Origin: Alphaproteobacteria bacterium
GTDB taxonomy: Bacteria > Pseudomonadota > Alphaproteobacteria > Caulobacterales > Parvularculaceae
DNA: 64,000 nt
Reading direction: 5' to 3'
Assembly: GCA_030433215.1 (NCBI GenBank)
Contig: JAUIMC010000009.1
Location: 62,849-126,848 of the forward strand
Shown one piece after another: positions 1 through 64,000 of this stretch (the first letter of the stretch is position 1; each line of letters starts with the position of its first letter). Below the pieces are notes generated by a model. That model searched no databases, had not been told where the DNA came from, and saw only the letters and a program-made list of their open reading frames with translations. The position numbers and the translations under genes were made by a program.

Positions 1-500
1 TAGGCGTAGATCTCGTGATCGAGGCCGACGGCGATGCGCGTCAGGACATCCTTTTCCGTCGACCACTGATAGATCAGCTCGAATTTGTTGAAGAGCCCGT
101 TGACGCCTGAATAGACCTCGCCTTCCTCCCGGCGGGCCTCCACCGAAATCGCGATGGTTTCTCCGGTATCGCCTCCGAAGACGAAACTGACGAGCGTGTG
201 CGCCGCGCCGTCAAAGGCGGGGAAGGGCTCCACGAAAAACCAGATTTCTTCAAGGTCTTTGGCGTCGATCACCTTGTCGCGCCAGGCTTCTTTTGCTTCG
301 CCGCCGGCGCTGAATTCATAAGCGCGCATGTCATGGAGGCGCCAGCGATCTTCGCTGAGGCGCTCGAAAACGGGCGTGCGCGCAAGCCCAGGCTCCCAGT
401 TGCGGTCGTTGCGCGGCGTTCGCGCGACCACCATGAGCACGAGGGCCGCGAGGATCGCGGCGAGGGCGAGCGCGGCTTTCATCATGGTTGCCTTCGTCAT
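1..500 (-). CDS. DUF4105 / Lnb N-terminal-like membrane-anchored protein (partial, runs off left edge)
   Basis: Manual translation from ATG at 500: MTKATMMKAALALAAILAALVLMVVARTPRNDRNW...HTLVSFVF...ISVEARREEGEVYSGVNGLFNKFELIYQWSTEKD. N-terminal TM helix plus H-T-L-x-S-F and SVEARRE..GE.YS...GLF..FELIY motifs as recalled for DUF4105. Not in the ORF track because it is truncated. Confidence 0.7.
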   Translation of the reverse strand, partial: MTKATMMKAALALAAILAALVLMVVARTPRNDRNWEPGLARTPVFERLSEDRWRLHDMRAYEFSAGGEAKEAWRDKVIDAKDLEEIWFFVEPFPAFDGAAHTLVSFVFGGDTGETIAISVEARREEGEVYSGVNGLFNKFELIYQWSTEKDVLTRIAVGLDHEIYA

Positions 501-599
501 GGCCCATCATGGCGAACTTCGCCGATGCGCGCCAGCGCTTGATTATCCGCGCCGAAACATGCCCTCTAGCCGATACGCAAAACCGGAGGGCGCCGCGCC

Positions 600-1394
600 A
601 TGGAATCCTTGTTGTCGCTGGAAAATCTTTTCACCCTGATGATGCTCATCCTGCTGCAGGCGGTGCTGGGCTTCGACAACCTTCTCTATATTTCGATTGA
701 ATCGGGGCGTGTGACGCCGGAGCGCCAGAAATATGTGCGCTGGGTGGGGATCATCCTCGCGATCATCCTGCGCCTTATCCTGATGGTCGTCGTGCTCGGC
801 CTCATCAACAGGCTGACCCAGCCGCTCTTCGATGCGAATATAGACGGCGTTTTCGAGGCGTCTTTCACCTTTCATTCCCTGGTGTCGCTCGCGGGCGGCG
901 CCTTCATCATGTACACGGCGACGAAAGAGATCATGCATCTCCTGGCGGTCGAACATGTCGAAAACCTCGACAAGAAACATACGAAATCGGTGCCCATGGC
1001 GATTGCGACCATCGTCTTCGTGAATTTGATTTTCTCCTTCGACTCCCTGTTGTCGGCGATTGCGCTCACCCATGTGGTCTGGGTGATCGCCGCGGCGATC
1101 ATCATATCCGGCGTGATGATGATCGCGCTTGCCGATCAGGTGTCGGTGTTTTTGAAGAAGAACCGCATGTTCGAGGTGATCGGTCTGTTCATTCTCTTCA
1201 TTGTCGGCGTTTTGTTGATCACCGAAGGCGGGCATTTGGCGCATATGGCGCTGTTCGGCTTCGAGGTTGTCGCCATGTCGAAGGCGAGTTTCTACTTCGT
1301 GATTTTCGTGATGGTGCTCGTCTCCACCGTGCAGACGCGCTACCGCAACAAGCTTGAAAAGCTGCGCGCGCAAGAGCGCGGGCAGGCGACCTGA
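600..1394 (+). CDS. terC: TerC family integral membrane protein
   Basis: LLQAVLGFDNLLYISI and NLIFSFDSLLSAIAL motifs; multiple TM helices. Confidence 0.85.
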   Translation: MESLLSLENLFTLMMLILLQAVLGFDNLLYISIESGRVTPERQKYVRWVGIILAIILRLILMVVVLGLINRLTQPLFDANIDGVFEASFTFHSLVSLAGGAFIMYTATKEIMHLLAVEHVENLDKKHTKSVPMAIATIVFVNLIFSFDSLLSAIALTHVVWVIAAAIIISGVMMIALADQVSVFLKKNRMFEVIGLFILFIVGVLLITEGGHLAHMALFGFEVVAMSKASFYFVIFVMVLVSTVQTRYRNKLEKLRAQERGQAT

Positions 1395-1446
1395 CAGACG
1401 GCTTGGGCGGGAAAAGGAAAGAAAGGTCCGGCTGTTGCGGCCGGGC

Positions 1447-1719
1447 CTATTCCATAGGGCGGAAGATCAGGGTCATGACGACGCCGATGACGCCGATGAC
1501 GCCCCACAGCGGCAGGCCCATGATGGTGCCGATGGCCTGCGATACGCCGCCGGGGGAATTCTCCACAATGGCGCCGCCGTCGACGCCGAACAGCGCGAGC
1601 ACCATTTCCGTGGAGCGCATCACCGGCTCGCCCGCTTCCAGCGAGGAGACGCCGTCCGCGCCCAGCAATGCGATGGCGACCGCCACCAGAACCCATGCGA
1701 TAATACGAAACGCCGCCAT
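1447..1719 (-). CDS. Small hypothetical membrane protein (~90 aa)
   Basis: ORF from ATG 1719 (MAAFRIIAWVLVAVAIALLG...LPLWGVIGVIGVVMTLIFRPME); two hydrophobic segments; GC-rich host-like codon usage. Confidence 0.65.
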   Translation of the reverse strand: MAAFRIIAWVLVAVAIALLGADGVSSLEAGEPVMRSTEMVLALFGVDGGAIVENSPGGVSQAIGTIMGLPLWGVIGVIGVVMTLIFRPME

Positions 1720-1976
1720 GAAAAGGCCCCCTCGGGTGGTAAACGCAAGCTTAACAGGGGGGCACATTAGCCCGGCGGGCGGCCGCCTGCAAACCACTCG
1801 GTTAACGGGCGAAGGGGCTGAATTTTCGGCGCAATTTCTGGGGATTCGGCCTTGCGCGGGGCCCCGCCATGGCTATAGTCCGGCTCCTTCCGGGCAGGGC
1901 CATGTGGTCTGGGGCCGCCCCGCCGCAACAGCGGCAAGATAAGAAAGACTCGCCGTGCGCCGGCGTATCGGCGTGA

Positions 1977-2066
1977 GGACAGGTGGCCGAGTGGTCGAAG
2001 GCGCACGCCTGGAACGCGTGTAGGCGGGCAACCGTCTCGTGGGTTCGAATCCCACCCTGTCCGCCA
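1977..2066 (+). tRNA. tRNA-Ser (GGA)
   Basis: GGACAGGTGGCCGAGTGGTCGAAGGCGCACGCCTGGAACGCGTGTAGGCGGGCAACCGTCTCGTGGGTTCGAATCCCACCCTGTCCGCCA: acceptor stem, D arm, anticodon GGA, long variable arm, GGTTCGAATCC T arm, encoded CCA. Confidence 0.97.
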
Positions 2067-2251
2067 GTAATTCCGATCGAATTTCCCGTTCCGTTTACCG
2101 GTGCGCTGAAGCCGCCGAACTTCAAAGGCTTGCACGAGATTTGGCGCCGATAGCGGGAACGGGAGACGCGCCAAGGGCGCCGATTTCGCGCGTAACACAC
2201 CGGAAGTCTCTGGCGTCTTTTCAGCGGTTCAGGAAACCAGGCGGAGACCCT

Positions 2252-3793
2252 TCAGGCGCGGGGATCAAAGCCGAGCGTACGGCGCTGCGAACGCCAGTCT
2301 CCGTCCAGCGGCAGGTCGTTCAGTTTGCGCAGGGTGAGATGCGTTGGCTGGCGTCCGTCGAGGATGGCCTCAACGATGTCAGGGGCGAGGAAAGCAAGCC
2401 GCAGCGTTTTCCAGACATAGCGCTCTGAGTATCCTTCGGACTTTGCAAGCGCGATGACAGATGGATAGACGCCAGTTTCCAGCTTCGTGCGCCAGCTCGC
2501 TCCGAGCGCGACAGCTTTGATCAGCGGCTCGTTGCGCTGGTTTGTGCCGTCAGTCTGAATCAGGCGGTCAGCGGACTTGCTCGAGGTGAGGTCGGCCGGA
2601 ACGCGCAGCAGCGATGGACCGCCAGCACTGCTTTTCAACTGGATCTCAAGCTCGTCACGATGAATCGTGATCTTTTTGACGTGCTGCATAAGCGCAGTCG
2701 CATCGGCGTCCGAGGATGAAAGTTTCGCCTGCTCAAAGGCGGCGATCACGGCGCTATCTGCTCGTGAGGCGTTGACGCGGCTTACCGCGCCGACCGGTTT
2801 TTTCGAACCGCGCACCAGCGGCGTGCTGACATAGTAGCGATAGACAGTCTTGCCGCGTCGCGAATGACTTGGAACCATACGGTTCCCGGCGTCGTCATGG
2901 AGCAGGCCGGAGAGGAGGGCGTTCGACTTGCCGTTGGTTTTCGATCGCTTCAGTCGGCGCGCATCGTCAAGCATGTGCTGAACAGAGGTCCAGAGCGCCT
3001 CATCGACGATCGCCTCATGCTCGCCGTCATAAAGTGAGCCGCCCTGCCGGACTTTTCCGAGATAGACCGGGCTGCGCAGCAGCCGGTTAAGCGTCGTCCG
3101 GGTAAGCGCGCTGCCGCCCATCATTTTGCCGGTCTGCGTCTTCCATTTTTTCGCGGTGAGACCTTCAGTGCGAAGCCGGTCGACGAGCCGAGCCAAAGAC
3201 TTCTCTTCCAGCGCCAGTTTGAAGATGGTTCTGACGGTTGCCGCCTCAGCCTCATTGACAGCCAGCCGGCGGTTCATGATGTCGTAGCCCAGCGGCGGGT
3301 GGCCGCCCATCCACATGCCCCGGCGCTTTGAAGCCGCGACCTTGTCCCGAATGCGTTCGCCTGTCACTTCGCGTTCAAACTGAGCGAATGAGAGCAGGAC
3401 GTTCAAGGTGAGCCGCCCCATGGAGGTGGTCGTATTGAACTGCTGTGTCACCGATACGAATGACGCATCATATTCATCCAGCACCTCCACCAATCGTGCA
3501 AAGTCGGCGAGGGACCGTGTCAGCCGGTCGATCTTGTAGACAACGATCACTTTGATGCGCCCGGCCTCTATCAGTCTGATGAGATTCTTGAGCGCCGGAC
3601 GGTCCATATTGCCGCCTGAGAAGCCGCCATCATCGAAGCGGTCTTTGACGACGGTCCATCCTTCAGACGCCTGGCTTCTGATATAAGCCTCGCAGGACTC
3701 TCGCTGAGCGTCGAGCGAATTGAACTCCTGGTCGAGGCCTTCGTCAGTCGATTTGCGCGTGTAGATCGCACATGGGATGAGCTTGCCGGTCAT
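2252..3793 (-). CDS. Large serine recombinase (resolvase + recombinase domain + C-terminal extension)
   Basis: CAIYTRKSTDEG (catalytic Ser), DDGGFSGGNMDRPAL, VYKIDRLTRS, GRLTLNVLLSFAQFERE, GGHPPLGY, YLGKV; C-terminal LAFLAPDIVEAILDGRQP. Confidence 0.95.
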   Translation of the reverse strand: MTGKLIPCAIYTRKSTDEGLDQEFNSLDAQRESCEAYIRSQASEGWTVVKDRFDDGGFSGGNMDRPALKNLIRLIEAGRIKVIVVYKIDRLTRSLADFARLVEVLDEYDASFVSVTQQFNTTTSMGRLTLNVLLSFAQFEREVTGERIRDKVAASKRRGMWMGGHPPLGYDIMNRRLAVNEAEAATVRTIFKLALEEKSLARLVDRLRTEGLTAKKWKTQTGKMMGGSALTRTTLNRLLRSPVYLGKVRQGGSLYDGEHEAIVDEALWTSVQHMLDDARRLKRSKTNGKSNALLSGLLHDDAGNRMVPSHSRRGKTVYRYYVSTPLVRGSKKPVGAVSRVNASRADSAVIAAFEQAKLSSSDADATALMQHVKKITIHRDELEIQLKSSAGGPSLLRVPADLTSSKSADRLIQTDGTNQRNEPLIKAVALGASWRTKLETGVYPSVIALAKSEGYSERYVWKTLRLAFLAPDIVEAILDGRQPTHLTLRKLNDLPLDGDWRSQRRTLGFDPRA

Positions 3794-4227
3794 GGTGATT
3801 TTCGCCGGTTCTTAAGGCCGAAGAAACGCGGGCCTGACCAGTGCGCGCCGGTGATGGTACGGGCAATCTCGGACAGGCTTCCATAAACCGATCCCCGATA
3901 TGCGAAGCCCTCGTTCAGCACTTCGACCACATGGCGTTTGCCGCGCCATTCGCGGATCAGGCGCGTTCCGGGCGTCAAGGGCGCGGCGTCCAGTACCGGA
4001 GCGCTCTTATCGCCATCAAGCCGTAATGCAATCCGTTCCAGTTTGCGGCGGGCCGTTGCAGAAAGGCCGCCATATCGCGCCGCCTGAACATCAAACATCA
4101 ACGCGCCGCGAATAAGTTTGGCCGAAAAACCCGGCGGCGGATCTTTTTGATGTATGCGACGCCAATGTTCTCTAAGCATCTCCTTTGACATGCGCTCGAT
4201 ACGCGCCAGTTCATCATCGAGCGGCAC
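3790..4227 (-). CDS. DUF2924 domain protein
   Basis: PGTRLIREWRGKRHVVEV...GFAYRG..YGSLSEIARTITGAHWSGPRFFGL; 4-bp overlap with the recombinase start. Confidence 0.85.
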   Translation of the reverse strand: MPLDDELARIERMSKEMLREHWRRIHQKDPPPGFSAKLIRGALMFDVQAARYGGLSATARRKLERIALRLDGDKSAPVLDAAPLTPGTRLIREWRGKRHVVEVLNEGFAYRGSVYGSLSEIARTITGAHWSGPRFFGLKNRRKSP

Positions 4228-4417
4228 GACACAACCTCTGTCGGTGCGGCTGGCGGATTGTTTCGTAGGCGACGGCCGTGATGAGCATCGCCCGGTTCAT
4301 TTGCGGCGGGGACTCGTCAGTGAGCAGCCGGTAGCGCTCTTCAAGCTCCGGTCGGCTCATATAGTTGAGCCCGGCGATATCGCGCTCGGTAGCGCTGGAT
4401 ACAGCCGCGCCCCTCAT
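4214..4417 (-). CDS. Short DUF2924 N-terminal-like protein or truncated duplicate (67 aa)
   Basis: DIAGLNYMSRPELEERYRLLTDESPPQMNRAMLITAVAYE aligns with ELARIERMSKEMLREHWRRIHQKDPPPGFSAKLIRGALMFD of the next gene; overlaps both neighbours. Confidence 0.5.
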   Translation of the reverse strand: MRGAAVSSATERDIAGLNYMSRPELEERYRLLTDESPPQMNRAMLITAVAYETIRQPHRQRLCRAAR

Positions 4418-4758
4418 GACCGCCCCGGCAGGAAGTAACGGCGCTCGCCGCCTTCGGGCTTATCGCTTATCAGCGGCAGGCCGAGCTTCTTCCTGATCGT
4501 TCCGGACAGGAATCCGCGCACCGAGTGTTCCTGCCAGCCGGTCGCTGCGGCAAGTTCTGTAACGGTCGCGCCGTCTTTCTGGCGCAGCAGAGCAAGGATT
4601 GCGTCTTTCTTTGATCCGTTGGCGCCCTTGCCGGGATTCTGCTTCTTCGCAGCTGCTTTTACCGATGCGGATTTTGCTGGCTTGCCCGGCCTGGTCTTTT
4701 TCGCGGGGCAATCCGCTGTCTTCTTTCGAGCGATTTTCACTGATTTTTCACGCGCCAT
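4414..4758 (-). CDS. DUF3489 domain (winged-helix-like) protein
   Basis: Start ATG 4758 with AAGGAGG RBS; SKKDAILALLRQKDGATVTELAAATGWQEHSVRGFLSGTIRKKLGL. Confidence 0.85.
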   Translation of the reverse strand: MAREKSVKIARKKTADCPAKKTRPGKPAKSASVKAAAKKQNPGKGANGSKKDAILALLRQKDGATVTELAAATGWQEHSVRGFLSGTIRKKLGLPLISDKPEGGERRYFLPGRS

Positions 4759-4922
4759 ATGCGCCTCCTTTGTTGTTGCACGGCAACAAGCCCGGCGTCT
4801 GAGAACGGTCGGGCGGAGACGGGCGGTTCCAGCGCCGCAAGGACAGCAACGCTCTTTCTGGAGGCGAAGTCCAGTCAATTGTTCTCGATACGGAGCAAAT
4901 ATCGGAGTTACTGATATTAACT

Positions 4923-5550
4923 TTAGCGCCTGCGAGCCATTCCCCGCCGGCGGCCGGTGACAGGGTCTCGGTCCAGCGCCGAAAGCGCCCGTTTCGAGCC
5001 CGACCACTCCAGGAACTGGCTCAACGCGTCGACCTGGTCGTCATATTTGCTGTTCGGGAATGCGGATAATTCCCGCTTCAGGTCGGCCAAGAAAGGCGCG
5101 CCTTCCGGCAGGCGGTATTTTCCGGATTCAAGTTTCGCTAGTTGCGCCTCGAAACGGGTTTCTTTGTCGACCTTGGGTCGATAGGGGTGAAGCCGGCCTA
5201 ACTTTTCTGCGCGAAACTCGCGGATGAGGATTTTGCCCGTATTGTCGTCCTCCATAATCACTTTGCCCGCGCCAAACTGCTGGCGCATGGCGATGACCTT
5301 CGCCTTCAAAGGCCCATAATCAAGACGGGCGCGATAGACATCAATGAGATCCCAAACGCCTTCACGGAAGCCCCAGCTCATGCAAACGCTGTAGTCGCTG
5401 GTCTGCTCCGACGTCATGCCGGTGTCCCAGCTTTGCACGATGAACTGATAGCGGTCAGCATTCTGCGGCCGTTCATAGGTCGGGATTTGATCCCATTTTA
5501 CGCGGGCGCCATCGATCGGAGTCGGGTTTTGCAGATATTGCGCAGAGAAG
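4923..5550 (-). pseudogene. Phage terminase large subunit, C-terminal nuclease fragment (5' part lost at IS3 junction)
   Basis: FSAQYLQNPTP, IVQSWDT, DYSVCMSWG, MEDDNTG, FPNSKYDDQVDALSQF. Homology stops at the IS left inverted repeat (5551); no ATPase half is visible beyond the IS. Confidence 0.8.
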
Positions 5551-5616
5551 TGACCCGACCCCTTTGAACGCAGCCACGAACAAGGAAACAAATGGCTACA
5601 TTCAAGGAGATAGAGA

Positions 5617-5895
5617 ATGCCGGGCAAGCGATATCGGCCTGAAGAAATCATATCGAAGTTGCGAGAGGCAGAGATTTATCTCGCCGAAGGCGTCAGTGTC
5701 GGCGAGGTTATTCGCCGGCTGGGCGTTACGAAGATCACCTATTACAGGTGGCGCCGTGAATATGGCGGCATGAAAGTCGATCAGGCTAAGCGGTTGAAAG
5801 ACCTGGAGCGGGAGAACGCCCGGCTGAAACGCTTGCTGGCCGATGCGGAACTCGACAAGGCGATTTTAAAGGAAGCCGCCTCGGGAAACTTCTAA
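5617..5895 (+). CDS. IS3 transposase OrfA (HTH)
   Basis: KRYRPEEIISKLREAE...GVTKITYYRWRREYGGMKVDQAKRLKDLERENARLKRLLAD. Confidence 0.92.
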   Translation: MPGKRYRPEEIISKLREAEIYLAEGVSVGEVIRRLGVTKITYYRWRREYGGMKVDQAKRLKDLERENARLKRLLADAELDKAILKEAASGNF

Positions 5896-6791
5896 CGCCC
5901 TCGCGCCGACGCGCCTGCGTCGACCGCGCTGTTGAAAAGCTCGGCGTTTCCGAACGCCGGGCTTGCCGCATTCTCGGTCAGCACCGCTCCACGCAATGGC
6001 GCAAACCGAAAAAGCGCGATGACGAAGATGCACTGACCACAGCGATAATTGATCTTGCTGTCCGCTACGGGCGCTACGGCTACAAGCGGATCACGGCGCT
6101 TCTTCGTGCTGACGGCTGGCGTGTAAACCACAAGCGTGTCTTCCGGATATGGCGGCGCGAGGGCCTGAAAGTACCGCAGAAACAACCGAAACGAGGAAGA
6201 CTATGGCTGAATGACGGCTCGTGCATCCGGCTCCGGCCGCAATATCGAAACCATGTGTGGGCGTATGATTTTGTTCAGGATCGCACCCGTGACGGCCGCA
6301 AGTTCCGCATGCTCACCGTGATCGACGAGTTCACCCGCGAATGTCTGGCGATCAGGGGCGAACGTCGCCTCAACAGCCAGAACGTTCTTGAAGTGCTCGG
6401 CGAGCTGATGGTCAATCGCGGTGTTCCCGAGCACATCAGAAGCGACAATGGCGGCGAGTTCCGGGCCAAAGCCGTTCAGGAATGGCTGTCAAAGATCGGC
6501 GCGAAGACACTCTACATCGAACCGGGAAGTCCCTGGGAGAATGGTTACAACGAGTCATTCAATGGCCGGCTGCAGGACGAGTGCTTAAAGCCGGAGCTGT
6601 TCAATCATCTGATCGAGGCGAAAATCATCATCGAAAACTGGCGGCGCCATTACAACACCGTGCGCCCACACTCATCATTAGGATACAGACCACCGGCGCC
6701 GGAAGCCTTCCCGCCGGCCGATCCGGCCTCCGCTGTGTGGAGGCTCCGCACGGATCGGCCTTCCATCGGAGCCAATCTCATGGTTACATAA
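5883..6791 (+). CDS. IS3 transposase OrfB (DDE), expressed by -1 programmed frameshift
   Basis: Slippery heptamer G-GGA-AAC at 5883-5889. The -1 frame reads GKLLTPSRRRAC...GYKRITALLRADGWRVNHKRV...WAYDFV...IRSDNGGEF...PGSPWENGYNESFNG...YNTVRPHSSLGYRPP. Confidence 0.9.
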   Translation, partial: GKLLTPSRRRACVDRAVEKLGVSERRACRILGQHRSTQWRKPKKRDDEDALTTAIIDLAVRYGRYGYKRITALLRADGWRVNHKRVFRIWRREGLKVPQKQPKRGRLWLNDGSCIRLRPQYRNHVWAYDFVQDRTRDGRKFRMLTVIDEFTRECLAIRGERRLNSQNVLEVLGELMVNRGVPEHIRSDNGGEFRAKAVQEWLSKIGAKTLYIEPGSPWENGYNESFNGRLQDECLKPELFNHLIEAKIIIENWRRHYNTVRPHSSLGYRPPAPEAFPPADPASAVWRLRTDRPSIGANLMVT

Positions 6792-7088
6792 AAGGTGGCT
6801 GCGCTATCGGGGTTTCGTCACTTTGGCAGCAGCGCGTCGTCGGAGTATGTTTTATCAGTAAGTAATTACCGGAACACAATTTAAAAATTTGCAGTCGGAA
6901 TTTAACGCAGACCGCGATTCTCTTTTCTAAGCACTTCCCTTGCGGGCACGCTCTAGCATTCGGGCCGGAACGCTCAAAGAACGCCAATCAGACAACTATT
7001 GAGATTCATCTTAATATATGATGCCGTAGTTGGGATCTTCGAACTGAAGCTGCTAATCCCAGGGCTTAAATCACTAAGGTGATCTACA

Positions 7089-8189
7089 TTGGCATACCGC
7101 AAGAAGTTCCAGCTACTGTCGTCAATTGATGAATTTGATTGCTATCGAGAAATAGCGCTTCGAGGCGAGCCATCAGGAAGCTTTCGACCAGATGGACTGG
7201 GAAATATATATTCGAGCACTGATAAATCAGGATATCGTATCGAGCTTGCCGGCGCCCATGGAATTGGGGGTTGGGAATGGTTTCGAATAGACACCGGCAA
7301 TCTGGTTTGTTTTGTGGACGTCCAGTTTAATCAGGACATTGAGCAGCACATATCTGTGCAGGAACATGCGCATGTCCAGTTTTTCATAACCAGAGGCGCC
7401 GGCTTTGGCTGGAAGAATGAGCTGGCGTCACAAGGATATTCACGGGCAATATCTGTCTTTACAATGACATACCCTGCAAACAGCGAGATAACGCGCCGTG
7501 TCCCGGCAAGGGCGCGTAACTGTGGGGTGTCTTTACTATTCAAATTGTCTGCCCTGGAAAATATGTGTGGCGGTCCCTTTAACGAATCGATCAATACATT
7601 TTTGCAACTTCTTTCCAATAATGAACTCGTAATAACGCACCGATTTTACATGCCTGCGATTGCGACAGTATACGATCAATTTGTAGATTGTGCGTATACG
7701 GGACTTATGCGCGACGCGTATCGCAAGGCTAAGGCTGTAGAGCTGTCATGCTTGTTAATCGAAAGCATCTCGCGGGGGGATATTCAAAAAGAACGATTTG
7801 GTCAGACGAGTGAGAGCCGATTACGGGTCGAGCGGGCGCTGGAAATAATGACCGAGAATATCGATAAGAAGATAACAATGGAGCAGTTGGCGGAGCGGCT
7901 CGGCGTAACCTCCCGAACCCTGATGCGGGACGCCAATCAAGTTCTTGGAATTTCTCTATCTGAATTTCATCGAGAGCGGCGGTTGCAGGTGGCTTGCGAC
8001 CTGTTGGAAGCTGAAGATACGCCAATCACTGAGATCGCGTTTCGCACCGGTTTTCAAAGGGTCAGTAATTTCTCAGAGGCTTTTTCGGTTCGATTCGGCG
8101 TTACCCCCCGAATCTACCGAGCTTTGCACAAAGGGGTATTGCCAGAGATAGGTGTGACGAAGCGGCAACTGCGGAAAGCAAAAAAGTAG
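7089..8189 (+). CDS. AraC family transcriptional regulator (PchR/YbtA-like layout)
   Basis: YRKAKAVELSCLL linker; C-terminal double HTH ITMEQLAERLGVTSRTL...ITEIAFRTGFQRVSNFSEAFSVRFGVTP. Confidence 0.88.
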   Translation: MAYRKKFQLLSSIDEFDCYREIALRGEPSGSFRPDGLGNIYSSTDKSGYRIELAGAHGIGGWEWFRIDTGNLVCFVDVQFNQDIEQHISVQEHAHVQFFITRGAGFGWKNELASQGYSRAISVFTMTYPANSEITRRVPARARNCGVSLLFKLSALENMCGGPFNESINTFLQLLSNNELVITHRFYMPAIATVYDQFVDCAYTGLMRDAYRKAKAVELSCLLIESISRGDIQKERFGQTSESRLRVERALEIMTENIDKKITMEQLAERLGVTSRTLMRDANQVLGISLSEFHRERRLQVACDLLEAEDTPITEIAFRTGFQRVSNFSEAFSVRFGVTPRIYRALHKGVLPEIGVTKRQLRKAKK

Positions 8190-8233
8190 GCTGACGACAA
8201 TTCTGGACAGATGAAGTCGTGTTTTCGGAACTC

Positions 8234-8301
8234 GTGTCGTAATAAGTGGTAACCACCTGATTTATTTCGGCTTATGGAGACTAATTATGTGTCGCGATAA
8301 G
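8234..8301 (+). promoter_or_regulatory. Candidate tandem AraC-binding direct repeats upstream of TBDR
   Basis: GTGTCGTAATAAG (8234-8246) and GTGTCGCGATAAG (8289-8301): 11/13 identical, 55 bp apart. Confidence 0.35.
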
Positions 8302-8331
8302 CGACCTCATTAGTTTAAGCCGGAGGGGCAC

Positions 8332-10740
8332 ATGAACCGGAAAATAAACGCAACCTTCTTTGGATCTACCGCGATTGCGCTCCTGGGGATGGGCGTGCAA
8401 GCCGTTGCCGCCGACGAGGTAATTGTTACCGCAACGAAGAGGGCGCAATCCGAACGCGATGTGCCGCTCTCGATTGAGGCATTCTCTGGCCAGGAATTGA
8501 AAGATATCGGCGCCATTGACTTTGATGACTTCGCCGTCCGCGTCCCGGGGCTTGGTTTCGCCAATTCTGGCCCGGCGAGTTTGCGCGGTAGCTCAGGGGG
8601 AACTGGTCTTAGTATTAACATTCGTGGCTTAGGAGGCACGGGGGGCGCCGGCAGCACATCCACGGCATATTACCTCGATGAGACGCCTGTTCCCTCCCTA
8701 AACCTTAAATTGGTTGATGTTGAGCGCGTTGAGATTCTAAAGGGCCCGCAAGGAACACTGTATGGCGCTCGAGGATTTGGCGGCCTCGTCAAGATCGTTA
8801 CCAATCGACCGCGCATGAATGAGTTCTCTGGTGAAATCGCTGCCAAGATTTCCTTTACTGATGATGGCGGCGTCAATCATGAAGAGGAGCTGATCGTCAA
8901 CATCCCCATCGTTCAGGATACACTCAGTTTTCGCGCGGCAGGGTATTTCGTCCGAAATGAAGGATTTGTCGACCAAATCCCGGCCATCGACGCCTTGGGA
9001 AATGTTGATCAAAGCCTTGCGCAAGAAGACGTTGATGATGAGAAGACCGAAGGCGCGCGTGCGTCCTTACTATTTGAGCCAACTGAGAATTTCACAGCTG
9101 ACTTGAGTTTTATCTACGAGCACCAGGGATTGGATTCCCTAACAATTACCGACCAATTTCTGGCGGATAATTTTGATACATTGGGTACTCTGTCACCCAC
9201 AAAGGAACCGGTAGACAACGATATTTTCAACTACAATGCGACGCTTACTTTTAATGCCGCCGCGTTCGATGTTACATCCTCAACATCCCTATTTAAAGAA
9301 AAGGCATTTAATTCTGAAGATAGGGCGTTCTTAAGCAACTTCTTTGTTGGGCAATTTACCAACCCGCTGGTTGTTGCGTCATTCCTGCCCGCGCTAGAGG
9401 CGGCAAGTCTCATTCCGCCCGGCACCACGGTCGCATCCTCAACAAATACGACCTATTTTCCATTTGGGTCCTTTAATACGAGCGATATTGATACGGAGTC
9501 GTTCATCCAGGAGGTCCGGCTTGCCTCGACGCATGGCGGGCCTTTTCAATGGATGGTCGGCGGGTTTTATGAAGACACAAAGACTGACATAGTATTTTTT
9601 GGCGAAAGCCCTGGCGCAATTGCGGCGGGCACGGTTGCGCTCGATGCGCCGGGCATTGGTCTGATTCCATTCCCTGTGATATCGACCGATGTTGTCATCA
9701 ATAGAAGATCAGATAGATCGACGCGCGAATTGGCCGCATTTTCTGAGCTTAGCTATTCCTTTATGGATGATCTGACATTTACCGCAGGCCTCCGATATTT
9801 CGACACTGAAGTCTCCGCAGGGACTGAAGACTTGTCAGCGAGTGTTTTTGCCCCTGCTATCGGTCCGGCGACATTCAACCAAGCCTCGGAAGATGGCGTT
9901 ACCCCGAAATTTCTTTTAAGCTATCGGGCTTCAGATGACGCGCTGGTTTATGCGCAAGCTGTGAAGGGCTTCCGCATTGGCGGATTTACGGATGCCTCGG
10001 CCGGTACGCCGACTCCTACCTGTCAGAGTGACTTGGCGGGCTTGGGTATTACCGGCGACGGCATCGTAGAATTTGAATCAGACGATCTGTGGACGTATGA
10101 GTTAGGCGCCAAAACATCCTGGATAGATGGGAAGCTGACTATCGATGGCGTGGCCTTTTACAATGATTGGCAAAATCTACAACAAGCCATTTTGGTGCCA
10201 AGTTGCGGTATTAGCGTGACTCAAAATGCCGGGTCGGCGCGTAGTTTCGGTTTTGAAACCGAGCTTTCTGCTGAATTGGCGGAAGGGCTTATGTTCAGTG
10301 TTGCGTACGGCTATTTGGACTCCAAAATTACGGAAAGCGATATAGGCGGCCTGCCTGAGGGATCATCCTTTACATTAGCGCCAGATCATTCCATCGCGAC
10401 TTCGCTTTCTTACTCTGCCCCATTGCCCGGTAGTATGAGTGATTTCGATGGATTTGTACGCGTTGATTACACTTATCAAAGCGATACCACGTTTAATTTC
10501 TTGCAAAACTTCACCAGTCCGCAGCCTGCTTTCGACACTATAAATTTGCGTGCGGGTATTTTCAGAGAAGACTGGCAAGTCAGTGTTTTTGCAGAGAACG
10601 TGGCAAACGAGAGAGCTATTTTGGCTGATACCACGGCTCTGCAAGTGGGCGGCGCGTCCCGCGTTTTAGGAACGGAAAGCCGAAATGTACGTATTATGCG
10701 GCCACGTACAATTGGCGTTTCGCTGCGCGCTAGCTTCTAG
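8332..10740 (+). CDS. TonB-dependent receptor
   Basis: Signal peptide; DEVIVTATKR TonB box; VERVEILKGPQGTLYG plug motif; C-terminal PRTIGVSLRASF. Confidence 0.95.
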   Translation: MNRKINATFFGSTAIALLGMGVQAVAADEVIVTATKRAQSERDVPLSIEAFSGQELKDIGAIDFDDFAVRVPGLGFANSGPASLRGSSGGTGLSINIRGLGGTGGAGSTSTAYYLDETPVPSLNLKLVDVERVEILKGPQGTLYGARGFGGLVKIVTNRPRMNEFSGEIAAKISFTDDGGVNHEEELIVNIPIVQDTLSFRAAGYFVRNEGFVDQIPAIDALGNVDQSLAQEDVDDEKTEGARASLLFEPTENFTADLSFIYEHQGLDSLTITDQFLADNFDTLGTLSPTKEPVDNDIFNYNATLTFNAAAFDVTSSTSLFKEKAFNSEDRAFLSNFFVGQFTNPLVVASFLPALEAASLIPPGTTVASSTNTTYFPFGSFNTSDIDTESFIQEVRLASTHGGPFQWMVGGFYEDTKTDIVFFGESPGAIAAGTVALDAPGIGLIPFPVISTDVVINRRSDRSTRELAAFSELSYSFMDDLTFTAGLRYFDTEVSAGTEDLSASVFAPAIGPATFNQASEDGVTPKFLLSYRASDDALVYAQAVKGFRIGGFTDASAGTPTPTCQSDLAGLGITGDGIVEFESDDLWTYELGAKTSWIDGKLTIDGVAFYNDWQNLQQAILVPSCGISVTQNAGSARSFGFETELSAELAEGLMFSVAYGYLDSKITESDIGGLPEGSSFTLAPDHSIATSLSYSAPLPGSMSDFDGFVRVDYTYQSDTTFNFLQNFTSPQPAFDTINLRAGIFREDWQVSVFAENVANERAILADTTALQVGGASRVLGTESRNVRIMRPRTIGVSLRASF

Positions 10741-10754
10741 TTCGATCAAGTGGG

Positions 10755-10787
10755 AGGACCGCTTCTAATATGAAGCGGTCCTATTTT
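10755..10787 (+). terminator. Rho-independent terminator
   Basis: AGGACCGCTTC-TAATAT-GAAGCGGTCCT followed by ATTTT, just after the TBDR stop. Confidence 0.75.
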
Positions 10788-11167
10788 GTCTGGCCATTTG
10801 GTGGTCTGAGTTATTGAGCGGACCTGAGCGAATAGTGAGATTCGGCCAATTTAAATGTAGATCATTCCATCCTGACCGAAGGGCCCGCAGTTGCCATATG
10901 AGTGCGCATTCCAGGGGTGGTGCCTCGGCGAACGGGAATGATGCGGAGCAATCCGGTGAGAAAGCGAAAAGGGTCTTGAAAAGCAGTTGCGAGAATGTCT
11001 TGACATACGGTTCGCCGAAAAGCGCGTTTGGACAGTCAGACTTGACGGTCTTTTATAGATATCTCTCATGGATGCGGCCGCTAGAATTCTAGTTTGCTGA
11101 CTGACTTGCCAACTGCGTTAAATGCGAGCCCTACATTGGTGAATTAGACCGGGAAATAAAGTAAATT

Positions 11168-13330
11168 ATGTTGATAATTGATACTTTGCAGATCGCAGCG
11201 CTGGGCGTTTTTGTTCTCGTATGGTGGCTGCGGGCCTTGCCTCATCGTGATCTCTCTCTGGCTATCTCGGCGACGCTTATTATCGGAATTAGCGTGTTGG
11301 GCATTATGATTGACCGGTGGCAAGTCGGCGTCGGCGGCGCTGTCGGGGGCGTCGCAATTTTGACGCTGCTCATCAACAAAGTCCGCAGGGCTGAGAGAAA
11401 GTCTAACGTTCCTGTCTTGTCCGGTTCGTTATTTTCTTTACTGGCGGGATTGTCCATCTTGATGATTCATTGGTTTCCTGTTCGGGATTTGCCGGCGCCC
11501 ACGGGGGAGTATGCTGTGGGCGTGCTCGATTTCGAGCTAGTAGATAGCGAGCGAAAAGGCGTGCTTCTGGCGAGCGCGGAAGAGCCGCGTCGTTTGCTGG
11601 TGCGTGTTTGGTATCCGGCCGAGAACATCGACGGTATAAAGCCGCGACCTTATTATACTAAGGAGGAACGAGGCACGACAGCCGGCTGGCTCGGCGGTGC
11701 TTTGGGTATGCCGTTTATCTTTAAATACATGGCGTATGCGAAGACAAATTCATATGAGAATGCGCCGTTGCTCGCAGGCGCGGCTAGTTTGCCGACTATT
11801 ATTTATAGCCATGGCTACATGTCGTTCGCGGGACAAAATACGGTGCTGATGGAAGAGTTGGCCAGTTACGGCTATGTGGTTTATTCAGTACAGCATACCT
11901 ATGAATCAGCGGCGACGGTCTTTCCCAATGGCGATATTGTCAAACCTGATTCCAATATTTTGAACGAAATAATCGAAGACGCGACCAGCGAGGATATCGC
12001 CCAGTCGACCAAAGACGCCTTTGGCGGCGAAACTTTTGATATTAGACGGGCCGGGCAAGTCAGAATGCGTGAAAAAGCGATCGCCAAAGGCGGCCGCATA
12101 GTGACTCGTAGCGCTCCCATTTGGATCGCCGACAGGATTTTTGTGCACGATGCTTTAGAGAAAGGCGAGGCGCCCGCGGCGGTTGCGGATATTGTCGCCT
12201 CCAGCAATCTTCAGCATACCGGCGAACTCGGTATGTCGTTCGGCGGCTCCACGACCGGCGGTGTATGTCTTGTAGACAGGCGGTGTGTGGCCGCTGCTAA
12301 TCTCGACGGTGGTAACGTTCATGTTCCCATTGATGTGAATATGCCGGCGCCTTTTATGATGTTTTATTCAGATTATCAAAAAATCGCTGCGCAAGCCTCC
12401 GGCGACAAAAGTATCACCGGCCACGGATTCAATGATTTCTTTTATGAACGTCACGAAACGGCCGGCTTGCGCAAGGATGTTTACCGGTTGAAGGTCAATG
12501 GCGCGGCCCATTTGGGTGTCAGTGATTTTACGTGGTTTTTACGACGCCCTCTGCGGGATAGACTTTTCGGCACGGTTGACGACAGAGACATGCTCTCTAT
12601 TCAAAATGATTTTGTGTTAGGGTTTTTTGATAAGCATTTAAAGCACATAAAAAGCGATTTTCCGGATGCTCAGTTTGCCAAGCATAAAAAATGGGTTGTA
12701 CGCGATGGCCTCTCGGATTTACGCAAATGGTGGCTTGAGCTGCATCCGGAGGATGAGACTGTTCAAGTCGTGCTGGAAACTTCGTTAGGCGATATCGAGA
12801 TTGCGCTTTATCCAAAGCGCGCTCCGGCCGCTGTCGGAAATTTCCTGACTCATGTGGAAGCCAAGTATTTTGACGGCGCTACTTTCTATCCAGCGAACGA
12901 AACAGCGGTCGACCAGAATGGCGACATTGCGCAAAGCGGGCTGACCGGACTTTTCATCACGAAAAGCGCGGACGAATTGGCTTTATATGACGGGCTTTCG
13001 CCGCCGAAAGCCCCGGAGACGACAGTGCAGACCGGCATTCCTAATGAAAGAGGCGTTCTCTCATACGTCCGTGGCGCGCCCGGAAGGGCCGAAGCTTCAT
13101 TCTTCATCAACACGCATGGCGAAATAAATTCCGATACGACCGAGCCTTTAAGTGGGCTTGAATATGTAACATTTGGTCGCGTCTTAAGGGGCGTGCGTAT
13201 TCTGGGCAGTATGCGGCAAAGCCGCGCCGGTGGGCCGACCGACGCCGACAATCTAAAAAGTCAATTCCCGATCGAGCCAGTAAAAATAAAGCGCGCATAT
13301 CGTGTCGATAAATCAAGACGGGGATCATGA
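11168..13330 (+). CDS. Membrane-anchored PAF-acetylhydrolase-like alpha/beta hydrolase fused to a C-terminal cyclophilin-like domain
   Basis: N-terminal TM helices; RRLLVRVWYPA, SHGY...EELASYGYVV, GMSFGG (nucleophile), NLDG, GAAHLGVSD. From ~12755: VVLETSLGDIEIALYPKRAPAAVGNFL..VEAKYFDGATF, ERGVLSYVR, SFFIN, YVTFGRVLRG. Confidence 0.8.
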   Translation: MLIIDTLQIAALGVFVLVWWLRALPHRDLSLAISATLIIGISVLGIMIDRWQVGVGGAVGGVAILTLLINKVRRAERKSNVPVLSGSLFSLLAGLSILMIHWFPVRDLPAPTGEYAVGVLDFELVDSERKGVLLASAEEPRRLLVRVWYPAENIDGIKPRPYYTKEERGTTAGWLGGALGMPFIFKYMAYAKTNSYENAPLLAGAASLPTIIYSHGYMSFAGQNTVLMEELASYGYVVYSVQHTYESAATVFPNGDIVKPDSNILNEIIEDATSEDIAQSTKDAFGGETFDIRRAGQVRMREKAIAKGGRIVTRSAPIWIADRIFVHDALEKGEAPAAVADIVASSNLQHTGELGMSFGGSTTGGVCLVDRRCVAAANLDGGNVHVPIDVNMPAPFMMFYSDYQKIAAQASGDKSITGHGFNDFFYERHETAGLRKDVYRLKVNGAAHLGVSDFTWFLRRPLRDRLFGTVDDRDMLSIQNDFVLGFFDKHLKHIKSDFPDAQFAKHKKWVVRDGLSDLRKWWLELHPEDETVQVVLETSLGDIEIALYPKRAPAAVGNFLTHVEAKYFDGATFYPANETAVDQNGDIAQSGLTGLFITKSADELALYDGLSPPKAPETTVQTGIPNERGVLSYVRGAPGRAEASFFINTHGEINSDTTEPLSGLEYVTFGRVLRGVRILGSMRQSRAGGPTDADNLKSQFPIEPVKIKRAYRVDKSRRGS

Positions 13331-14637
13331 TCAATTCTGATCCGCCAGGTAGGCACTCCAACGACGCCTCTTTTTCTGCTGGTTATACGACCTACGCAAT
13401 CTCGCTTTTGTTCGTGATCAATATGGTCAACTACATGGACCGTATGGTTTTGTCCGTGTTGTTGCCGTCTATTAAGGCCGATCTTGGTTTGTCGGATAGC
13501 CAGCTTGGCTGGCTCACGGGGATGGCGTTTGCACTTTTTTACGGCACCGCAGGGATTCCGATTGCGCGCTTGGCTGATGTCTGGATCCGCAAGCACGTGA
13601 TTGCAATTTCAATGGTTGGCTGGAGCGCCATGACCATGTTGTCCGGCGCGACGAGCAACTTCGCCACTATTTTGCTGGCGCGTATAGGGGTGGGGCTAGG
13701 TGAGGCGGGATGCATTCCGCCGGGTCATTCTGTGATTTCTGATCTGACTCCGCAAGAGAAGCGCGCCGGAGCGCTCGCTGTTTTTACGGCCGGTTCGACC
13801 GTCGGTATGATCGTTGGGCTATCGCTTGGCGGGTGGCTTTCAGAGCAGGTCGGCTGGCGCTGGACTTTCGTTATTTTCGGTGCACCAGGTGTGTTGTTGG
13901 CAATCATGGTGATGCTCACAATGAGGGAGCCTCCACGAGGCCAATTTGATGGCGGTCCGTCGCAAACAAACCTTACGACAAGAGAAGTTGTCTTTGGTTT
14001 GTTTTCCAGACCATCATATTTGCATTTGATTGTAGGTTACGGGCTAATTACTTTTGTGACCTTTGGTTTTGCGCAATGGTTGCCAACTTATTATATGCGG
14101 ACTTTCGGCCTTTCTATGACGGCTATCGGCATGCTTACCGGTTTCGGTCTTGGTGCAGGAATGACCATTGGCACTCTTGTTGGCGGGGCGATTGCGAATC
14201 GTTTGATGCCCAAAGACATGCGCTGGGGATTGTGGATCGGCATGATCGGATTAGTCGTGTCGGTTCTACTGTTTTCTATCCTCGTGAATGCATACGATTA
14301 CCGCATCGCGTTTGCCGCGCATTTTCTGCAAGCCTCTATTATTGGCATGGCGAATGGTCCGATATTTGCGACGTTGCAGGCGGTTGCGCGCCCTGGCGAA
14401 CGGGCGACTGCCTCTGCTATCGCCGCCTTCGCGGCCAGCCTAATTGGGCTTGGCGGCGGGCCTTTAGTGGTCGGCTATCTCAGTGATTTCTTTGCGGGGG
14501 CAGGCGCCGAAAATCCCCTACGTAATGCGCTCGCGGTCGCTGGTGTTCTTCCGCTTTGGCCGATTATTCATCTGGTTTTTGCGAGCCGAACCCTGAAAGC
14601 CGATATCGCGAAGGTCGCTAGCGATTCATACAGGTAG
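13327..14637 (+). CDS. MFS transporter, Spinster-like
   Basis: VNYMDRMVLSVLLPSIKADLGLSDSQLGWL; ARIGVGLGEAG; ~12 TM helices. Confidence 0.9.
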   Translation: MINSDPPGRHSNDASFSAGYTTYAISLLFVINMVNYMDRMVLSVLLPSIKADLGLSDSQLGWLTGMAFALFYGTAGIPIARLADVWIRKHVIAISMVGWSAMTMLSGATSNFATILLARIGVGLGEAGCIPPGHSVISDLTPQEKRAGALAVFTAGSTVGMIVGLSLGGWLSEQVGWRWTFVIFGAPGVLLAIMVMLTMREPPRGQFDGGPSQTNLTTREVVFGLFSRPSYLHLIVGYGLITFVTFGFAQWLPTYYMRTFGLSMTAIGMLTGFGLGAGMTIGTLVGGAIANRLMPKDMRWGLWIGMIGLVVSVLLFSILVNAYDYRIAFAAHFLQASIIGMANGPIFATLQAVARPGERATASAIAAFAASLIGLGGGPLVVGYLSDFFAGAGAENPLRNALAVAGVLPLWPIIHLVFASRTLKADIAKVASDSYR

Positions 14638-14656
14638 AAGTATGGGAGAAGGTTGG

Positions 14657-15607
14657 ATGAAGCGTCGAGAGTTCATTACGAATGCGGCAGGGCTGAGTGC
14701 GATGTCGCTTTCTGTTCAAGCGGCGAAAGCGCAAGAGACCGTCAATGCGCCGGGCGGATTTCAATCCACTGGTCAGGCTTGGCCGGTGCGCGATACGGAC
14801 GCGTACACAGTTTACTCAAAATCTGTCGGCGACACCATGGCTGTCGGCGTTTGGCAGCCGCCAAAACGATTTCTCGATGCGCGCGAAAATCCTGAGGCGC
14901 CGTTAGACGTATTATATGTGCTAGACGCGTCATGGGCTTTTGGCGTTTCATCTACTGTTTGCATGCTTGCGCTTGCGGATTCAATTAGGCCAGGCTTTCC
15001 GCCGTTGATGCTCGTCGGCGTGGATTATGCCGTTGGAGATGTTAACGCCCGTTCACGCGACTACACGATGCCTAGTTCCATTCCACAGGACATGGCGAAG
15101 AAATTTGCTTCCTCGCCAAAGACCGCTATTGGCGGCGCGGAAAAGTTTCTGGCGTTTCTTGAAGGTGAGCTCGACCCATTTATTCGCTCAAATTACAATA
15201 CGACGAACAATCGGGCCGGCTTATTGGGTGACTCATTCGGCGGGACGTTTGCGTTCTATGCATTTTTGAACCAATCGAAACTCTTCGACCGTTACTGGAT
15301 CGGCAGCCCCGGAATTTTTCCAACGGAGTCTGATTATGCGGAGCAATTCGAGGTGCTTATCGCGAGCAAGCTCAGACATGATGCGAAAATGTTTTTAAGT
15401 TTGGGCTCCAAAGAGGCGAATGGCGGCGTCAATATTTATGAACAAACGGGGAGGTTTTATAACCAAATAGTTGGGTCGCTCAATAGGTTTCCGAATAAGC
15501 AACTGACGTGGGCGGCAAAGACCTATGCGGGACACACCCATACGAGCGTGGTAATCCCGGCGATGAGTGACGCACTCCTATATCTTTATGGGTCTTATCA
15601 GCCCTAA
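14657..15607 (+). CDS. Tat-exported alpha/beta hydrolase (IroE/BesA-like putative esterase)
   Basis: MKRREFITNAAGLSA twin-arginine signal; VLYVLDA, RSRDYT, GGAEKFLAFL..EL.PFI, GDSFGG nucleophile, GHTH. Confidence 0.82.
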   Translation: MKRREFITNAAGLSAMSLSVQAAKAQETVNAPGGFQSTGQAWPVRDTDAYTVYSKSVGDTMAVGVWQPPKRFLDARENPEAPLDVLYVLDASWAFGVSSTVCMLALADSIRPGFPPLMLVGVDYAVGDVNARSRDYTMPSSIPQDMAKKFASSPKTAIGGAEKFLAFLEGELDPFIRSNYNTTNNRAGLLGDSFGGTFAFYAFLNQSKLFDRYWIGSPGIFPTESDYAEQFEVLIASKLRHDAKMFLSLGSKEANGGVNIYEQTGRFYNQIVGSLNRFPNKQLTWAAKTYAGHTHTSVVIPAMSDALLYLYGSYQP

Positions 15608-15682
15608 TCGCGCTGCCGACGAAATTGGCCGCATCTTCAGGATTTTGGCGCGCATAATGCGGTAGACAGATAAAAGGGACGT

Positions 15683-16933
15683 ATGATGACTTCGACAAAT
15701 TGGATTTTACGTAATGCGAGATATTTCGACGGGTTTTCCGAAGGTCTTCATGAGAGCGTGGACATTGTTGTCGAGCGCGGCGTCATTCGCGATATTGAGA
15801 AGGGCGCTGCGAAGCCGGATGGCTTTGACGAGATTGATTTAGCGGGCCTGACCTTGCTGCCGGGGTTGATCGATAATCACACGCATGTATACGCGTCTGA
15901 GCTTAACCTCACCAGCAACATGCGCCGCCCCTGGACGTATCTTGCTCATCATGCGACGAGGGTTTTGAAGCAGGCTTTAAGCAACGGCTTCACCAGCATT
16001 CGCGATGTCGGCGGCGGGGACCACGGTCTCGCTCAGGCGATTGAAGCCGGCATAGTCGAAGGGCCGCGGCTGTTTTACGGCGGCCGCATTCTTTCTCAAT
16101 CGGGCGGTCATGCGGATTGGCGCCCGCCTTCCGAAAATGATCCGACGGTCCATATTTGCAATTGCGGCGCGATCGATCAGAAAATGTCGGTGCTCGCCGA
16201 CGGCAAGGAAGGCGTCATCAAGGCAGTGCGCGAAGAGCTGCGCCACGGAGCGAGCCATATCAAGATTTTGGCATCCGGCGGTGTCGCATCGCCTTCAGAC
16301 CCTGTGGACGACCTCCAATATTCAGATGAAGAAATCACAGCCATCGTCGATGAATGCAAAAGACGGCATGTTTATGTAGCGGCGCATTGTATTCCAGCCA
16401 AATCCATTGAACGGTCCGTACGGCTGGGCGTGCGGTCCATCGAACATGGCGCCCTGATCGACGAGGCGACCGCTGCCTATGTGGCGAAAAGCGATGCTTA
16501 TATCGTGCCCACGATGGCAGTTATTTATGCCTTCCACAAGGATGGGGGCGCGCTCGGCCTGCCCCCGGCGAGCGTGGTGAAAATCAATGAGACCTATGAC
16601 CGCGCTATGGCAAGCCTCGGCATAATGAAGAAAGCCGGTTGCCGGCTCGGCTTCGGGACTGATTTGCTGGGGCCTCAATATGAACGGCAGGGAACAGAGT
16701 TTATCTTGCGCAAAGATACATTCTCGCCAGTCGAAATATTGCGGCAGGCCACGAGCATGAATGCGGAGATCCTGCAGCAGGAAGGAAGACTCGGCTGCAT
16801 AAAGCCGGGCGCCCATGCGGATTTGATCGCCGTCAATGGCAATCCACTGGAGGATATTGAACTTCTTTCTCGCAATGGCGAGACGCTTTCCCTTATCATG
16901 AAGGGCGGGCGAGTGATGAAAAATGGTATATAA
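15683..16933 (+). CDS. Binuclear metal amidohydrolase (Xaa-Pro dipeptidase/ochratoxinase-like subfamily)
   Basis: LPGLIDNHTH, GFTSIRDVGG, SQSGGHAD, IKILASGGV, AAHC, SIEHG, FGTD. Confidence 0.85.
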   Translation: MMTSTNWILRNARYFDGFSEGLHESVDIVVERGVIRDIEKGAAKPDGFDEIDLAGLTLLPGLIDNHTHVYASELNLTSNMRRPWTYLAHHATRVLKQALSNGFTSIRDVGGGDHGLAQAIEAGIVEGPRLFYGGRILSQSGGHADWRPPSENDPTVHICNCGAIDQKMSVLADGKEGVIKAVREELRHGASHIKILASGGVASPSDPVDDLQYSDEEITAIVDECKRRHVYVAAHCIPAKSIERSVRLGVRSIEHGALIDEATAAYVAKSDAYIVPTMAVIYAFHKDGGALGLPPASVVKINETYDRAMASLGIMKKAGCRLGFGTDLLGPQYERQGTEFILRKDTFSPVEILRQATSMNAEILQQEGRLGCIKPGAHADLIAVNGNPLEDIELLSRNGETLSLIMKGGRVMKNGI

Positions 16934-16977
16934 AAGGCGCCACTAAGAGAGGCGATGATGAAGAGGAAGGCGCGCGG

Positions 16978-18357
16978 ATGAGTTTGGCGCAAGAGACGGC
17001 GGCGGCGCTTCAGAAGATTTTTAACGACCGTTTCACGACGTCGCGCGGAATATGCGCGGAGCATGGAACGGATATCTCGCATTTTGAACCGCAACCGCCG
17101 GATGCGGTGGTGTTTCCCGAAACGACCGAAGAAGTGCGGGCGGCGGTCAAAGCCTGTGCGGCGACGGGGACGCCGATCGTGCCCTATGGTGCGGGAACAT
17201 CCCTTGAGGGCAACATCCATGCGCTGAAGGGCGGTGTGACTTTCGATCTGTCGCGTATGGACAAGATCTTCTCGGTTAATCAGGAAGACCTGGATGTCGT
17301 CGTACAACCGGGCGTGAGGCGCGTACAGCTTAATGAATATCTGCGCGATACTGGACTATTCTTTCCAATTGACCCTGGCGCCGACGCCACTCTCGGCGGT
17401 ATGGCCTCAACCAGAGCCTCCGGCACCAATGCGGTGCGCTACGGCACCATGAAAGAAAATGTCTTAAGCCTGGAAGTTGTGACGCCTTCCGGGGAGATCG
17501 TTCGCACATCGAGGCGTGCACGAAAATCTTCGGCGGGCTATGATCTGACCAGACTTTATGTCGGTTCGGAAGGAACGCTGGGTGTGATTACAGAGGTCAC
17601 GCTCAAACTTTACGGCATTCCCGAGACAATTCTTTCAGCCGTTTGTGCGTTCGATACTTTCGAAGGCGCGATTCAGTCTGTAATCGAAACCATACAAATC
17701 GGCGTGCCGCTGGCGCGAATCGAGTTTCTCGATGAAGATACGATCAAGGCCGTCAACCATGTCTCAAAATTGAGCCTTGCGGAAAAGCCCACCCTGTTTC
17801 TGGAATTCCACGGAACGGCCCATGCCGTTGACGAACAGGTGAAGACGGCGAAAGAGATCATGACCGCAAATAGCGGTAAGAACTTCCAATGGGCCGAAAA
17901 GGCGGAGGAGCGTACTGCCTTATGGCAGGCCCGTCACGACGCCGCGCTGTCTATTTCGGCTTACGCGACCGGGACGCGCCAATGGTGGACCGATGTGTGC
18001 GTGCCGATTTCAAAACTGGCGGCGTGCATTGCGGAGACAAAAAAAGATATCCGCGCCACAGGCCTTTTCGCACCGATGCTTGGCCATGTCGGAGATGGAA
18101 ACTTTCATCTCGGCATATGCGCCAAGGACGGCGACGAAGAAGAGTTTAAGAAGGCCGACGCTTTGCACCATCGTCTTATCCAGCGGGCGGTTTCAATGGA
18201 CGGCACTTCTACGGGCGAACACGGGATAGGTCGTGGAAAAATAGAGTACCTTGAAGAGGAACTGGGCGCCGCCGTACCCATCATGCGCAGCGTCAAGCGA
18301 GCGCTCGACCCCGAGAACATCATGAATCCGGGAAAAATTCTGAAGCCTCTTCAGTAA
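16978..18357 (+). CDS. FAD-linked D-2-hydroxyacid dehydrogenase (D-lactate dehydrogenase/GlcD family)
   Basis: PYGAGTSLEG, FPIDPGADATLGGMASTRASGTNAVRYG, GYDLTRLYVGSEGTLG, GHVGDGNFH, TGEHGIGRGK, LDPENIMNPGK. Confidence 0.9.
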   Translation: MSLAQETAAALQKIFNDRFTTSRGICAEHGTDISHFEPQPPDAVVFPETTEEVRAAVKACAATGTPIVPYGAGTSLEGNIHALKGGVTFDLSRMDKIFSVNQEDLDVVVQPGVRRVQLNEYLRDTGLFFPIDPGADATLGGMASTRASGTNAVRYGTMKENVLSLEVVTPSGEIVRTSRRARKSSAGYDLTRLYVGSEGTLGVITEVTLKLYGIPETILSAVCAFDTFEGAIQSVIETIQIGVPLARIEFLDEDTIKAVNHVSKLSLAEKPTLFLEFHGTAHAVDEQVKTAKEIMTANSGKNFQWAEKAEERTALWQARHDAALSISAYATGTRQWWTDVCVPISKLAACIAETKKDIRATGLFAPMLGHVGDGNFHLGICAKDGDEEEFKKADALHHRLIQRAVSMDGTSTGEHGIGRGKIEYLEEELGAAVPIMRSVKRALDPENIMNPGKILKPLQ

Positions 18358-18490
18358 AACCACTATGCCGCTTATGATTTCAGAAAAAGCCGACCGTTAT
18401 GAATAGTGGCGTAAAAGGACTTTCACGCTTTGGGCTGAAGCCTCATCCTCACCGTGAATTTCTTCTGCATGAAGCTCACGCTCGTCCTTT

Positions 18491-18662
18491 TTTCCCTGTT
18501 CCGCGGAAATTGTTCCCTGTTACAGGCATTAAAATTCCCTGTTCCGGCGAGTAGGGAATTTCCGACTAACTGTCGGTAATTGCGTCGATAATTCCGGCGG
18601 AAAGACGGCGAGCGGCCGTAAAAGTCAAAAAATTCCCTGTAAAATCCCTGAAAGCAGGGAAT
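18491..18662. repeat. Cluster of TTCCCTG(TT) direct and inverted repeats; probable element end
   Basis: TTCCCTGTT at 18492, 18513 and 18535; TTCCCTGT at 18633; TCCCTG at 18645; inverted AGGGAATT at 18553 and CAGGGAAT at 18655. Confidence 0.7.
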
Positions 18663-18769
18663 GTGGCCCGAGACCCGTTCGATCGGGATCACATCCACCG
18701 CCATGATTTTTGTTCGAACCGCCGGTTCCGTCACTCCACTCCACAAAACCATGTTGCAGGCGAGTGCGG

Positions 18770-20599
18770 CTATTGCATATTTTCCACGGCCTGAATTGCG
18801 CTGTTCAATTCATCTGCACTCAAGACCCGCATGATGATACGCGAGGGGCGCGCCTGTTCATGAAAGATCTTCTGGTTTGCAATATTGATCTCGTCGCCTC
18901 TCGCGAGATCACCGCCCGTATTCAGGTTGCGATCGTACCAGGGAAAGTTGCTGCTCGATATCTCAACACGTATCTTGTGGCCTGCCTTGAATGTGTTCGC
19001 GGTTGCGGCCAAGTCTATGGTGTATTTATAGACCTCGCCAGGCTCGATAAGCTCAGGACGATCCACTGACTTCCGGTATCTCGCTCTGATGATGCCATCG
19101 GTTAAGTTCTTCGCATACCCATCCGGCGAAACATCAACCAGTTTCGCCGTGAAATCCGTGTCCGGCGCGGAGGATGACGCATAAAGCTCTACCGTTACGC
19201 CCCCCACAACAGTTACGTCTTCCTTGAGGGCTTGTGAGGTGTAGACCAGAACGTCCTCACGCATTTCCACATCACGTTGATCCCAGGGGCCCCAGGCGAG
19301 AATCTCCGGATACATTCCGGGTATCACGCAGCAAGTGCCGCCGCCCACCGTCGGCGTCGGGTCGTTAGGGTCATAAACAAAACTGTCATGGGGCTGGATC
19401 TCGGGCGCGACATCACTCAGGCGGCCGTCACCGTCGCGCGTGTTTGCATTTCCGCCGCTATGAAAATACCAGGATCTTTCGGCCGTATTTGGCGCCGGCC
19501 AATCTGCAAAATCCGCCCAGCGATCGGTTCCCATAACGAAGACACGAACGCGTGCGGGCTCTTCGGGCGCGGTCTTGCCTTTCAGGTGCTGATCAAACCA
19601 GGCCAGCATTTCCTGGCGGAGCGGGACGAGAGATGCGTCACCAAAATCTACATCCCCGACCTGGCGATTTGAGTTTACCGCATGCGTCCATGGTCCGATC
19701 AGCAGACGCTGATTGGACCGCGCAAGATCATTCCCGCCTTCCTTGCGCATGGAGGAATAGGCCTGGAGCGTCCCCCTGATAAATTCGTCATACCACCCGC
19801 CGAGGTGATAAACCGGGACCTCAACGTCACCCCAATGATCCTCCATGGAGAAGTCGGACCAGTAGCCATTCTTGGTCGGGTGAGAAACCCAGTCCCGATA
19901 GGCGTCGAGATCGCGACCGATTGCGTTATCCGCATCTATCACCGGCAGGTGCAGGAATGCGCTTTCCCAGTCATGAGCGGAAAGGACCTGATTCGTGCGC
20001 GCATCGGTCAGCGCCGCCCAAGGCAGGCGTCCCGCCAAATTGAAAGCGCCGCCGGTATGGGCGGGGCTATCATAATAGTCCGAAGGGGAAACCAGTATGA
20101 ACATCGCCTTGAGCGATTTTGGAGTTTCCCGGGCGGCCAGCCACTGGCTGAAGCCGGCATAGGAGCCGCCCATGGTTCCGATATTTCCGTCCGACCAGGA
20201 CTGTTTTGCGGCCCACTCGATTATCTTCGCGCCATCTTTGCCTTCGGTTTTGTACGGATAAAATGTGCCGGCAGAGTCATATCTGCCCCGCACATCGATC
20301 GAGATATAGACATAGCCGCTTTTCGCATAAACTGTCCCGTCGCTCAGCTGTTTTCCATAGGGAGTTCGGGAAATAATGACTGGAAATCTACCGTCACTGT
20401 CAGGGCGGAAAATATTCGCGGAAAGCCGGACATTTTTTGAAAGCAATATTGGCTGATCAAACTCTTTGATAACTTCATATGAATCATCGGCGAGAGCCGC
20501 GCATGATGCAAAACAAACGCAAACGCAAATGATCAGTCTGCTTACGAGGCGCAAGCCGATGGATGTCCGGTTTGCGCTGGTCGCTGTCGTGTATGTCAT
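18770..20599 (-). CDS. Secreted CocE/NonD family serine hydrolase (S15-like)
   Basis: Sec signal ending AALA-DD; RTPYGK, DVRGRYDSAG, GGSYAG nucleophile, GGWYD, LIGPWTH, YASSSAPDTDFTAKLVDV, ISSSNFP. Confidence 0.9.
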   Translation of the reverse strand: MTYTTATSANRTSIGLRLVSRLIICVCVCFASCAALADDSYEVIKEFDQPILLSKNVRLSANIFRPDSDGRFPVIISRTPYGKQLSDGTVYAKSGYVYISIDVRGRYDSAGTFYPYKTEGKDGAKIIEWAAKQSWSDGNIGTMGGSYAGFSQWLAARETPKSLKAMFILVSPSDYYDSPAHTGGAFNLAGRLPWAALTDARTNQVLSAHDWESAFLHLPVIDADNAIGRDLDAYRDWVSHPTKNGYWSDFSMEDHWGDVEVPVYHLGGWYDEFIRGTLQAYSSMRKEGGNDLARSNQRLLIGPWTHAVNSNRQVGDVDFGDASLVPLRQEMLAWFDQHLKGKTAPEEPARVRVFVMGTDRWADFADWPAPNTAERSWYFHSGGNANTRDGDGRLSDVAPEIQPHDSFVYDPNDPTPTVGGGTCCVIPGMYPEILAWGPWDQRDVEMREDVLVYTSQALKEDVTVVGGVTVELYASSSAPDTDFTAKLVDVSPDGYAKNLTDGIIRARYRKSVDRPELIEPGEVYKYTIDLAATANTFKAGHKIRVEISSSNFPWYDRNLNTGGDLARGDEINIANQKIFHEQARPSRIIMRVLSADELNSAIQAVENMQ

Positions 20600-21037
20600 C
20601 AGGTGCGTCGCCTTTTTCGATTGTCGAGGGTTGTCCGGCCAATAAAGGATTCTGGTTATGATATACAGGTCCGGCGATTGCACCGCCAATGAAATTGCTA
20701 TCTTGAGCTGTTTTCGTCAGCATGCGCATTAGATTATCGGCCAAAGTGCATACTCATTTGGGGATAGGCGGGCGCGCGTTTCGTCAAATATTGCTCAACA
20801 TCGCGCGCCTGTTTCGATGATGCAAAGCGCATGGTTCGTGGCGCTGGCGCAAAATATTTCGCATGCCGGACGAACGGTTAGAGACATTGCTGAAATCGAG
20901 GGGTTTCCAATTTCCCGGAAACTAAAATGTAGTATTTGGGCCTATGCGAAGGCGGCAAGGGGATGGGAAATGGCGTTTAGGGGCATGGATGTCGCTGAGT
21001 GGGCGTCTGCTTCTTACAGAGCCTTGCCGTAATGAAG

Positions 21038-22162
21038 TCACACGATGCGGTTATAGTTCCTTACAATCTTTATCAGCTTTTCATGATCTATTGCTCTCGC
21101 GACAAGGCCTTCAGGTTGGAGTGAGTGCGAGGTTTCCGCCGCCAGCATGGCGTTGATGATCGCCTCTTCTGTTGCGTCCCGTGCGGCGCGGTAAAAGGAA
21201 TCGAGATGCATCTCGTCGAGAGCCTTGACGTTTCGCAGCGTTGATTTCTGTGAGATGTCGACAGCGTCGTTGCCCGTCGAAAAGGCGAGGAAAATATCGC
21301 CGGAGCCATGGCCGCCGGTGGTTCCCGTCCGCGCCAGGCCCAAGGTCGCACGTCTGGCGATGCGATCGAGCTGGCTCGGAAGAAACGGCGCATCTGTCGC
21401 AATGACGACAATGATTGATCCGAATTCTTTTTCGCGAACCTGATCGAGTATTGTGTCCTCGGGGTAATGCTCGCCGACAGGCGCCCCGCACACGGTCAAA
21501 TCCCGCCGCGACCCGAAATTCGACTGTACCAGAGCGCCCAGGGTGAATGTTTCTGCTCCGATGTCGACTTTGCGCGAGGATGTGCCGGTCCCGCCCTTGA
21601 ATTCATAGGTGAGCATGCCATTGCCGCCGCCGACATTGCCTTCGGCAATCGGCCCGCCATGAGCGCCGTTAAGAGCGGCGAAGACATGTTTTTCTCCTAC
21701 GTGAAGCCCGTTGATGTCGCTTAAAAAGCCGTCATAGGTTTCGGCGACGACAGGCATGACAAACCGGGGCTTGCCTCTCGCAAAGTCCGGATGGTTTTCG
21801 AGCATCCATTTGAGGACGCCATGATGGACCATGCCGACCGAATGGGTGTTGGTGATGCAGATGGGGGAGCAAAAATAGCCAGCGTCCCTTATCCAGTGGC
21901 TGCCGGTCATCTCGCCATTGCCGTTAAAGGAATGAAGGCCCGCAAAGACATAAGAAAGGGGCGCGGCGCGTCCGCGGGGCAGGATAGCGGTGACTCCGGT
22001 CTGAACGCCTGAACCTTCGTCGCGGTCGTCTTTTTTGCGCGTTATTGTTGAGTAGCCGACCTCAACGCCAGGCACGTCCGTAATGGCGTTGTGGGCGCCG
22101 GTTTCTCCCGGAAATGGAAGCCCAAGGTCGCGGCCGCGGGGTTTTTTGGTCTTATCGTTCAT
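21038..22162 (-). CDS. dmpA: DmpA/P1 (S58) aminopeptidase
   Basis: RGRDLGLPF...NAITDVPGVEVG, NGNGEMTG, GNVGGG.GM, G|SIIVVIATDAP autocleavage site, SGDIFLAFST. Confidence 0.85.
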   Translation of the reverse strand: MNDKTKKPRGRDLGLPFPGETGAHNAITDVPGVEVGYSTITRKKDDRDEGSGVQTGVTAILPRGRAAPLSYVFAGLHSFNGNGEMTGSHWIRDAGYFCSPICITNTHSVGMVHHGVLKWMLENHPDFARGKPRFVMPVVAETYDGFLSDINGLHVGEKHVFAALNGAHGGPIAEGNVGGGNGMLTYEFKGGTGTSSRKVDIGAETFTLGALVQSNFGSRRDLTVCGAPVGEHYPEDTILDQVREKEFGSIIVVIATDAPFLPSQLDRIARRATLGLARTGTTGGHGSGDIFLAFSTGNDAVDISQKSTLRNVKALDEMHLDSFYRAARDATEEAIINAMLAAETSHSLQPEGLVARAIDHEKLIKIVRNYNRIV

Positions 22163-22198
22163 GGTGATCTTTCTTGTTTGCCATCATGCGCCGGCTGA

Positions 22199-23530
22199 TC
22201 ATCCTGCCTTATCAATTGCGCGCCTTACCTTCTCAAAAGTCATGGCGATATCGCCTGGCTTGGCGTTCAGGAAGGGCGAGAACTGCAGGATATCCCCGCC
22301 ATTGCGAATGACGAGTTCTTCCTCCCAGAAACATATCTTGTGAACATCGAGACCGCGCGCGCCGGGCGCGTTCGGCCGCGGCGCCAATTCAACCGCTCCC
22401 ATAAGCCCGAAATTACGAATATCGACCACGTTTGGGTGGTCGGCTAACTCGTGGATCATTTCTTCAAAGACAGGCTCAAGCGCGCGCGCCTCTTCGAATG
22501 TTCCCTCGTCATTATATGTTTCAAGAGCGGCAAGGCCTGCGGCGGCGGCGACCGGGTGTCCCGAATAGGTATAGCCGTGAAAGAACTCCGGCAGATGCGC
22601 TGGCCCCTGACAGATGGCGTCATATATCTCTTGTTTGACCAACACGGCGCCCATGGGGATCGCGCCATTGGTGAGGCCCTTGGCCGTCGTGATGATATCG
22701 GGTGTGACGCCGAAGCGTTCAGCCGCAAAGCTCGCGCCGACCCGCCCGAAGGCGGTGATGACTTCATCGAAGATAAGAAGAATGCCGTGCTGGTCGCAAA
22801 TCTCTCTTAAGCGTTTTAAATAACCAGCAGGCGGCGGGAGGATGCCGGTCGACCCCGCAACAGGCTCGACGATGACGGCGGCGATGGTTTCGCCGCCATG
22901 GCGTTTGCAAAGAGCGGCTAAATCATCGGCAAGATGAGCCCCCCATTGGGGTTCGCCCTTTGAATAGGCGTTATGCTCCAGATTGTGTGTGTGCGGCAGG
23001 TGGCTGACATTCGGCAACAGGCTCGATTGAAACGCAGCGCGATTGGCGGGAATGCCGCCTACGGAAAGCCCCCCGAAATTGACCCCGTGATAGCCGCGCT
23101 CCCGGCCGATGAAGCGCGTGCGGCGCTTTTCATCTTTTGCTTGATGATAGGCGAGCGCGATTTTAAGCGCCGTATCGGCGGCCTCTGATCCGGAATTAGC
23201 AAAAAAGACCGCGTCAAATCCTTCCGGCGCCAGAGCCGTCAATCGTTCAGCCAGCGCAAACGCCTTGTCATTGCCCATTTGGAAACTCATGGCGTGATCG
23301 AGGGTCATGCTTTGCCGCGCGATCGCTTCGGTGATCTTCGGGTGACAATGGCCAAGGCCCGTCGTCCACAATCCCGAAAAGCTGTCATAGACCCGCCGGC
23401 CGTCACTGGTGAAGTAGTAATGGCCTTCCGCGCCAGTGAGAATACGCGGCGCGCGCTTAAAATCACTGTTCGCCGTAAACGGCATCCAGTGTGCTTGAAG
23501 GCCGCCGGTGAAATGATCAAAACCGTCCAA
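22199..23530 (-). CDS. Class III PLP omega-amino acid:pyruvate aminotransferase
   Basis: HWMPFTAN, SGSEAADTALK, GYHGVNFGG, EPVAGSTG, LLIFDEVITAFGR, TTAKGLTNG, HGYTYSGHP. Confidence 0.92.
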   Translation of the reverse strand: MDGFDHFTGGLQAHWMPFTANSDFKRAPRILTGAEGHYYFTSDGRRVYDSFSGLWTTGLGHCHPKITEAIARQSMTLDHAMSFQMGNDKAFALAERLTALAPEGFDAVFFANSGSEAADTALKIALAYHQAKDEKRRTRFIGRERGYHGVNFGGLSVGGIPANRAAFQSSLLPNVSHLPHTHNLEHNAYSKGEPQWGAHLADDLAALCKRHGGETIAAVIVEPVAGSTGILPPPAGYLKRLREICDQHGILLIFDEVITAFGRVGASFAAERFGVTPDIITTAKGLTNGAIPMGAVLVKQEIYDAICQGPAHLPEFFHGYTYSGHPVAAAAGLAALETYNDEGTFEEARALEPVFEEMIHELADHPNVVDIRNFGLMGAVELAPRPNAPGARGLDVHKICFWEEELVIRNGGDILQFSPFLNAKPGDIAMTFEKVRRAIDKAG

Positions 23531-23711
23531 AAATCGATTTCCTTCTTTGTAATCATCTGGAAGCGTTGCATTTGCACGCTTTATAAAAATGACGCGGGGT
23601 TCAGTCTCTGACGCTGGCCCGATCCATTCCGCTCAGCAAGGACGTCCAAAGATCACCGTTGCATTGTTTAGAGTGCAAACAGATGAATAGGCGATTTTTA
23701 CGACCGCTCTT

Positions 23712-25142
23712 TTAAATGGATACGCTTGGCTTTCTATCCCGCCACGGCATGGCGTGTTCCAATTGGCCCGCCAGCTGGAACAGCGTGGCTTCGTCACCAT
23801 GCGGCGCCGCAAACTGCACGCCTACCGGCAATCCCGCTTCTGAATGATGTAGCGGCAGCGAGATGGCCGGTTGGCCGGTCACATTGAATATTGGCGTAAA
23901 GGCCGCATACTGACCTAGCATACGGTCAAGCCAAACAGACGCGGTCAAATCCGGGGCATTGGCGTCAAGTTCACCCAAGGGCAAAGCGGGCCGGGTGCAG
24001 ACCGGGCTGATGAACACGTCATAGTCCATAAAGAAGGCGCCAACCTTCCGGCAGATTGCAGCCAGCCCGTCAAGATTGCGCGTGAAGTCCAGCATGGTTA
24101 GCTGTTGCGCATGGGCCAGCATGGCCATGCTGCCCGTCTCTCTTGTGTCGGGCCCGCAACGAAGGCCAGTCGCTTTCTCTAATATCTCCATCGAATAAGG
24201 GTATCTGTAGCTCCATAAATCCAGAAACGCCTCCATGAAGGGTTCCCAGTCATAGGGCAGCGTAACCTCTTCGATGCCGTGCCCCATCTCTTCACACATT
24301 TTGGCTGAAGCCAGCACGCCGTTCACACAGTCCGGGTGCACAGGCGCGCCGGACGGACTTTGAGTGGTAAAGCCGATTTTCAACGGCCTGGGTGCAATCG
24401 ACACTTCCTCAAGGTATGGCCTTGCCGGAGGGGGAGGGGTGTAGATATCTCCGACCACCGAACCCTGGATGCAGTCCAGCATGACTGCAGTATCGCGCAC
24501 ACTGCGTGACACCACATGATTGACGTAGGGCAGGAAGACAATTTCCTGGGGGGAAGGAGTGCGCGAACGGGTTGGTTTCAGCCCCACAACGCCGCAACAC
24601 GCTGCGGGAACTCGAATAGACCCGGCGCCATCGGTGGCGTGGGCCAGCGGCGTCACGCCTGCAGCCACTGCGGCGGCGCCGCCGCCGCTTGATCCGCCGG
24701 GCATGGCGTCCGTATCCCAAGGATTGCGCGTCGGGCCATGTAATACGGACTCGGTGGTCGTGGCGTTACCTTGCTCGGGCGCGGTCGACTGGCCGACGAG
24801 AGTCACGCCAGCCTTGCGAAACCGTGTGGTGAGTTCGTCATCTTCGGTCGCGATACGCCCCACGCCAAGGCGGCTGCCCATATTCCAGGGCTGGCCCTTG
24901 ATAGCGGCGCCGCCTTCTTTCATGAGAAAAGGAACGCCATATAACGCACCGCATGTGCTTTCATCCAGGAGTGGCCCTTCTTCCGCAACCGGAATGTCAT
25001 GAGCCAGGAAATTCAAAATCGGGTTTGCCGCTGCAATCGCTTCTCGCGCCAGGGCGCTTAGTTCTTGCGCAGTGATATCTTTATTGCGAACAAGCTCAGC
25101 AAGACCGACGGCGTCATAACTAGCATACTCTTTCAGGTTCAC
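23712..25142 (-). CDS. Amidase-signature family amidase
   Basis: GVPFLMKE (Lys), PGGSSGG, ATDGAGSIRVPAACCG, PIFNVTGQPAISLP; GTG start with RBS. Confidence 0.92.
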   Translation of the reverse strand: MNLKEYASYDAVGLAELVRNKDITAQELSALAREAIAAANPILNFLAHDIPVAEEGPLLDESTCGALYGVPFLMKEGGAAIKGQPWNMGSRLGVGRIATEDDELTTRFRKAGVTLVGQSTAPEQGNATTTESVLHGPTRNPWDTDAMPGGSSGGGAAAVAAGVTPLAHATDGAGSIRVPAACCGVVGLKPTRSRTPSPQEIVFLPYVNHVVSRSVRDTAVMLDCIQGSVVGDIYTPPPPARPYLEEVSIAPRPLKIGFTTQSPSGAPVHPDCVNGVLASAKMCEEMGHGIEEVTLPYDWEPFMEAFLDLWSYRYPYSMEILEKATGLRCGPDTRETGSMAMLAHAQQLTMLDFTRNLDGLAAICRKVGAFFMDYDVFISPVCTRPALPLGELDANAPDLTASVWLDRMLGQYAAFTPIFNVTGQPAISLPLHHSEAGLPVGVQFAAPHGDEATLFQLAGQLEHAMPWRDRKPSVSI

Positions 25143-25699
25143 TCTATTTTTTCCTTCTGATTCGAAATTCTTGATGCACTGAGCATGTTGCTGAATTCAT
25201 CACTCAAAGGCGTGTGTTCAGCGATGTTCGCCGCCCTATCGATGGCGCGATCGACAATTTTGGGAGGCGCGAGCGAGGCTTCACGGATTTTAGTCCCGTC
25301 GCGGAGGTTAGCGCCGGCGCCGTTATGCCTTCTCCGGATGCTGACGGGGCGCTGATGGAGTGACCTGAACTCCCCAAAATTCGAATCCCTATCCTGTAAT
25401 AATCTGTATGCTGTGCAATAAATCACGTTGTAAAAGGCAGCTGTTCCCAGTCTCTTGCGCCGGCCTTACCCCCTTCAGAGAGATGTAAGGCGCGGCTTGA
25501 AACGGGAGGGCCATCCCGCCCCGTTTGGAGCGTTCAACAAAGCCCCGTCAGACGCTACGCTAGAGGCGGCTTTTGGTGTTAAGCAATCCGTTATTTTCGG
25601 ATTCGTAAGTTATTGATTTTATGAGGCTCTCGTATATTTTGTTTAGGATACTAAACACGCTTTACACCGGTTTGCCGCCGCCTTCTGAAAAGGAATTGC

Positions 25700-26269
25700 A
25701 TGATGCCCGTCTGGCAAAAAGACGACGATCTCGTCCGGCGCTTAAAGGACATTCGCGCCGCGCACGGCCTCTCCCAGCGCCAGCTTTCGCAGCGTTCAGG
25801 GGTTTCCAACGCCACGATTTCGCAAATTGAATCCGGCGCGATGAACCCGACTGTTGGCATGCTGAAGAAAGTGCTCTCCGGCGTGCCCATAAGCCTTGCA
25901 GAATTCTTCACCTATGAGAGCGGCGATGGAGCGGAAAAAGTTTTCTACAGCGCGAGCGAACTTATTGAGATTTCGAAAGGCGGGGTTTCCTATCGACAAG
26001 TCGGCGGCAACCTTAAAAACAAGGCGATTCAGCTGCTGAAGGAACGCTACGAGCCCGGCGCCGATACAGGTCGTCATGCGCTTTGTCATGAAGGCGAAGA
26101 ATGCGGGCTTGTCCTTTCTGGGCGCCTCACCGTTACCGTCGCCGGCAAGTCGCGGACGCTCAAAGCCGGCGACGCCTACTACTTCAAAAGCGACCAGCCC
26201 CACGCCTTCAAAAACGAAAGCCGCGAGGTTTGCGAGCTCATCACCGCCTGCACGCCGCCCAGTTTTTAA
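25700..26269 (+). CDS. XRE-HTH + cupin regulator (PuuR/PauR-like)
   Basis: LSQRQLSQRSGVSNATISQIE...SLAEFF; HEGEECGLVLSG, GDAYYF...PHAFKN; divergent from the amidase/aminotransferase genes. Confidence 0.88.
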   Translation: MMPVWQKDDDLVRRLKDIRAAHGLSQRQLSQRSGVSNATISQIESGAMNPTVGMLKKVLSGVPISLAEFFTYESGDGAEKVFYSASELIEISKGGVSYRQVGGNLKNKAIQLLKERYEPGADTGRHALCHEGEECGLVLSGRLTVTVAGKSRTLKAGDAYYFKSDQPHAFKNESREVCELITACTPPSF

Positions 26270-26289
26270 GACCGGTATAGCGTTTCCAC

Positions 26290-26500
26290 AGACCCAGCCA
26301 TTATTCTGAAAATCCTGGAGGATGCGATTGGCCGTTTGCCGGGCGCTGCCGATCGTTAGCGCCAGTTCTGACTGGGAAAGCGGCGTAGGCAAAGCAATCC
26401 CGCTCTCATGGAAACGCCGAACGTGTCAGCGGTCCCCCAGGATGAGGACCTGAATTTCCAGCATGGCAGCCAACAGGACCTGGCGTTCTACGCCGTGAGC
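26290..26500 (-). pseudogene. Crp/Fnr-family regulator remnant (HTH only)
   Basis: Minus strand reads *HVRRFHESGIALPTPLSQSELALTIGSARQTANRILQDFQNNGW (Crp-type HTH) directly after an in-frame stop; no intact effector domain. Confidence 0.45.
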
Positions 26501-27101
26501 TCCATGGCTACGAGTTTTTTGCGCTGCACATAGTCTCGCGGGTCCCGGAAGTCACCAGCGCCATATAGAAAGCTGCGATGTGGCGGATGAAGTCGCCGAC
26601 TTTTGGGACTTGCCGCATACAGGATGATTTTCGCTTGCGACCCCGGCGGCGCAAAAGCCTGGTTTCAATCGTTAACGGATTTGCTGCGCCTGCGCGCTGC
26701 ATGTTGCGTGAAACGGCGCGCAGAAAATTCAGCATGCGCGCCGTTATGTCGAGTGAACGCTTTTGCTTGTGACTAAACTTTGCCAACGCCTTTCGCAGAC
26801 GCGAAAGGATGAAAAATCCTTAAGCGCCGCGCGCGTCCGGGCTGTGGTTTAACAGTCACGGTCGGGCAGAAGTTTAGTATTTCCATTTCTGGCAACTCAA
26901 CTATCTAATTGGGGCAAGGCGGCTGAACTCCACTATCTATAGGCTTTTTCCCACTCCTTTGACGCATGAGTCCGCACCGCCGTTCGACGTTGGAATAGGC
27001 GACGCTAAATCCCGACAAGGCGTGAAAGGACGGGCGGATCAGCGAGGGTGACCGCCCCTAATAGACAAAAGAATCGGATCGATCCGGTTAGGGAGGAAAA
27101 C

Positions 27102-29621
27102 ATGAGACATATTCCGGGGACAGCATCATTGCGTCTTTCTCGCGCTTCTCTGCTGGGCGCGACGGCGCTTGGCGCTGCGGCGTTTTTCACGGCGCCGGCC
27201 ATGGCGCAGGATGACGATGTCGCCGACGGCGCGCAGGACGTCATCGTCGTCACCGCGCAGTTGCGCGAGCAAAGACTCGATGACATTCCGCTTTCGATTT
27301 CGGCGGTCAGCGGTGATCTGCTCGAAGCCCGCAGCCAGACAAGCCTGCCTGAAATCACGCACCAGTTGCCGAACCTGCTGCTGCAGCAGAACCCGTCAGG
27401 CAGCGGCAACTCCATGCGGGCCTTTATCCGCGGCGTCGGCCAGTCCGACCGCAGTCCGTCCGTCGAGCCCGGCGTCGGCATTTATATCGACGATGTTTAT
27501 TTCGGCACGGTCACGGCCTCGGCTTTCGACCTTATCGACCTCGACCGCATCGAGGTGCTGCGCGGCCCGCAAGGCACGCTGGCCGGCATGAACTCCCAGG
27601 GCGGCGCCATCAAGCTCTATTCGCGCAAGCCCGAAGGCGAGGGCGGCTTCGTCTCCATCACCGCCGGCACCATGGGCCGCCGCGACGTCACGGCGAGCGC
27701 GGACTTCACGGTTGTTGAAGATCTGGCCTTCGCCCGCATCACCGGCATCACCCGCAACAAGGACGGGCATGTCACGCTTTACAACTACGCCTGCCTCAAT
27801 CCGGACGATCCGGACGTCATCTCCGGCGCGATCCCGGGGCTGATTTCGAGCGGCGACTGCAAAAGCGGCGAGCTCGGCAATCAGGAAATGTACGCCGTGC
27901 GCGGCGCGCTTCGCCTGACGCCGGGCGACGGCCGGCTCGAAGTCAACATTATCGGCGATTACACCAAGGACGATTCCAACACCCAGGCTTCCGTCCTTAT
28001 CGCTTCGGGCGAGTCCGCTACCGTCGGCAATGAAAGCGGCTATCTTGATCGCTCAGGTTTCAGCATTCCTTATCAGGGCGTTGCTTATGACGACCGTTTC
28101 GTGCCTTACGGCCAGTTCCGCCGGTCGGATTCGGTGCTGAACGATCCTTATGCGTCCTATGCCAACTTCTACGATCCGGGCGTGACCTATGAAGCCATCA
28201 GCCCGCAGGTGGGCCCTCCGTCTTCTGTTATGGCAGGCGAGTCGAATGGCCCGTTCATCGCAATCAACGGCTCCCGGGTCGAGGCTTGGGGTATTTCCGG
28301 CACGATCGATTACGAACTCAGCGAGAATCTCGAGCTGAAATCGATCACCGGCTACCGTTCCTACACGTCCGAAAGCGGCAACGACAACGACAACTCGCCC
28401 GTCGTCTACATTCAGACGTCAGACTGGTATGAACACGAGCAGTTCAGTCAGGAAGTTCGCCTCAATGGCAGCCTGTTCGAAGACACAGTGTTCTTCACGG
28501 TGGGCGGCATCTACTATGACGCCAGCACGCGTCCGCTGTCGCGCATCCACACGCCGTTCTCCGGCTTCGGCCCGGCGGACCGGCCGACCTTCTCGTTCCT
28601 CAATGACGATACGTCGGACATGACGGTTTACGCCGGCTTCGCCAACGTGGCGTGGGACATCACCGATGCGCTCACCGTCGAAGGCGGCGTCCGCGTCACG
28701 GACGAGACCAAGGACTACACCTTCGGGCGTCTCAATCCGGACGGGCGCAGCGACTACCTGCCGCTCAGCAACCCGTTGAACCAGCTCACCGGCTTTACGG
28801 ACACCTATGCGGAGACGATCACCGACTATCGCGCGGTCGCTTCCTATAATTTCAGCCCTGATCTGATGGCGTATTTCCAGTTCGCCACGGGTCACAAAGC
28901 CGGCGGCATCTCGCCGCGTCCCTATAACGTGTTCCAGATCCGTCCTTTCGGGTCGGAAAAACTGCAGTCTTACGAAGTCGGCTTCAAAGCCGCTGCGCTT
29001 GACAGCAGGGTCCGCATCAACGCCGCGGCCTTTTATATGAACTATAAGGGCTATCAGGGCATTCCCGATTTCTGTATCGACGAGAATGGCGATCGGGTCG
29101 ACATGAACCCCCGCGGGCTTTGCGGCCAGTATCTGAACCTTGCCGACGCGACGGTGCAGGGTTTCGAACTGGAAGCCTTCCTTGAGCCGGTCGATAATCT
29201 GAACATCGACGCCATGCTCAGCTTGACCGATTTCGAATTCGGCGAGCCGACCTATGACACGACGTCTGTCGTCGAAGGCGCGGACCGTCCGGGCATCGGC
29301 GAGTGGAAGTGGAGCATCGGCGCTCAGTACATGTTCGATCTCGGCAATTCCGGCACGATCACGCCGCGCGTCGACGTGTCGTACATTCCGGAATATTGCG
29401 GCAACTTCGCCTGCGACCCGAATGCGTTCGTGGAGAGCTACACGCTCGCCAACGCCCGCATCACCTATCGCAGCGCGGACGAGAAATGGTCCGTGGCGCT
29501 TCAGGCCACGAACCTCACCGACGACTACTACTTCCTGAACAAGTTCACGAACGGGTTCTACGCCACCGGCCAGCCGGGCCGGCCGCGCGAATTCGCAGTG
29601 ACGGTTCGCCGCAACTTCTAA
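27102..29621 (+). CDS. TonB-dependent receptor
   Basis: AGGGAGG RBS before ATG 27102; signal peptide; DVIVVTAQLR TonB box; DRIEVLRGPQGTLAG; C-terminal GRPREFAVTVRRNF. Confidence 0.95.
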   Translation: MRHIPGTASLRLSRASLLGATALGAAAFFTAPAMAQDDDVADGAQDVIVVTAQLREQRLDDIPLSISAVSGDLLEARSQTSLPEITHQLPNLLLQQNPSGSGNSMRAFIRGVGQSDRSPSVEPGVGIYIDDVYFGTVTASAFDLIDLDRIEVLRGPQGTLAGMNSQGGAIKLYSRKPEGEGGFVSITAGTMGRRDVTASADFTVVEDLAFARITGITRNKDGHVTLYNYACLNPDDPDVISGAIPGLISSGDCKSGELGNQEMYAVRGALRLTPGDGRLEVNIIGDYTKDDSNTQASVLIASGESATVGNESGYLDRSGFSIPYQGVAYDDRFVPYGQFRRSDSVLNDPYASYANFYDPGVTYEAISPQVGPPSSVMAGESNGPFIAINGSRVEAWGISGTIDYELSENLELKSITGYRSYTSESGNDNDNSPVVYIQTSDWYEHEQFSQEVRLNGSLFEDTVFFTVGGIYYDASTRPLSRIHTPFSGFGPADRPTFSFLNDDTSDMTVYAGFANVAWDITDALTVEGGVRVTDETKDYTFGRLNPDGRSDYLPLSNPLNQLTGFTDTYAETITDYRAVASYNFSPDLMAYFQFATGHKAGGISPRPYNVFQIRPFGSEKLQSYEVGFKAAALDSRVRINAAAFYMNYKGYQGIPDFCIDENGDRVDMNPRGLCGQYLNLADATVQGFELEAFLEPVDNLNIDAMLSLTDFEFGEPTYDTTSVVEGADRPGIGEWKWSIGAQYMFDLGNSGTITPRVDVSYIPEYCGNFACDPNAFVESYTLANARITYRSADEKWSVALQATNLTDDYYFLNKFTNGFYATGQPGRPREFAVTVRRNF

Positions 29622-29640
29622 CTTGCGGAAAACGCACGCG

Positions 29641-29671
29641 GCGGGAGAGGTCTTGCACGACCTCATCCCGC
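29641..29671 (+). terminator. Intergenic hairpin (terminator or mRNA-stabilising stem)
   Basis: GCGGGA-GAGGTC-TTGCAC-GACCTC-A-TCCCGC after the TBDR stop; no strong U tract. Confidence 0.4.
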
Positions 29672-29780
29672 CGCGCCTTACTCGACCCACGATAATTTAA
29701 AGACTCCCGTCTGGCCGCATGCGGCAAACCCCGCGTTATCCATAAGTCGGCGGACAGGGCGCAGTTTCGGGAGAAGACGC

Positions 29781-30887
29781 ATGAAGATGGACCGTCGCAC
29801 CTTGCTGGGAGCGGCTTCCGCCAGCGCCGCTGCAGGCGTTCTTGGCGGGGCGGGTTCCGCCGCCGGGGCCGCGCCGAAGGACCAGATCCGCATCGGCGTC
29901 GAAGAAGCCTTCTCAACCCAGGAACACATGAAAGCGATGCGCGATTTTGTCGACGCGCATCCGGAAGTGACGCGCTTCGATTACAAATTGTGGCGCATGA
30001 TCACCTCGAACCTGAAGGCGGACACGCCGCGCAGGCTGCTCGACTTAGCCGATATGCGTCTGAAGGAAATGGACGAGTATGGCGTGACCATGCATGTCCT
30101 TTCGCTGACCTCGCCCGGCGTGCAGATGCTCGATCCGGATGTGGCGGTGGGCGTCGCGCAAAGCGCCAATGACGAACTCGCCGAAGTGATCGCCCGTCAC
30201 CCCACGCGCTTTGGCGGTCTTGCGACCATAGCCCCGCAGGAGCCGGAAAAGGCGGCGTCGGAGATCGAACGCGCCAAGACGAAGCTGAAGCTCAACGGCG
30301 TCGTCATCAATTCCCACACCAACAACGAATATCTCGATAATCAGAAATTCTGGCCGATCCTCGAGGCTGCCGAGGCGATGGACATGCCGATCTATATCCA
30401 TCCGCGCACGCCTTCGGACCAGATGCGCGCGCCCTTCGACGACTACAATATGGGCAGCGCCTTCTGGGGCTACGGCATGGAGACGTCGACCCATTTCGTG
30501 CGCCTGATGATGAGCGGCGCCTTTGACCGGTTCCCCAAGCTGACGACCGTCCTTGGCCATATGGGCGAGGCCGTGCATTTCTGGATCTGGCGTCTCGATT
30601 ATATGAGCGCGCCGGGCGTTGCGCGCGGGGAAACGCCGATCAAGCTTCTGCCCAGCGAATATCTGCGCCGCAATCTGCGCATCACCACCAGCGGACAGGA
30701 AAACCCGGCGGCGCTTCGTTACTCCATCGACGTCCTGGGCGCGTGGAACGTGATGTGGGCGATCGACTATCCCTATCAGGAAATGCCCTCCGCGGTGCGC
30801 TTCATGGACAATGCGCCGCTGACGCAGGAAGAGCGCGACGCGGTCTACTGGAAGAACGCCGCCCGCACTTTCAACATCGACCTTTAG
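29781..30887 (+). CDS. ligW: Tat-signal LigW-like non-oxidative aromatic acid decarboxylase (amidohydrolase_2)
   Basis: DRRTLLG Tat signal; IGVEEAF, LSLTSPGVQM, INSHTN, IYIHPR, FWGYGMETST, LGHMGEA..FWIWRLDY, NVMWAIDYPYQ, all matching 5-carboxyvanillate decarboxylase LigW as recalled. Confidence 0.82.
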   Translation: MKMDRRTLLGAASASAAAGVLGGAGSAAGAAPKDQIRIGVEEAFSTQEHMKAMRDFVDAHPEVTRFDYKLWRMITSNLKADTPRRLLDLADMRLKEMDEYGVTMHVLSLTSPGVQMLDPDVAVGVAQSANDELAEVIARHPTRFGGLATIAPQEPEKAASEIERAKTKLKLNGVVINSHTNNEYLDNQKFWPILEAAEAMDMPIYIHPRTPSDQMRAPFDDYNMGSAFWGYGMETSTHFVRLMMSGAFDRFPKLTTVLGHMGEAVHFWIWRLDYMSAPGVARGETPIKLLPSEYLRRNLRITTSGQENPAALRYSIDVLGAWNVMWAIDYPYQEMPSAVRFMDNAPLTQEERDAVYWKNAARTFNIDL

Positions 30888-30923
30888 AACCCGCGCCAGG
30901 CAGAGCGCAAAGGAGAAGCCGTC

Positions 30924-32051
30924 ATGCATCGCAGGAATCTTTTGGGACTAGCGGGCGCCGCCGGGGCCGCCGCCATGCTGCCGGGCGTGGCGCGGGCGCA
31001 AAGAAGCCTCGAGGAAGGTCTTCCCGTGCCGACGGGCAATTATCGCCGCATCGGCACGGAGGCGGCTTTTGCGACCCAGCCCCAGCTCGAAGCGTTTCGC
31101 GCCGTGCGCAAATATCTCGAAGACAGCCCGGAACTCGCCTTCGCCGGCATTCTCCTCGGCGACAACGCCTACGCCAAGGATATGACCCCGCGCCTTCTCA
31201 ATATCGGCGAAGGGCGGATCGCGGAAATGGATTCGGACGGCGTCGCGATGCAGGTCTTGTCGCTGACCTCGCCGGGGGTTCAGATTTTCAGCGCCGACAC
31301 GGCGACGGCCGTCGCGCGCGAAAGCAACGACATTCTCGCCGAGGCGATCCGCAAGAACCCGTCGCGCTTCGCCGGCCTCGCGGCCATTGCCCCGCACGCG
31401 CCGGAAGAGAGCGTCAAGGAGATGGAGCGGGCGGTCAACAAGCTCGGCCTGAACGGCTTCATCGTCAATTCGCACACCGACGGCGAATATCTCGACCAGG
31501 AAAAATTCTGGCCGATCCTCGAAGCCGCCGAAGCGCTCGACCGGCCGATTTACATTCATCCGCGCACCTTGCCGAAAGAGGCGCTCGGGCCCTTCAACGC
31601 CTATGGCCTGCAAGGCGCGTCCTGGGGGTTTGCGGTGGAGACGGGCACCCACGGCATGCGCCTTTTGTTCAGCGGCGCCTATGACCGCTTCCCGGGACTG
31701 AAAGTCGTCCTCGGCCATATGGGCGAGGGCATTCCTTACTGGGTCTACCGTTTCGATCACATGTATGAAAAAGCCAAAGCCAATTGGGGCACCGGCGGGC
31801 TCAAGGAAAAGCCGAGCCATTACCTCAAGCGCAATATGATGATCACCACCAGCGGCATGTTCTCCGAGCCCGTGCTGAAATACTGCATGGAAGTGATCGG
31901 CGCGGACAACATCATGTGGGCGGCGGATTATCCGTATCAGGCCAATCGCGAAGCGGGCGTTTTCCTCGACGCTGCGGATATTTCCGAAGACGAGAAAGTC
32001 AAGATTTACTCAGGCAACGCTGAGCGCGTCTTTCACCTTAGAAAAGGCTGA
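30924..32051 (+). CDS. Second Tat-signal LigW-like decarboxylase
   Basis: MHRRNLLG Tat signal; IGTEAAF, LSLTSPGVQ, VNSHTD, IYIHPR, LGHMGEG, IMWAADYPYQ; tandem paralogue of 29781-30887. Confidence 0.8.
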   Translation: MHRRNLLGLAGAAGAAAMLPGVARAQRSLEEGLPVPTGNYRRIGTEAAFATQPQLEAFRAVRKYLEDSPELAFAGILLGDNAYAKDMTPRLLNIGEGRIAEMDSDGVAMQVLSLTSPGVQIFSADTATAVARESNDILAEAIRKNPSRFAGLAAIAPHAPEESVKEMERAVNKLGLNGFIVNSHTDGEYLDQEKFWPILEAAEALDRPIYIHPRTLPKEALGPFNAYGLQGASWGFAVETGTHGMRLLFSGAYDRFPGLKVVLGHMGEGIPYWVYRFDHMYEKAKANWGTGGLKEKPSHYLKRNMMITTSGMFSEPVLKYCMEVIGADNIMWAADYPYQANREAGVFLDAADISEDEKVKIYSGNAERVFHLRKG

Positions 32052-32066
32052 GCGCGCTCCACCTAC

Positions 32067-32111
32067 GCCGCGGGTCCCTTCTACCTCCCTTCCCGGGACC
32101 CGCGGCTTTTT
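32067..32111 (+). terminator. Rho-independent terminator
   Basis: GCCGCGGGTCCC / GGGACCCGCGGC 12-bp stem followed by T5. Confidence 0.7.
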
Positions 32112-32123
32112 CCTGAAAGCATG

Positions 32124-32157
32124 AAAAAAGCCGGCGCTGTTAGCGCGCCGGCTTTTT
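32124..32157. terminator. Bidirectional terminator between convergent genes
   Basis: A6-GCCGGCGC..GCGCCGGC-T5. Confidence 0.75.
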
Positions 32158-32179
32158 GTGTTCGGTCTTTGTTGAAGCC

Positions 32180-33112
32180 TTATTGCGCGCCGGTCTCCCA
32201 GGGCGTCGGCATGTAATAAGGCAGCGAAGTCGCCACGCCTTCGGCGCGCACCACCGTATCGCCCTCGATCTTCACAAGCTCGGCCACAAGCCGGCTCATG
32301 GGATAGGGGCGTTGCAGCGTCGCCGTTTCGCCGCCCACCGTCGGGAAGGTCGCCTGCTCGGCGGGCAGGTCCTGCACGCTGATGGCGAGCACGAGGCCGC
32401 GGCTGCGGTCGACCACAGGAAAGCGCCGGTCGCGAATGCGGTTCACCGGGGCGAAGAGGCCCGCTTCGAAAGCGGACGCGCAATGCGGTTCCGGCGGCGT
32501 TACATCGAGCTCCGCCGAGGTGATCGCAACGCCGTTCTCCACCATCTCGCAGGACGGCGCGAAGTCGGCGAGGAGGGCGCCGTTATTGCGCTGCTTGGTG
32601 GCGAGATAGGCGTTGGCGAGGTCGACGAGACGCTCGCGCGAACGCCGGTCGCCCCGCGAGACGGTTTGCGTCATCTCTGGCGAGATTGCGAACTCGGTCG
32701 CCTCGCCGAACGGCATCGGCCAGCGCTCGCGCGCCGCGATGACTTCGATCTCTTCGATGTCGCCTCTGGGGGCTTTCAGCCGGACGGCGCCGAAGGACGC
32801 CTCGTCATGGTCCCAGATCGTGCCGAACCACACGACATTGCCGGTTTCGGTGTCGGCCATCGCAAAGGCTTTCTGACCGGTGTCTTCGCCGGCCGATCCC
32901 CACCAGCCGTCGCCGATCATCAAGGAGACGTTGTTTTCGGTGAACAGCACCGGATCGGCCCAGGGGAGGCGGCGAAATTCCTGGTCGCCGATGGCGTCCA
33001 GCGTTTCGTCAGCCAGTTTCAGAAGGCAGGACTCGTTGCAGCGCTGGGCGGCTGCGGGCGCGGCGACGACAAGCGCGGCGGCGCCGGCGAGGAGAGCAGT
33101 AAGTTTCCGCAT
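32180..33112 (-). CDS. Secreted uncharacterised CxxxCL-family protein, type beta (NTF2-like fold suspected)
   Basis: Start ATG 33112 overlapping the upstream TAA; signal MRKLTALLAGAAALVVAAPAAA; CNESCLL, LPWAD...TENNV, RIRDRRFPVVDRSRGLV, LPYYMPTPW. Confidence 0.8.
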   Translation of the reverse strand: MRKLTALLAGAAALVVAAPAAAQRCNESCLLKLADETLDAIGDQEFRRLPWADPVLFTENNVSLMIGDGWWGSAGEDTGQKAFAMADTETGNVVWFGTIWDHDEASFGAVRLKAPRGDIEEIEVIAARERWPMPFGEATEFAISPEMTQTVSRGDRRSRERLVDLANAYLATKQRNNGALLADFAPSCEMVENGVAITSAELDVTPPEPHCASAFEAGLFAPVNRIRDRRFPVVDRSRGLVLAISVQDLPAEQATFPTVGGETATLQRPYPMSRLVAELVKIEGDTVVRAEGVATSLPYYMPTPWETGAQ

Positions 33113-34086
33113 TATTTGTCTCCTTCCGCCCAGGGCGAATGCATCCCGTAGGGCACGTAATCGAAGATCGCCTCGATGGTGTAGATCTCGCCGTCGATGA
33201 TCTTGAAGGCTTCCATGATGGTCAGCGAGTTGGGCCATTTCAGCAGGGTCTTCATGGTGCGCCCGTCTGTCAGCTCATACTCGTCGAAGGTGTTGGCGTG
33301 ATCGAAGAAGTTCATGCCGACGACAATGCCGCGCTCTTCATCGATGATCGGGTAGCGCCGTTCGCGCAACTCCTTGTTGATGCGGTAAATGCCGAGCTTG
33401 AACTGGGCCTCGCAGCCCTCGGCGACCGACGCCGAGTTATTCGAGTTTTCGGTCGCGGCCGTTGTCGAGATGCCGTTTTCTAGGCGTGAACAATCTTCCT
33501 TGAAATCCGCGAAGACCTGGCCGTTGTTGAATTCGACAGTATTGAAATAGGAATCGGCGACGGCGCGCAGGCGCGGGCGCGGGCGGCGTTGCTCTTCGGT
33601 GAGGGCTTCGGTCCAGGCCGGGTGATGCGGCTCCTTGCCGGTGCCGTGGATCAGCGGCATGCCGGTGATGCGCGCGATCACTGTTTCGGCCTCGCTGATC
33701 TCGTGTTCCTTGTTCACATGAAGACGGATGGCGAGAAAGACCAGCTTGTCATGTTCATAGGCGTGGCCGAACCAGGCGACATTGCCGGTCAGCGTGTCGG
33801 AAGCGATCATGCCGTCATCCGGGGCGGCCGCGCTCACTGTCGCCCACAACCCCTTGCCGATCGGCATTTCGACGCTGTTTTCCGTGAACTTGATGTCTTC
33901 GGAAAAGTCAGCCTGCGACGGGTCCTTGGCGTTAAGCGCCGCAACATAGGATTTGGCGAAAGATTCAAGGCAGGCGCGGTCGCAATCGCCGCGAGGCAGC
34001 GCGCTTTCCTTTCCGTAAGATTGCGCCGCCGCAGGGGCGGCGGCGGCGAGGCCCAATGTGAGGGCCGCCAGCGCATGACGCAGCAT
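33112..34086 (-). CDS. Secreted uncharacterised CxxxCL-family protein, type alpha (possibly DUF8021; label unverified)
   Basis: Signal peptide; CDRACL, FTENSV, RLENG, CEAQFKLGIY, RERRYPIIDEERG, FFDH, WPNS, EAFKI, YVPYGMHSPW. Confidence 0.82.
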   Translation of the reverse strand: MLRHALAALTLGLAAAAPAAAQSYGKESALPRGDCDRACLESFAKSYVAALNAKDPSQADFSEDIKFTENSVEMPIGKGLWATVSAAAPDDGMIASDTLTGNVAWFGHAYEHDKLVFLAIRLHVNKEHEISEAETVIARITGMPLIHGTGKEPHHPAWTEALTEEQRRPRPRLRAVADSYFNTVEFNNGQVFADFKEDCSRLENGISTTAATENSNNSASVAEGCEAQFKLGIYRINKELRERRYPIIDEERGIVVGMNFFDHANTFDEYELTDGRTMKTLLKWPNSLTIMEAFKIIDGEIYTIEAIFDYVPYGMHSPWAEGDK

Positions 34087-34284
34087 TATAATCCTCCCGA
34101 TTATCAGCGCGTCAGGCTGGCAGCGCTTTGGCGCCGTGTCATTGCCTATAGTGAAGCGCCGGCTTTGCTCACATGGAATCGCGCCGCCGGGCGCGCATGC
34201 GCATGCAAAATGGGCGTTCGCTTACGGGATTGCGGGGCCCTTCGCGGCGCGCGATAGTTCGCATCTGCAATATCGGGATGTCTT

Positions 34285-34812
34285 ATGCGCAAAATCTTGA
34301 TGACGATGGTCTTCAGCATGCTGGCGATTTCCTGTGCGCCGGACGGTCAGGGAACGGCGCTCGAAGAGCGCGTGCGCCGGCTTGAGGACGAGAAAGAGAT
34401 CCGCGCGCTGCTGGTGCGCTATGGCGAATATCTCGATGCGAAGGATTACGCCGGCTACGCCTCGCTCTTCGCCAGCGACGGCGTGTCGACCACCGGCTTC
34501 GGCAGTGCAACAGGACCGGCGGCCATCGAGGTGCTATTGGAAGAGAATATGGGCGCGCCGCCGCCCGGCTATATCAATAAGGACCGGCTCCACCTGATGA
34601 CGACCATGATTGTCGATGTCTCGGGCGATGCTGCGACCGCGCAGTCGCGCTATACGGTTTTCGATAAATCCGAGGGAGGACGGCCTGTCCCTTTGCATGC
34701 CGGACGATATGCGGACGTGCTTGTGCGCGAAAACGGGGCGTGGAAACTGAAATCACGGACTTCGGCCGGCGTCATTCCCTACCGGGCGCCGCCGCAAGCC
34801 GGTAAAAACTGA
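34285..34812 (+). CDS. SnoaL_4/NTF2-like lipoprotein (short type)
   Basis: Lipobox LAISC; RLEDEKEIRALLVRYGEYLD, RLHLMTT, GRYADVLVRENGAWK. Confidence 0.85.
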   Translation: MRKILMTMVFSMLAISCAPDGQGTALEERVRRLEDEKEIRALLVRYGEYLDAKDYAGYASLFASDGVSTTGFGSATGPAAIEVLLEENMGAPPPGYINKDRLHLMTTMIVDVSGDAATAQSRYTVFDKSEGGRPVPLHAGRYADVLVRENGAWKLKSRTSAGVIPYRAPPQAGKN

Positions 34813-34910
34813 GAAAGGCCGGCCCTTGTGGCGCAAGTCTGGGGTTCTCTCACGGCAATGAACTGCACAGGGCGAGGACGGACAAACGAAGCTTGGGAAT
34901 ATCTGGAGAG

Positions 34911-35504
34911 ATGACGATGCGGACTGCATTTCTGGCTATCGCTTTCGCCCCGCTCATGGCGGCCGCCTTGCCGGCCTGTTCGGCGGGCAACGCTGCGAAT
35001 GAAGAACTCGCGCAGCGCGTCCAGGCGCTTGAAGACGAAAAAGAGGTCAAGCGGGTGCTGGTCGAATATGGCGAGTTCCTCGATGCGCGCGACTATCATG
35101 CCTATGCGTCGCTCTTCGCCAGCGACGGCGTCTGGAGCGGCGGCTTCGGCACCTATACGGGGCCGGCGGCGATCGAGGCCATGCTCGAAGAAAATATGGG
35201 TTCCCATGCGGATGATTACATCAACAAGGAAAATTTCCACCTGAACACGACCATGGTCGTCGATGTGGACGGCGACACGGCGAAAGCGCGCTCGCGTTAT
35301 CTGTTCTTCGTCGCCTCGCCGGAAAACCGGCCTGTGGTCGCGCTCGCAGGGCGCTATGAAGACGTTTTGGTCCGCGAGGACGGGGCCTGGAAAATCAAGA
35401 CCCGCAAATCCCATGGCGTGATCCCTTACCGGGACGGCAACAAGCCGCCCCCGGCCCAGCCCCCGGCGGACATCAGCGACGCCCTGGACCGGGACCAGGA
35501 CTGA
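34911..35504 (+). CDS. SnoaL_4/NTF2-like lipoprotein (short type), tandem paralogue
   Basis: Lipobox LPAC; ALEDEKEVKRVLVEYGEFLD, NFHLNTT, GRYEDVLVREDGAWK. Confidence 0.85.
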   Translation: MTMRTAFLAIAFAPLMAAALPACSAGNAANEELAQRVQALEDEKEVKRVLVEYGEFLDARDYHAYASLFASDGVWSGGFGTYTGPAAIEAMLEENMGSHADDYINKENFHLNTTMVVDVDGDTAKARSRYLFFVASPENRPVVALAGRYEDVLVREDGAWKIKTRKSHGVIPYRDGNKPPPAQPPADISDALDRDQD

Positions 35505-35663
35505 CCGGTCGGCCCGCAATAGTTTAGTTTCTAACGATCTCGCGGTTTAGCGGCAAAAAGGGCGATGAAAAGCGCCGGCGGCCGGGCCTTAGCCGATGTT
35601 CTCCATGGACAAAGCCTGCGGTTCGCAATCAATCGTGTTTAGCGAGACTATGGCGACTAGCGC

Positions 35664-35692
35664 CCCGCCAGTTTAGTTCGTAAACTGGCGGG
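35664..35692. repeat. Perfect 12-bp inverted repeat between convergent genes
   Basis: CCCGCCAGTTTA-GTTCG-TAAACTGGCGGG. Confidence 0.6.
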
Positions 35693-35761
35693 ATGGTTGA
35701 CCGGGCGATACGAAAAGACTCGGGCGTTAGGGGCTGGAAAGATATGGCGCTGGGCCATCCG

Positions 35762-36196
35762 CTAGAGGCCGGCGGGCAGGTCCGCCGTCACTTCACGCCG
35801 CTTGAAGCGCCAGCCCTCCGGCGTGGGGACGATAATGTCGCTATAGCTTCCGGCGATCGCGATCCGGAGCCCGGTGTCGCTCTCGCCCCCGTTTTCACGC
35901 TGTTCGATGAGCATCCAGCGCGACCAGGCGGTCGCGTCCCGGCCGCGCATGGTGATCGCGATGCTGCCGAAAATATGGACGCAAGGCGGCGTCGCCGCGA
36001 ATTCGCGCTCGACGAAAGCGGCCAGCGCCGCGCGTCCGGCGATGACCCCGTAGCGCTCGCCGCCGATCCATTCGCCGTCCGGCGCGAACAGAGCGGCCCA
36101 GCCGGGCGCGTCCTTCAGATCAAGCAGGCGGCCATATTCAGCCATCAGGCGCCGGATCGCTTCGGCATGCTCCGCATAGGGAATTTCCTCGGACAT
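35762..36196 (-). CDS. SnoaL_4/NTF2-like protein (short type, no signal peptide)
   Basis: EAIRRLMAEYGRLLD, CVHIFG, GSYSDIIVPTPEGWRF. Confidence 0.8.
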   Translation of the reverse strand: MSEEIPYAEHAEAIRRLMAEYGRLLDLKDAPGWAALFAPDGEWIGGERYGVIAGRAALAAFVEREFAATPPCVHIFGSIAITMRGRDATAWSRWMLIEQRENGGESDTGLRIAIAGSYSDIIVPTPEGWRFKRREVTADLPAGL

Positions 36197-36387
36197 GGCG
36201 TTTCCTTGTTTGCCGATTTTGGGCGCGACGGATCCCGCCTCGCGAGAGTTTTGCAGGCCGTGCGCGCCGTCGCAAGACTTTCTGCGGATAAAGCAGTCAG
36301 CATAGGAACCATTCTGGAGGCGCAGGCCGATCATGCGCCGCGCACACGAAACGAAGTCTCTTCCATCAGCAGCGACGGAGGGCCGGC

Positions 36388-37377
36388 ATGAGAAAATTCC
36401 TCAACAACCCCGCCGACGCCGTCGATGAAAGCCTGCGCGGTTTTGCGCGTTGCCATGCCGATCTCGTGGAGCTCGTGGAGCGGCCGCGTTACGTCAAACG
36501 TCAGCGCCTGACGCAAGGCAAGACGGCGATTATCTCCGGCGGCGGATCGGGTCATGACCCGCTTCACGCCGGGCTCGTAGGGCGCGGCATGCTCGACGCG
36601 GCTGTGCCGGGCGAAATTTTCTCCTCGCCGTCAGTAGAACAGATCCTGGCGGCGGCGGAAGCGGTCGGCGGCGAGGCGGGGCTTTTGTGCCTCATCAAGA
36701 ATTATTCCGGCGACATCATGAATTTCGAACTTGCGATGGAGATGTTCGACCGGCCCCATGCGAGCGTCATTATCGAAGACGATATCGGCGCGGCGGGCGG
36801 CGATGACACGGTTGGCCGGCGCGGCGTCGCCGGCACGGTCGTGGTCGAAAAGCTCGCCGGGGCCGCCGCTGAACGCGGCGAGGGGCTCGAGGCCTGCGCC
36901 GAGATCGCGCGCCGGGCTGCGGCGGCGACGCGCACTATCGGCGTGGCGCTCGGCGGCTGCCAGGTTCCGTCCGCGGACAAGGCCAACCTTGAGCTTGCGC
37001 CCGGCGAGATGGAAATCGGCATCGGCATTCATGGCGAGCCCGGGCGGCGGCGCGCGCCCATCGCGCCGGCGAATGAGATCGTCGAGGAGCTTATCGAGGC
37101 GCTCATCGCCGATTTTTCTCCGTCTCCTGACGATCCGCTGCTGCTGTTCGTCAACGGGCTCGGCGGAACCCCGCCCATGGAAACCTATATCATCTACGAT
37201 GCGGCGGCGCGCATGCTGGCGGCGCGGGGACTGACCGTCGCCCGCTCGCTCGTTGCGCCGCTGGTGACTTCGCTCGAAATGCCGGGGGCGTCGATTACGC
37301 TGACGAAGATGGAGGACGGGTTCCTCGATCTCTGGGACGATCCGGTGGTGACGCCGGGACTGAGATGGGGCGCATGA
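36388..37377 (+). CDS. dhaK: PEP-dependent dihydroxyacetone kinase subunit K
   Basis: SGGGSGHDPLHAG, GEIFSSP, KNYSGDIMNF, GRRGVAG, EIGIGIHGEPG, TSLEMPGASIT. Confidence 0.92.
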   Translation: MRKFLNNPADAVDESLRGFARCHADLVELVERPRYVKRQRLTQGKTAIISGGGSGHDPLHAGLVGRGMLDAAVPGEIFSSPSVEQILAAAEAVGGEAGLLCLIKNYSGDIMNFELAMEMFDRPHASVIIEDDIGAAGGDDTVGRRGVAGTVVVEKLAGAAAERGEGLEACAEIARRAAAATRTIGVALGGCQVPSADKANLELAPGEMEIGIGIHGEPGRRRAPIAPANEIVEELIEALIADFSPSPDDPLLLFVNGLGGTPPMETYIIYDAAARMLAARGLTVARSLVAPLVTSLEMPGASITLTKMEDGFLDLWDDPVVTPGLRWGA

Positions 37378-38027
37378 GCCTCGCGCAATCCCATAATCCC
37401 GCCGAGAATACCGGCGCCGCGCTCGAGCTGCTCGACGTGCTTTGCACTCTGTTGCTTGGCGCCGAAGACGAGCTCAACGGGCTCGACCGCGCTATCGGCG
37501 ACGGCGACCATGGCGGCAATCTCGCCCGCGCGTCGCGCAGCCTGTCAGAGCTTCGTCCCGAACTCGCTGAGCTTTCCATGGGCGAGGCCGTGACGCGCGC
37601 CGGCCGCGCGGTGGTGATGAGCGTCGGCGGCGCTTCGGGCCCGCTTTACGGAACCCTGCTGATGGAAATGGGCAAGGCGCTGCCTGACGAGCCGGGGCCT
37701 GGCGACTGGGCCGCGGCTTTTGCGGCGGGCGTCGACGGCGTCGCCCGGCGCGGCCGCTCCGCTGAGGGCGACAAGACCATGCTCGATGTGCTCGCGCCGG
37801 CGTCGCGCGCGCTTTCGGAAGAAGCGTCCGCAGATTTGCACGAAGCGCTCGCGGCGATGCGCGCGGCGGCGGAAGACGGCTTTGAAACATCGCGCGGCTT
37901 GCGCGCGAAACGCGGACGCGCCGCCTATGTGGGCGAGCGGTCCGTCGGACATGACGATCCCGGAGCGCGGTCGGCGCTGTTGTGCGTCGGTGCGGTTGCA
38001 GATTTTTTAGGGGAGAACAAGGGATGA
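37374..38027 (+). CDS. dhaL: Dihydroxyacetone kinase ADP-binding subunit L
   Basis: LDRAIGDGDHGGN, VGGASGPLYG, GDKTMLDV, RGRAAYVGERSVGHDDPGA; ATGA overlap with dhaK. Confidence 0.92.
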   Translation: MSLAQSHNPAENTGAALELLDVLCTLLLGAEDELNGLDRAIGDGDHGGNLARASRSLSELRPELAELSMGEAVTRAGRAVVMSVGGASGPLYGTLLMEMGKALPDEPGPGDWAAAFAAGVDGVARRGRSAEGDKTMLDVLAPASRALSEEASADLHEALAAMRAAAEDGFETSRGLRAKRGRAAYVGERSVGHDDPGARSALLCVGAVADFLGENKG

Positions 38028-38410
38028 GCGTGGCGCTTCTCATCGTTTCGCATTCCGCCGACGTCGCGCGCGGCACGGCGGATATGGCCCGGCAGATGGC
38101 CGGCGCCGATTTGTCCATCGCCTGGACCGGCGGCAATCCCGATGGCGGTCTCGGCACGAGCCTCGCCGCGATTACCGAACAGCTTGAAGCCGTCTGGCGG
38201 GAGGAAGGCGTCGCCATTCTGGTCGATGTCGGCGGCGCGGAGATGAATTCCGAAATGGCCATCGAACAGTTCGACAAGGCGAAAGCGAAGAAAATCCGGA
38301 TATGTCAGGCGCCGCTGGTGGAAGGCGCGATCATGGCGGCGGCGGAAGCGGCGTCCGGCGGCGGCCTCGACCAGGTGTGCCGCGCAGCAGAGGAATTTTC
38401 GCACGCGTGA
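38024..38410 (+). CDS. dhaM: DHA kinase phosphotransferase subunit (EIIA-Man-like)
   Basis: LLIVSHS (phospho-His), GG..DGGLGTS, LVDVGGA, APLVEGA. Confidence 0.9.
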   Translation: MSVALLIVSHSADVARGTADMARQMAGADLSIAWTGGNPDGGLGTSLAAITEQLEAVWREEGVAILVDVGGAEMNSEMAIEQFDKAKAKKIRICQAPLVEGAIMAAAEAASGGGLDQVCRAAEEFSHA

Positions 38411-38412
38411 CC

Positions 38413-38730
38413 ATGTCGAGTTCTCAGCCTTGCGATGCCGAATGGAGGCAAGCCACCCTGACCGTCGTCGGGGCGCATGGTCTTCATGCGCGTCCCGCGA
38501 TCCGGTTTTCCCGCGTCGCGAGGGGGTATTCCGCGCGCATTCAGATCTGCGTCGCGGACGATGCGCGCTGGGTTGACGCCAAGAGCGTGGCGAAGGTGAT
38601 GGGCCTTCAGGTCGAGTCGGGCAGGAAAATTCTATTGCGTGCGGCCGGGGACGACGCCGAGGCGGCGCTGGCGGGCCTGCGCCAACTGATCGAGACGGAC
38701 CTCGCCGGCGAAGGCGAAGATGGCGGATGA
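38413..38730 (+). CDS. ptsH: HPr phosphocarrier
   Basis: GLHARPA (phospho-His), VDAKS, LRAAGDDAEAAL. Confidence 0.9.
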   Translation: MSSSQPCDAEWRQATLTVVGAHGLHARPAIRFSRVARGYSARIQICVADDARWVDAKSVAKVMGLQVESGRKILLRAAGDDAEAALAGLRQLIETDLAGEGEDGG

Positions 38731-40274
38731 CTCGGCTCCCGGGAAAGGTCGCGTCGCAGGGCGTCGCCTCCGGAACGCTGCGGCGCGACGCTGTGGCCGC
38801 GCGGAGCGCAGGCAGGCCTGCTGACAGCGTGGCAGGCGCCGTTATCGAAGCGGCATGGCAGTTGCGCGCGCTGCAAGCCGCCGCGACTAGTCTGGGTTCG
38901 GACATTCTCGAATTTCAACTCGCCCTGCTTGAGGATGACGGGCTTGTCCTCGAAATGGTCCAGAAGGGCGCCGCGCATGGCGATGCCGCGCGCGCCATCG
39001 CCGAGGTTCTGGAAGAGCAGATCGCATCCTATCGCGCTGCGGCGGATGCGCGGTTTGCGGCGCGCGCGGCCGACCTTGAGGATCTCAAAAGCCGTCTTCT
39101 CGGCGCGCTGAAAGGCGCGGCGGCGCCGGCAAGGGCGCTCCCTGCGGGCACGATCCTCATTGCAGAAGAGATGACGCCGAGCCGCTTTCTTGAGCTCGAC
39201 CGCGCGAAAATCGCCGGAATCGTTGATCAGAAGGGCAGCGAGACGAGCCATGTCGCCTTGCTGGCGCGCGCGGAAGGCGTGCCTATGCTGGTCGCCGCCG
39301 GGCCTGTCGCGGCGGAATGGGAATCGCGTCCCGCCCTGCTCGATGCGGCGCACGGGGAGCTTGTCCTCGATCCCGATGCGGCGCTCATCCGCGATCGCGC
39401 CGGTCAGGCTTCTGCACAGGATGTTCCGTCATCGGAAGGCGAAGGACCGGCGGTTCTGTCCGATGGCGAAACGGTGCGGGTCAATCTCACCGTTAATGCG
39501 CTCGCGAGCCTAGACGAGGCACCGCCCGAATGGTTCGACGGCATCGGTCTCGTCAGGACCGAGCTCTTGATTACCGATGCGGAAGAAGTTCTGAACGCCG
39601 GGCGTCAGGCGAGCCTCTACCGGCCGCTGTTCGACTGGGCGCGGGAAAAGCCGGTGACCATCCGCCTGCTCGATGGCGGCGGCGACAAACAGGTGCCCGG
39701 CTATGCGCCGCCTCCGGGCGGCGGCGGTTTTCTCGGCGTGCGCGGCGCACGGCTTTTGATGCGGCGCGGCGATGTCCTGCGCGCGCAGCTCGCGGCGATC
39801 CTTGACGCCGCGGAAGGCCGGCCGGTGCGAATCATGGCGCCCATGATTACCTTGCCGGAGGAGATGCGGTTCTTCAGAACGGAGCTTGACCGCGCCATAG
39901 ACGCGTCCGGGGCGGACCGGGTGCAGGCGGCGCTGGGCATGATGGTGGAAACCCCCGCCGCGGCGCTCGACATCGATCGTTTCGATGCGGATTTCTTCGC
40001 TCTCGGCACGAATGATCTCGCGCAATATGTCCTGGCCGCCTCGCGCGACAGCGAGGCTTTGCCGCTTGGCGGGGAAATCCCGCCGGCGGTGCTTGAGCTT
40101 GTTCGGCGGGTCGTCGAACATGGCAGGAATAAAGGGCTTGCGGTGTCCGTTTGCGGCGATGTCGCGGCGTCTGAGGAAAGCCTTGGGCGGTTTCTCGCCT
40201 GCGGGGTGCGCTCTTTCAGCATCCCTTCGCGGTTTGCGCCCCGCTTCAAGCAGTATATCAGGACAGGGCTGTGA
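38727..40274 (+). CDS. ptsI: PTS Enzyme I (PEP-protein phosphotransferase)
   Basis: GSETSHVALLARA (phospho-His), GIGLVRTE, RLLDGGGDK, LGVRGARL, GMMVETP, GTNDLAQY, VCGD. Confidence 0.9.
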   Translation: MTRLPGKVASQGVASGTLRRDAVAARSAGRPADSVAGAVIEAAWQLRALQAAATSLGSDILEFQLALLEDDGLVLEMVQKGAAHGDAARAIAEVLEEQIASYRAAADARFAARAADLEDLKSRLLGALKGAAAPARALPAGTILIAEEMTPSRFLELDRAKIAGIVDQKGSETSHVALLARAEGVPMLVAAGPVAAEWESRPALLDAAHGELVLDPDAALIRDRAGQASAQDVPSSEGEGPAVLSDGETVRVNLTVNALASLDEAPPEWFDGIGLVRTELLITDAEEVLNAGRQASLYRPLFDWAREKPVTIRLLDGGGDKQVPGYAPPPGGGGFLGVRGARLLMRRGDVLRAQLAAILDAAEGRPVRIMAPMITLPEEMRFFRTELDRAIDASGADRVQAALGMMVETPAAALDIDRFDADFFALGTNDLAQYVLAASRDSEALPLGGEIPPAVLELVRRVVEHGRNKGLAVSVCGDVAASEESLGRFLACGVRSFSIPSRFAPRFKQYIRTGL

Positions 40275-40338
40275 CAATGAATAATCAACAAGGCGCGCAT
40301 GTGAAACGCGGTCGGGCCGGGAGACGAGGAGAGCCAGC

Positions 40339-40755
40339 TTGCAGGGCGAAGCAAAACAGGAGCTGATCCGGGCTTATAAACTGCTGCTCAGGGAAGCCTT
40401 GGAATCACGGCCTTCCGGCATTCGCTTGCGGATCGCCGACACGATCGGAAAGAACAAGAGCTTCATCTCCCAGATCACCAATCCCAAATACAAGACCCCG
40501 CTGCCCGAAAAATATGTCGAGCCGATTCTCGACGTCATCCACCTGACGCCGGCCGAGCGGGATCGTTTCCTTGACGTCTATCGCCGGGCGCATCCGCGCG
40601 CGCGCCCCCAGCCGCCGGAAAAGGCGGGGCCGGCGAGCACGCGCACCTTGCATATTGAGCTGCCTTCGCTCGGCTCCAAGGCGCTCGATCAGAAAGTCGA
40701 CGCGCTGATCACCGACCTGGCGCGCCAGCTCAACGAGCTGATCGAACAGCGCTGA
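40339..40755 (+). CDS. Uncharacterised XRE/HTH-like protein following the dha-PTS operon
   Basis: TTG start after GAGGAG; RPSGIRLRIADTIGKNKSFISQITNP resembles an XRE helix-turn-helix. Confidence 0.65.
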   Translation: MQGEAKQELIRAYKLLLREALESRPSGIRLRIADTIGKNKSFISQITNPKYKTPLPEKYVEPILDVIHLTPAERDRFLDVYRRAHPRARPQPPEKAGPASTRTLHIELPSLGSKALDQKVDALITDLARQLNELIEQR

Positions 40756-40884
40756 TTCCGCATTGCACCTAAACTTTTGGGCGCAAGGCCGGTTTACTTA
40801 AGCGTGGCCGGAAGATAAACTAAACTTACTAAACAATATAAAAGCGGCCAGCTTGAAAAAAGCAGGACCGCCGGGAGAGGAAAC

Positions 40885-41400
40885 GTGGCGAGTGAAGGTC
40901 CTGCCGGGAGCAGCGGGGCGGCGCTTTCGATTGAAGACCGCCTGCGCGCCCTCGAAGACGAACGCGAAATCCGTGAACTGATTATCCGCTATGCGCAGCA
41001 TCTCGACGCCCGCGACCATAAGGGGTATGCGGAACTTTTCGCCAGAGACGGGCGCTGGTCCGGCCGCATGGGCGACGCCGTCGGTCCTGAAGCGATTGAG
41101 AAAATGCTGGTCGAGGGCCTGGGGCCGACGCCGGAAGGTTTTCGCAACACCAAGAACTTTCATCTGATGAGCAATATCCTCATCGAGATCGACGGCGACA
41201 AGGCGAAAGCCGAATCGCGCCTGGTCTATTTCGCCCGCACGAAAGACGCGCGTCCCGGTCCCATGCTGGCTGGGCGCTATTTCGACGAGTTCGTGCGTGA
41301 AGACGGGCGGTGGCGCTTCAAGTTCAGACAGGTGCTCGGGGAAATCCCAACGCGCGAAGAAGCGCCGGTGCGCACGGCGGAGGAGGACGGACATGAGTGA
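40885..41400 (+). CDS. SnoaL_4/NTF2-like protein (short type, cytoplasmic)
   Basis: RLRALEDEREIRELIIRYAQHLD, NFHLMSN, GRYFDEFVREDGRWRF. Confidence 0.85.
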   Translation: MASEGPAGSSGAALSIEDRLRALEDEREIRELIIRYAQHLDARDHKGYAELFARDGRWSGRMGDAVGPEAIEKMLVEGLGPTPEGFRNTKNFHLMSNILIEIDGDKAKAESRLVYFARTKDARPGPMLAGRYFDEFVREDGRWRFKFRQVLGEIPTREEAPVRTAEEDGHE

Positions 41401-42049
41401 TCAGCGCCGCAAAGAGTTGCAGGAGCGGCTCGCCCGCCTGCAGGACGAAGCGCAAAGGCGGGAGGATTATCTCGCGATCATCCGCTGTCAGCGCGCCTAT
41501 GGCTTTTACATCGACAAGGGCTATTGGCGCGAGGCGTCCAATCTCTTCACGCAAGACGCCACCTATGAGCAGGGCGTCGACGGCGTTTACGAAGGGCGCG
41601 AGCGCATCCACGAATTGATCGTAAAGTTAAGCGGCGGCAATCCGGGGCCGGGCCTGCCTTTCGGCCAGCTTAACGAACATTTCCAGTTGCAGCCGGTGAT
41701 CACGATTGCGCAAGACGGCGCCAGCGCGCAAGGCCGCTGGCATGCGCTCTCCATGACCGGGCAATATGGCGAACACGCCGAATGGGGCGAGGGCGTTTAC
41801 GAAAACCGCTATCGCAAGGAAGACGGCGTCTGGAAAATTTCCGCCCTGCGGTTCTATCCCAATTTTGTCGCGCCCTATGAAGGCGGCTGGGCGTCGCTGA
41901 AACCCGTCGAGGGCGACTGGCGCAGTCCTGAGCTTGCGGACTTTCCGTCCGACAGGCCGCCGAGCGAAACCTACAAACCTTATCCCGACATCTTCACGCC
42001 GCCCTTTCATTACGTGCATCCGGTCACTGGCGAGGAGGTGAAGTCATGA
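41393..42049 (+). CDS. Long-type SnoaL_4/NTF2 protein, subtype A (cytoplasmic)
   Basis: AGGAGG RBS; YGFYIDKG, NEHFQLQP, YENRY..EDGVWKI, FVAPYEGGW, PPFHYVHPVTG. Confidence 0.85.
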   Translation: MSDQRRKELQERLARLQDEAQRREDYLAIIRCQRAYGFYIDKGYWREASNLFTQDATYEQGVDGVYEGRERIHELIVKLSGGNPGPGLPFGQLNEHFQLQPVITIAQDGASAQGRWHALSMTGQYGEHAEWGEGVYENRYRKEDGVWKISALRFYPNFVAPYEGGWASLKPVEGDWRSPELADFPSDRPPSETYKPYPDIFTPPFHYVHPVTGEEVKS

Positions 42050-43380
42050 GCGGGGAAGCAACGCTCGACGTCCTCGAAGCGCATCTCGAAGCGGCGGAAT
42101 TACGCCTGGCGCGGCTCGCCTCCCATGAAGCGGTGGAGCGCCTGCAACGCAGCTACGGTTATTATGTGGACAAGGGCTTATGGTCCGCGGCGGCCGATCT
42201 GTTCGCCGAGGACGGAACCTGGGAATGGGGACAGAGCGGCGTTTACAAAGGGCGCGAGCGCATCCGCGCGGCGCTGGCCCTGCGCGGTCCCGAAGGTCTC
42301 GCCCAGGGCGAGCTCAACACGCACTTCACCTGCCAGCCCATCGTCACGGTCGCCGAAGACAACATGACGGCGAAGGCGCGCTGGCGCGCCGACATGCAGC
42401 TTTGCAAGAACGGCAAGGGAAGCTGGGCTGAAGGCACCTTCGAAAACATGTACGTCAATGATGACGGCGTCTGGAAGATCGCGAGTCTGCATTTCTATGT
42501 CACGGTGGAATGCGACTACGATCTCGGCTGGGTCGTGGGCGACATGCCCATGGAAGGCCCGAGCGAGGAGCTTCCCCCCGACGAGCCGCCGACGGAAGTC
42601 TACCAATCGCTGCCCGAGGTGTATCTGCCGGCCTATCACTATCCCAATCCGGTGACCGGCGCGCAGCCGAAAAAGCCTGTGCTCCCTGATCTTCCCGCCG
42701 GCGATGATCTCGGCGCCGACATTTCCGCGCTCTCTGAACGCATCGAACGGCTTGAGGATACGCGCGCCTGCGAAAAGCTTCAGCGCGCCTATGGCTATTA
42801 TGTCGACAAGGCGATGTGGGACGATGTGGCCGATCTCTTCGTTGACGAGTCTACGCTGGAGATCGGCGGGCGCGGCGTCTTTCTCGGCAAGAAGCGGGTG
42901 CTCGAATATATGGGCATCGGCCTTGGCCCCACGGGGCCCCAGCGCGAACAGATCATCAATCACCAGCAGTTTCAGGGCATCGTCAGTGTCGCCGAAGACG
43001 GCAAGACGGCGCGCGGGCGCTGGCGCGCCTTCGTCATCGGCGGCAGCTCATGGGCGCCGGTGAACTGGGGCGATTGCCTTTACGAGAACCATTACAGGAA
43101 AATCGACGGCGTCTGGGTGATGGACAAACTTCATGCGCCCTTCACCATGTACACGCTCTATTCGGAAGGCTGGCATAAAACGACGACGCCCAATACGCGG
43201 CCCGAAAGCTTTCCGCCGCCGCCGGATCTGCCGCCGACGGTCATCTATCTGACCTATCCGAATTATTATTGCGAACCTTTCCACTATCCCAACCCGGTGA
43301 CGGGCAAGGACGCGCCGCCTCCCAATCCTGCGGCCGGCGGCGTCGCGAACATGGCCGACTTCGCAGACGATGAGCGCTGA
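42046..43380 (+). CDS. Tandem long-type SnoaL_4/NTF2 protein, subtypes B+C fused (cytoplasmic)
   Basis: Two repeats, each with YGYYVDK...H...Q...EN.Y...DGVW... and a HYPNPVTG tail. Confidence 0.87.
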   Translation: MSGEATLDVLEAHLEAAELRLARLASHEAVERLQRSYGYYVDKGLWSAAADLFAEDGTWEWGQSGVYKGRERIRAALALRGPEGLAQGELNTHFTCQPIVTVAEDNMTAKARWRADMQLCKNGKGSWAEGTFENMYVNDDGVWKIASLHFYVTVECDYDLGWVVGDMPMEGPSEELPPDEPPTEVYQSLPEVYLPAYHYPNPVTGAQPKKPVLPDLPAGDDLGADISALSERIERLEDTRACEKLQRAYGYYVDKAMWDDVADLFVDESTLEIGGRGVFLGKKRVLEYMGIGLGPTGPQREQIINHQQFQGIVSVAEDGKTARGRWRAFVIGGSSWAPVNWGDCLYENHYRKIDGVWVMDKLHAPFTMYTLYSEGWHKTTTPNTRPESFPPPPDLPPTVIYLTYPNYYCEPFHYPNPVTGKDAPPPNPAAGGVANMADFADDER

Positions 43381-44761
43381 CGCCACCCCCGCGCTGTCGT
43401 CGAAAACCCCGCCCGACTGGGCGGGCCATTCCGGCAATGTGGATGCGCTGATCGACACGCCGCGGCTCAGCCGTTTGCAGATCCAGCTCTTCGCGATCTG
43501 CGCCTTCGTTCTTTTCTGCGAGGGCTACGATCTTCAGGCGCTGGCGCTCGCCGTGCCGGATATTTCGAGCGAGTTCGGCATCGCGGCGAGCGATTTCAGC
43601 ATTGCGCTTTCGGCCAGTCTCTTCGGCATGGCGATCGGCGGCGCGGGGTTCGCGCCCATGGGCGACCGGGTGGGCAGGAAGCCCATGCTGATCCTGGCGA
43701 TGCTTCTCACCGGCGGGTCGACGCTGGCGGCGCTGATTTATCCGTCGGCCTGGTGGATCGCCCTGTGCCGCCTCGTCACCGGCATTGGCCTCGGCATCAC
43801 CACCGTCAACACCGCCGCCATCATGGGCGATTACGCGCCGGCCAAATGGCGCTTTTTCATCATGACCTTGCTCAACTGCTTCGTGCCGGGCGGCGCCTTT
43901 ACGGCGGCGTTCATCGCACCCGGGGTGATCGAGGAGATTTCCTGGCGGGGCATCTTCATCCTGGGCGGGGTCGTTCCCATCGGCGCCGCTGTTGTGGTCT
44001 GGCTCCTGGCGCCGGAATCCCTGAAATGGCTGGTCGCGGCCAAGCCGGGCGACAAGCGCATTGCGCGCATCGCCGGCGCTATTGCGCCGGGTCTCGATCC
44101 GGCGCGGCTGTTCCTGAAGAAAGGCGAAACGCAGGAACGCATCTCGGTGATCGGGTTGTTGTCGCGCGCCCATGCGGTCCGCACCCTCGTCATCTGGCTT
44201 GCCACGGCCAGCGGCGCCTTTTGTCTTTATCTCATGGTGAGCTGGCTGCCGACGATCTTGCGCGAGGCGCAATGGAGCACGGCCGATGCGCTGTTCGCCG
44301 CCGCGGCGGTGCAGCTCGGCGGCATCATCGGCAGTCTGATCATCGCCTGGGCCATCGACCGGAGGTTTCTGCTGGCGGGGCTTGTCGGCGGTTATGGTTG
44401 TTCCGCGCTCGCCCTCATGGGCATCGGTCTGTTGCCGGAAAGCGTGCTCGGCTGGAAAGTTCTTCTTTTCCTCACGGGCGCGGGCATTTCCGGCATTCAA
44501 GGCATCTGGATCTCCATCGCCGTGGTTCTTTATCCGCTTGAGCTGCGCGCCACGAGCGCGGGCTGGGTCGCGGCCATGAGCCGGATCGGCGCCGTCTCCG
44601 CGCCCATGGTCGGGGGCGCCGCGCTCGCCGCCAATGTCGAAGCCAGAAGCCTGTTGCTTGCGCTGGTTATCCCAATCGGCGCGTCCGTACTCGCGATCAT
44701 TTTCGCGCGCCGCCATTTCACCCCGCCGCCGCCGGTCCAGGAAGAGGGAGCGAAACCATGA
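43370..44761 (+). CDS. MFS aromatic acid:H+ symporter (AAHS; PcaK/BenK-like)
   Basis: FCEGYDLQAL, GDRVGRKP, YPLELRATSAGW...SRIGA; 12 TM helices. Confidence 0.85.
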   Translation: MSADATPALSSKTPPDWAGHSGNVDALIDTPRLSRLQIQLFAICAFVLFCEGYDLQALALAVPDISSEFGIAASDFSIALSASLFGMAIGGAGFAPMGDRVGRKPMLILAMLLTGGSTLAALIYPSAWWIALCRLVTGIGLGITTVNTAAIMGDYAPAKWRFFIMTLLNCFVPGGAFTAAFIAPGVIEEISWRGIFILGGVVPIGAAVVVWLLAPESLKWLVAAKPGDKRIARIAGAIAPGLDPARLFLKKGETQERISVIGLLSRAHAVRTLVIWLATASGAFCLYLMVSWLPTILREAQWSTADALFAAAAVQLGGIIGSLIIAWAIDRRFLLAGLVGGYGCSALALMGIGLLPESVLGWKVLLFLTGAGISGIQGIWISIAVVLYPLELRATSAGWVAAMSRIGAVSAPMVGGAALAANVEARSLLLALVIPIGASVLAIIFARRHFTPPPPVQEEGAKP

Positions 44762-45324
44762 CCGAAGCCGAACTCGAAAAACTCGCCGCCGATGTGCGCT
44801 ATCTCAAAGACCGGGCCGACATTCTCGACTGCATGAACCGCTATACGCGCGGCGCTGACCGGCTCGACATGGAATTGATGCTGAGCGCTTATCATGAGGA
44901 CGCCACCGACGATCGCGGCGCCTTTACGGGCGGGCCGCGCGAACGGGCGAAATGGCTGTTCAAGTTCCTGTCGAGCCTCGATCACGCCACCCATCACATC
45001 ACGAATTTCACCATCGATATCGACGGCGATATCGCCCATTGCGAAAGCTATGTGATTACGACGCTGATCCCCAAGGACTCGAAAGAAGCGACGCTCGGCA
45101 CGGCGCGCTATATCGACCGCATGGAGCGCCGCAACGGCGAATGGCGCATCGCTCATCGCGAGGCGGTGATGGATTTCCATATCACAGTGCCGACGTCGGA
45201 AATGCATCCGAATGTCATGACGGGCGCGCGCGACAAGACCGACCGGTCCTATGCGCGCCCGCTTACCCTGTCGCCGGAAGGCGAGGCGCGTATGCGCGCC
45301 GGCGTCAACACGCCGCGCGAGTAA
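44758..45324 (+). CDS. SnoaL_4/NTF2-like protein (short type, cytoplasmic)
   Basis: LKDRADILDCMNRYTRGADRLD, THHITN, RYIDRMERRNGEWRI. Confidence 0.85.
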   Translation: MTEAELEKLAADVRYLKDRADILDCMNRYTRGADRLDMELMLSAYHEDATDDRGAFTGGPRERAKWLFKFLSSLDHATHHITNFTIDIDGDIAHCESYVITTLIPKDSKEATLGTARYIDRMERRNGEWRIAHREAVMDFHITVPTSEMHPNVMTGARDKTDRSYARPLTLSPEGEARMRAGVNTPRE

Positions 45325-45339
45325 GAGGAGGAACGGCTC

Positions 45340-46221
45340 ATGCAGGTCAATGCAACAACGGCGAGCCTGGAGCGGGCGGCGCCGCGCTCGAAAAGGATCG
45401 AAGGCCTCGAGCCTTCTCGCCGGTCAAGCCTTGAACTCGGCGCCGCGCGGATCGAACGGGTGCGCGGGCTCGGCCGCCTCTATGAAGGCGCCGATGCTGA
45501 GTGCCGGCTTCTGTTTCAGACGGCCGGCGCCGCGGCGCTGACCTCGGACAGGGAGGCGGAGGCGTTTGACCTCGAGGCGGGTCACTGGGTGATCCAGCCC
45601 TTCTCCATGCTGAACATCGAACGCGGCCCCGGGTGCGAGCAATATGCGGTCGCATTCCCGGCCGGGATGCTCTCGCGCACGCTCATGGCCCATCTGCAAG
45701 GCGTTGCCGTTGCGCCTTTGCCCATCGGCGGCGCTGCGCAATTATGTCTGGAGCTCGGACGGTCCTGTCTTTCGCAGAACGAGCCGGTGAGCGCCGCCGT
45801 CGCCGAGACGCTGGGCGAGTCGCTGATTGAACTCGCCAAGCTCGCCATCATCGAACAGTCGGGCGTCAAGCGCGGCGAGACCATGCGCGAGACCGCGCGG
45901 GCGCGCATTCAGGGCTTCATTCACCGCAATTTGTCGGACCCCGATCTCACCATCGACCGGATCGCCAAGCGGATGCAGTGCACGAAACGCTATCTGCACA
46001 AGGTTTTCAGCAAGGAAGGCGAGACGCTGAACCAGTATATCTGGGCCAAGCGCCTCGATCTGTGCCGCGCGCGGCTGTCGCGCCCGGACCTTTCCGACAA
46101 GTCGATTACGGAAATCGCGTTTTCCTGCGGCTTCAGCAACGCTGCGCATTTCAGCCGCAGTTTCAGGGCCCGCTTTGGCGAGGCGCCGCGCGTCTATCGC
46201 CGCGCGGCCCTCGATAGCTAA
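45340..46221 (+). CDS. AraC family regulator (FeaR-like)
   Basis: NLSDPDLTIDRIAKRMQCTKRYLHKVF...SITEIAFSCGFSNAAHFSRSFRARFG. Confidence 0.9.
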   Translation: MQVNATTASLERAAPRSKRIEGLEPSRRSSLELGAARIERVRGLGRLYEGADAECRLLFQTAGAAALTSDREAEAFDLEAGHWVIQPFSMLNIERGPGCEQYAVAFPAGMLSRTLMAHLQGVAVAPLPIGGAAQLCLELGRSCLSQNEPVSAAVAETLGESLIELAKLAIIEQSGVKRGETMRETARARIQGFIHRNLSDPDLTIDRIAKRMQCTKRYLHKVFSKEGETLNQYIWAKRLDLCRARLSRPDLSDKSITEIAFSCGFSNAAHFSRSFRARFGEAPRVYRRAALDS

Positions 46222-46230
46222 CCCGTCCGC

Positions 46231-48057
46231 TTAGCGCGGCTGCATGCCGTAAGGCAGCTCAGAGGCGAAAGCCTCAATGCGTTCGATCTTGCCGCCGGAG
46301 AAGCGGAACAGCCCAACCACCTGCTGCGTGCGCGGATAGGGCAGGCTGCCTTTATAGGCCTCGCCCGACGCGTCGGTGAAGTCCTGTTCGCTCGCGGGGA
46401 AATCCTCAAACATCGACATGGCGACAAGGCCGCGCTGTTCGTCGACGGCGATCACGCGCGCATCGCGCACCGCCTTGACCGATTGCAGGCGCTTGCCCGT
46501 CAGCGGCGCGGCGCAGGGAGAAAGCTCCTGGCCGTTGACCGCCCACATGCAATCATCCGCGAAGTCGTCGGGCGCGGTTCCGTTCTGGGCGTTGATCGCT
46601 GCGTAAACGCGGTCGACAGCGGCCAGCATGTCCATGCGCGAGGTGCGTTCGCCTCGAGAGAGATTGGAAAATTCCGGCGCGGATTCCGGCGCCGCGAAGG
46701 GCGGTCCGTATTCCTTGCGCCGGATCACCGCTTCGACGCCGCCGATTTTGTCGCCGTCGGCGCTGACCGTGACGGCGGCCCAGGAGGGCTGGCCGTGGGC
46801 TTCGATGCGCCCGATCCACACGGCGCGGCCGAGTTCTTCGTCGGCGATGATCAAGGGATCGCCGCCGACGGCGGTGGTCGAGCCCCAGATGCCTTCGCCG
46901 ACTTGCAGGCCGACGCTGTTTTCCTCGTAACCAACCTCGTCGGCCCAGGGCAGGGTCTTCCATTCGCCGCGGTTCGGATAGGCGTTCATCACCCGCTCGG
47001 TAAGACGCGTCAGGCAGCGCGTATTGCACGCGTCCGGCGAGGAGACCGAGATCGGCGGCTTCGCCGCATCGCCGGCCCAGGGGTTGTGCATGAAATAGGG
47101 CACATAGGTGAACACCGCTTCGATCCGGCTGATCTTTGCATCCTTGATGCGGAACGCTTCGAGCAGCGTGATCGAGTTCGGCCATTTCAGCGCGGTTTTC
47201 ATCTCGCGCCCGTCGGTGAGGTTGTAGCGGTCGAACTCATTGGCGTGATCGAAGAAGCCGGTGGCGACGACGACGCCGCGCTCTTCGTCGATGAGCGGAT
47301 AGCGGCGTTCGCGAATGCGCTTGTTGATGCGGTAGATGCCGAGCTTGAACTGCGCTTCGCAGCCATCGACCAGGGTAAAGCCCTCGACGCCGTCGCGGGC
47401 GCGGGTCGTGGTGCTGATGCCGTTTTCAAGGCGGCCGCAATCCTCGTCGAAGGGCGCGAAGACCTGGCCGTCATTCAGTTCGACCGTGTCGAAATAGCTG
47501 TCGGCGATGGCGCGCATGCGCGCGCGCGGACGGCGCTCTTCCGGCGGCAGAACCTTGTTGAAGTCCGGGTCGTGCGTCATGTTTTCGGTGTCGCCGAACG
47601 GCGCGGGCAGCGCGGTCCGTCTGTGAACGACGCTTTCGGCCTCGTCGATCCGGCCGTCGGTAACGTGAATGCGCACCGCGAAGATCGCCGGCTCGCCATT
47701 CTCGATGACCGAACCGAACCAGGCCGCATTCTGGGTTTGCGTATCCGCGACTTCGAGGCCGACCGCGTCGACTTTCTCGACGGTGCCCCACAGGCCCTCG
47801 CCGAGCGGGATGACGACGTTGTTTTCGGTAAACTGGAAATCGTCGGCGGCGGGGACGGCCGAGGGCGCGCCAGCGCGCAAGGCGTCCATATATTGACCGA
47901 GCATGCCGAGGAGGCAGGCGCGGTCGCAGTCGAGTTCATAGACGGCGCTGTTCGCGCCTGGCGCCTGCGCGGCCGCGGGGGTGAGGGCAGGGGCGGCGGC
48001 GAAGATCGCGGCCCCCGACAAGGCGAGTTTCAGCTTATTCGTTTTGCTCTTGTGCAT
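46231..48057 (-). CDS. Secreted CxxxCL-family protein: fusion of types alpha and beta
   Basis: Signal peptide after ATG 48057. The N-half (CDRACL...FFDH...HNPW) is very similar to 33112-34086; the C-half (CNTRCL...LPWAD...LPYGMQP) is similar to 32180-33112. Confidence 0.85.
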   Translation of the reverse strand: MHKSKTNKLKLALSGAAIFAAAPALTPAAAQAPGANSAVYELDCDRACLLGMLGQYMDALRAGAPSAVPAADDFQFTENNVVIPLGEGLWGTVEKVDAVGLEVADTQTQNAAWFGSVIENGEPAIFAVRIHVTDGRIDEAESVVHRRTALPAPFGDTENMTHDPDFNKVLPPEERRPRARMRAIADSYFDTVELNDGQVFAPFDEDCGRLENGISTTTRARDGVEGFTLVDGCEAQFKLGIYRINKRIRERRYPLIDEERGVVVATGFFDHANEFDRYNLTDGREMKTALKWPNSITLLEAFRIKDAKISRIEAVFTYVPYFMHNPWAGDAAKPPISVSSPDACNTRCLTRLTERVMNAYPNRGEWKTLPWADEVGYEENSVGLQVGEGIWGSTTAVGGDPLIIADEELGRAVWIGRIEAHGQPSWAAVTVSADGDKIGGVEAVIRRKEYGPPFAAPESAPEFSNLSRGERTSRMDMLAAVDRVYAAINAQNGTAPDDFADDCMWAVNGQELSPCAAPLTGKRLQSVKAVRDARVIAVDEQRGLVAMSMFEDFPASEQDFTDASGEAYKGSLPYPRTQQVVGLFRFSGGKIERIEAFASELPYGMQPR

Positions 48058-50278
48058 TGTTGTCTTCTTCTCCCTGTATGCCGCCTTTTGCAGCGTCGTC
48101 GTGCCAGTCTTCATTGGCGCGCGCGATGAGATAGGCGTGAATGGCTTGGGCTTCGTCTTCGGTCAGGATGTTGTCGAAGCTGGCCATGCCCTTTTCCGTG
48201 CGCGTGCCGCGCAAGACGATGTCGAGGAACTCGTCATGGGTTTCCTTCGACATATAGCGAAGGTCCTTCATGCCGCCGCGCGCGTTCTTGCCGTGACAGG
48301 TGGAACAGGTTTCGGCGAAAAGCCGCGCGCCTTCCTCGACGACGGCTTCCGGCGCCCTTAGCATCGGCGGGCGCGGCAGGTCGGAGCGCGCCGGCATGGG
48401 CGGCAGTTCGGCGTCGCCGCCGAGCTTGAACACGAGAAGCCGCGCCGTCGAATAGTGAAAGCCGCCGGGGATCTTGTTCAGCGCCGACACGGGCGAGCCG
48501 CCCCAGCCGACATTAACCGCCACATATTGTTCGCCGTCGACCATATAGGTGATGGGGCCGGCGATGGCGACATTCTGCACCGGCATCTTCCAGACAAGAT
48601 CGCCATTGTCGGCGCGATAGGCGGCGAAGTCTTTTTCGACCGAGCCCTGGAAGAGGAGGTTGCCGGCGGTGGCGAGGACGCCGCCGGAGCCCGGATAAGG
48701 ATGCATGACGCGGAACGCCTCTTCCTGTTTCACCGGGTCCCAGGCGAGAAGATAGCCTTTTTCCTTTTCATCGGCTTCGGCCTGAAGCTCGCGCCGCTTG
48801 TCCATATTATGGATGTAGTCGAAGCCGGAATTGACGCGCCAATGGCGCGGGTTGAATTCCTCGGGCGGCAGCTTGGCGTAGACGAACCATTGCTCCTGCG
48901 CCGAAAGATAGATGAGCCCGGTGTCCGGGTGGTAAGCCATGGGGTGCCATGTATGCGCGGCGAGCGCGCTCGGCGTCATCAGCTTGGGCTCTTGAGTAAG
49001 CCGCGCGGTCGGCGTTTCGACCGGACGGCCCGTCTCCATGTCGATGTGGGTCGCCCAGGTGTTCGGCACATAGGTTTCCGCACTGATCAATTCGCCGGTG
49101 GCGCGGTCGATCACATAGAAGAAACCATTCTTCGGCGCCTGCATGATGACTTCGCGGGTTTCGCCTTCGATCTCGAGATCGGCGATCATCATCGGCTGGG
49201 TGCAGGTGAAGTCCCATTCCTCGCCGGGCGCCATTTGATAGTGCCAGCGATATTCGCCGCTGTCGGCGTCGACCGCCACGATGGAACAGAGGAAGAGGTT
49301 GTCGCCGCCGCCGGGGGAGCGGAATTCCTGCACATGCGGCGAGCCGTTGCCGGTTCCGATATAGACGAGATTGAGGTCGGGATCGTAGACGATCGAATCC
49401 CAGGCGGTGCCGCCGCCGCCCAGCGTCCACCATTCGCCGTTCCAGGTTTCGGCGGCCATCTCCATGACCGAGTCGGAGGCTTCGCCGTCTGGGCCGTCGG
49501 CGGGATTGCCCGGCACGATGTAGAACTTCCAGAGTTTCTCGCCGGTCTCCGCGTCGAAAGCCGCCACGAAGCCGCGCACGCCGTAATCGGCGCCGCCATT
49601 GCCGATCACCACCTTGCCGTCGAAGACGCGCGTCGGTCCGGTGATGGAATAGGGTTCGGTGTTCTCGAAGGTCTTGGTGGTCCAGATTTCTTCGCCGGTC
49701 TTGGCGTCGATGGCGATCAGCCGTCCGTCGAGGGCGCCGATATAGAGCTTGCCTTCCCATGCGGAAATGCCGCGCGTCGAAGGTCCGCAGCAGGCGAGCC
49801 GCGCCCATTCGCGCGAGACTTCCGGATCGTAGGTCCACAGCTTTTCGCCGGTCGCGGCGTCGTAGGCCGTGACGACATTGAAGATCGAGGCGTTGTAGAG
49901 AACGCCGTCGATCACCAGGGGCGTCGCCTGCACGCCGCGCAGCGTGTCGAGATCGTCATACCAGGCGAGACCGAGCTGATCGGCGTTTTCATGGTTAATC
50001 TCGTCGAGCGGGCTGAAGCGTTGTTCCTTCCAGCCGCGCCCGTAAGACATCCAGTCGCCGACATTTTCCGGGGCGTCGATATTGCGCATGGTTTCGCTTG
50101 TGACGTCCGCAGGCCGCGCCGCCGCGGAGGACGATGATCCTTCGGGGTCGGGCTCGGAGGCGCCCGGCGCGGACGCATCGTTTCCGCAGGCTGCGAGCAG
50201 GCAAAGGAAAGCCAGCGCGATGGCGCGGCGGCTTTCGGCGGCGAAATCGGAAAAAGAAAACAGGGTGAATTTCATCAT
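48035..50278 (-). CDS. Lipoprotein quinohemoprotein (PQQ + heme c) alcohol dehydrogenase, type II
   Basis: Lipobox LLAAC; WMSYGR, QRFSPL, ACCG vicinal cysteines, GTGNGSP, WDFTCTQ, APKNGFFY, CSTCH heme site. Confidence 0.92.
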   Translation of the reverse strand: MMKFTLFSFSDFAAESRRAIALAFLCLLAACGNDASAPGASEPDPEGSSSSAAARPADVTSETMRNIDAPENVGDWMSYGRGWKEQRFSPLDEINHENADQLGLAWYDDLDTLRGVQATPLVIDGVLYNASIFNVVTAYDAATGEKLWTYDPEVSREWARLACCGPSTRGISAWEGKLYIGALDGRLIAIDAKTGEEIWTTKTFENTEPYSITGPTRVFDGKVVIGNGGADYGVRGFVAAFDAETGEKLWKFYIVPGNPADGPDGEASDSVMEMAAETWNGEWWTLGGGGTAWDSIVYDPDLNLVYIGTGNGSPHVQEFRSPGGGDNLFLCSIVAVDADSGEYRWHYQMAPGEEWDFTCTQPMMIADLEIEGETREVIMQAPKNGFFYVIDRATGELISAETYVPNTWATHIDMETGRPVETPTARLTQEPKLMTPSALAAHTWHPMAYHPDTGLIYLSAQEQWFVYAKLPPEEFNPRHWRVNSGFDYIHNMDKRRELQAEADEKEKGYLLAWDPVKQEEAFRVMHPYPGSGGVLATAGNLLFQGSVEKDFAAYRADNGDLVWKMPVQNVAIAGPITYMVDGEQYVAVNVGWGGSPVSALNKIPGGFHYSTARLLVFKLGGDAELPPMPARSDLPRPPMLRAPEAVVEEGARLFAETCSTCHGKNARGGMKDLRYMSKETHDEFLDIVLRGTRTEKGMASFDNILTEDEAQAIHAYLIARANEDWHDDAAKGGIQGEEDNNAQEQNE

Positions 50279-50420
50279 GGGTCTTGTGCTGGGTTGAGGA
50301 AGAATTTGTGCAGTGCACCAATGCGGCGCCGGCAAGCTTGCCAAGCAAGGCGGTCTCATTTCATAATCTAATAATCTAATAAAAAAGCTGAGTGGGCGTA
50401 GACCGACTTGGAGGAGAGGA

Positions 50421-51383
50421 TTGCCGGAACTGGAAAAAGGCTGGGGTGAGTTGCCCAACCTGTTGGTCGATTTAAGCGAAGTAGAACAGGGAAAACGCGC
50501 GCTCTCGTGGGACAGCGCCGTGCGCACCGCTTTTCCGAGTCTTTCTGTGGAGCTGTCGGACCCCACGGAATCCTGCGGCACCATCAACTGCACCAAAATG
50601 GGCGCCGGCGAATTCTTCGAAATCGATTCGGCCCCGGTCGACGTCACCCATCACGCCGGCGCGGCGAAAGAAAAAAGCCCGCCGCATCTGTCTTTGATGA
50701 TCCAGTCCAAAGGCTCCATCTGCGTCAGCCAGGCCGGCCAGAGCTCCATCCTGCGCGAAGGCGATCTGTGCGTTATCGACGAAGCGCGCAGCTTCCGGAT
50801 GATCGGCGAAGGCAGCAGCAAGATCCTGTTTCTGCGCATGTCCCGCGCGGCGGCGCTCAGCCGCTATCCCACGCTTGAAAAACCCTTTGCGAGCGTCTTT
50901 CCGGGCGAAGAGCCGGGCACCCGGCTTCTGGCCGACACGCTTTTGAGTTTCGCCGCCGCGGCGGGGAGCCTCAGGGAGTTGCAGCGCAGCGCCATGATGA
51001 ATGCGGTCATACAGATGCTCGGCATGGCGGAGCCGTTTTCGCGTCTGTCGCCGGCGCCTGACTGGCGCGTCCGGCGCGCGCTCGATTACATCGAACTCAA
51101 CCTTTCGGTCCCGGGTCTCACCGCCGAAGCCGTGGCGCAGGACCAGCGGATCAGCCGCCGGCGCCTGGATCAGCTGATGCAGGAAGCGCTCGGCCATTCG
51201 ATCGCCAGCCATTTGTGGAGCCGCCGGCTTGAACAGGCCGCGGCGGATCTGCGCGACGGGCATCGCGCCGACCAGTCGATCGCCCAGATCGCTTTCGCCA
51301 ACGGGTTTGAAGACGCGGCGCATTTCACGCGCGCTTTCAAAAGGCGGTTTTCCCTCACCCCCGGGCAGTGGCGTCTTAACTGA
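50421..51383 (+). CDS. AraC family regulator (FeaR-like)
   Basis: LREGDLCVIDEARSF; RALDYIELNLSVPGLT...SIAQIAFANGFEDAAHFTRAFKRRF; divergent from the PQQ dehydrogenase. Confidence 0.88.
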   Translation: MPELEKGWGELPNLLVDLSEVEQGKRALSWDSAVRTAFPSLSVELSDPTESCGTINCTKMGAGEFFEIDSAPVDVTHHAGAAKEKSPPHLSLMIQSKGSICVSQAGQSSILREGDLCVIDEARSFRMIGEGSSKILFLRMSRAAALSRYPTLEKPFASVFPGEEPGTRLLADTLLSFAAAAGSLRELQRSAMMNAVIQMLGMAEPFSRLSPAPDWRVRRALDYIELNLSVPGLTAEAVAQDQRISRRRLDQLMQEALGHSIASHLWSRRLEQAAADLRDGHRADQSIAQIAFANGFEDAAHFTRAFKRRFSLTPGQWRLN

Positions 51384-51522
51384 GACAGCCCGCCTGATCA
51401 CCACCGGCGCCTGCACGGTCAAGCCACGATTCCAGATAGGGCTAGCGGTGGGATTCTCCCCGGTGGTTAAGTCGTTTATCAAGTAGCTAAACCGGGACAA
51501 CCGGTCCACAGGGAGGATATCG

Positions 51523-52506
51523 ATGCTGCAAGCGAACGCAGCGGGCATTCGCGCCGTCCGGCTTTGCGCGGCGATAACCGGCGCCGTCCTGCTTGCCGCC
51601 TGCGCGCCATCTTCAAGCGATGAAGCCGCAGCGCCGCAGGACATCCTGATCGACGGCGCCCGCGTGTTCCCTGAAAGCGTGACCTCTGACAGCGACGGCG
51701 CCGTTTATGCCGGGAGCCTTGGCGGCGTGATCTACCGGGCCGAACCCGGCGCCGGCGTCGCCGAGCCCTGGATCGAACCGACGGAAGAGAACGGCCTCCT
51801 GGCGCTTTTCGGCGTGCTCGCCGATGAAACGCACGGCGTCTTATGGGTCTGTTCCAACCCGAATCCCTTCGCGGGCGGCGACGGGCCGAAGGTCTCGAGC
51901 CTTCTCGCCTTCGATCTTGAAAGCGGCGAGTTTGAGGCGCGCTATCCCTTCCCGGAAGGCCCGGCGGCCTGCAATGACATCGCCGTCGCCTCCAATGACG
52001 TCGTCTTTGTCACCGAAACAGCGGGCGGGCGGATCTTCCGCCTTGCGCCGGGCGCCACCGATCTCGCCCTTTTCGCCGAAGGCGAGAATCTTATCGGCGT
52101 CGACGGCATCGCATTCTCCGACGACGGAACAATGTACATCAACAATGTGCGCGCGCATCTCGTGCAGCGGGTCGAACGCGACGCCAATGGCGCCTATGCG
52201 GGCCTCACTGATCTGGCGCTATCCGAACCGGTGAACGGGCCTGACGGGTTGCGCCCGGTCGGCGGCGACAGCTTCCTTCAGGCGGAAGGCGCCGGTGGGC
52301 GCGTTGCGCTGATCGAAGTCGACGGCGACAGCGCAACAGTAACGCCGCTGCGCACAGGCCTTGCCTCTTCGCCCGGCGTTACGCGCGCCGGCGATGTCGG
52401 CTACGCCACCGAAGGCAAGATCCAATATCTGATTGACCCTGAATTTCAGGGTCAGGACCCCGGAGAATTTTACCTCCGGGCTTTCACCCTACCGGAGGGA
52501 CTATGA
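51523..52506 (+). CDS. SMP-30/gluconolactonase-like six-bladed propeller lipoprotein
   Basis: Lipobox LLAAC; FPES, ACNDIA, GVDGIA and GPDGL at the metal-ligand positions. Confidence 0.75.
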   Translation: MLQANAAGIRAVRLCAAITGAVLLAACAPSSSDEAAAPQDILIDGARVFPESVTSDSDGAVYAGSLGGVIYRAEPGAGVAEPWIEPTEENGLLALFGVLADETHGVLWVCSNPNPFAGGDGPKVSSLLAFDLESGEFEARYPFPEGPAACNDIAVASNDVVFVTETAGGRIFRLAPGATDLALFAEGENLIGVDGIAFSDDGTMYINNVRAHLVQRVERDANGAYAGLTDLALSEPVNGPDGLRPVGGDSFLQAEGAGGRVALIEVDGDSATVTPLRTGLASSPGVTRAGDVGYATEGKIQYLIDPEFQGQDPGEFYLRAFTLPEGL

Positions 52507-53216
52507 AGCGCATCATGCCCATGGCCGTGCTTTTGGCCGTCATGACCGCGTCCGCGCCGGCGCCGGTTTTGGCGCAAGGCGATCTGGACGCCGAAATCGA
52601 AACGCTGACCGAGCGCGTCGAGAAACTCGAAGGCATTCGCGCCGTCAAGAAACTCCAGCGCGCCTTCGGCTTTTATGTGGACCGCGGGCTCTGGGGCGAG
52701 GCGGCTGATCTCTTTGCCGCGGACGGCGCGATCGAGATCGGTCTCGACGGCGTTTATGTGGGCAATGAGCGCATCCGTGAATATCTGAAACGCCTGCATG
52801 GCGGCCAGGAAGGGCTGATCTACGGCCAGCTCAATGAATGGGTGACTTTGCAGCCGGCAATTTCCGTCGCCGAGGACGGCATGAGCGCAACCGCGCGCTG
52901 GCGCGATCTTGGCATGCTCGGTCAGTATAAGGAGCATGCCGAATGGCGCGACGGCATTTACGAGAACAGCTACGTCAAGGAAGACGGGGTCTGGAAGATC
53001 AAGTCGCTCCATCTCTACATCAATTTCGTGGCGCCCTATGAAAAGGGCTGGGCGCGGCTGAAGCCCGGCGAGGGGCTGACGCGCAGCGAGGCGTCGAAGA
53101 AGTTCAGGCCAGACCGCGGCCCCACGGTGACTTACGCGCCGTTTCCGGCCGTGCAGATTCCTCCCTTTCAGGCGCCCCATCCGGTCACGGGCGAAACCGT
53201 CGAAGGAGATCTGTGA
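52503..53216 (+). CDS. Secreted long-type SnoaL_4/NTF2 protein, subtype A
   Basis: Sec signal; FGFYVDRG, NEWVTLQP, FVAPYEKGW, PPFQAPHPVTG. Confidence 0.85.
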   Translation: MKRIMPMAVLLAVMTASAPAPVLAQGDLDAEIETLTERVEKLEGIRAVKKLQRAFGFYVDRGLWGEAADLFAADGAIEIGLDGVYVGNERIREYLKRLHGGQEGLIYGQLNEWVTLQPAISVAEDGMSATARWRDLGMLGQYKEHAEWRDGIYENSYVKEDGVWKIKSLHLYINFVAPYEKGWARLKPGEGLTRSEASKKFRPDRGPTVTYAPFPAVQIPPFQAPHPVTGETVEGDL

Positions 53217-53953
53217 TGCGTTCAGGCAAAACATTCATCCGGATTTGCTGCGCCGCTGCGGCGGGGGTCATGCCGGTGCTGGCGGCGGCGCCCGTCATGG
53301 CGCAATCGCTGGAAGCGCGCGTCGCCGATTATCGCGAGCGGGTCTCCCGGCTTGAAGATCAGGCGGCGATAGAAAACCTCCAGGCCACCTACGGCTATTA
53401 TTTCGACAAGGGCCTGTGGACAGAAGTTGCGAACCTCTTCGCCGACGATGCGAGTTTCGAATACGGCCAGCGCGGCGTTTATATCGGCAAGGACCGCATT
53501 CGCCGCGCGCTCTTGCTCTTCGGTCCTGAAGGGCTCGGCGAGGGCTATCTCAACAATCACACGCAATTGCAGAACGTCACCATCGTCGCCGATGACGGTC
53601 AGTCCGCCACGGCGCGCTGGCAGGGACCGGTGCAGCTCTCCGAACCCGGCGCCAGCGGCATCTGGGGCCTTGGCGTCTATGAGAACGAATATGTCAAAGA
53701 CGGCGGCGTCTGGAAGATCGCCAAGCTGCATTTCTACGTGACCGGCTGGACCGATTACGACAAGGGCTGGATGAAGTCGCTCATTCCCATGGAGGGCCAG
53801 AGCGCGGTGTACCCGCCCGATCAGCCGCCGACGGAAGTCTATCGCGCCTTGCCCGCGGCGTATCTGCCGCCCTTCAGTTTCAATCATCCGGTGACGGGAA
53901 AATCCCTGAAAGATCTGCCGATGGCCGGCGACGACATCGTGGGGCGCGAATGA
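53213..53953 (+). CDS. Secreted long-type SnoaL_4/NTF2 protein, subtype B
   Basis: Sec signal; YGYYFDKG, GPEGL, NNHTQLQ, DYDKGW...PMEG, PPTEVY, NHPVTG. Confidence 0.85.
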   Translation: MMRSGKTFIRICCAAAAGVMPVLAAAPVMAQSLEARVADYRERVSRLEDQAAIENLQATYGYYFDKGLWTEVANLFADDASFEYGQRGVYIGKDRIRRALLLFGPEGLGEGYLNNHTQLQNVTIVADDGQSATARWQGPVQLSEPGASGIWGLGVYENEYVKDGGVWKIAKLHFYVTGWTDYDKGWMKSLIPMEGQSAVYPPDQPPTEVYRALPAAYLPPFSFNHPVTGKSLKDLPMAGDDIVGRE

Positions 53954-54753
53954 TCATGAAAAAAATCTTGAAAACCATATCGCTCTCCGCCTTTTCCGCC
54001 GCGCTTCTGGCGGCCGCGCCTGCCTCGGCGCAAACGGCGGCGGAAAAACTCGACGCCCTCGACAAGCGCATCACGCGGCTTGAGGATATGAACCAGATCG
54101 AGCGGGTGCAGCGCACCTACGGTTATTTCGTCGACAAAAGTCAGTGGACGCCGCTTTCGAAACTCTTCTCGGAAGATGCGACGCTGGAAATCGGCGGCAA
54201 GGGCATCTTCCTCGGCCAGGACCGCGTGCTCGAATATATGCAAACCGCGTTCGGACCGGACGGCACCAAGCCGGGCGTCCTCGCCAACCACATGCAGTTC
54301 CAGCCCATCGTCGACATCTCGCCGGACGGCAAGACCGGCTGGGCGCGCAGCCGCGCCTATGTGATGAGCAATGGCGGCTGGGGTCTGCCGCTTTACGAAA
54401 ACGCCTATGAAAAAGGCGAAGACGGCAAATGGCGGATCTCCCGCCTCACCGGCCCCTTCACCATGTATGCGGGCTGGGAAGGCTGGGGCAAGACGGCGCT
54501 CAACAACACCTGGCCGGACAAGTTCGATCCGCCGCCCGATCTGCCGCCTTCCGTCATCTATCTGACCTATCCGGCCTATTACATCGTGCCCTTCCACTAT
54601 CCCAACCCGGTGACCGGCGAGGCGTTGATTCCCGACCGGGACGAAGTCGGCGCCTATCATCGCCCGCCCGGCACGCCGGAGCAGGAAAAGGCGCTCGCGA
54701 CCGGCCAGATGGAAGACGGCACGCAACCGATTGCAGAGCCGCCGAAGGACTGA
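53950..54753 (+). CDS. Secreted long-type SnoaL_4/NTF2 protein, subtype C
   Basis: Sec signal; YGYFVDK, TLEIGGKG, RVLEYM, NHMQFQ, PFTMY, PPPDLPPSVIYLTYP, PFHYPNPVTG. Confidence 0.85.
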   Translation: MIMKKILKTISLSAFSAALLAAAPASAQTAAEKLDALDKRITRLEDMNQIERVQRTYGYFVDKSQWTPLSKLFSEDATLEIGGKGIFLGQDRVLEYMQTAFGPDGTKPGVLANHMQFQPIVDISPDGKTGWARSRAYVMSNGGWGLPLYENAYEKGEDGKWRISRLTGPFTMYAGWEGWGKTALNNTWPDKFDPPPDLPPSVIYLTYPAYYIVPFHYPNPVTGEALIPDRDEVGAYHRPPGTPEQEKALATGQMEDGTQPIAEPPKD

Positions 54754-54757
54754 CCCG

Positions 54758-56896
54758 ATGTTGCCTGTCATGCGTTCCGCCATGCTCGCGCTCGCCGCGT
54801 TTGCGCTCGCCGCTTGCGGCGAGAAAACGGAAGATACGGCCGATAGCCAGCCCTCCGCCGCTGGCGGTCAGGGCGCTGGCGGCGAGATCAGCGCCGGGCG
54901 GCTTGCCGGCGCGGCGAACGAGCCTGAAGTCTGGCTGAGCGACGGGCGCACCTATTCGGCGCAGCGTTACAGCCCGCTGACGGAGGTCACGGCCGAGAAT
55001 ATCGAGGAGCTCGGTCTCGCCTGGTTCGACGATTACGACACCTATCGCGGCATCGAGGCGACGCCGCTCTACGCCGACGGCGTACTCTACAATATCCTCG
55101 CCTGGAACATCACCATCGCCTATGACGCGGCGACCGGCGAACGGCTGTGGACCTTCGACCCGGAAGTGCCCCGCGAAATGGGCCGTTACGCCTGCTGCGA
55201 GCCGGTCTCGCGCGGACTTGCCTTGTGGAACGACAAGGTCGTCATCGCGACGCTCGACGGGCGCCTGATCGGGCTCGACGCAAAGACCGGCGAAGAAGTC
55301 TGGAGCACGCAGACCTTCAGCAATGAATATCCCTACACGATCACCGGCGCGCCGCGCGTCTTCGACGGCAAGGTTGTCGTCAGCCAGTCGGGCGGCGATA
55401 TGGGCGTGCGCGGCTTTGTTATCGCGCTCGACGCGGACACCGGCGAAAAACTCTGGAAGTTTTACCTGACGCCCGGCAATCCGGCGGACGGTCCCGACGG
55501 CGAAGCCTCCGATCCGATCATGGAGATGATCCGGGAAACCTGGAGCGGGGAATACTGGAAGCTCGGCGGCGGCGCCAATGCCTGGGACTCCATCGCCTAC
55601 GATCCCGAGCTCGATCTCGTTTATGTGGGCACAGGCAACGGCTCGCCCTTGTCCTGGCATTACCGCAGCGAGCGTAAAGGCGACAATCTCTTTGTCTGCT
55701 CCATCGTGGCGCTCAACGGCGATGACGGCAGCTATGCGTGGCATTATCAGATGGTCCCCGAAGAAGACTGGGACTACACCTGCACCAGCTCCATCGTCAG
55801 CGCGGAGCTGACCATCGGCGGCGAAGAGCGAAAAGTTCTGATGCAGGCGCCGAAAAACGGTTTCTACTATGTCATCGACCGCGCGACGGGCGAGCTGATT
55901 TCCGCGGAAACCTATGTGAAGGTGAATTGGGCCGAGGGGATCGATCCCGAAACGGGCCGTCCCATCATCAATCCGGACATGCACTACGACACCGATCCGG
56001 TGCTGGTCTATCCGGGCCCGGGCGGGGCGCATAACTGGTTCCCCATGGCCTATAGTCCGCGTACGCAGCTTGCGTATTTTCCGGCCTATCAGTCGGGCCG
56101 GGTCTATGCGCTCGATCCCGATTACGAGCCGAAGCCGTTTCGTTCGAACAGCGGCTGGGGCGGGTATTCCGGCGACATCCTCGAAAAGCGCATGGCGCTT
56201 CAGGCCCAGGGCGACGCCGACGAACAAGCCTGGCTGACCGCCTATGATCCGGTGAAGCAGGAAATCGCCTGGCAGGTTGAAATGCCCCGTCACGGCAATG
56301 GCGGCGTCATGGTCACGGGGTCTGACCTCGTCTTTGAAGGCACCACGCGTCAGACCTTCGCCGCTTTCGATGCGGAGACGGGCGAGGAGCTGTGGTCCTA
56401 TCCGGTGCAAAGCTCGCCGGTGGCAGGGCCCATCAGTTACATGCATGACGGCGAGCAATATGTGGCGATCAACGCCGGCTGGGGCGGCGGCGCCGCGCAG
56501 ATCGAGCGTATGTCCGGGATCGACCGTCCCCGCGCCGCCGCGCGCTTGCTGGTGTTCAAGCTCGGCGGCGAAAAGGAATTGCCGCCCCTGAAAGCGCAGG
56601 AGCCTGTGCCCGCGCCGCCGCGCCTCGCCGCGTCGGAAGCGGAAGTGAAAAGAGGCGCGCAGCTTTACGCCGAAACCTGCGCGGTCTGCCACGGCCAGCG
56701 CGCCATGGGCGGCGTTTCCGACCTGCGCCACATGACGCAGGAAACGCACGCCAAGTTCAACGAGATCGTGCTCGGCGGGCTTTATGTGGACAAGGGCATG
56801 GCGAGCTTCGCCGACATTCTGAACGAAGACCAGGCTGAAGACATTCACGCCTATCTGATTGCGCGGGCCAATGAGGATTGGGGCGCGGAAAACTGA
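54758..56896 (+). CDS. Second lipoprotein quinohemoprotein (PQQ + heme c) dehydrogenase, type II
   Basis: Lipobox LAAC; QRYSPL, ACCE, GTGNGSP, WDYTCT, APKNGFYY, CAVCH. Confidence 0.92.
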   Translation: MLPVMRSAMLALAAFALAACGEKTEDTADSQPSAAGGQGAGGEISAGRLAGAANEPEVWLSDGRTYSAQRYSPLTEVTAENIEELGLAWFDDYDTYRGIEATPLYADGVLYNILAWNITIAYDAATGERLWTFDPEVPREMGRYACCEPVSRGLALWNDKVVIATLDGRLIGLDAKTGEEVWSTQTFSNEYPYTITGAPRVFDGKVVVSQSGGDMGVRGFVIALDADTGEKLWKFYLTPGNPADGPDGEASDPIMEMIRETWSGEYWKLGGGANAWDSIAYDPELDLVYVGTGNGSPLSWHYRSERKGDNLFVCSIVALNGDDGSYAWHYQMVPEEDWDYTCTSSIVSAELTIGGEERKVLMQAPKNGFYYVIDRATGELISAETYVKVNWAEGIDPETGRPIINPDMHYDTDPVLVYPGPGGAHNWFPMAYSPRTQLAYFPAYQSGRVYALDPDYEPKPFRSNSGWGGYSGDILEKRMALQAQGDADEQAWLTAYDPVKQEIAWQVEMPRHGNGGVMVTGSDLVFEGTTRQTFAAFDAETGEELWSYPVQSSPVAGPISYMHDGEQYVAINAGWGGGAAQIERMSGIDRPRAAARLLVFKLGGEKELPPLKAQEPVPAPPRLAASEAEVKRGAQLYAETCAVCHGQRAMGGVSDLRHMTQETHAKFNEIVLGGLYVDKGMASFADILNEDQAEDIHAYLIARANEDWGAEN

Positions 56897-56942
56897 CTGC
56901 GCGGCGGACGGCCGGCGCCGTCGCCGTGAAGGAGCGACTTGC

Positions 56943-57455
56943 ATGAAACGGCTGATGTTTCCGCTGGCTGTGCTCGCCCTTGTTGCAACGGGGCTCGCCG
57001 CGCCGGCGCGCGCGCAGGAAGCGTCGCCCGCCATGCAGGAATTGCGCGACCGCACCGCCATTCATCAATTGCTGCTCGACTATGGCCGCACGCTCGACGA
57101 GCGCGAATTTGAAGCGTTCGGGAATCTTTTCACCGAAGACGGCGAATACGGTCCCGCGGGCTCCATGACGAAAGGCCCGACGGCGATCGCCGACCAGATG
57201 AGCGCTGTCTTCGACGCCAACGCCATGGGCTTTCGCGAACCCAATTTTCACGTGTTCTTCAATGAAAGCATCAGCCTTGACGGCGACCGCGCGGAAGCGA
57301 CGAGCATGTCGTTCTATGTCGTGCCGGGCGAGGACGATCTGCCGAAGATCGCGATGATGGCGGCATACAAGGACGATCTTGTCCGGGTCGGCGGTGAATG
57401 GAAGTTCCAGCGCCGTGAAGTGCGCGGGCTGTCGCGTCCGCCGGCGCGTCAATGA
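56943..57455 (+). CDS. Secreted SnoaL_4/NTF2-like protein (short type)
   Basis: GGAG RBS; Sec signal ending ARA; ELRDRTAIHQLLLDYGRTLD, NFHVFF, YKDDLVRVGGEWKF. Confidence 0.85.
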   Translation: MKRLMFPLAVLALVATGLAAPARAQEASPAMQELRDRTAIHQLLLDYGRTLDEREFEAFGNLFTEDGEYGPAGSMTKGPTAIADQMSAVFDANAMGFREPNFHVFFNESISLDGDRAEATSMSFYVVPGEDDLPKIAMMAAYKDDLVRVGGEWKFQRREVRGLSRPPARQ

Positions 57456-57522
57456 TCTGCATCAAAAACGGGAACGATGGTTGTTTTATTTTTTTGAACG
57501 GTTGAACGGTCGGGAGCGCGCC

Positions 57523-58488
57523 ATGGGGCGGAGCGGTATTTTAAGGGCAGGGCTTTTTGCGGCGGCGGCGTTGTGCGCGCCGACTGGCCATGCGCTGGAG
57601 CCCGGCGTCAGAATCATCAGCGCGCCGCCTGAAATCGAATACCCGGAAGGCGTGACGGTCGACGATCAAGGCTGGATCTATGTGTCGAGCGCGGTCGACA
57701 GCGCGGTCGCCAGAATGAACGCGCAAGGCGAAGCGGTTGAGATTCTTTCGGAAGGCGGCGTCTTGTTGCCGCCCGAGGAGCAGTTGTTTCCGGGGCTCCT
57801 CGGCAAGAAGATCGACGAGCATGGGCGCTTGTGGATCATGGGTGGGCGCAGCGGCAAGATTTTCGTTCTCGACAAAGACACTGGCGAGCTCGTCGCCGAG
57901 CACGCCGTGCCGAGCGAGAATAACGCGCTCAATGACGCCGCTATTCTCGACGACGCGGTTTACGTCACCGACACGGCGCAGCCCATTCTCTGGCGGCTTT
58001 CCAAGGACGGCGAGAAGATCGGCGCCCCGGAAGCCTGGCTCAGTTTTGACGGAACGCCGCTCCAATATGCGCCGGGCCGTAATCTGAACGGCATCGCCGC
58101 CGATGCGGACGGCAAATATCTCATCGTCATCCAGATGGACAAAGGTCTTCTCTTCCGGATCGATCTTGCGAGCAAGGACGTCACGCCCATCGATGTCGGC
58201 GGCGAGCCTGTGAGCAATGGCGACGGCCTCGTTCTTGTGGGGCAAACGCTCTATCTCGTGCGGCAGGCGGAAACGGAAGTCGTCACGCTTCGCCTGGCGC
58301 CCGATTTCACGTCGGCGGAAGTGATTTCAAGATTCAGCGATCCGGCCCTGACCTGGCCGGCGACCGCGGCCATCGCCGGCGGCGAATTGCTGGTGATGGA
58401 CACTCAGTTCAACCGCCGCGCGACCGGCGATCCGGTCAAACCTTTTTCCATCGTGGCCATTCCCCTCGAACTGCTCGGCGCGGAATGA
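57523..58488 (+). CDS. Secreted SMP-30/gluconolactonase-like propeller
   Basis: Signal peptide; YPEG, LNDAA, LNGIA, GDGL (E/N/N/D metal-ligand pattern). Confidence 0.78.
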   Translation: MGRSGILRAGLFAAAALCAPTGHALEPGVRIISAPPEIEYPEGVTVDDQGWIYVSSAVDSAVARMNAQGEAVEILSEGGVLLPPEEQLFPGLLGKKIDEHGRLWIMGGRSGKIFVLDKDTGELVAEHAVPSENNALNDAAILDDAVYVTDTAQPILWRLSKDGEKIGAPEAWLSFDGTPLQYAPGRNLNGIAADADGKYLIVIQMDKGLLFRIDLASKDVTPIDVGGEPVSNGDGLVLVGQTLYLVRQAETEVVTLRLAPDFTSAEVISRFSDPALTWPATAAIAGGELLVMDTQFNRRATGDPVKPFSIVAIPLELLGAE

Positions 58489-58545
58489 CGCGGACTAATT
58501 TTCAAACGCCCGGCGGCGAAACGAAAAAGAAGAAAGGATAAAATC

Positions 58546-60018
58546 ATGGCGCATTTTCCAGATAATCCGGGTTTCACCGGCGCTATGCGTCCTCTCCGGT
58601 TGCAGGGCGACCTTGTGGACATCGAGCTCGAAGGAGACATTCCCTCGGAGATCGACGGCGCCTTTCATCGCGTGCACCCCGACAGCCAGTTCACGCCCCG
58701 CTATGAAGACGATCAGTTCTTCAATGGCGACGGCATGGTTTCGATGTTCCGCGTCCATGACGGCAAGGTCGATTTCAAACAGCGTTACGCCCAGACGGAT
58801 AAGTGGAAGCTGGAGAACAAGGCCGGCAAGTCCCTGTTCGGCGCCTATCGCAATCATTTGACGGACGATCCGTCGGTGGAAGGCGAGATCCGCGGCACCG
58901 CCAATACTAATGTGCTGGTTCATGCCGGCAAGCTCTTCGCCATGAAGGAGGACAGCCCGCCGCTCCTCATGGACCCCAATACGCTGGAGACTTTCGGCTA
59001 TACGGATTTCGGCGGCAAGCTCGACAGCAAGACCTTCTGCGCGCATCCCAAGATCGACCCGGCGACGGGCAATATGTGTGCGTTCTCCTACATGTCCAAA
59101 GGGCCGATGACGCTCGACATGTCCTATATGGAGATTTCTCCGGAAGGCGAGCTGCTCTTCGAAGTGCCGTTCAAGAATAAATATGTCTGCATGATGCATG
59201 ATTTCGGCGTCACCGAAGACTACGCCGTCTTCAATGTCATGCCGTGCATCAGCAATATGGAGCGGCTTGAAAAGAACATGCCCTATTTCGGCTTCGATCA
59301 TTCGATGCCGGTCTGGCTTGGGGTTCTTCCGCGCAAGGCGGGCGCGACCGAGGCCGACATGCGCTGGTTCAAGGCGCCGGGCAACTGCTTCACCGGCCAT
59401 GTCATGAACGCTTTCAATGACGGCACGAAAATCCATTTCGATCTGGCCATCGCCGCGAAGAACTCCTTCCCGTTCTTCCCGGACGTCACCGGCGCGCCGT
59501 TCGATCCTATCGGCGGCATGAGCTATCTGACGCGCTGGACCGTGGACATGGCCTCGAACGCCGACACGTTCGAAAAGGTCGAGAAGATGACGGATCAGGC
59601 GGACGAATTCCCGCGCATCGACGACCGCTACGCCACGCGCCCGCATCGCCATGGCTGGATGCTGGTTTTCGATACGTCCAAACCCTATGATGGGCCGGGG
59701 GGCGCCTTCATGGCGATCACCAACAGCCTGTCGCACAAGGATCTCGCCACCGGCAAGGAAAAGACCTGGTGGGCCGGGTCCGAATGCGCTCTGCAGGAGC
59801 CGTGCTTCATTCCGAAATCGCCGGACGCGCCGGAAGGCGAGGGCTATATCGTGGCGCTCGTCGACAATCACGTCACGAATTATTCGGATCTGGCGTTCTT
59901 CGACGCGCAGCATGTGGATGAAGGCCCCATCGCCCGCGCGAAGCTGCCCTTGCGTATTCGCCAGGGCCTGCATGGCAACTGGTCGACGGCCAAACAGCTT
60001 GCGCAAGCCAATGCATAG
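58546..60018 (+). CDS. lsdA: Lignostilbene alpha,beta-dioxygenase (carotenoid oxygenase family)
   Basis: MAHFP..PGF.G..RPLR; F59, Y101 and K134 at the same numbers as recalled for LsdA; four Fe-His motifs (FCAHP, MMHDF, GHVMN, GLHGNW); no signal peptide. Confidence 0.93.
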
Positions 60019-60024
60019 GCGTTG

Positions 60025-60064
60025 AGCGGCGGTCGCCTTTTCTTTTAAGGGCGACGGCCGCGCT
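60025..60064 (+). terminator. Imperfect hairpin after lsdA
   Basis: GCGGC-GGTCGCCTT / AAGGGCGAC-GGCCGC. Confidence 0.4.
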
Positions 60065-60391
60065 TATGCCTTGTCCGGGAAAGGCCTCTTTCTGGAGCGT
60101 GGCCGCGGAGACTGTTTCCATGCCGCCGAAGAGGCCATCTGACGTATTCGTGATGACGCCGCGGCGTCATGTCCGTCATGGCGGCGCGCTGCCGGACGCG
60201 CTTTAACGCGCATTTTTTCAGTCTGCGCAAAGCCGGACGCCATTTAAGCGGTCAGGGCCGGTTTTCAGCCCAAACCCCCCGATTTTTTGTGTTTCCCGCG
60301 CGGGTATGAGAAAATCATAAACCTGATCGTAAATCCGATATGCCTGAATGGTTAACCGGGACGCTGTGGCAGACGACGGGAAAGCAGCCTG

Positions 60392-61507
60392 ATGGGCGCG
60401 CGCGGAATAGAGTTGAAACATAAGAGCCGTTTTTTACCGGCGGCGGCTCTCTTTTTGCTATCGGCGGCCTGCGGGCAGGAAGACAATACTGCGCGCGACC
60501 AGTCCGAGGCGGCCGGCATCATTCCCCATCAGGTGACCTATGACCGGGAGCGTACCCGGATCGAGGCGGTGGGAACGGCGCGCGCGCGCGCTTCGGCGCT
60601 AATCTATCCGGAAACCGGCGGCGAGGTCGCGGAGGTTCTCTTCAGGGCGGGCGACTTCGTTGAAAAAGGCGATCCGCTGCTGAAACTCGATTCCCGTGAG
60701 GAAGAGCTTGCCGTGCGCCTGGCGCGCGTTGCGGTGACGGACGCCGAACAATTGCTCGCGCGCTATCGGCGCATTGAGGATACGGGCGCCGTTTCCGACA
60801 GCCAGATCGACGAGGCGAGGACGGCGCTCGATGCGGCGCAGATCGAACTCGAGCAGGCCGAGCTGGCGCTGTCGCAGCGTACGGTCGTCGCGCCGTTCCA
60901 GGGCTATGTGGGCCTCAGCGATATCGATCCCGGCGCGCGCATCACCTCGACAACGCAAATCACCCAGCTCGATGACCGCCGGATTCTGTTCGTTGATTTC
61001 GATGCGCCGGAACAGGTCTTCGGGCGTATCGCAACGGGCGATATGGTCGCGGCGGCGCCTTTCGCCGGCGAGGAAACGAGCGTCGAAGCGAAGGTCGCGG
61101 GCATCGACAGCCGCGTCGATCCCACAAGCCGCAGCTTCGTCATCCGCACCGAAATCGACAATGGCGACGACGCCTTGCGGCCGGGCATGAGCTTCCGCGT
61201 CAATTTCGACATTGCCGGCAATGCGCTTCCCTCCGTGCCGGAAGCTTCGATTATCTGGGGCAGCGAAGGCGCTTATGTCTGGAAAGTCGAAGACGGCGTT
61301 GCGCGCCGGGTTTCCGTTTCGATTGTCGCGCGGCGCGAAGGCCTTGTCCTGGTGGACGCGGATCTGCCGGAAAACAGCATCATCGTCGCGGAAGGCGTTC
61401 AGAAGGTGCGTGAAGGCGCCGCCGTCCGCTTCGTCAACGGCGCCTTGTTGGACGAGGCGGAAAACGGTGGCGGCGACGGGCCTGTGGGCGCCGAAGGATC
61501 GCGATAG
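60392..61507 (+). CDS. RND efflux periplasmic adaptor (MFP)
   Basis: Lipobox-like LLSAAC; PETGGEV, GDFVEKGDPLLKLD, VAPFQGYVG, LRPGMS, GVQKVREG. Confidence 0.9.
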   Translation: MGARGIELKHKSRFLPAAALFLLSAACGQEDNTARDQSEAAGIIPHQVTYDRERTRIEAVGTARARASALIYPETGGEVAEVLFRAGDFVEKGDPLLKLDSREEELAVRLARVAVTDAEQLLARYRRIEDTGAVSDSQIDEARTALDAAQIELEQAELALSQRTVVAPFQGYVGLSDIDPGARITSTTQITQLDDRRILFVDFDAPEQVFGRIATGDMVAAAPFAGEETSVEAKVAGIDSRVDPTSRSFVIRTEIDNGDDALRPGMSFRVNFDIAGNALPSVPEASIIWGSEGAYVWKVEDGVARRVSVSIVARREGLVLVDADLPENSIIVAEGVQKVREGAAVRFVNGALLDEAENGGGDGPVGAEGSR

Positions 61508-61509
61508 GC

Positions 61510-64000
61510 ATGGATGCGCGCAACGACATTGCGGCGCTCTCGGTCAAGCGCCCGCTGCTTGTCACAGTCCTCAATCTGCTGATCGTGCTTGCGGGGCTGG
61601 CGGCGCTGTTCGGGGTTGAAATCCGCGAATTGCCCGATGTGGACCGGCCCGTGGTGTCGGTGAGCGCCAGTCTTCCCGGCGCGGCGCCGGAAACCATGGA
61701 CGCTGAGGTGACGAGCGTTCTCGAAGGCGCGGCGGCGCGGGTCTCGGGCGTGCGCGAGATCCGCTCTTCAAGCGAGGAAAACAATTCGCGCATCCATGTG
61801 GAATTCAATCCGGGCGTCAATCTCGATATTGCGGCGGCGGATGTGCGCGAAGCGATCAGCCAGGTCACGCGCGATTTGCCGGACCGGGTCGAGCAGCTGG
61901 CCATCCGCAAGTCGGACGAAGACGCCGACCCGATCATCGACCTTGCGGTGAAAAGCAGCGTCTATGACGAGGAGTCGCTGACGCGCATTATCGATCAGGA
62001 CATTTTGCCTGAATTGCTGGCCGTCGAGGGCGTCGCCAGCGTCGAGCCCTTCGGCGCGCGCGAGCGCCAGCTTCATGTCGTGGTCGATCCTTTAAGGCTG
62101 AGCCGTTTCAACCTGACGGTGAGCGATGTCGCCGGCGCCCTGCAAGGCGCGCCTTTCGACGTGCCCGTGGGCAGTTTCCGGTCGGAGGATCAGGAACTCA
62201 TCGTTCGCGCCGAAGCGACCGCCGCGACGCCGGAACGCGTCGAAGAAGTGATCATTGCCGGCGACATCAGCATCGGCGATGTTGCGGACGCTTATTTCGC
62301 GCCGGCGGATGCGAGCAGCTTTGTCCGGCTCGACGATGAGCCGATCATCGGTCTCGGCGTTGTCCGCCAGGCCCAGTCGAACACCATCAATATCTCCAAC
62401 GCCGTGACCCGCCGGGTCGAGCGGTTGAACGAACGCCTGGAAGGTCTCGAGATTGTTGTCACGTCGGACGATGCGGTCTTTATCCGCGATTCCGTCAGCG
62501 AGGTGCTGATCACGCTTTGCTTTACGATCCTGATCGTCGTCGCGACGATCTGGCTGTTTTTCGGATCATGGAAAGCGACGCTGGCGCCGGGCGTCGCCAT
62601 TCCGGTCTCCCTCATCGGAACCGTGGCCGGCATCTGGATGCTCGGCTTTTCCATCAATCTCTTGACGCTGCTTGCGCTTGTCCTTGCGACAGGCCTCATC
62701 GTCGACGACGCCATCGTGGTGCTCGAAAACATTCAGCGCAAGCAGTCTCAGGGCGTTCGCTCCAAGGCCGCCGCAGTGCTTGGCTCGCGGCAGGTCCTGT
62801 TCGCGGTGATTGCCACGACGGCGGTTCTGGTCTCGGTCTTCGTGCCGATCTCCCTGCTGCCGTCGACGGCGGGGCGGCTTTTCCGGGAATTCGGCTTCGT
62901 CCTGGCGCTGTCGGTCATTCTTTCTTCGTTCGTGGCCTTGTCGCTGACCCCGGCCATCGCGGCGCGGCTCGATCTCAAACCCGCATCCTCCGACCGCAAC
63001 CGCGTTGAAAAAATCGGCGGCCGGATTCAGTCAACCTATGACAGGCTTTTGAGCGCCGCTCTCGACAAGCCGTTCATCGCCGGCGGCGTCTCGCTGCTCG
63101 TGGGCGCTATTGCGGTCTGGACCTATCTGACCTTGCCGCAGGAACTGGTGCCGGAAGAAGACCGCGGCGCCGTTTATGTTTTCGCCACCGGACCTGACGG
63201 GGTGGGGCTCGACTACATGGAGCGCCAAGCGGACCAGATAGAAGCCGTGTTGCAGCCTCTTGTCGACAGCGGCGAAGTGGAATCGATCTATACGATTGTC
63301 GGCCGATACGATCCGAACCGGGTCGGAGTCACCGCCAAGCTCGTCCCCTGGAGCGAGCGCGACAGAAGCCAGCAGGACATCATCGCCGCCCTGCAGCCGC
63401 AGATGTCGGAAATTCCGGGCTCTCGCGTCAGCGTCTTCGGGCGCGGCAGTCTCGATATCGGCGGCGGGCGCAGCGGCCTTGAAGTCGCGCTCACCGGCGC
63501 GACCTATGACCGGATTTACGAAAACGCGCGGGCGCTTTCCGACGCCATCGAGACGCGCTCGGATATTCTCTCCAATCCGGAGATTTCCTATCAGCCGACG
63601 CAGCCGCAACTTTCCGTGCAGATCGACCGGCGCCGGGCCGCCGATCTCGGCGTGCCCCTGAATGAGCTGTCGACGACCTTGCGCGCCATGGTCGGCGGCG
63701 ACGAGATTGTCGACCTTAATGTCGGCGATCAGGCGATCCCGATCTTCCTGAAATCGCGCTCCCGGGCGATCACCAGTCCCGCAGACCTGCAAAATCTCTT
63801 TGTGCGCAATGAAGACGGAGATCTCATCCCGCTGTCGAGCCTGACCAGGATCGTCGAGGAGGGCGTCGCTGCGGAGCTCGACCGCACCGAACAGCGCCGC
63901 GCCATCGAGGTGGAAGCCGACATCGCGCAGGGAACGGCGCTGGCCGATGCTGTCGCCGAAATCCAGCGGCTTGGCCGCGCGGTCATGACCGACGATGTGG
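61510..64000 (+). CDS. RND efflux permease, AcrB/MdtB family (partial, runs off right edge)
   Basis: Manual translation from ATG 61510: MDARNDIAALSVKRPLLVTVLNLLIVLAG...RELPDVDRP...GAAPETM; later GFSINLLTLLALVLATGLIVDDAIVVLENI. Confidence 0.92.
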   Translation, partial: MDARNDIAALSVKRPLLVTVLNLLIVLAGLAALFGVEIRELPDVDRPVVSVSASLPGAAPETMDAEVTSVLEGAAARVSGVREIRSSSEENNSRIHVEFNPGVNLDIAAADVREAISQVTRDLPDRVEQLAIRKSDEDADPIIDLAVKSSVYDEESLTRIIDQDILPELLAVEGVASVEPFGARERQLHVVVDPLRLSRFNLTVSDVAGALQGAPFDVPVGSFRSEDQELIVRAEATAATPERVEEVIIAGDISIGDVADAYFAPADASSFVRLDDEPIIGLGVVRQAQSNTINISNAVTRRVERLNERLEGLEIVVTSDDAVFIRDSVSEVLITLCFTILIVVATIWLFFGSWKATLAPGVAIPVSLIGTVAGIWMLGFSINLLTLLALVLATGLIVDDAIVVLENIQRKQSQGVRSKAAAVLGSRQVLFAVIATTAVLVSVFVPISLLPSTAGRLFREFGFVLALSVILSSFVALSLTPAIAARLDLKPASSDRNRVEKIGGRIQSTYDRLLSAALDKPFIAGGVSLLVGAIAVWTYLTLPQELVPEEDRGAVYVFATGPDGVGLDYMERQADQIEAVLQPLVDSGEVESIYTIVGRYDPNRVGVTAKLVPWSERDRSQQDIIAALQPQMSEIPGSRVSVFGRGSLDIGGGRSGLEVALTGATYDRIYENARALSDAIETRSDILSNPEISYQPTQPQLSVQIDRRRAADLGVPLNELSTTLRAMVGGDEIVDLNVGDQAIPIFLKSRSRAITSPADLQNLFVRNEDGDLIPLSSLTRIVEEGVAAELDRTEQRRAIEVEADIAQGTALADAVAEIQRLGRAVMTDDV

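Follow-up and report, generated by a model that had tools for sequence, protein, structure and literature searches.

The 64,000-nucleotide stretch of DNA analysed here (the window) carries, at positions 27102-60018, an island that we take, with moderate confidence, to break down plant-derived (lignin-type) phenolic oligomers or dimers in two compartments, partly outside the cytoplasm. Its A, B and C proteins are, judged by sequence, a new three-subunit relative of the γ-formaldehyde lyase LdpA, with a chemistry predicted to be related to that of stilbene-forming lyases. Reading frames are backed by GC3, domains are assigned from Pfam and NCBIfam, and relatives are taken from PDB searches. The genes are, in order:

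27102..29621, plus: TonB-dependent receptor (TBDR) with Sec leader (Pfam Plug and TonB_dep_Rec_b-barrel)
29781-30887, plus: LigWa, Amidohydro_2 protein with twin-arginine leader
30924-32051, plus: LigWb, Amidohydro_2 protein with twin-arginine leader (leader motifs of the pair, DRRTLLG/HRRNLLG)
32180-33115, minus: Cx1, putatively secreted, predicted tandem NTF2-like protein, overlapping Cx2 by 4 bases
33112-34086, minus: Cx2, putatively secreted, predicted tandem NTF2-like protein (AF2 and Foldseek)
34285-34812, plus: S1, short SnoaL_4 lipoprotein (Pfam 4.6e-27; lipobox LAISC)
34911-35504, plus: S2, short SnoaL_4 lipoprotein (Pfam 4.9e-31; lipobox LPAC)
35762..36196, minus: S3, short cytoplasmic SnoaL_4 protein (Pfam 2.6e-24)
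36388..40274, plus: dhaK, dhaL, dhaM (EIIA-Man), HPr and EI, a PEP-dependent dihydroxyacetone kinase set (Pfam Dak1, Dak2, EIIA-man, PTS-HPr, PEP-utilizers)
40339..40755, plus: orf138, conserved 138-residue protein
40885-41400, plus: S4, short SnoaL_4 protein (Pfam), first gene of the cytoplasmic core
41393-42049, plus: cytoplasmic subunit A (Pfam), without leader
42046-43380, plus: cytoplasmic fused subunits B-C (Pfam), without leader
43370-44761, plus: AAHS-like MFS transporter (Pfam), in the cytoplasmic core operon
44758-45324, plus: S7 (Pfam), last gene of the cytoplasmic core
45340..46221, plus: AraC-family regulator 1 (HTH_18, HTH_AraC)
46231-48057, minus: Cx3, fusion of a Cx2-like and a Cx1-like part, overlapping PQQ1
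48035-50278, minus: PQQ1, quinohemoprotein dehydrogenase lipoprotein (Pfam PQQ and cytochrome c)
50421..51383, plus: AraC-family regulator 2 (AraC_binding_2, HTH_18)
51523-52506, plus: SGL1, lipoprotein propeller (Pfam SGL 21.7 bits, gathering score 26.3)
52503-53216, plus: secreted subunit A (Pfam), Sec leader kept in orthologues
53213-53953, plus: secreted subunit B (Pfam), Sec leader kept in orthologues
53950-54753, plus: secreted subunit C (Pfam), Sec leader kept in orthologues
54758-56896, plus: PQQ2, lipoprotein (Pfam), in the secreted operon
56943-57455, plus: S11 (Pfam), in the secreted operon 51523..60018
57523-58488, plus: SGL2, propeller (Pfam SGL 36.6 bits, no single significant stretch)
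58546-60018, plus: LsdA orthologue, cytoplasmic, RPE65 domain (PF03055, 1.6e-127)

All genes named in a first-pass annotation of the window are present: the TBDR, two LigW-like enzymes, the lignostilbene-type dioxygenase (LSD), two PQQ dehydrogenases, 12 SnoaL domains, the CxxxCL trio, dhaKLM-HPr-EI and two AraC regulators. Exactly 12 SnoaL_4 domains are spread over 11 genes of the island, out of 25 in the whole 3.75-Mb genome. Read by eye, N-terminal leaders of Sec, Tat or lipoprotein type are present on 16 products; the earlier annotation had listed about 15 enzymes or uncharacterised proteins with such signals. The leaders are kept in the secreted-type orthologues, while the cytoplasmic paralogues have none; from these leader sequences we infer the localization of the secreted set. 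Secreted and cytoplasmic versions occur together, in support of the partly exported system proposed in the first-pass annotation.

A search for syntenic clusters in other taxa, proposed in the same annotation, finds the core in 13 other genomes from two classes, namely seven sphingomonad and six gammaproteobacterial genomes or MAGs, which according to their record titles come from soil, bog, compost and dung. The recurring core consists of S4-A-BC-MFS-S7, the Cx proteins and the TBDR, often joined by dhaKLM; other short SnoaL_4 proteins, PQQ-cytochrome c dehydrogenases and AraC regulators accompany it. Among the related loci (L numbers), the cytoplasmic core 40885..45324 is syntenic in L001-L010, the TBDR orthologues (54-79% identical) keep the same position in L001-L007, and S3 is conserved in L001 and L003-L006. 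This synteny argues for the proposed coherent catabolic system and against a chance neighbourhood. Further neighbours in other genomes are aldehyde dehydrogenases (Aldedh), a VanA-type O-demethylase, an LdpA-type gene and LSD homologues, the latter numbering 3-13 per genome in 13 of 13 carriers. The module is missing from the other 151 of the 152 Parvularculaceae genomes searched, which we count as evidence of acquisition; to judge from this distribution, the island is accessory and horizontally shared.

The six long SnoaL proteins fall into three types of paralogue (A, B and C), each found in one cytoplasmic and one secreted set. Their best match in sequence and fold is LdpA (1e-27, versus 1e-4 for BaiE). 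LdpA (NaLdpA, Saro_2805; SpLdpA, SLG_12650; PDB 8abt-8abw) and PcfL (Saro_0796) are sphingomonad γ-formaldehyde lyases of the NTF2 family. A, B and C share with LdpA the long N-terminal helix, the C-terminal arm and the NTF2 fold, and like LdpA and PcfL they co-occur with LSD genes. In contrast to LdpA, they form three diverged paralogous subunits, and one whole set bears Sec leaders. A single A+B+C reading frame occurs in the gammaproteobacterial MAGs L008, L009 and L010 and in the congener G084. Modelled with AF2, the L009 fusion (pTM 0.85) has 8abv, 8abt and 8abu as its top Foldseek matches (TMt 0.70-0.72 over ~232 residues). LdpA is a homotrimer joined by its C-terminal arm (PMC9942872). 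Since a single polypeptide comprises A, B and C in these genomes, they probably assemble as a pseudo-trimer resembling the LdpA homotrimer, and the threefold assembly would be common to both.

This kinship raises the alternative that the long SnoaL proteins are themselves LdpA/PcfL-type γ-formaldehyde lyases, turning β-1 and β-5 dimers into stilbenes for LsdA in an expanded, part-exported version of the sphingomonad pathway. Their identity to LdpA (35-42%) is compatible with it, as PcfL itself reaches only 44%, and so are the retained C-terminal arm, the position of LsdA as last gene of the secreted operon and an LSD gene after the BC gene in L012. The His97-Asp40 dyad and the Tyr35/Tyr147 oxyanion hole are likewise kept in all C and most B subunits. 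However, the dyad is invariant only in subunit C; many A subunits have another residue in place of His97, Arg in cytoplasmic and Trp or Phe in secreted copies, and Tyr35 is a Phe in secreted A. Tyr74 is found in none of the A, B and C proteins or their orthologues. In LdpA, Glu143 is the acid for loss of the Cα hydroxyl. It is absent from all six domains in the window and from all A/B/C orthologues, the site being Gly, Arg, Ala or Ser; in favour of the lyase alternative, an acidic residue follows one position later in cytoplasmic A, in B and in secreted A. In LdpA itself Glu143 is essential, both E143Q and E143A being inactive (PMC9942872). Since it is missing in every A, B and C, an LdpA-like dehydration and deformylation cannot be taken for granted.

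Phylogeny points in the same direction. An ML tree without PcfL itself splits an LdpA-type clade (9 rows) from the A/B/C clade (46 rows) at 100/100 support; each of the three types is monophyletic and comprises one cytoplasmic and one secreted subclade. Moreover, the same genome holds four true LdpA-type genes outside the island, which retain all these residues, Glu143 included, and one of which adjoins an LSD, a LigW-like gene and Aldedh, and in congeners true LdpA-type genes with all residues adjoin the LsdA orthologue. With a separate clade, both residues missing and true LdpA-type genes elsewhere, stilbene formation by formaldehyde loss is hypothetical for the island. The γ-formaldehyde lyase alternative also leaves DhaKLM, the PQQ enzymes and the Cx proteins unexplained, and we regard it as unlikely.

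The LsdA orthologue scores 870 bits to LsdA (isozyme I of Sphingomonas paucimobilis TMY1009, 6ojr) at ~80% identity over the full length. As in LsdA, it has no leader and keeps Phe59, Tyr101 and Lys134, which bind 4-hydroxystilbenes, as well as the four iron-ligating histidines (H167, H218, H285, H476). Here, in contrast to 6ojr LsdA, the gene closes an operon of otherwise secreted products; in congeners the LsdA orthologues lie in a different cluster, together with true LdpA. For LigWa and LigWb, the best PDB match is LigW 4icm (353 and 318 bits). They share the Amidohydro_2 fold and the metal-ligand motifs (E, IHPR, DYPY, HMGE, NSHT) with the 5-carboxyvanillate decarboxylases LigW and LigW2 (4icm, 4inf). 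Whereas the characterised members are described as cytoplasmic, the island pair has an N-terminal extension of ~40 residues with the twin-arginine motif, LigWb residues 41-372 aligning with 4icm residues 3-334. This RR leader recurs in 19 of 20 metagenomic homologues of leader length (365-381 residues), the 20th being N-terminally truncated, and four homologues of ~340 residues are without it. A search of our literature library found no paper on this RR-leader subfamily, to which many metagenomic sequences belong.

Only one of the 13 related loci has a LigW gene and only one an adjacent LSD; on this gene content, LSD and LigW are peripheral recruits outside the core genes. The first-pass annotation described both correctly, as a close LsdA homologue with Phe59, Tyr101, Lys134 and four histidines and as two Tat-type LigW-like decarboxylases, but, against its reading, neither is part of the conserved core. 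Its broader reading survives in the coherence of the system, the two compartments and the kinship of the SnoaL proteins to LdpA, their nearest characterised relative. Their assignment as LdpA/PcfL-type lyases does not: in the grouping test it had named, they fall outside the LdpA clade.

Further NTF2-like folds went unnoticed there, if the structure predictions are right, since the three CxxxCL proteins are, by modelling, tandem NTF2-like domains, which brings the island to ~20. Cx1 and Cx2 are 29% identical to each other, and the halves of Cx3 match Cx2 at 55% and Cx1 at 33% identity; each unit of ~300 residues has four cysteines. Neither Cx1 nor Cx2 has a Pfam or NCBIfam match. The AF2 model of Cx2 (pLDDT 87, pTM 0.85) has Lsd19, MonBI/BII, iota-carbonic anhydrase and limonene-1,2-epoxide hydrolase (LEH) as best Foldseek matches. 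It resembles Lsd19, MonBI-MonBII and LEH in its two predicted NTF2-like cones (Foldseek probability 1.00, per-domain TM ~0.55-0.6), but sequence identity is ~10%. Unlike these enzymes, the Cx proteins carry secretion leaders and two cysteine pairs per unit, and stand in no biosynthetic context. The unannotated family comprises ~4,100 clusters, often adjoining PQQ dehydrogenase genes; such PQQ-Cx gene pairs occur in L006, L012, L020 and G000 C34 as well.

The PQQ enzymes (TIGR03075 at 544.6 bits, cut-off 480; 653 bits to 1kv9) resemble type II quinohemoprotein alcohol dehydrogenases (ADH IIB, 1kv9; IIG, 1yiq) in their PQQ propeller and C-terminal c-type haem domain with one CxxCH motif each. 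They differ from these in being lipoproteins (lipoboxes LLAAC and ALAAC) and in the pairing of their genes with Cx genes. The DhaKLM-HPr-EI set, all five Pfam domain sets above cut-offs, corresponds to the full PTS-dependent kinase but, unlike known systems, is part of a proposed island for aromatic catabolism and has no glycerol dehydrogenase in its vicinity. The island dhaK is the only one in this genome, and only two of the 152 family genomes have a match, the other being 42% identical. Orthologues of the dha genes adjoin the module in L002, L005-L007, L009 and L011, and L010 has EI with orf138.

NTF2 enzymes as a group accept a wide range of substrate classes, and the substrate might lie outside lignin, for example among steroids, bile acids, alcohols of the terpenoid or polyether kind, or synthetic polyols. 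The NTF2 proteins would then serve as dehydratases, isomerases or epoxide hydrolases, and the PQQ enzymes would dehydrogenate polyols to dihydroxyacetone. After LdpA, A/B/C match BaiE and LinA best in the PDB, the Cx fold resembles the epoxide hydrolases Lsd19 and LEH, the PQQ enzymes are nearest the alcohol and polyol dehydrogenases ADH IIB and IIG, and a dihydroxyacetone kinase would suit glycerol-type moieties. Yet LdpA stands far ahead of every other match for the long SnoaL proteins, the transporter is closest to the aromatic-acid family AAHS (TIGR00895, 236.7 bits, below the cut-off of 418.55), LigW-like, LSD, VanA-type and Aldedh neighbours recur, and all carriers are LSD-rich, which makes a non-lignin substrate quite unlikely. 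It is very improbable that the modules (TBDR-LigW, dha-PTS, NTF2 core, PQQ-Cx, LSD) are independent of each other and mere neighbours in a variable region: flanks and whole region are strain-specific, dha, PQQ, LigW and LSD vary between loci, and promoter and terminator scans stay at chance level and give no proof of operons, but the modules turn up in the same combinations, differently ordered, in both classes, gene overlaps join dha-orf138-S4-A-BC-MFS-S7 and SGL1-A-B-C-PQQ2-S11-SGL2, and within the family dhaK is essentially confined to the island.

In the preferred reading, breakdown of plant phenolics in two compartments, the TBDR would import an oligomer, and the periplasmic enzymes acting on it would need no NAD, ATP, CoA or glutathione. 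The PQQ dehydrogenases would oxidise alcohols of the side chains, with cytochrome c accepting the electrons; the secreted A/B/C trimer, together with the Cx proteins, would perform an elimination or hydration of acid-base, enolate or quinone-methide type, with the catalytic centre mainly in C and A degenerate, and the Tat-exported LigW-like enzymes would strip ring carboxyl groups. An acidic product would be imported by the MFS transporter and meet S4, A/BC and S7 in the cytoplasm. In the present genome, the recruited LsdA would convert any 4-hydroxystilbene formed to aromatic aldehydes, and DhaKLM would phosphorylate a triose from the C3 side chain, although, to our knowledge, no known lignin-dimer route gives dihydroxyacetone. 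A bolder and unlikely version would be a new periplasmic route of lignin-oligomer cleavage that uses no nucleotide or thiol cofactor, with PQQ oxidation followed by NTF2-type elimination and hydration and capture of the C3 fragment by DhaKLM. The heterotrimeric NTF2 enzyme, with its one conserved catalytic subunit, and the Cx proteins would then break inter-unit bonds, possibly β-aryl ethers, and such cleavage in the periplasm would offer a way around the LigDFG route, which depends on NAD and glutathione.

Both SGL matches are weak; among PDB entries, SGL2 is closest to 9m58, in the propeller part of that structure. AraC-family regulator 2 has orthologues in L001-L004, L006, L007 and L012. 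The orf138 protein, with no Pfam or NCBIfam match, has orthologues (47-67% identical) in L002, L005-L007 and L009-L011, lies beside EI in all cases and contains, by eye only, a helix-turn-helix-like segment.

The gene set at window 27102-60018 (the island) is real and richer than the first-pass annotation described. Its interpretation as a partly exported pathway for aromatic dimers or oligomers with LdpA-related enzymes is right in kind, but the specific enzymology assigned to it does not hold. Genes were mapped as frames with high third-position G+C, combined with Pfam, NCBIfam and PDB searches, as follows.

27102-29621: TBDR
29781-30887 and 30924-32051: two LigW-like Amidohydro_2 genes with RR leaders (LigWa/b)
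33112-34086 and 32180-33115, minus strand: Cx2 and Cx1, secreted "CxxxCL" proteins, family unknown
between Cx2 and S3: S1 and S2, short SnoaL_4 lipoproteins
minus strand: S3, short cytoplasmic SnoaL_4 protein
36388-46221, plus strand: long run dhaK-dhaL-dhaM-HPr-EI-orf138-S4-A-BC-MFS-S7-AraC1
46231-50278, minus strand: PQQ1, overlapping Cx3
between PQQ1/Cx3 and the SGL1 run: AraC2
51523-60018, plus strand: run SGL1-A-B-C-PQQ2-S11-SGL2-LSD

Frame, Pfam, NCBIfam and PDB evidence confirms the gene inventory reported earlier. The 12 SnoaL/NTF2 domains claimed correspond to exactly 12 SnoaL_4 domains, compared with 25 in the entire 3.75-Mb genome, and the approximately 15 exported products to 16 with Sec, Tat or lipoprotein-type N-termini as read by eye, forming a two-compartment leader pattern that is kept in orthologues. 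The genes named as SMP-30 propellers and AAHS transporter are present, but both family assignments score below or near curated cut-offs; for the island MFS, the aromatic acid:H+ symporter family is the top-scoring one. The SGL2 propeller (57523-58488) matches residues 165-436 of 9m58/9m59, deposited as "Superoxide dismutase (SodC), Cu-Zn family", with E = 6.5e-49, a much stronger match than to any SMP-30 structure; our literature search found no paper on 9m58. The product of orf138 (40339-40755) matches no family, and wherever a locus has a dha-PTS set, orf138 is found with the EI gene; a stretch that by eye resembles a helix-turn-helix suggests that it may regulate this set. Promoter and terminator scans gave counts at shuffle level.

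The core of the island is formed by six long SnoaL domains of three paralogue types, present as one cytoplasmic and one secreted set.

A: 41393-42049 and 52503-53216
B: N-terminal half of 42046-43380 (the fused BC gene), and 53213-53953
C: C-terminal half of 42046-43380, and 53950-54753

In the PDB they match 8abt and 8abv best (1e-27 to 1e-22), the entries for NaLdpA and SpLdpA (PMC9942872), and the six domains are 35-42% identical to LdpA when aligned with the LdpA stretches taken from the PDB search output. Essential residues of LdpA are Tyr35, Asp40, His97, Glu143, and Tyr147 (PMC9942872). In a catalytic-residue table covering the window and 13 related loci in other genomes (L001-L013; PcfL absent), C subunits retain Y, D, H, and Y without exception and B subunits usually do, while in A subunits His97 is replaced by R in many cytoplasmic copies and by W or F in secreted copies, the latter also carrying Phe35 in place of Tyr35. 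Glu143 and Tyr74 occur in no A, B or C protein of this set. Moreover, a maximum-likelihood tree, likewise computed without PcfL, splits an LdpA-type clade from an A/B/C clade with support of 100/100; the earlier assignment of these proteins to the LdpA/PcfL type is thus not sustained. Within the tree, A, B, and C are each monophyletic (97/83, 99/94, and 89/93), and each clade contains one cytoplasmic and one secreted subclade, indicating that the A/B/C triplet was duplicated as a set. Polyketide biosynthesis, where SnoaL cyclases are found, is dismissed, as there is no PKS and the genes encode secreted products, importers, and catabolic regulators.

In LdpA, a C-terminal arm locks the homotrimer (PMC9942872). 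This arm is common to A, B, and C, which in contrast to the LdpA homotrimer are three diverged paralogues. B and C are joined in the window, A+B+C form a single ORF of ~660-670 aa in L008, L009, and L010, and the congener G084 carries a single A+B+C ORF of 741 aa (stop-to-stop) with His97 in the C domain only. The AF2 model of the L009 fusion returns LdpA as top fold match (TMt 0.70-0.72); its pTM of 0.85 is supportive but not decisive, domain A being covered by three sequences only in the alignment used (A2), where MAFFT set single A proteins on the B domain (in A3, all singles were set on the A domain). Together, fusions, phylogeny, and model suggest that A/B/C assemble as a pseudo-trimer in which C would be the constant catalytic subunit. 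The system would also illustrate cleanly how a homotrimer can evolve into a heterotrimer in which one subunit has degenerated. In G084, the 741-aa ORF lies in a divergent module (L020, G084:C49:1-12000), preceded by a PQQ dehydrogenase and a single Cx unit.

Cx1, Cx2, and Cx3 match no Pfam or NCBIfam model, and Cx3 joins one half that resembles Cx2 (55% identity) to another that resembles Cx1 (33%). The AF2 model of Cx2, built with 15 homologues (pLDDT 87, pTM 0.85), finds tandem or single NTF2-like cones in Foldseek, namely Lsd19, MonBI/BII, iota-carbonic anhydrase, and limonene epoxide hydrolase. The Cx proteins are therefore predicted to adopt the NTF2 fold, which would raise the island total to ~20 NTF2-fold domains, and they resemble water-adding NTF2 enzymes. 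Each ~300-aa unit contains four Cys; the N-terminal CxxxC pair is missing from the homologues in L009 and L011 that have no leader. A Cx profile search retrieved 4,100 clusters at 50% identity with E <= 0.001, 773 of them at E <= 1e-30, and Cx is thus a large unannotated family. Cx genes directly adjoin PQQ-cytochrome c dehydrogenase genes in the window, in L006, L012, and L020, and on contig C34 of the host genome (G000). On the latter contig (C34:30370-33305), ~6 bases separate the dehydrogenase gene from a Cx2-like gene, and on C24 (217577-220882) two short SnoaL_4 genes adjoin a fused Cx3-like gene.

Compared with LigW (4icm), the island LigW-like proteins add an N-terminal RR leader, residues 41-372 of LigWb aligning to residues 3-334 of 4icm, and the metal-ligand motifs are kept. 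The RR motif is present in 19 of 20 homologues of leader-bearing length (365-381 aa), the twentieth, P0019, being N-terminally truncated, and none of four homologues of ~340 aa has a leader. No paper joining LigW with Tat or the periplasm was found in the literature searched.

The search for syntenic clusters, proposed with the first-pass annotation, revealed a core recurring in sphingomonads and gammaproteobacteria. Relatives of BC occur in 6 gammaproteobacterial MAGs and in 7 genomes or MAGs of sphingomonads, Sphingobium nicotianae H33 among them; record titles give soil, bog, compost, and dung as sources. By tblastn with all window proteins, S4-A-BC-MFS-S7 recurs in L001-L011, the L011 copy lacking MFS and S7; Cx genes, the TBDR, and an AraC2 orthologue are also part of this core. 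The secreted A-B-C set is found in L001-L004 and L007, and PQQ genes in L006, L007, and L012. The set dhaKLM-HPr-EI-orf138 accompanies the core in L002, L005-L007, and L011; in L009 it runs on just beyond the end of the locus, and L010 has EI and orf138. Among these loci, LigWa/b orthologues occur in L004 only and an adjacent LSD in L012 only (38% identity), so that LSD and LigW, proposed as pathway parts, are peripheral. At the site of the Tat-LigW pair, L003 (4943-5959) and L001 (4995-5996) carry an alpha/beta-hydrolase with a weak PETase-like match (22.9 bits, below cut-off); both also have a duplicated secreted C subunit.

Among 152 genomes in 13 genera of the host's GTDB family, this genome alone has a BC orthologue, and dhaK is found in one other, at 42% identity. 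None of 50 congeners has orthologues of the amidase and HlyD genes at the flanks; in this variable region no island borders were set. G+C is equal in island (0.629) and genome (0.622). From its distribution, the island is judged to be accessory and laterally shared, and the triose kinase travels with it. Upstream, at 6000-26000, G+C falls to 0.50-0.56, compared with 0.62 for the genome.

The island LSD is the close LsdA homologue claimed (870 bits to 6ojr; F59, Y101, K134, and four His ligands kept). All 13 carriers have 3-13 LSD homologues per genome. Four true LdpA-type genes with all residues lie elsewhere in the host genome (C31, C14, C24, and C30); congeners G056 and G084 have one beside their LsdA orthologue, and L011 holds one as well. 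The C31 copy, 63% identical to NaLdpA, has an LSD, a LigW-like and an aldehyde dehydrogenase gene as neighbours. This second, canonical-looking dimer cluster (~29493-40253) comprises an LSD (60% to that of the window), a leaderless LigW-like protein (42%), the aldehyde dehydrogenase, the LdpA-type gene, and another LSD. In the congeners, the LsdA orthologue (87-89%) sits in a different cluster (L018, G056:C1:262000-281999; L019, G084), in the order TBDR, LdpA orthologue, MFS, 559-aa ORF, 209-aa ORF with RR-type leader, second MFS, LsdA. By eye, the 559-aa ORF looks like an FAD-linked oxidase of the p-cresol methylhydroxylase (PCMH) kind, and the cluster may serve lignans or beta-1 dimers. Different dimer modules therefore seem to recruit LsdA as a common downstream enzyme. 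Near the core, gammaproteobacterial loci carry genes for aldehyde dehydrogenases (L009, L013), for a Rieske O-demethylase of the VanA type, and for luciferase-like monooxygenases.

To our knowledge, bacterial lignin-dimer routes run in the cytoplasm, and some of them, LigDFG for instance, require NAD and glutathione. The leader-bearing island enzymes all appear to belong to classes that need no NAD(P), ATP, CoA or glutathione, namely PQQ/haem dehydrogenases, metal-dependent decarboxylases, cofactor-free NTF2 proteins, and propellers, which fits a periplasmic stage acting on oligomers that the TBDR would import; MFS import and a parallel cytoplasmic stage would follow. PVA or PEG degradation, which the PQQ enzymes brought to mind, is rejected, as the hydrolase and CoA-ligase genes expected with it are lacking. 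That the island constitutes a truly new periplasmic cleavage route is improbable. In LdpA, Glu143 serves as the acid when the C-alpha hydroxyl leaves; lacking it, A/B/C may rely on another electron sink, such as a carbonyl that the PQQ dehydrogenases would introduce, and could catalyse elimination, retro-aldol cleavage or isomerisation instead of the dehydration-deformylation of LdpA. That Cx genes are linked to PQQ genes, and dhaKLM to the core, is directly observed, and the robust presence of DHA kinase suggests a triose as product. We know of no lignin-dimer route that yields a triose, and our literature search found no paper linking NTF2/SnoaL proteins with DHA kinase. The island supplies testable candidates for handling oligomers unsuited to the cytoplasm by their size or reactivity: the three-subunit LdpA relative in secreted and cytoplasmic copies, the secreted double-NTF2 family (~4,100 clusters) paired with PQQ dehydrogenases, the Tat-exported LigW branch, and the robust link to triose kinase, any of which could give new enzymes for lignin valorisation.

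Follow-up and report, generated by a model that had tools for sequence, protein, structure and literature searches.

All known examples of LigW-type decarboxylation are cytoplasmic; could the reaction take place elsewhere as well? This question is raised by two neighboring genes within a stretch of 64,000 nucleotides of alphaproteobacterial DNA (the window, as the whole analyzed stretch is called here), which encode homologs of the lignin-related decarboxylase LigW with N-terminal extensions of the twin-arginine (Tat) type. Judging from the sequences, the reaction is probably carried out in the periplasm, beside an outer-membrane import channel.

Organization of the Locus

The two ORFs are located at exactly 29781-30887 and 30924-32051 of the plus strand. 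The first one encodes a protein of 368 amino acids (P0001, in the following LigWa), the second one a protein of 375 amino acids (P0002, LigWb); both are homologs of the LigW family of Mn-type non-oxidative decarboxylases. The sequence-only reading of the locus had placed the pair directly behind a TonB-dependent outer-membrane receptor (TBDR), and this order was found: the receptor gene (27102-29621, plus strand; Plug PF07715 and TonB_dep_Rec_b-barrel PF00593) ends 159 bp ahead of ligWa. Its product probably starts with MRHIPG... and carries a Sec signal with the cleavage site ...APAMA↓QDDD. Shortly past the stop codon of the receptor gene, at 29637-29675 of the plus strand, a GC-rich 16-bp hairpin is located which has no U tract and was not called by a simple terminator scan. 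RNA folding of the strand gave a minimum free energy of -68.3 kcal/mol for the hairpin region, with a z of -3.3 against shuffles, and the hairpin may serve to stabilize or attenuate the transcript at the junction of receptor and decarboxylase genes. The spacing between ligWa and ligWb is 36 bp, and each gene has its own strong Shine-Dalgarno site (GGGAGAAG, 5 nt upstream of the ATG of ligWa; AAGGAGAA, 7 nt upstream of that of ligWb).

Downstream of the pair, two genes for secreted DUF8021 proteins are encoded on the minus strand. U1 (32180-33112, start MRKLTALLAG...) is a paralog of U2 (33112-34086, Sec signal ...PAAAQ↓S) with 31% identity, and its start codon overlaps the stop codon of U2 by 1 nt. 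They are followed on the plus strand by two lipoproteins of the SnoaL_4 family (NTF2 superfamily), one at 34285-34812 (lipobox ...LAIS↓C; PF13577, E 5e-27) and one at 34911-35504 (...ALPA↓C; PF13577, E 5e-31). A close relationship of these lipoproteins to a characterized NTF2 lyase was considered and dismissed, as their PDB sequence matches were only weak and led to uncharacterized proteins. U2 had no match in the Pfam copy used, and PF26061 (DUF8021) is found in the precomputed annotation of its orthologs. A sequence search of the PDB with DUF8021 gave nothing, and the fold search alone was informative: the AF2 model of U2 (pLDDT 83) has a tandem NTF2-like fold and matched Lsd19, iota-carbonic anhydrase, MonBI/II and limonene epoxide hydrolase in Foldseek. 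Fused U2-U1 forms occur elsewhere in the window (46231-48057, minus strand) and at the loci L025 and L027. A literature search for DUF8021 found nothing relevant.

Family Membership and Active Site

As reference served the 5-carboxyvanillate decarboxylases LigW and LigW2 (Sphingobium sp. SYK-6 and Novosphingobium aromaticivorans; PDB 4icm/4l6d, 4inf/4qrn, 4qs5), with residue numbers of the N. aromaticivorans enzyme. The Pfam family Amidohydro_2 (PF04909, cut-off 26.4 bits) spans the whole mature part of both proteins above this cut-off (E 8e-40 for LigWa, 3e-43 for LigWb). The closest solved structure is LigW 4icm for both of them (E 1e-104 and 6e-94; LigWb against 4inf, E 1e-83), and the identity to LigW of SYK-6 amounts to 55% for LigWa and 45% for LigWb. 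In LigW the metal is bound by Glu19, His188 and Asp314, with a single Glu in place of the HxH motif of other members (PMC8187880). The second-shell and catalytic set comprises His241, Arg252, Tyr317 and Asp314 as general acid (PMC6031855). In the alignment to LigW, the metal ligands correspond to E41, H207 and D329 in LigWa and to E46, H212 and D335 in LigWb, so that the earlier claim of retained ligands holds for both proteins. The equivalents of His241, Arg252 and Tyr317 are H260, R271 and Y332 in LigWa and H265, R276 and Y338 in LigWb. All six positions (E19, H188, H241, R252, D314, Y317) are invariant in both clades, comprising 41 orthologs. With the Pfam family, the closest solved relative and the intact catalytic residues, the assignment of both proteins to the LigW family is confirmed.

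The equivalent of Arg58 (Arg45 in SYK-6), a residue of the substrate pocket, is not confidently alignable. It falls within a variable N-terminal insert, where the MAFFT alignment has Leu or Tyr at this position and a Lys one to two residues off; the residue may be replaced by Lys or be absent. Because of this uncertain position, the distal part of the substrate may not be the same as in 5-carboxyvanillate. The AF2 model of LigWa (pLDDT 87) has a LigW-like fold, with 4l6d as best Foldseek match (TM 0.85/0.93, rmsd 2.3 Å).

Twin-Arginine Leaders

LigWa starts with MKMDRRTLLGAASASAAAGVLGGAGSAAGAAPKDQIRIGVEEAF and LigWb with MHRRNLLGLAGAAGAAAMLPGVARAQRSLEEG...YRRIGTEAAF. The leader of LigWa comprises residues 1-30 (29781-29870, plus strand), with MKMD-RR-TLLG, an h-region of Ala, Gly and Ser and a predicted cleavage at A-G-A↓A-P. 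That of LigWb comprises residues 1-25 (30924-30998, plus strand), with MH-RR-NLLG, the h-region LAGAAGAAAMLPGV and a cleavage site A-R-A↓Q. Both motifs, DRRTLLG and HRRNLLG, are similar to the consensus (S/T)-R-R-x-F-L-K. The twin arginine is invariant in 20/20 orthologs of LigWa (clade A) and 21/21 orthologs of LigWb (clade B), while the leaders diverge faster than the mature parts (identity 0.55-0.61 vs. 0.77-0.81). The cleavage patterns are A-x-A↓x-P in clade A and A-[RQ]-A↓Q in clade B, and a basic residue in the c-region occurs in LigWb and many orthologs, LigWa being without one. Over 15 residues the h-regions have Kyte-Doolittle values of 1.16 (LigWa) and 1.42 (LigWb), with about 1.0-1.3 for clade A, and residues 1-27 of LigWa are disordered in the AF2 model (pLDDT < 50). 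A tatC gene is present in the genome (G000:C25; TatC PF00902, E 2e-63). Leader presence is strongly clade-structured, as none of 500 shuffles was equally clustered on a tree for which the leader columns had been removed from the alignment. The same genome also keeps a leaderless LigW, 75% identical to that of N. aromaticivorans, which makes the leader a property of these paralogs. Both proteins hence appear, by their sequence features, to carry genuine, conserved Tat-type leaders and not start-codon artifacts.

That the leaders are non-functional, or that translation starts downstream and the enzymes are ordinary cytoplasmic LigW paralogs, is most improbable. It would agree with the Pfam profile TAT_signal (PF10518) staying below its cut-off for both proteins (LigWb 19.1 bits vs. 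22.7, LigWa no match), with the NCBIfam profile search, in which TIGR01409 or another Tat-signal match was found for neither, and with an internal Met18 in LigWb and a TTG codon at position 8 in LigWa. However, TAT_signal was found at E <= 0.1 in 25/41 orthologs, and the twin arginine with its leader architecture is kept in 41/41 of them and in many other clades of LigW homologs. Met18 is not conserved among clade-B orthologs, the next Met of LigWa falls after Glu41, and none of the downstream Met starts retains the metal-binding Glu. The strong Shine-Dalgarno sites lie ahead of the upstream ATGs. Leaderless relatives start 6-15 residues ahead of this Glu, and it is therefore unlikely that an extension of 35-45 residues was kept without function. 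Downstream starts, which the sequence-only reading had named as the outcome that would overturn it, are thus contradicted, and its claim of twin-arginine leaders on both proteins was borne out.

Some Tat substrates retain an uncleaved N-terminal anchor, and the enzymes could in the same way be targeted by Tat and stay anchored at the periplasmic face of the inner membrane. In favor of this, the obvious A-A site of LigWa is followed by a Pro, which prevents cleavage there by signal peptidase I. We nevertheless consider such anchoring very unlikely: the alternative site A-G-A↓A-P one residue upstream obeys the -3/-1 rule and follows a pattern seen repeatedly in clade A, the site of clade B is of the textbook kind, and the Ala/Gly-rich, weakly hydrophobic h-regions (Kyte-Doolittle about 1.0-1.5) would make poor membrane anchors.

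Clades and Distribution

LigWa and LigWb are 49% identical and fall into separate, starred clades of the tree, in each of which all members carry a Tat leader. Both observations rule out a recent tandem duplication; on this tree, the proteins are members of two old clades that travel together. The two clades occur in tandem on every sufficiently long contig (the window, L001, L002, L018, L025, L026 and L022), and other Tat-LigW clades are found without such a partner (L024, L027, L028). Tat-bearing LigW homologs are common in metagenomes: a Tat leader is present in 107/227 near homologs and in about 25/150 distant representatives. Our search of the literature on LigW and lignin-derived decarboxylases and on periplasmic decarboxylases found no description of Tat-bearing LigW homologs.

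Vertical inheritance within the genus is unsupported: none of 24 same-genus genomes contains an ortholog of ligWa or ligWb, the best match in them is 44-47% identical, and other LigW-like and DUF8021 genes were found in four of the 24. The scan of genome contigs yielded only two orthologous loci. The nearest named protein relatives derive from Sphingomonadales/Sphingomonadaceae and from unclassified Alphaproteobacteria and Pseudomonadota MAGs.

Conserved Gene Neighborhood

Comparison of the flanking sequences revealed a module with the order TBDR, LigWa, LigWb and two secreted tandem-NTF2 DUF8021 proteins. It is kept at L001, L002, L018/19, L025, L026 and L022/23, the order TBDR-LigW-LigW being common to six other assemblies. 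At L001, L002, L018, L025 and L026 the gene immediately ahead of the pair encodes a receptor ortholog with 69-81% identity. Frequent companions of the module are SnoaL_4 lipoproteins and PQQ dehydrogenases, and both SnoaL_4 lipoproteins of the window have orthologs at L001, L002, L018 and L026. Other Tat-LigW clades adjoin genes for DUF8021, SnoaL_4, PQQ-ADH, RPE65 or TBDR proteins. The linkage to a TBDR is no Tat-specific signature, as leaderless LigW homologs are found near TBDRs as well (L031, L032). Linkage to DUF8021 separates the groups better: in this small sample it was found at 8/11 Tat loci vs. 0/5 leaderless loci.

The neighbors without a cofactor have Sec or lipoprotein signals and the two metal enzymes have Tat signals. 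This division fits the precedent of MncA, in which Mn is loaded before export. MncA of Synechocystis is an Mn2+ cupin which is exported folded by Tat and thus obtains its metal in the cytoplasm, shielded from competition by Cu and Zn (PMC8867077). The Tat export logic for an Mn enzyme put forward earlier therefore has a documented model.

Proposed Function

On balance, we consider it likely that LigWa and LigWb are Tat-exported, metal-dependent periplasmic decarboxylases of phenolic acids within a conserved module. As non-oxidative and most likely Mn2+-dependent enzymes they would already be folded and metal-loaded in the cytoplasm, be exported by the Tat pathway and lose their leaders to signal peptidase I. 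Substrates would enter through the adjacent TBDR and would be phenolic acids with a carboxylate ortho to the phenolic OH; candidates are compounds of the 5-carboxyguaiacyl type (5-carboxyvanillate, 5-carboxyferulate) or larger molecules of which such a unit is part. DDVA, which the sequence-only reading had listed for assays, has its carboxylates para to the phenol, and not ortho, as LigW-type enzymes need it for bidentate Mn binding, and is thus an unlikely substrate. In the periplasm the DUF8021 pair, and in this genome also SnoaL_4 lipoproteins and PQQ quinohemoprotein dehydrogenases, would act as partners. The products would cross the inner membrane, possibly by means of the MFS protein encoded in the cluster, and be processed in the cytoplasm, where NTF2 enzymes, a stilbene dioxygenase of the RPE65 type, the leaderless LigW and ring cleavage of the LigB type would act. 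The known beta-1 and beta-5 routes of lignin-dimer degradation rely on the same combination of families, namely NTF2 lyases, RPE65 dioxygenases and LigW (PMC12997858). A point against the proposed periplasmic decarboxylation is that the RPE65 dioxygenase of the window has no signal peptide. The 5-carboxyferulate of the known beta-5 route would therefore arise in the cytoplasm, where the leaderless LigW is already present; this leaves the periplasmic substrate unexplained.

The enzymes might also be exported as proposed and act on a substrate unrelated to lignin, such as other hydroxybenzoates (2,3-dihydroxybenzoate or resorcylates released when siderophores or plant phenolics are degraded), or catalyze something other than a decarboxylation of the 5-carboxyvanillate type, for instance as hydratase or hydrolase like LigJ and LigY. 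The weaker solved relatives do include gamma-resorcylate, 2,3-dihydroxybenzoate and salicylate decarboxylases, hydratases and a C-C hydrolase, the Arg58-equivalent position is neither conserved nor alignable, and TBDRs commonly import siderophores; in NCBIfam the receptor matches the siderophore-receptor subfamily best, though far below the cut-off. We regard this as rather unlikely, since LigW is far closer (E 1e-94 to 1e-104, 45-55% identity) than the other characterized members (E 1e-60 or weaker), its Asp314, His241, Arg252 and Tyr317 are all retained, and the genes found next to several of the clades encode NTF2, RPE65 and PQQ-ADH family members and are not siderophore genes. An obligate heteromer of LigWa and LigWb, exported together, would refine the proposed periplasmic decarboxylation and seems possible, if doubtful. 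The constant tandem on all contigs of sufficient length and the close spacing of genes with their own Shine-Dalgarno sites are consistent with it, as is the treatment of LigW as a homodimer in QM/MM work, with inter-subunit contacts within 15 Å of the metal (PMC6031855). Yet each protein has a complete leader and the full catalytic set of its own, so that neither should need the other for export or catalysis, and the other Tat-LigW clades occur singly.

Comparison with Known Systems

With LigW and LigW2 the pair shares the Pfam family, the metal ligands, the general acid Asp, His241, Arg252, the stacking Tyr317 and the fold (TM 0.93), as well as the setting in a sphingomonad-like aromatic degrader with families of lignin-dimer enzymes nearby. 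The characterized enzymes start few residues before the Glu and have no leader, in line with their cytoplasmic location as assumed in the sequence-only reading, whereas the pair has Tat leaders of 25-30 residues. Further differences are the tandem of genes from two distinct clades, their position within a module whose products are exported (TBDR, DUF8021, lipoproteins) instead of among cytoplasmic lig genes, the uncertain Arg58 equivalent and the ordinary leaderless LigW in the same genome. The other decarboxylases of Amidohydro_2 (gamma-resorcylate, 2,3-dihydroxybenzoate, salicylate, iso-orotate, ACMSD) have the same TIM-barrel amidohydrolase fold, bidentate metal binding of the ortho-hydroxy carboxylate and Asp as general acid; they are more distant (E 1e-60 to 1e-17 vs. 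1e-94 or better for LigW), and all characterized ones are intracellular. MncA is alike as a periplasmic enzyme which depends on weakly binding Mn2+ and is exported by Tat, but its fold and function are unrelated, and metal and export route of the LigW-like proteins are predictions. In SYK-6, DdvT (TBDR) and DdvK (MFS) take up the lignin biphenyl DDVA for the cytoplasmic enzymes LigX, LigZ, LigY and LigW. The likeness lies in the association of genes for a TBDR and an MFS transporter with a pathway having a LigW-type step; the catabolic enzymes of SYK-6 including LigW are all described as intracellular, whereas the window pair is predicted to carry out this step between the two membranes.

Significance

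In model strains, lignin-dimer catabolism is described as uptake by TBDR and MFS transporters followed by wholly cytoplasmic chemistry, and the word periplasm is absent from a 2026 review of the lignin-dimer pathways (PMC12997858). The existence of a widespread and conserved class of Tat-LigW proteins with genetic links to outer-membrane receptors and to secreted proteins of the NTF2 fold suggests that this chemistry is partly periplasmic. More speculatively, and with considerable reserve, the TBDR, the two decarboxylases, the DUF8021 pair, the SnoaL_4 lipoproteins and the PQQ dehydrogenases might together constitute a catabolic compartment in the periplasm that has escaped recognition so far, acting on condensed, C5-substituted oligomers derived from lignin or on those of other plant polyphenols. 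There the molecules would be trimmed by decarboxylation and by lyase steps of the NTF2 type before inner-membrane transport, and DUF8021 would be a new family of enzymes acting alongside the decarboxylases. For DUF8021, a family for which no literature was found, a handle linked to function is gained. If confirmed, periplasmic decarboxylation would change the assignment of substrates and transport steps in sphingomonad pathways and the reading of metagenomic LigW homologs, nearly half of the closest ones here having leaders. The transplantation of such pathways into production hosts would then have to consider the leader, the Tat capacity and the Mn loading.

Gene Pair and Relationship to LigW

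ORF listing and translation bore out the two LigW-type genes proposed by the sequence-only reading, LigWa (P0001, 29781-30887, 368 aa) and LigWb (P0002, 30924-32051, 375 aa), as a tandem on the forward strand. They lie directly after a TonB-dependent receptor (TBDR), as had been claimed: the forward-strand receptor gene, which encodes Plug and barrel domains, ends at 29621 and LigWa starts 159 bp downstream. Both ATG codons are preceded by a strong Shine-Dalgarno sequence (GGGAGAAG, 5 nt upstream of LigWa; AAGGAGAA, 7 nt upstream of LigWb), and the spacer of only 36 bp between the genes suggests that they share one transcript. Directly after the TBDR stop codon (29637-29675, forward strand) lies a GC-rich 16-bp hairpin that lacks a U tract and went unreported in a terminator scan; it may serve in transcript processing or stability between the receptor and enzyme genes. 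The G+C content of window positions 6000-26000 (0.50-0.57) is below that of the remaining window (0.60-0.67); the LigW cluster belongs to the GC-richer portion, with a GC3 of about 0.78 that is common to its neighbours.

Both proteins belong to the family Amidohydro_2 (PF04909). The closest of all PDB sequences was the 5-carboxyvanillate decarboxylase LigW of SYK-6 (4icm; E-values 1e-104 for LigWa and 6e-94 for LigWb), followed by LigW and LigW2 of N. aromaticivorans and, distantly, by resorcylate, dihydroxybenzoate and salicylate decarboxylases and ACMSD. LigWa is 55% and LigWb 45% identical to SYK-6 LigW, and the two share 49% identity with each other. In LigW, Mn is bound by Glu19, His188 and Asp314, the latter being also the general acid, and the pocket comprises Arg58, Phe212, His241, Arg252 and Tyr317 (PMC8187880, PMC6031855). 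Alignment recovered the metal ligands in both proteins, in agreement with the earlier claim, and the equivalents of Glu19, His188, His241, Arg252, Asp314 and Tyr317 are invariant in 41 orthologues. At the Phe212 position LigWa has Tyr, which it shares with SYK-6 LigW, and LigWb retains Phe; the Arg58 equivalent falls in a variable insert of both proteins where the alignment is unreliable. The N-terminus is disordered in the AlphaFold model of LigWa (pLDDT 87 overall, under 50 at residues 1-27), and the confident barrel of the model matches LigW 4l6d with a TM-score of 0.93 and an rmsd of 2.3 A.

Twin-Arginine Leaders

The N-termini read MKMD-RR-TLLG-AASASAAAGVLGGAGSAAGAA-PKDQ in LigWa and MH-RR-NLLG-LAGAAGAAAMLPGV-ARA-QRS in LigWb, with the metal-binding Glu at residues 41 and 46, respectively; leaderless relatives start 6-15 residues ahead of this Glu. 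Leaders were compared across clade A, the LigWa orthologues (20 members), and clade B, the LigWb orthologues (21 complete sequences). The Tat-type leaders proposed earlier are supported by an invariant RR (20/20 and 21/21), a mildly hydrophobic, Ala/Gly-rich h-region (Kyte-Doolittle about 0.5-1.6) and a subsequent A-x-A site (clade A having A-x-A|x-P and clade B A-[RQ]-A|Q), from which we infer export itself; many c-regions of the 41 orthologues contain a basic residue. Identity is 55-61% in the leaders versus 77-81% in the mature parts, and such faster divergence would be expected of a functional signal peptide. Pfam TAT_signal was matched at E <= 0.1 by 25 of the 41 orthologues, LigWb staying under the cut-off and LigWa giving no match. 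TatC is encoded in the source genome.

Downstream start codons had been named as the alternative. Translation from them appears implausible, because LigWa has its next Met only past Glu41 and the LigWb orthologues do not keep Met18. The same genome also encodes a leaderless LigW (contig C31, 32645-33700, reverse strand, 351 aa) that shares 75% identity with Saro_0799, the LigW of N. aromaticivorans, so the leader is a specific property of the LigWa and LigWb paralogues. Five LigB-type dioxygenase genes are present in this genome; on its contig C14, two more Amidohydro_2 genes lie just upstream of one.

Distribution among Homologues

About 240 near homologues were gathered with both queries, and 227 were classifiable: 107 with a Tat-type leader and 120 without. 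A tree computed without the leaders, on the mature region alone, shows strong structuring of the trait by clade, with at least 18 changes and none of 500 shuffles reaching the same clustering. In this tree LigWa and LigWb form two separate, well-supported clades. The former is entirely Tat; in the latter 21 of 24 rows are, the other three being N-terminally truncated. Textbook leaders (SRREFL, KRRTFLK, NRRDFLK and others) occur in about 25 of the best 150 cluster representatives at 50% identity. RR leaders were also seen in a second Amidohydro_2 subfamily (HxH motif, IDVHTHMF), whose genes adjoin TBDRs and LigW-like genes at loci of other organisms (L020:8790-9866 and L029:4162-5262, reverse; L031:4011-5087, forward).

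The module is accessory, since none of 24 same-genus genomes carries orthologues of the pair (best match 44-47% identical); other LigW-like and DUF8021 genes occur in four of them. Literature searches on the export of LigW or of lignin-derived decarboxylases turned up no account of a LigW-type enzyme that leaves the cytoplasm, and the periplasm goes unmentioned in a 2026 review of the pathways for lignin dimers (PMC12997858).

Conserved Gene Neighbourhood

The order TBDR, LigWa, LigWb and two convergent genes for secreted proteins is kept in two MAGs of the genome collection (L001, L002) and in metagenome contigs (L018/19, L025, L026, L022/23). The secreted pair (33112-34086 and 32180-33112, reverse strand) is translationally coupled, carries Sec signals and was assigned to DUF8021 by precomputed annotation, a family on which no literature was found; a fused two-module form lies in the same window (46231-48057, reverse strand), and fused forms occur elsewhere. 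Each DUF8021 module is modelled as a tandem NTF2-like fold (pLDDT 83), with Foldseek matches including Lsd19, iota-carbonic anhydrase, MonBI/II and limonene epoxide hydrolase; a CxxxC close to the N-terminus is invariant, as are E-N, W, D and R positions. DUF8021 adjoins 8 of 11 Tat-LigW loci, in several clades, versus none of five leaderless loci. Leaderless forms likewise lie beside TBDRs.

Downstream of the DUF8021 pair follow two SnoaL_4 lipoprotein genes (34285-35504, forward) and directly thereafter a DhaK-DhaL-DhaM(EIIA)-HPr-EI set (36388-40274, forward). The linkage of this set to the module is conserved, as it also follows SnoaL_4 genes in an unrelated metagenome contig (L018:16490-20358); its role may have to do with formaldehyde or a C3 fragment released by NTF2-type lyases. 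Further downstream are genes for SnoaL_4 proteins, some secreted and some cytoplasmic, an MFS transporter, AraC, SGL-like propellers, two PQQ quinohaemoprotein dehydrogenases and an RPE65-type dioxygenase without signal peptide. SnoaL_4 (NTF2) genes at 34285-35504, 41297-45324 and 52503-54753 (all forward) belong to one 30-kb cluster. Some encode exported proteins, with lipoprotein or Sec signals, and others cytoplasmic ones, which suggests parallel sets in the periplasm and the cytoplasm.

Other Tat-LigW clades adjoin the same families: AraC, PQQ-ADH, SnoaL_4, propeller, fused DUF8021 and RPE65 at L027, a TBDR and DUF8021 at L029, and a TBDR with several Amidohydro_2 genes at L020. At L024:10001-14716, genes for a glyoxalase-fold protein, an S41 peptidase and a multicopper oxidase come after a Tat-LigW gene of another clade (P0157), and esterases are encoded close by; this is a further exported phenol-oxidising context.

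Predicted Function

Tat export of MncA allows this Mn protein to be metal-loaded in the cytoplasm (PMC8867077). Within the cluster, Tat signals occur only on the two metal enzymes, the cofactor-free proteins having Sec or lipoprotein signals, a split that would mirror the loading of MncA before export.

Known beta-1/beta-5 dimer routes use NTF2 lyases (LdpA, PcfL), RPE65-type lignostilbene dioxygenases and LigW/LigW2, LigW decarboxylating 5-carboxyvanillate and 5-carboxyferulate (PMC12997858). The known beta-5 route makes the LigW substrate after the RPE65 step, and the RPE65 enzyme here looks cytoplasmic; the periplasmic substrate is probably a different, possibly larger, 5-carboxy-substituted compound. 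DDVA is an unlikely substrate, because it has its carboxylates in the para position relative to the phenol.

The data establish the family, the residues and the fold, and likewise the conservation of the leaders, the Tat machinery and the synteny. The reading with the best support makes LigWa and LigWb putative Tat-exported periplasmic LigW-type decarboxylases of ortho-hydroxy aromatic acids. Export, the metal, the reaction, the substrate and the sequence of steps we infer: the adjacent TBDR would deliver these acids to the periplasmic enzymes, which would decarboxylate them as part of a conserved exported module together with the DUF8021 pair.

Follow-up and report, generated by a model that had tools for sequence, protein, structure and literature searches.

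Paired NTF2-like domains are known from polyether biosynthesis, where two domains cooperate either within one chain, as in Lsd19, or as a split pair, as in MonBI and MonBII. These proteins are cofactor-free acid-base catalysts, polyether epoxide hydrolases that resemble limonene epoxide hydrolase (LEH), and are encoded in actinomycete biosynthetic clusters. MonBI has no activity of its own but greatly enhances that of MonBII, while in Lsd19 each of the two domains is catalytic (PMC8827043). In sphingomonad catabolism of lignin dimers, the NTF2-superfamily lyases LdpA and PcfL catalyse steps that precede those of lignostilbene dioxygenases (PMC12997858). There are also secreted NTF2-like domains whose only role is ligand binding (PMC3924330).

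Here we describe a secreted pair, alpha and beta, encoded in a stretch of 64,000 nucleotides from an alphaproteobacterium, hereafter the window. Alpha and beta are paralogues of the DUF8021 family, each exported with a leader of its own but both encoded in a single, translationally coupled operon. Each consists of two NTF2-like domains in tandem, themselves homologous to one another. A gene for a 608-aa protein in the same window encodes a single-chain alpha-beta version, which belongs to another old lineage of this system. Because the partners in the sampled loci are always side by side or fused, usually near a PQQ alcohol dehydrogenase, they most likely make up one periplasmic catabolic enzyme; taken as a whole, we consider this explanation somewhat more probable than its negation. 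DUF8021 was mentioned in no paper found in a literature search, PF26061 being listed only as a domain of unknown function, and the pairing, fusions, four-domain architecture and dehydrogenase link appear in no description of DUF8021 that we found.

Organisation of the Locus

The open reading frames with a CxxxCL pair that an earlier note had described, two split and one fused, are all present in the window (Table 1). In the split pair the stop codon of alpha runs into the start codon of beta (TAATG), a GGAG Shine-Dalgarno sequence lies within the 3' end of alpha, and the terminator-like hairpin beyond beta is likely the end of the alpha-beta operon. The fused gene starts with the ATG at 48057, and its first 23 nt overlap the 3' end of the PQQ dehydrogenase gene upstream of it. 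Within the fused protein a linker of ~15 aa joins the two modules at the place of beta's signal peptide. Sec-type leaders (ending AAAQ or AAQA) were found in all three proteins and CxxxCL in every module, in agreement with the proposal that all are secreted and carry Cys pairs; every module also contains another pair of invariant cysteines, corresponding to C199/C225 of alpha.

Table 1. Positions of the alpha-beta genes, their modules and neighbouring features in the window.
Feature	Position	Strand	Remarks
Alpha, secreted DUF8021 protein	33112..34086	-	324 aa; precomputed PF26061, model, alignment; signal peptide 1-21; CxxxCL C35/C39; NTF2-like domains ~35-140 (N-terminal) and ~170-313 (C-terminal)
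Beta, secreted DUF8021 paralogue	32180..33112	-	310 aa; own signal peptide
Terminator-like hairpin and T-run	32134..32146	-	Just 3' of beta; consensus scan only
Fused protein	46231-48057	-	608 aa; ~12 kb from the split pair
N-module of fused protein	47062..48057	-	Residues 1-332, including signal peptide; alpha class
C-module of fused protein	46231..47061	-	Residues 333-608; beta class
Type II quinohaemoprotein (PQQ + haem c) alcohol dehydrogenase	48035..50248	-	Directly upstream of the fused gene, overlapping
NHL-type six-bladed beta-propeller lipoprotein	51523..52506	+	
Two SnoaL_4 (single NTF2 domain) lipoproteins	34285..35504	+	Divergent from alpha
TonB-dependent receptor	27048..29621	+	Proposed substrate uptake route
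Second type II quinohaemoprotein alcohol dehydrogenase of the cluster	54731..56896	+	

In pairwise comparison alpha and the fused N-half are 55% identical over 297 aa (E 2e-114) and correspond motif by motif, as had been noted, with ADSYF.TVE.N.GQVFA, RLENGISTT, CEAQFKLGIYRINK, FFDHAN and WPNS common to both. Alpha and beta share 29% identity (E 3e-46). The companion claim, that beta matches the fused C-half, fared differently by different measures: beta scores higher against the N-half (32% identity, 159 bits, E 2e-48) than against the C-half (33% identity, 137 bits, E 1e-40), so that pairwise identity cannot assign it, whereas gene order and phylogeny both place it with the C-half.

The beta halves had also been said to lack the FFDH and RLENG motifs. 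The whole motifs are indeed replaced, by MVENG in beta and WAVNG in the fused C-half at the RLENG position and by xxD(L/F) in both at the FFDH position, but the Asn-Gly and the Asp within them are invariant in both classes. What is lost from the alpha motifs is the His and the Arg, in beta and C-half, and additionally the Glu in the C-half; beta retains CxxxCL, ENG and the motif Asp, and among its kept residues are E192-N193, D235, D248 and E291. The beta of the window, to judge from its E-N-G, D249 and D262, may still be active.

Fold and Domain Architecture

PF26061 (DUF8021) is the precomputed Pfam assignment of alpha, beta and all listed close homologues, and the Sphingobium nicotianae homologue carries the UniRef name 'DUF8021 domain-containing protein'. 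A Pfam scan with a copy of the database that lacks the PF26061 model assigned none of the three proteins to a family at E <= 1, and a DUF8021 profile found no match among PDB sequences. Neither of two nearby sequence families accommodates these proteins: the LEH family had no Pfam match at that threshold and alpha is only 8-10% identical to Lsd19, while for SnoaL_4 (PF13577) there was again no Pfam match, and hhalign of the alpha family with the window's six SnoaL_4 proteins gave a probability of 0.4%, without profile similarity.

The fold was recognised in predicted structures. AlphaFold2 yielded a model of alpha with pLDDT 87 and pTM 0.84, and one of the fused protein with pLDDT 88.8 and pTM 0.86 (86.6-88.8 over five models) that forms one compact body. 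Foldseek matched the predictions with probability 1.0 to Lsd19, the MonBI-MonBII complex, LEH, ketosteroid isomerase (KSI), NsrQ and SnoaL-type enzymes, upholding the earlier suggestion of an NTF2-like fold, the cone-shaped alpha+beta fold in which a curved antiparallel sheet comes after a long N-terminal helix; the top matches of alpha were 4rzm and 3rga (E 6e-7) and the MonBI-MonBII complex 9kw6 (E 1.5e-5). In these predictions each ~300-aa module consists of two NTF2-like domains, and the pair would thus contain four. The N- and C-domain of one module are homologous to each other (hhalign 95.7%, E 9.5e-9), their alignment bringing together E69-N70 with E203-N204, D97 with D249, E111-H112 with D262-H263, and E134 with E305. 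The RLENG and FFDH motifs of alpha both fall within the C-terminal domain.

Taken singly, the DUF8021 domains can each be superposed on ketosteroid isomerase, SnoaL cyclases, NsrQ and limonene epoxide hydrolase with target-normalised TM-scores of 0.5-0.68 and probability 1.0, although no sequence relationship to single-domain NTF2 enzymes was detectable by Pfam, PDB profile or hhalign with the window's SnoaL_4 proteins. LEH- and Lsd19-type epoxide hydrolases use an Asp as base and a Tyr as acid in their pocket; in alpha, alignment shows conserved Tyr, Asp and Glu residues. In KSI the Tyr is located on helix 1, the Asp that acts as general base on strand 1 and the oxyanion-hole Asp on the sheet. 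On a secondary-structure map of the alpha model, the invariant Y180 of the C-domain falls in helix 1, E203 in the initial strand and D262 in a subsequent one. The candidate Tyr, Glu-Asp and Asp-His, mapped in this way to helix 1 and the sheet, may sit where these enzymes carry their catalytic residues. Against Lsd19 and MonBI-MonBII, to which sequence identity is about 10%, the TM-score over the whole chain reaches only 0.25-0.35, so that the domains are packed differently. DUF8021 resembles those systems in that cooperating NTF2-like domains occur both fused and as a split pair; it differs in being exported, in having CxxxC and a second Cys pair and four domains rather than two, and in its occurrence in catabolic clusters of Proteobacteria. 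We regard it as very likely that alpha and beta form a heterodimer-like periplasmic body of four NTF2 domains, arranged as in the fused protein and descended, through duplication of the gene, from an ancestral homodimer.

A Constrained Alpha and a Diverging Beta

The two modules were compared across 79 related loci from Alpha- and Gammaproteobacteria, retrieved by alpha-specific motifs, a procedure that places partnerless beta genes outside the sample. The earlier view of one constrained and one degenerate module is borne out: mean pairwise identity is 59.5% for alpha, a figure perhaps slightly inflated by the retrieval, and 37.7% for beta, in 99.8% of locus pairs the two alphas are more alike than the two betas, and the C-domain is 71% identical in alpha versus 37% in beta. 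Alpha has ~30 polar positions that are invariant across Alpha- and Gammaproteobacteria. Out of 38 alpha-invariant sites, the window's beta keeps 22 and the fused C-half, the most degenerate module in the window, keeps 14. Retention in beta is graded by lineage, from 30/38 down to 12/38, and the lost sites differ among lineages. The C-halves of basal Steroidobacteraceae fusions still have 26-30 of the 38, D-H and E-N among them, and in P0246 RIENG...FFDH-like motifs are present in both halves. The beta class has invariants of its own, W51 and H102.

One paralogue constrained and the other without conserved site residues is, in sequence, the pattern of a pseudoenzyme partner. Alpha's C-terminal domain is probably the main active or ligand site, with Y180, E203-N204, D249, D262-H263 and E305 as candidate residues, and beta a diverging, partly degenerate stabiliser and attachment point. 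In this role beta would stabilise alpha and dock further catalysts of the periplasm, the NHL propeller and the SnoaL_4 lipoprotein. The C-terminus of beta is fused in frame to an NHL propeller at eight loci (L015, L019, L021, L025, L027, L031, L032 and L050), a further beta-NHL fusion is found in P0372, and in the metagenome proteins P0180 and P0196 it is fused to a homologue of the window's second SnoaL_4 lipoprotein. In P0340 it is a solo-type module that is joined to an esterase, of the Abhydrolase_3/BD-FAE type.

Such fusions to unrelated catalytic domains would also suit a non-catalytic binder or escort. On this view the four-NTF2 body would bind or solubilise ligands in the periplasm, taking a hydrophobic substrate over from the TonB-dependent receptor and delivering it to the dehydrogenase, the NHL propeller and esterases, like a binding module joined to various catalytic domains. 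For secreted NTF2-like DUFs attached to hydrolases, a role as ligand-binding domains has been put forward (PMC3924330), and alpha's candidate catalytic residues are read from sequence. Nevertheless we consider a carrier unlikely: the unusually many invariant polar and charged residues of alpha, together with its strongly conserved C-domain, look more like an active site than a greasy pocket, the E-N / D / D-H / E constellation in both domains resembles the acid-base sets of NTF2 enzymes, and the eight paralogous DUF8021 modules in this genome fit the diversification of an enzyme for different substrates.

If instead both subunits, or both fusion halves, catalysed consecutive steps as the Lsd19 domains do (PMC8827043), beta would be specialised rather than degenerate. 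The well-preserved Steroidobacteraceae C-halves, the double motifs of P0246, the residues retained by the window's beta and the beta-class invariants all point in that direction. Beta, however, evolves much faster than alpha in nearly every comparison, its lost sites vary by lineage in a manner that suggests relaxed constraint and not a new conserved active site, and the window's fused C-half retains a mere 14 of the 38 alpha-invariant sites, making a second active subunit a rather improbable reading. One main site in alpha, supported by beta, remains our preferred arrangement.

Pairing, Fusion and Phylogeny

The 79 loci include 37 split pairs and 39 fusions, with the order always alpha then beta. 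A second module lies directly downstream in every locus that extends past the alpha-like module, and no complete locus was without one. Co-location of alpha and beta homologues elsewhere, on which the earlier proposal had been made to depend, thus held as adjacency or fusion throughout this set. In 32 of the 37 split loci the alpha stop is separated from the CxxxC of beta by 56-100 nt, leaving room only for beta's own signal peptide.

A tree of the modules from all 79 loci puts alpha and the N-halves on one side of a branch supported by 100 UFBoot and 99 SH-aLRT. Subclades of alpha and beta mirror each other, with matching membership, and alpha-alpha and beta-beta identities are correlated (r = 0.82). 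The FN/A label changes five times in the tree, at least two of these changes being forced by well-supported branches. The sequences suggest that the alpha and beta classes go back to one ancient duplication. Partners that are split and adjacent in some genomes are fused in the same order in others, and the halves are orthologous to the partners, as expected of a Rosetta-stone relationship. A recent split of one gene was rejected as the origin of the window's arrangement, the tree and its subclades assigning the split pair and the fusion to two old paralogous lineages.

It might be argued that alpha and beta are tandem duplicates working separately as homodimers, the fusions being incidental; solo family members exist, and the alpha-beta contact is one that we infer. 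Universal adjacency in the sampled loci, the fixed order, repeated fusion and fission in that order, mirrored phylogenies, the degeneration of beta and the compact, confident model of the fused protein make such independence very improbable.

Gene Neighbourhood and Proposed Role

Genes for type II quinohaemoprotein alcohol dehydrogenases occur in ~50 of the 79 loci. Homologues of the NHL propeller adjoin the pair in 51 loci and a TonB-dependent receptor does so in 28, and an RPE65/lignostilbene-dioxygenase-type gene was detected in 9. Recurrent operons, with F the fused gene, are PQQ>NHL>a>b>, NHL>F>, PQQ>F> and a>b-NHL>SnoL x3>PQQ>. In the window's own alpha/beta subclade the direct neighbours are a TonB-dependent receptor and SnoaL_4 genes, not the PQQ dehydrogenase or NHL propeller. 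The window also has an RPE65/lignostilbene-dioxygenase-type gene, an Amidohydro_2 gene and many SnoaL_4 genes.

As the working model, a hydrophobic plant-derived compound would enter via the TonB-dependent receptor and be trimmed in the periplasm by the alpha-beta complex together with the type II quinohaemoprotein alcohol dehydrogenase, and the products would be imported for cytoplasmic SnoaL_4 and stilbene-oxygenase steps. By analogy with described NTF2 enzymes, the complex could be a cofactor-free acid-base catalyst acting on the carbonyl or alcohol intermediate that the dehydrogenase handles, an assignment that we offer tentatively, at slightly less than even confidence. Like other NTF2-fold enzymes, it might be an isomerase, a dehydratase, a lyase or an ether/epoxide hydrolase. 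Judged from gene neighbourhood, lignin- or lignan-type aromatic dimers would be the leading candidate substrates and sterol-like alcohols the second. The likeness to LdpA and PcfL, drawn by description, lies in the NTF2 superfamily, in the cofactor-free nature of those lyases and in the RPE65/LSD-type and SnoaL_4 genes of the window; unlike them, DUF8021 is periplasmic and probably heteromeric, and PMC12997858 describes no link of LdpA/PcfL to PQQ enzymes.

The genome is 98% complete and has 6-7 PQQ dehydrogenase paralogues, and a search of it found no PqqC (PF03070; controls worked) and no PqqE above cut-off. DUF8021 is rare, with any member present in 4 of 151 genomes of the order and the pair in this genome only. 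That the pair binds scavenged periplasmic PQQ and loads apo-dehydrogenases would account for the many invariant Arg residues and the adjoining PQQ dehydrogenase genes in a genome that apparently makes no PQQ, but it is scarcely credible, given so rare a family where PQQ enzymes are common and given eight diverged modules per genome and NHL, SnoaL_4 and esterase fusions that misfit a cofactor chaperone.

Solo family members are encoded on contigs 34 and 36 of the same genome, and a solo subfamily lies directly upstream of a dehydrogenase paralogue in 4/4 genomes. The contig-34 type has no signal peptide, though it adjoins a periplasmic-type dehydrogenase, which speaks against physical association with the dehydrogenase throughout the family.

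Split and fused forms of a paired protein module

The earlier note proposed that two secreted proteins, alpha and beta, recur within the same gene cluster as the two halves of a single fused protein, and the three reading frames lie where it placed them, all on one strand (see table). Over 297 residues, alpha shares 55% identity with the N-half of the fused protein (E 2e-114), every motif quoted for the pair being present in both, and only 25% with the C-half. Beta matches the N-half (32%, 159 bits) and the C-half (33%, 137 bits) about equally, so that its assignment to the C-half by pairwise BLAST is ambiguous and phylogeny was used instead; alpha and beta are themselves 29% identical. These matches establish alpha, beta and both fused halves as paralogues within one family (DUF8021) of ~300-residue modules. 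Export signals are carried by all three proteins, with predicted Sec-type leaders ending in AAAQ or AAQA, and each module contains CxxxCL (C35/C39 in alpha) and a second invariant Cys pair (C199/C225 in alpha). Among homologues, CxxxC is found in all exported modules and in none of the leaderless ones, a distribution that fits a periplasmic disulfide.

As judged from a TAATG overlap between the TAA of alpha and the ATG of beta, with a GGAG Shine-Dalgarno sequence within the 3' end of alpha, the two genes are translationally coupled; a terminator-like hairpin lies 3' of beta. The fused gene and the PQQ dehydrogenase gene upstream of it overlap by 23 nt, counted from the ATG of the former, and fusions carry a linker of ~15 aa where the split beta has its leader.

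Coordinates and content of the gene cluster, with related genes in other contigs and loci
Feature	Position	Strand	Remark
alpha	33112-34086	minus	324 aa ORF
beta	32180-33112	minus	310 aa ORF
fused protein	46231-48057	minus	608 aa ORF
SnoaL_4 lipoprotein	34893-35504		divergent neighbour of alpha
dhaK/dhaL/dhaM and Enzyme I-like block	36388-40274		
SnoaL_4 A-B-C set	41393-43380		
fused SnoaL_4 B and C	42046-43380		two SnoaL_4 stretches
SnoaL_4 A-B-C set	52503-54753		
quinohaemoprotein (PQQ) dehydrogenase	48035-50248		
quinohaemoprotein (PQQ) dehydrogenase	54731-56896		
NHL propeller	51523-52506		separate lipoprotein gene
propeller proteins, two in all			
TonB-dependent receptor			
two Amidohydro_2 enzymes			
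MFS transporter			
two AraC regulators			
RPE65/lignostilbene-dioxygenase-type gene			
beta-NHL fusion, example	L019:8942-10768		related locus
solo DUF8021 gene, contig 34	C34:32505-33449		same genome
second fused DUF8021 gene, contig 24	C24:219074-220897		same genome

Predicted fold and domain duplication

An AlphaFold2 model of alpha (pLDDT 87.1, pTM 0.84) consists of two consecutive helix-plus-curved-sheet domains (~35-140 and ~170-313). Foldseek related it to NTF2-fold enzymes in the PDB at a probability of 1.0, the first matches being the two-domain polyether epoxide hydrolase Lsd19 and the MonBI-MonBII complex, followed by NsrQ, limonene epoxide hydrolase, ketosteroid isomerase and the C-terminal domain of orange carotenoid protein. 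Because TM-scores are good for single domains (target-normalised, up to 0.5-0.68) and low for the whole chain (0.25-0.35), the domains are predicted to be NTF2-like but packed unlike those of Lsd19. Profiles of the N- and C-domains, built from 154 modules, align over 102 columns (hhalign probability 95.7%, E 9.5e-9), which indicates that the two domains within one module are homologous to each other; in alpha numbering, E69-N70 is equivalent to E203-N204, D97 to D249, E111-H112 to D262-H263 and E134 to E305. Since the domains are homologous and the modules paralogous, the system arose by two rounds of duplication, from a domain to a tandem module and from a module to alpha and beta.

The pair and the fusion are thus each modelled with four NTF2-like domains. 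AlphaFold confidently predicts the fused protein as one body (pLDDT 88.8, pTM 0.86; 86.6-88.8 across five models), and since Foldseek with this model returned single-domain matches only from the PDB (best query-normalised TM-score 0.16), no solved structure shares the four-domain architecture. No relationship to the neighbouring SnoaL_4 proteins was detected by hhalign.

Universal pairing of the two module classes

Scanning the prokaryotes at one genome per species yielded 79 loci, chosen by alpha-specific motifs, from Sphingomonadaceae, Erythrobacteraceae, Sphingobiaceae, Caulobacteraceae, Steroidobacteraceae, Pseudohongiellaceae, Nevskiaceae and others. With an HMM of the four modules in the window, a second module was found directly downstream of the alpha-like one in every locus that continues past it, as expected if homologues of the pair are co-located elsewhere. 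Of the loci, 37 have a split pair and 39 a fusion, while contig ends or frameshifts interrupt the others; the two module classes are universally paired or fused. In 32 of the 37 split loci, 56-100 nt separate the stop codon of alpha from the CxxxC of beta, which leaves just room for a signal peptide of beta's own, and a leader is visible in each such locus.

An IQ-TREE phylogeny of 67 modules places the first-position modules (alpha and N-halves) on one side of a branch with 100 UFBoot and 99 SH-aLRT support, a split present in 100% of the bootstrap trees, and a quick tree of 157 modules agrees on this branch. The correspondence of beta to the C-half is thereby upheld, although pairwise scores are ambiguous. 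Two long-branch solo proteins were placed unstably in the quick tree, and their positions were not relied on. The alpha and beta subclades mirror one another in the Sphingomonadales fusions (14/14), Sphingobiaceae pairs (9/9), gammaproteobacterial pairs (11/11), Steroidobacteraceae-type fusions (18/18) and the clade of the window's pair (12/12), and the fused or split state changes ~5 times on the tree, at least two of these changes being forced by well-supported branches. Because the window's split pair belongs to a 12-member clade and its fusion to a 14-member clade, they represent two old paralogous systems and not a recent gene split. The Rosetta-stone observation of the earlier note is confirmed, and the reading given to it stands in every part open to test.

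Asymmetric constraint on alpha and beta

The idea that one module is constrained and the other degenerate is borne out by 77 partnered units, in which mean pairwise identity is 59.5% for the alpha class, a value perhaps somewhat inflated, as for other alpha conservation figures, by the choice of loci for similarity to alpha, and 37.7% for the beta class. Alpha and beta share the same history, so this bias cannot yield a gap of 22 points. Comparison of locus pairs shows alpha ahead of beta in conservation in 99.8% of cases, with correlated identities (r = 0.82); the difference peaks in the C-terminal domain (71% vs 37%) and is smallest in the N-terminal one (53% vs 43%). Constraint on the two classes is asymmetric.

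The 38 polar sites invariant in alpha are retained by beta-class modules in very different numbers: 26-30 in basal Steroidobacteraceae fusions, where D-H and E-N are still present, 22 in the window's beta (with H263 replaced by L, R201 by M and H154 by I), 14 in its fused C-half and 12 in the most degenerate fusions. Essentially all modules keep CxxxC, E69, N70, D97, R139, R170, C199, N204, G205, C225, R241, D262 and Y313. This is the pattern expected if a homodimer-like ancestor was duplicated and one copy has been decaying to a structural partner, and beta would then record, step by step, the passage from a homodimer-like state to a pseudo-subunit.

Gene order and fusion partners

The cluster spans ~27-60 kb of the window, and its periplasmic enzymes need no soluble cofactor, relying on PQQ plus haem c, on a metal, or on no cofactor at all. 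The PQQ gene product is a type II quinohaemoprotein alcohol dehydrogenase (best PDB match 1kv9, E 9e-203), with homologues in ~50 of the 79 loci. The propeller, present in 51 of the 79, is of the NHL type ('Pizza'/PknD-like), with weak SGL and strictosidine-synthase-like Pfam matches. Recurrent operon layouts run dehydrogenase, propeller, alpha, beta in Gammaproteobacteria; propeller, fusion in Steroidobacteraceae; dehydrogenase, fusion in Erythrobacteraceae and the window; and alpha, beta-NHL, three SnoL genes, dehydrogenase in Sphingobiaceae. The alpha/beta system is genetically linked with both dehydrogenase and propeller. In the clade of the window's alpha and beta, their place directly beside the pair is taken by genes for a divergent SnoaL_4 lipoprotein and for a TonB-dependent receptor.

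In loci L015, L019, L021, L025, L027, L031, L032 and L050, the NHL propeller is fused in frame to the C-terminus of beta, an architecture also seen in protein P0372; these fusions belong to Sphingobiaceae and relatives. Culturable carriers include Aurantiacibacter hainanensis H149, which has both systems, as well as Sphingobium xanthum NL9 and Sphingobium nicotianae H33 (beta-NHL fusion). Two metagenome proteins, P0180 and P0196, carry a SnoaL_4 domain in the same position, and the lipoprotein made from the divergent gene beside alpha is a homologue of this domain. The solo protein typified on contig 34 and found in loci L080, L081 and L082 is without signal peptide and CxxxC and keeps RVENG and FIDH; its gene immediately precedes that of a quinohaemoprotein dehydrogenase paralogue in 4/4 genomes having it, all of one genus. 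The lack of a leader is unexpected in a protein that partners a periplasmic enzyme. In P0340 (617 aa), an N-terminal alpha/beta-hydrolase esterase (COesterase, Abhydrolase_3 and BD-FAE matches) is joined to a solo-type DUF8021 module, which hints at ester substrates. A further apparent esterase-DUF8021 fusion, P0383, was rejected, its internal signal peptide and garbled C-terminus probably marking two merged gene calls.

At least 13 genes in the cluster encode SnoaL_4 domains, two A-B-C sets among them; three long genes of this kind accompany the DUF8021 pair as a set in ~30 of the 79 loci. In one of the window's sets, B and C are fused, making this a second split/fused NTF2 system of the cluster. 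With counterparts in no more than 3-5 of the 79 loci, the dha block, assigned from translations only, lies outside the core of the DUF8021 system; it may point to a three-carbon (dihydroxyacetone) by-product. The second Amidohydro_2 enzyme has a weak, sub-threshold Pfam match to a TAT signal, and the window flanks showed no genes of steroid catabolism.

Proposed function

What emerges is an uncharacterised exported alpha/beta system with four predicted NTF2-like domains, a decaying partner subunit and conserved links to a quinohaemoprotein alcohol dehydrogenase, new within the NTF2 enzyme world. Alpha and beta probably form a pseudo-symmetric heterodimer arranged like the fused chain; residue patterns suggest that the main site lies in the C-terminal domain of alpha, with Y180, E203-N204, D249, D262-H263 and E305 as candidate residues, and that beta, the decaying partner, may also anchor other catalysts. 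By analogy, the unit could perform cofactor-free acid-base chemistry (isomerisation, dehydration, elimination or ring opening) on an alcohol or carbonyl intermediate presumably handled by the quinohaemoprotein dehydrogenase. The closest working analogy for the fused and split forms is provided by Lsd19 and MonBI/MonBII, from whose family DUF8021 differs in having no sequence membership (no Pfam match). Lsd19 is a fusion of two catalytic domains, and in the split MonBI/MonBII system MonBI is inactive alone and strongly boosts MonBII (PMC8827043).

In sphingomonads, the NTF2 enzymes LdpA and PcfL convert lignin dimers to stilbenes, which lignostilbene dioxygenases then cleave; a review of these lignin-dimer steps mentions neither the periplasm nor PQQ enzymes (PMC12997858). 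From this route and the gene neighbourhood of the cluster alone, lignin- or lignan-type dimers are the leading guess for the substrate. We tentatively envisage beta as a pseudoenzyme hub, bound through its N-terminus to alpha and through its C-terminus to NHL or SnoaL_4 partners, the tethered cofactor-free catalysts forming a periplasmic multi-enzyme assembly with the quinohaemoprotein dehydrogenase. In such an assembly, plant aromatic oligomers brought in by TonB (or hydrophobic alcohols like them) would be broken down in the periplasm ahead of import, by a route so far undescribed; DUF8021 would then be a novel catalytic NTF2 family arisen through two duplications.

A non-catalytic binder or escort is a doubtful alternative. 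That alpha and beta are two active subunits performing different steps we regard as unlikely; D-H and E-N persist in the basal beta-class modules, and other members are down to 12 of the 38 sites. It is very improbable that they are independent paralogues, given their universal pairing. A PQQ chaperone, with the pair serving PQQ handling, is scarcely credible and was ranked low. Under the tethered-assembly reading, or any other in which the unit is catalytic, DUF8021 would add a periplasmic cofactor-free step to the bacterial catabolism of plant-derived hydrophobic compounds and offer enzymologists a natural series that spans split and fused forms and grades from active to degenerate ones. A large family for which no function, structure or literature had been found is now a defined, testable system with a candidate active domain and named residues.

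Distribution of DUF8021 and PQQ supply

PF26061 (DUF8021) is the precomputed assignment of alpha, beta and all homologues in the large protein collection; scans of NCBIfam and of a Pfam copy without the PF26061 model gave no family for alpha, beta or the fused protein even at E <= 1. Searches retrieved 1,706 clusters at the 90% level with alpha and 2,324 representatives at the 50% identity level (E <= 1e-3) with the fused protein. PDB sequences searched with alpha and the family profile gave chance matches only and no relative, and literature searches found no mention of DUF8021 and nothing relevant linking quinohaemoproteins with NTF2 or SnoaL proteins.

The window's genome (3.75 Mb, 98% complete) encodes 6-7 PQQ dehydrogenase paralogues, and the organism may depend on scavenged PQQ: no PF03070 match to PqqC was found in it, with controls that worked, and no PqqE above the family cut-off. 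PF03070 was used instead of TIGR02111, whose PqqC search was uninformative, its controls giving no response.

Eight DUF8021 modules are present in this genome; those not accounted for by alpha, beta and the fused protein sit in a fusion on contig 24 or in two solo genes on contigs 34 and 36. The family is patchy, with any member in only 4 of 151 sampled genomes of the same order, the other three having the contig-34-type solo gene only. Neither the alpha/beta nor the fused system is present in any of the 17 genomes sampled from the same genus or elsewhere in the order sample, yet Steroidobacteraceae and unclassified Proteobacteria MAGs contain close homologues (~80% identity), which suggests that the cluster spreads horizontally. 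The fused gene on contig 24 is 71% identical to that of the window and adjoins two SnoaL_4 genes, as alpha does in the window.
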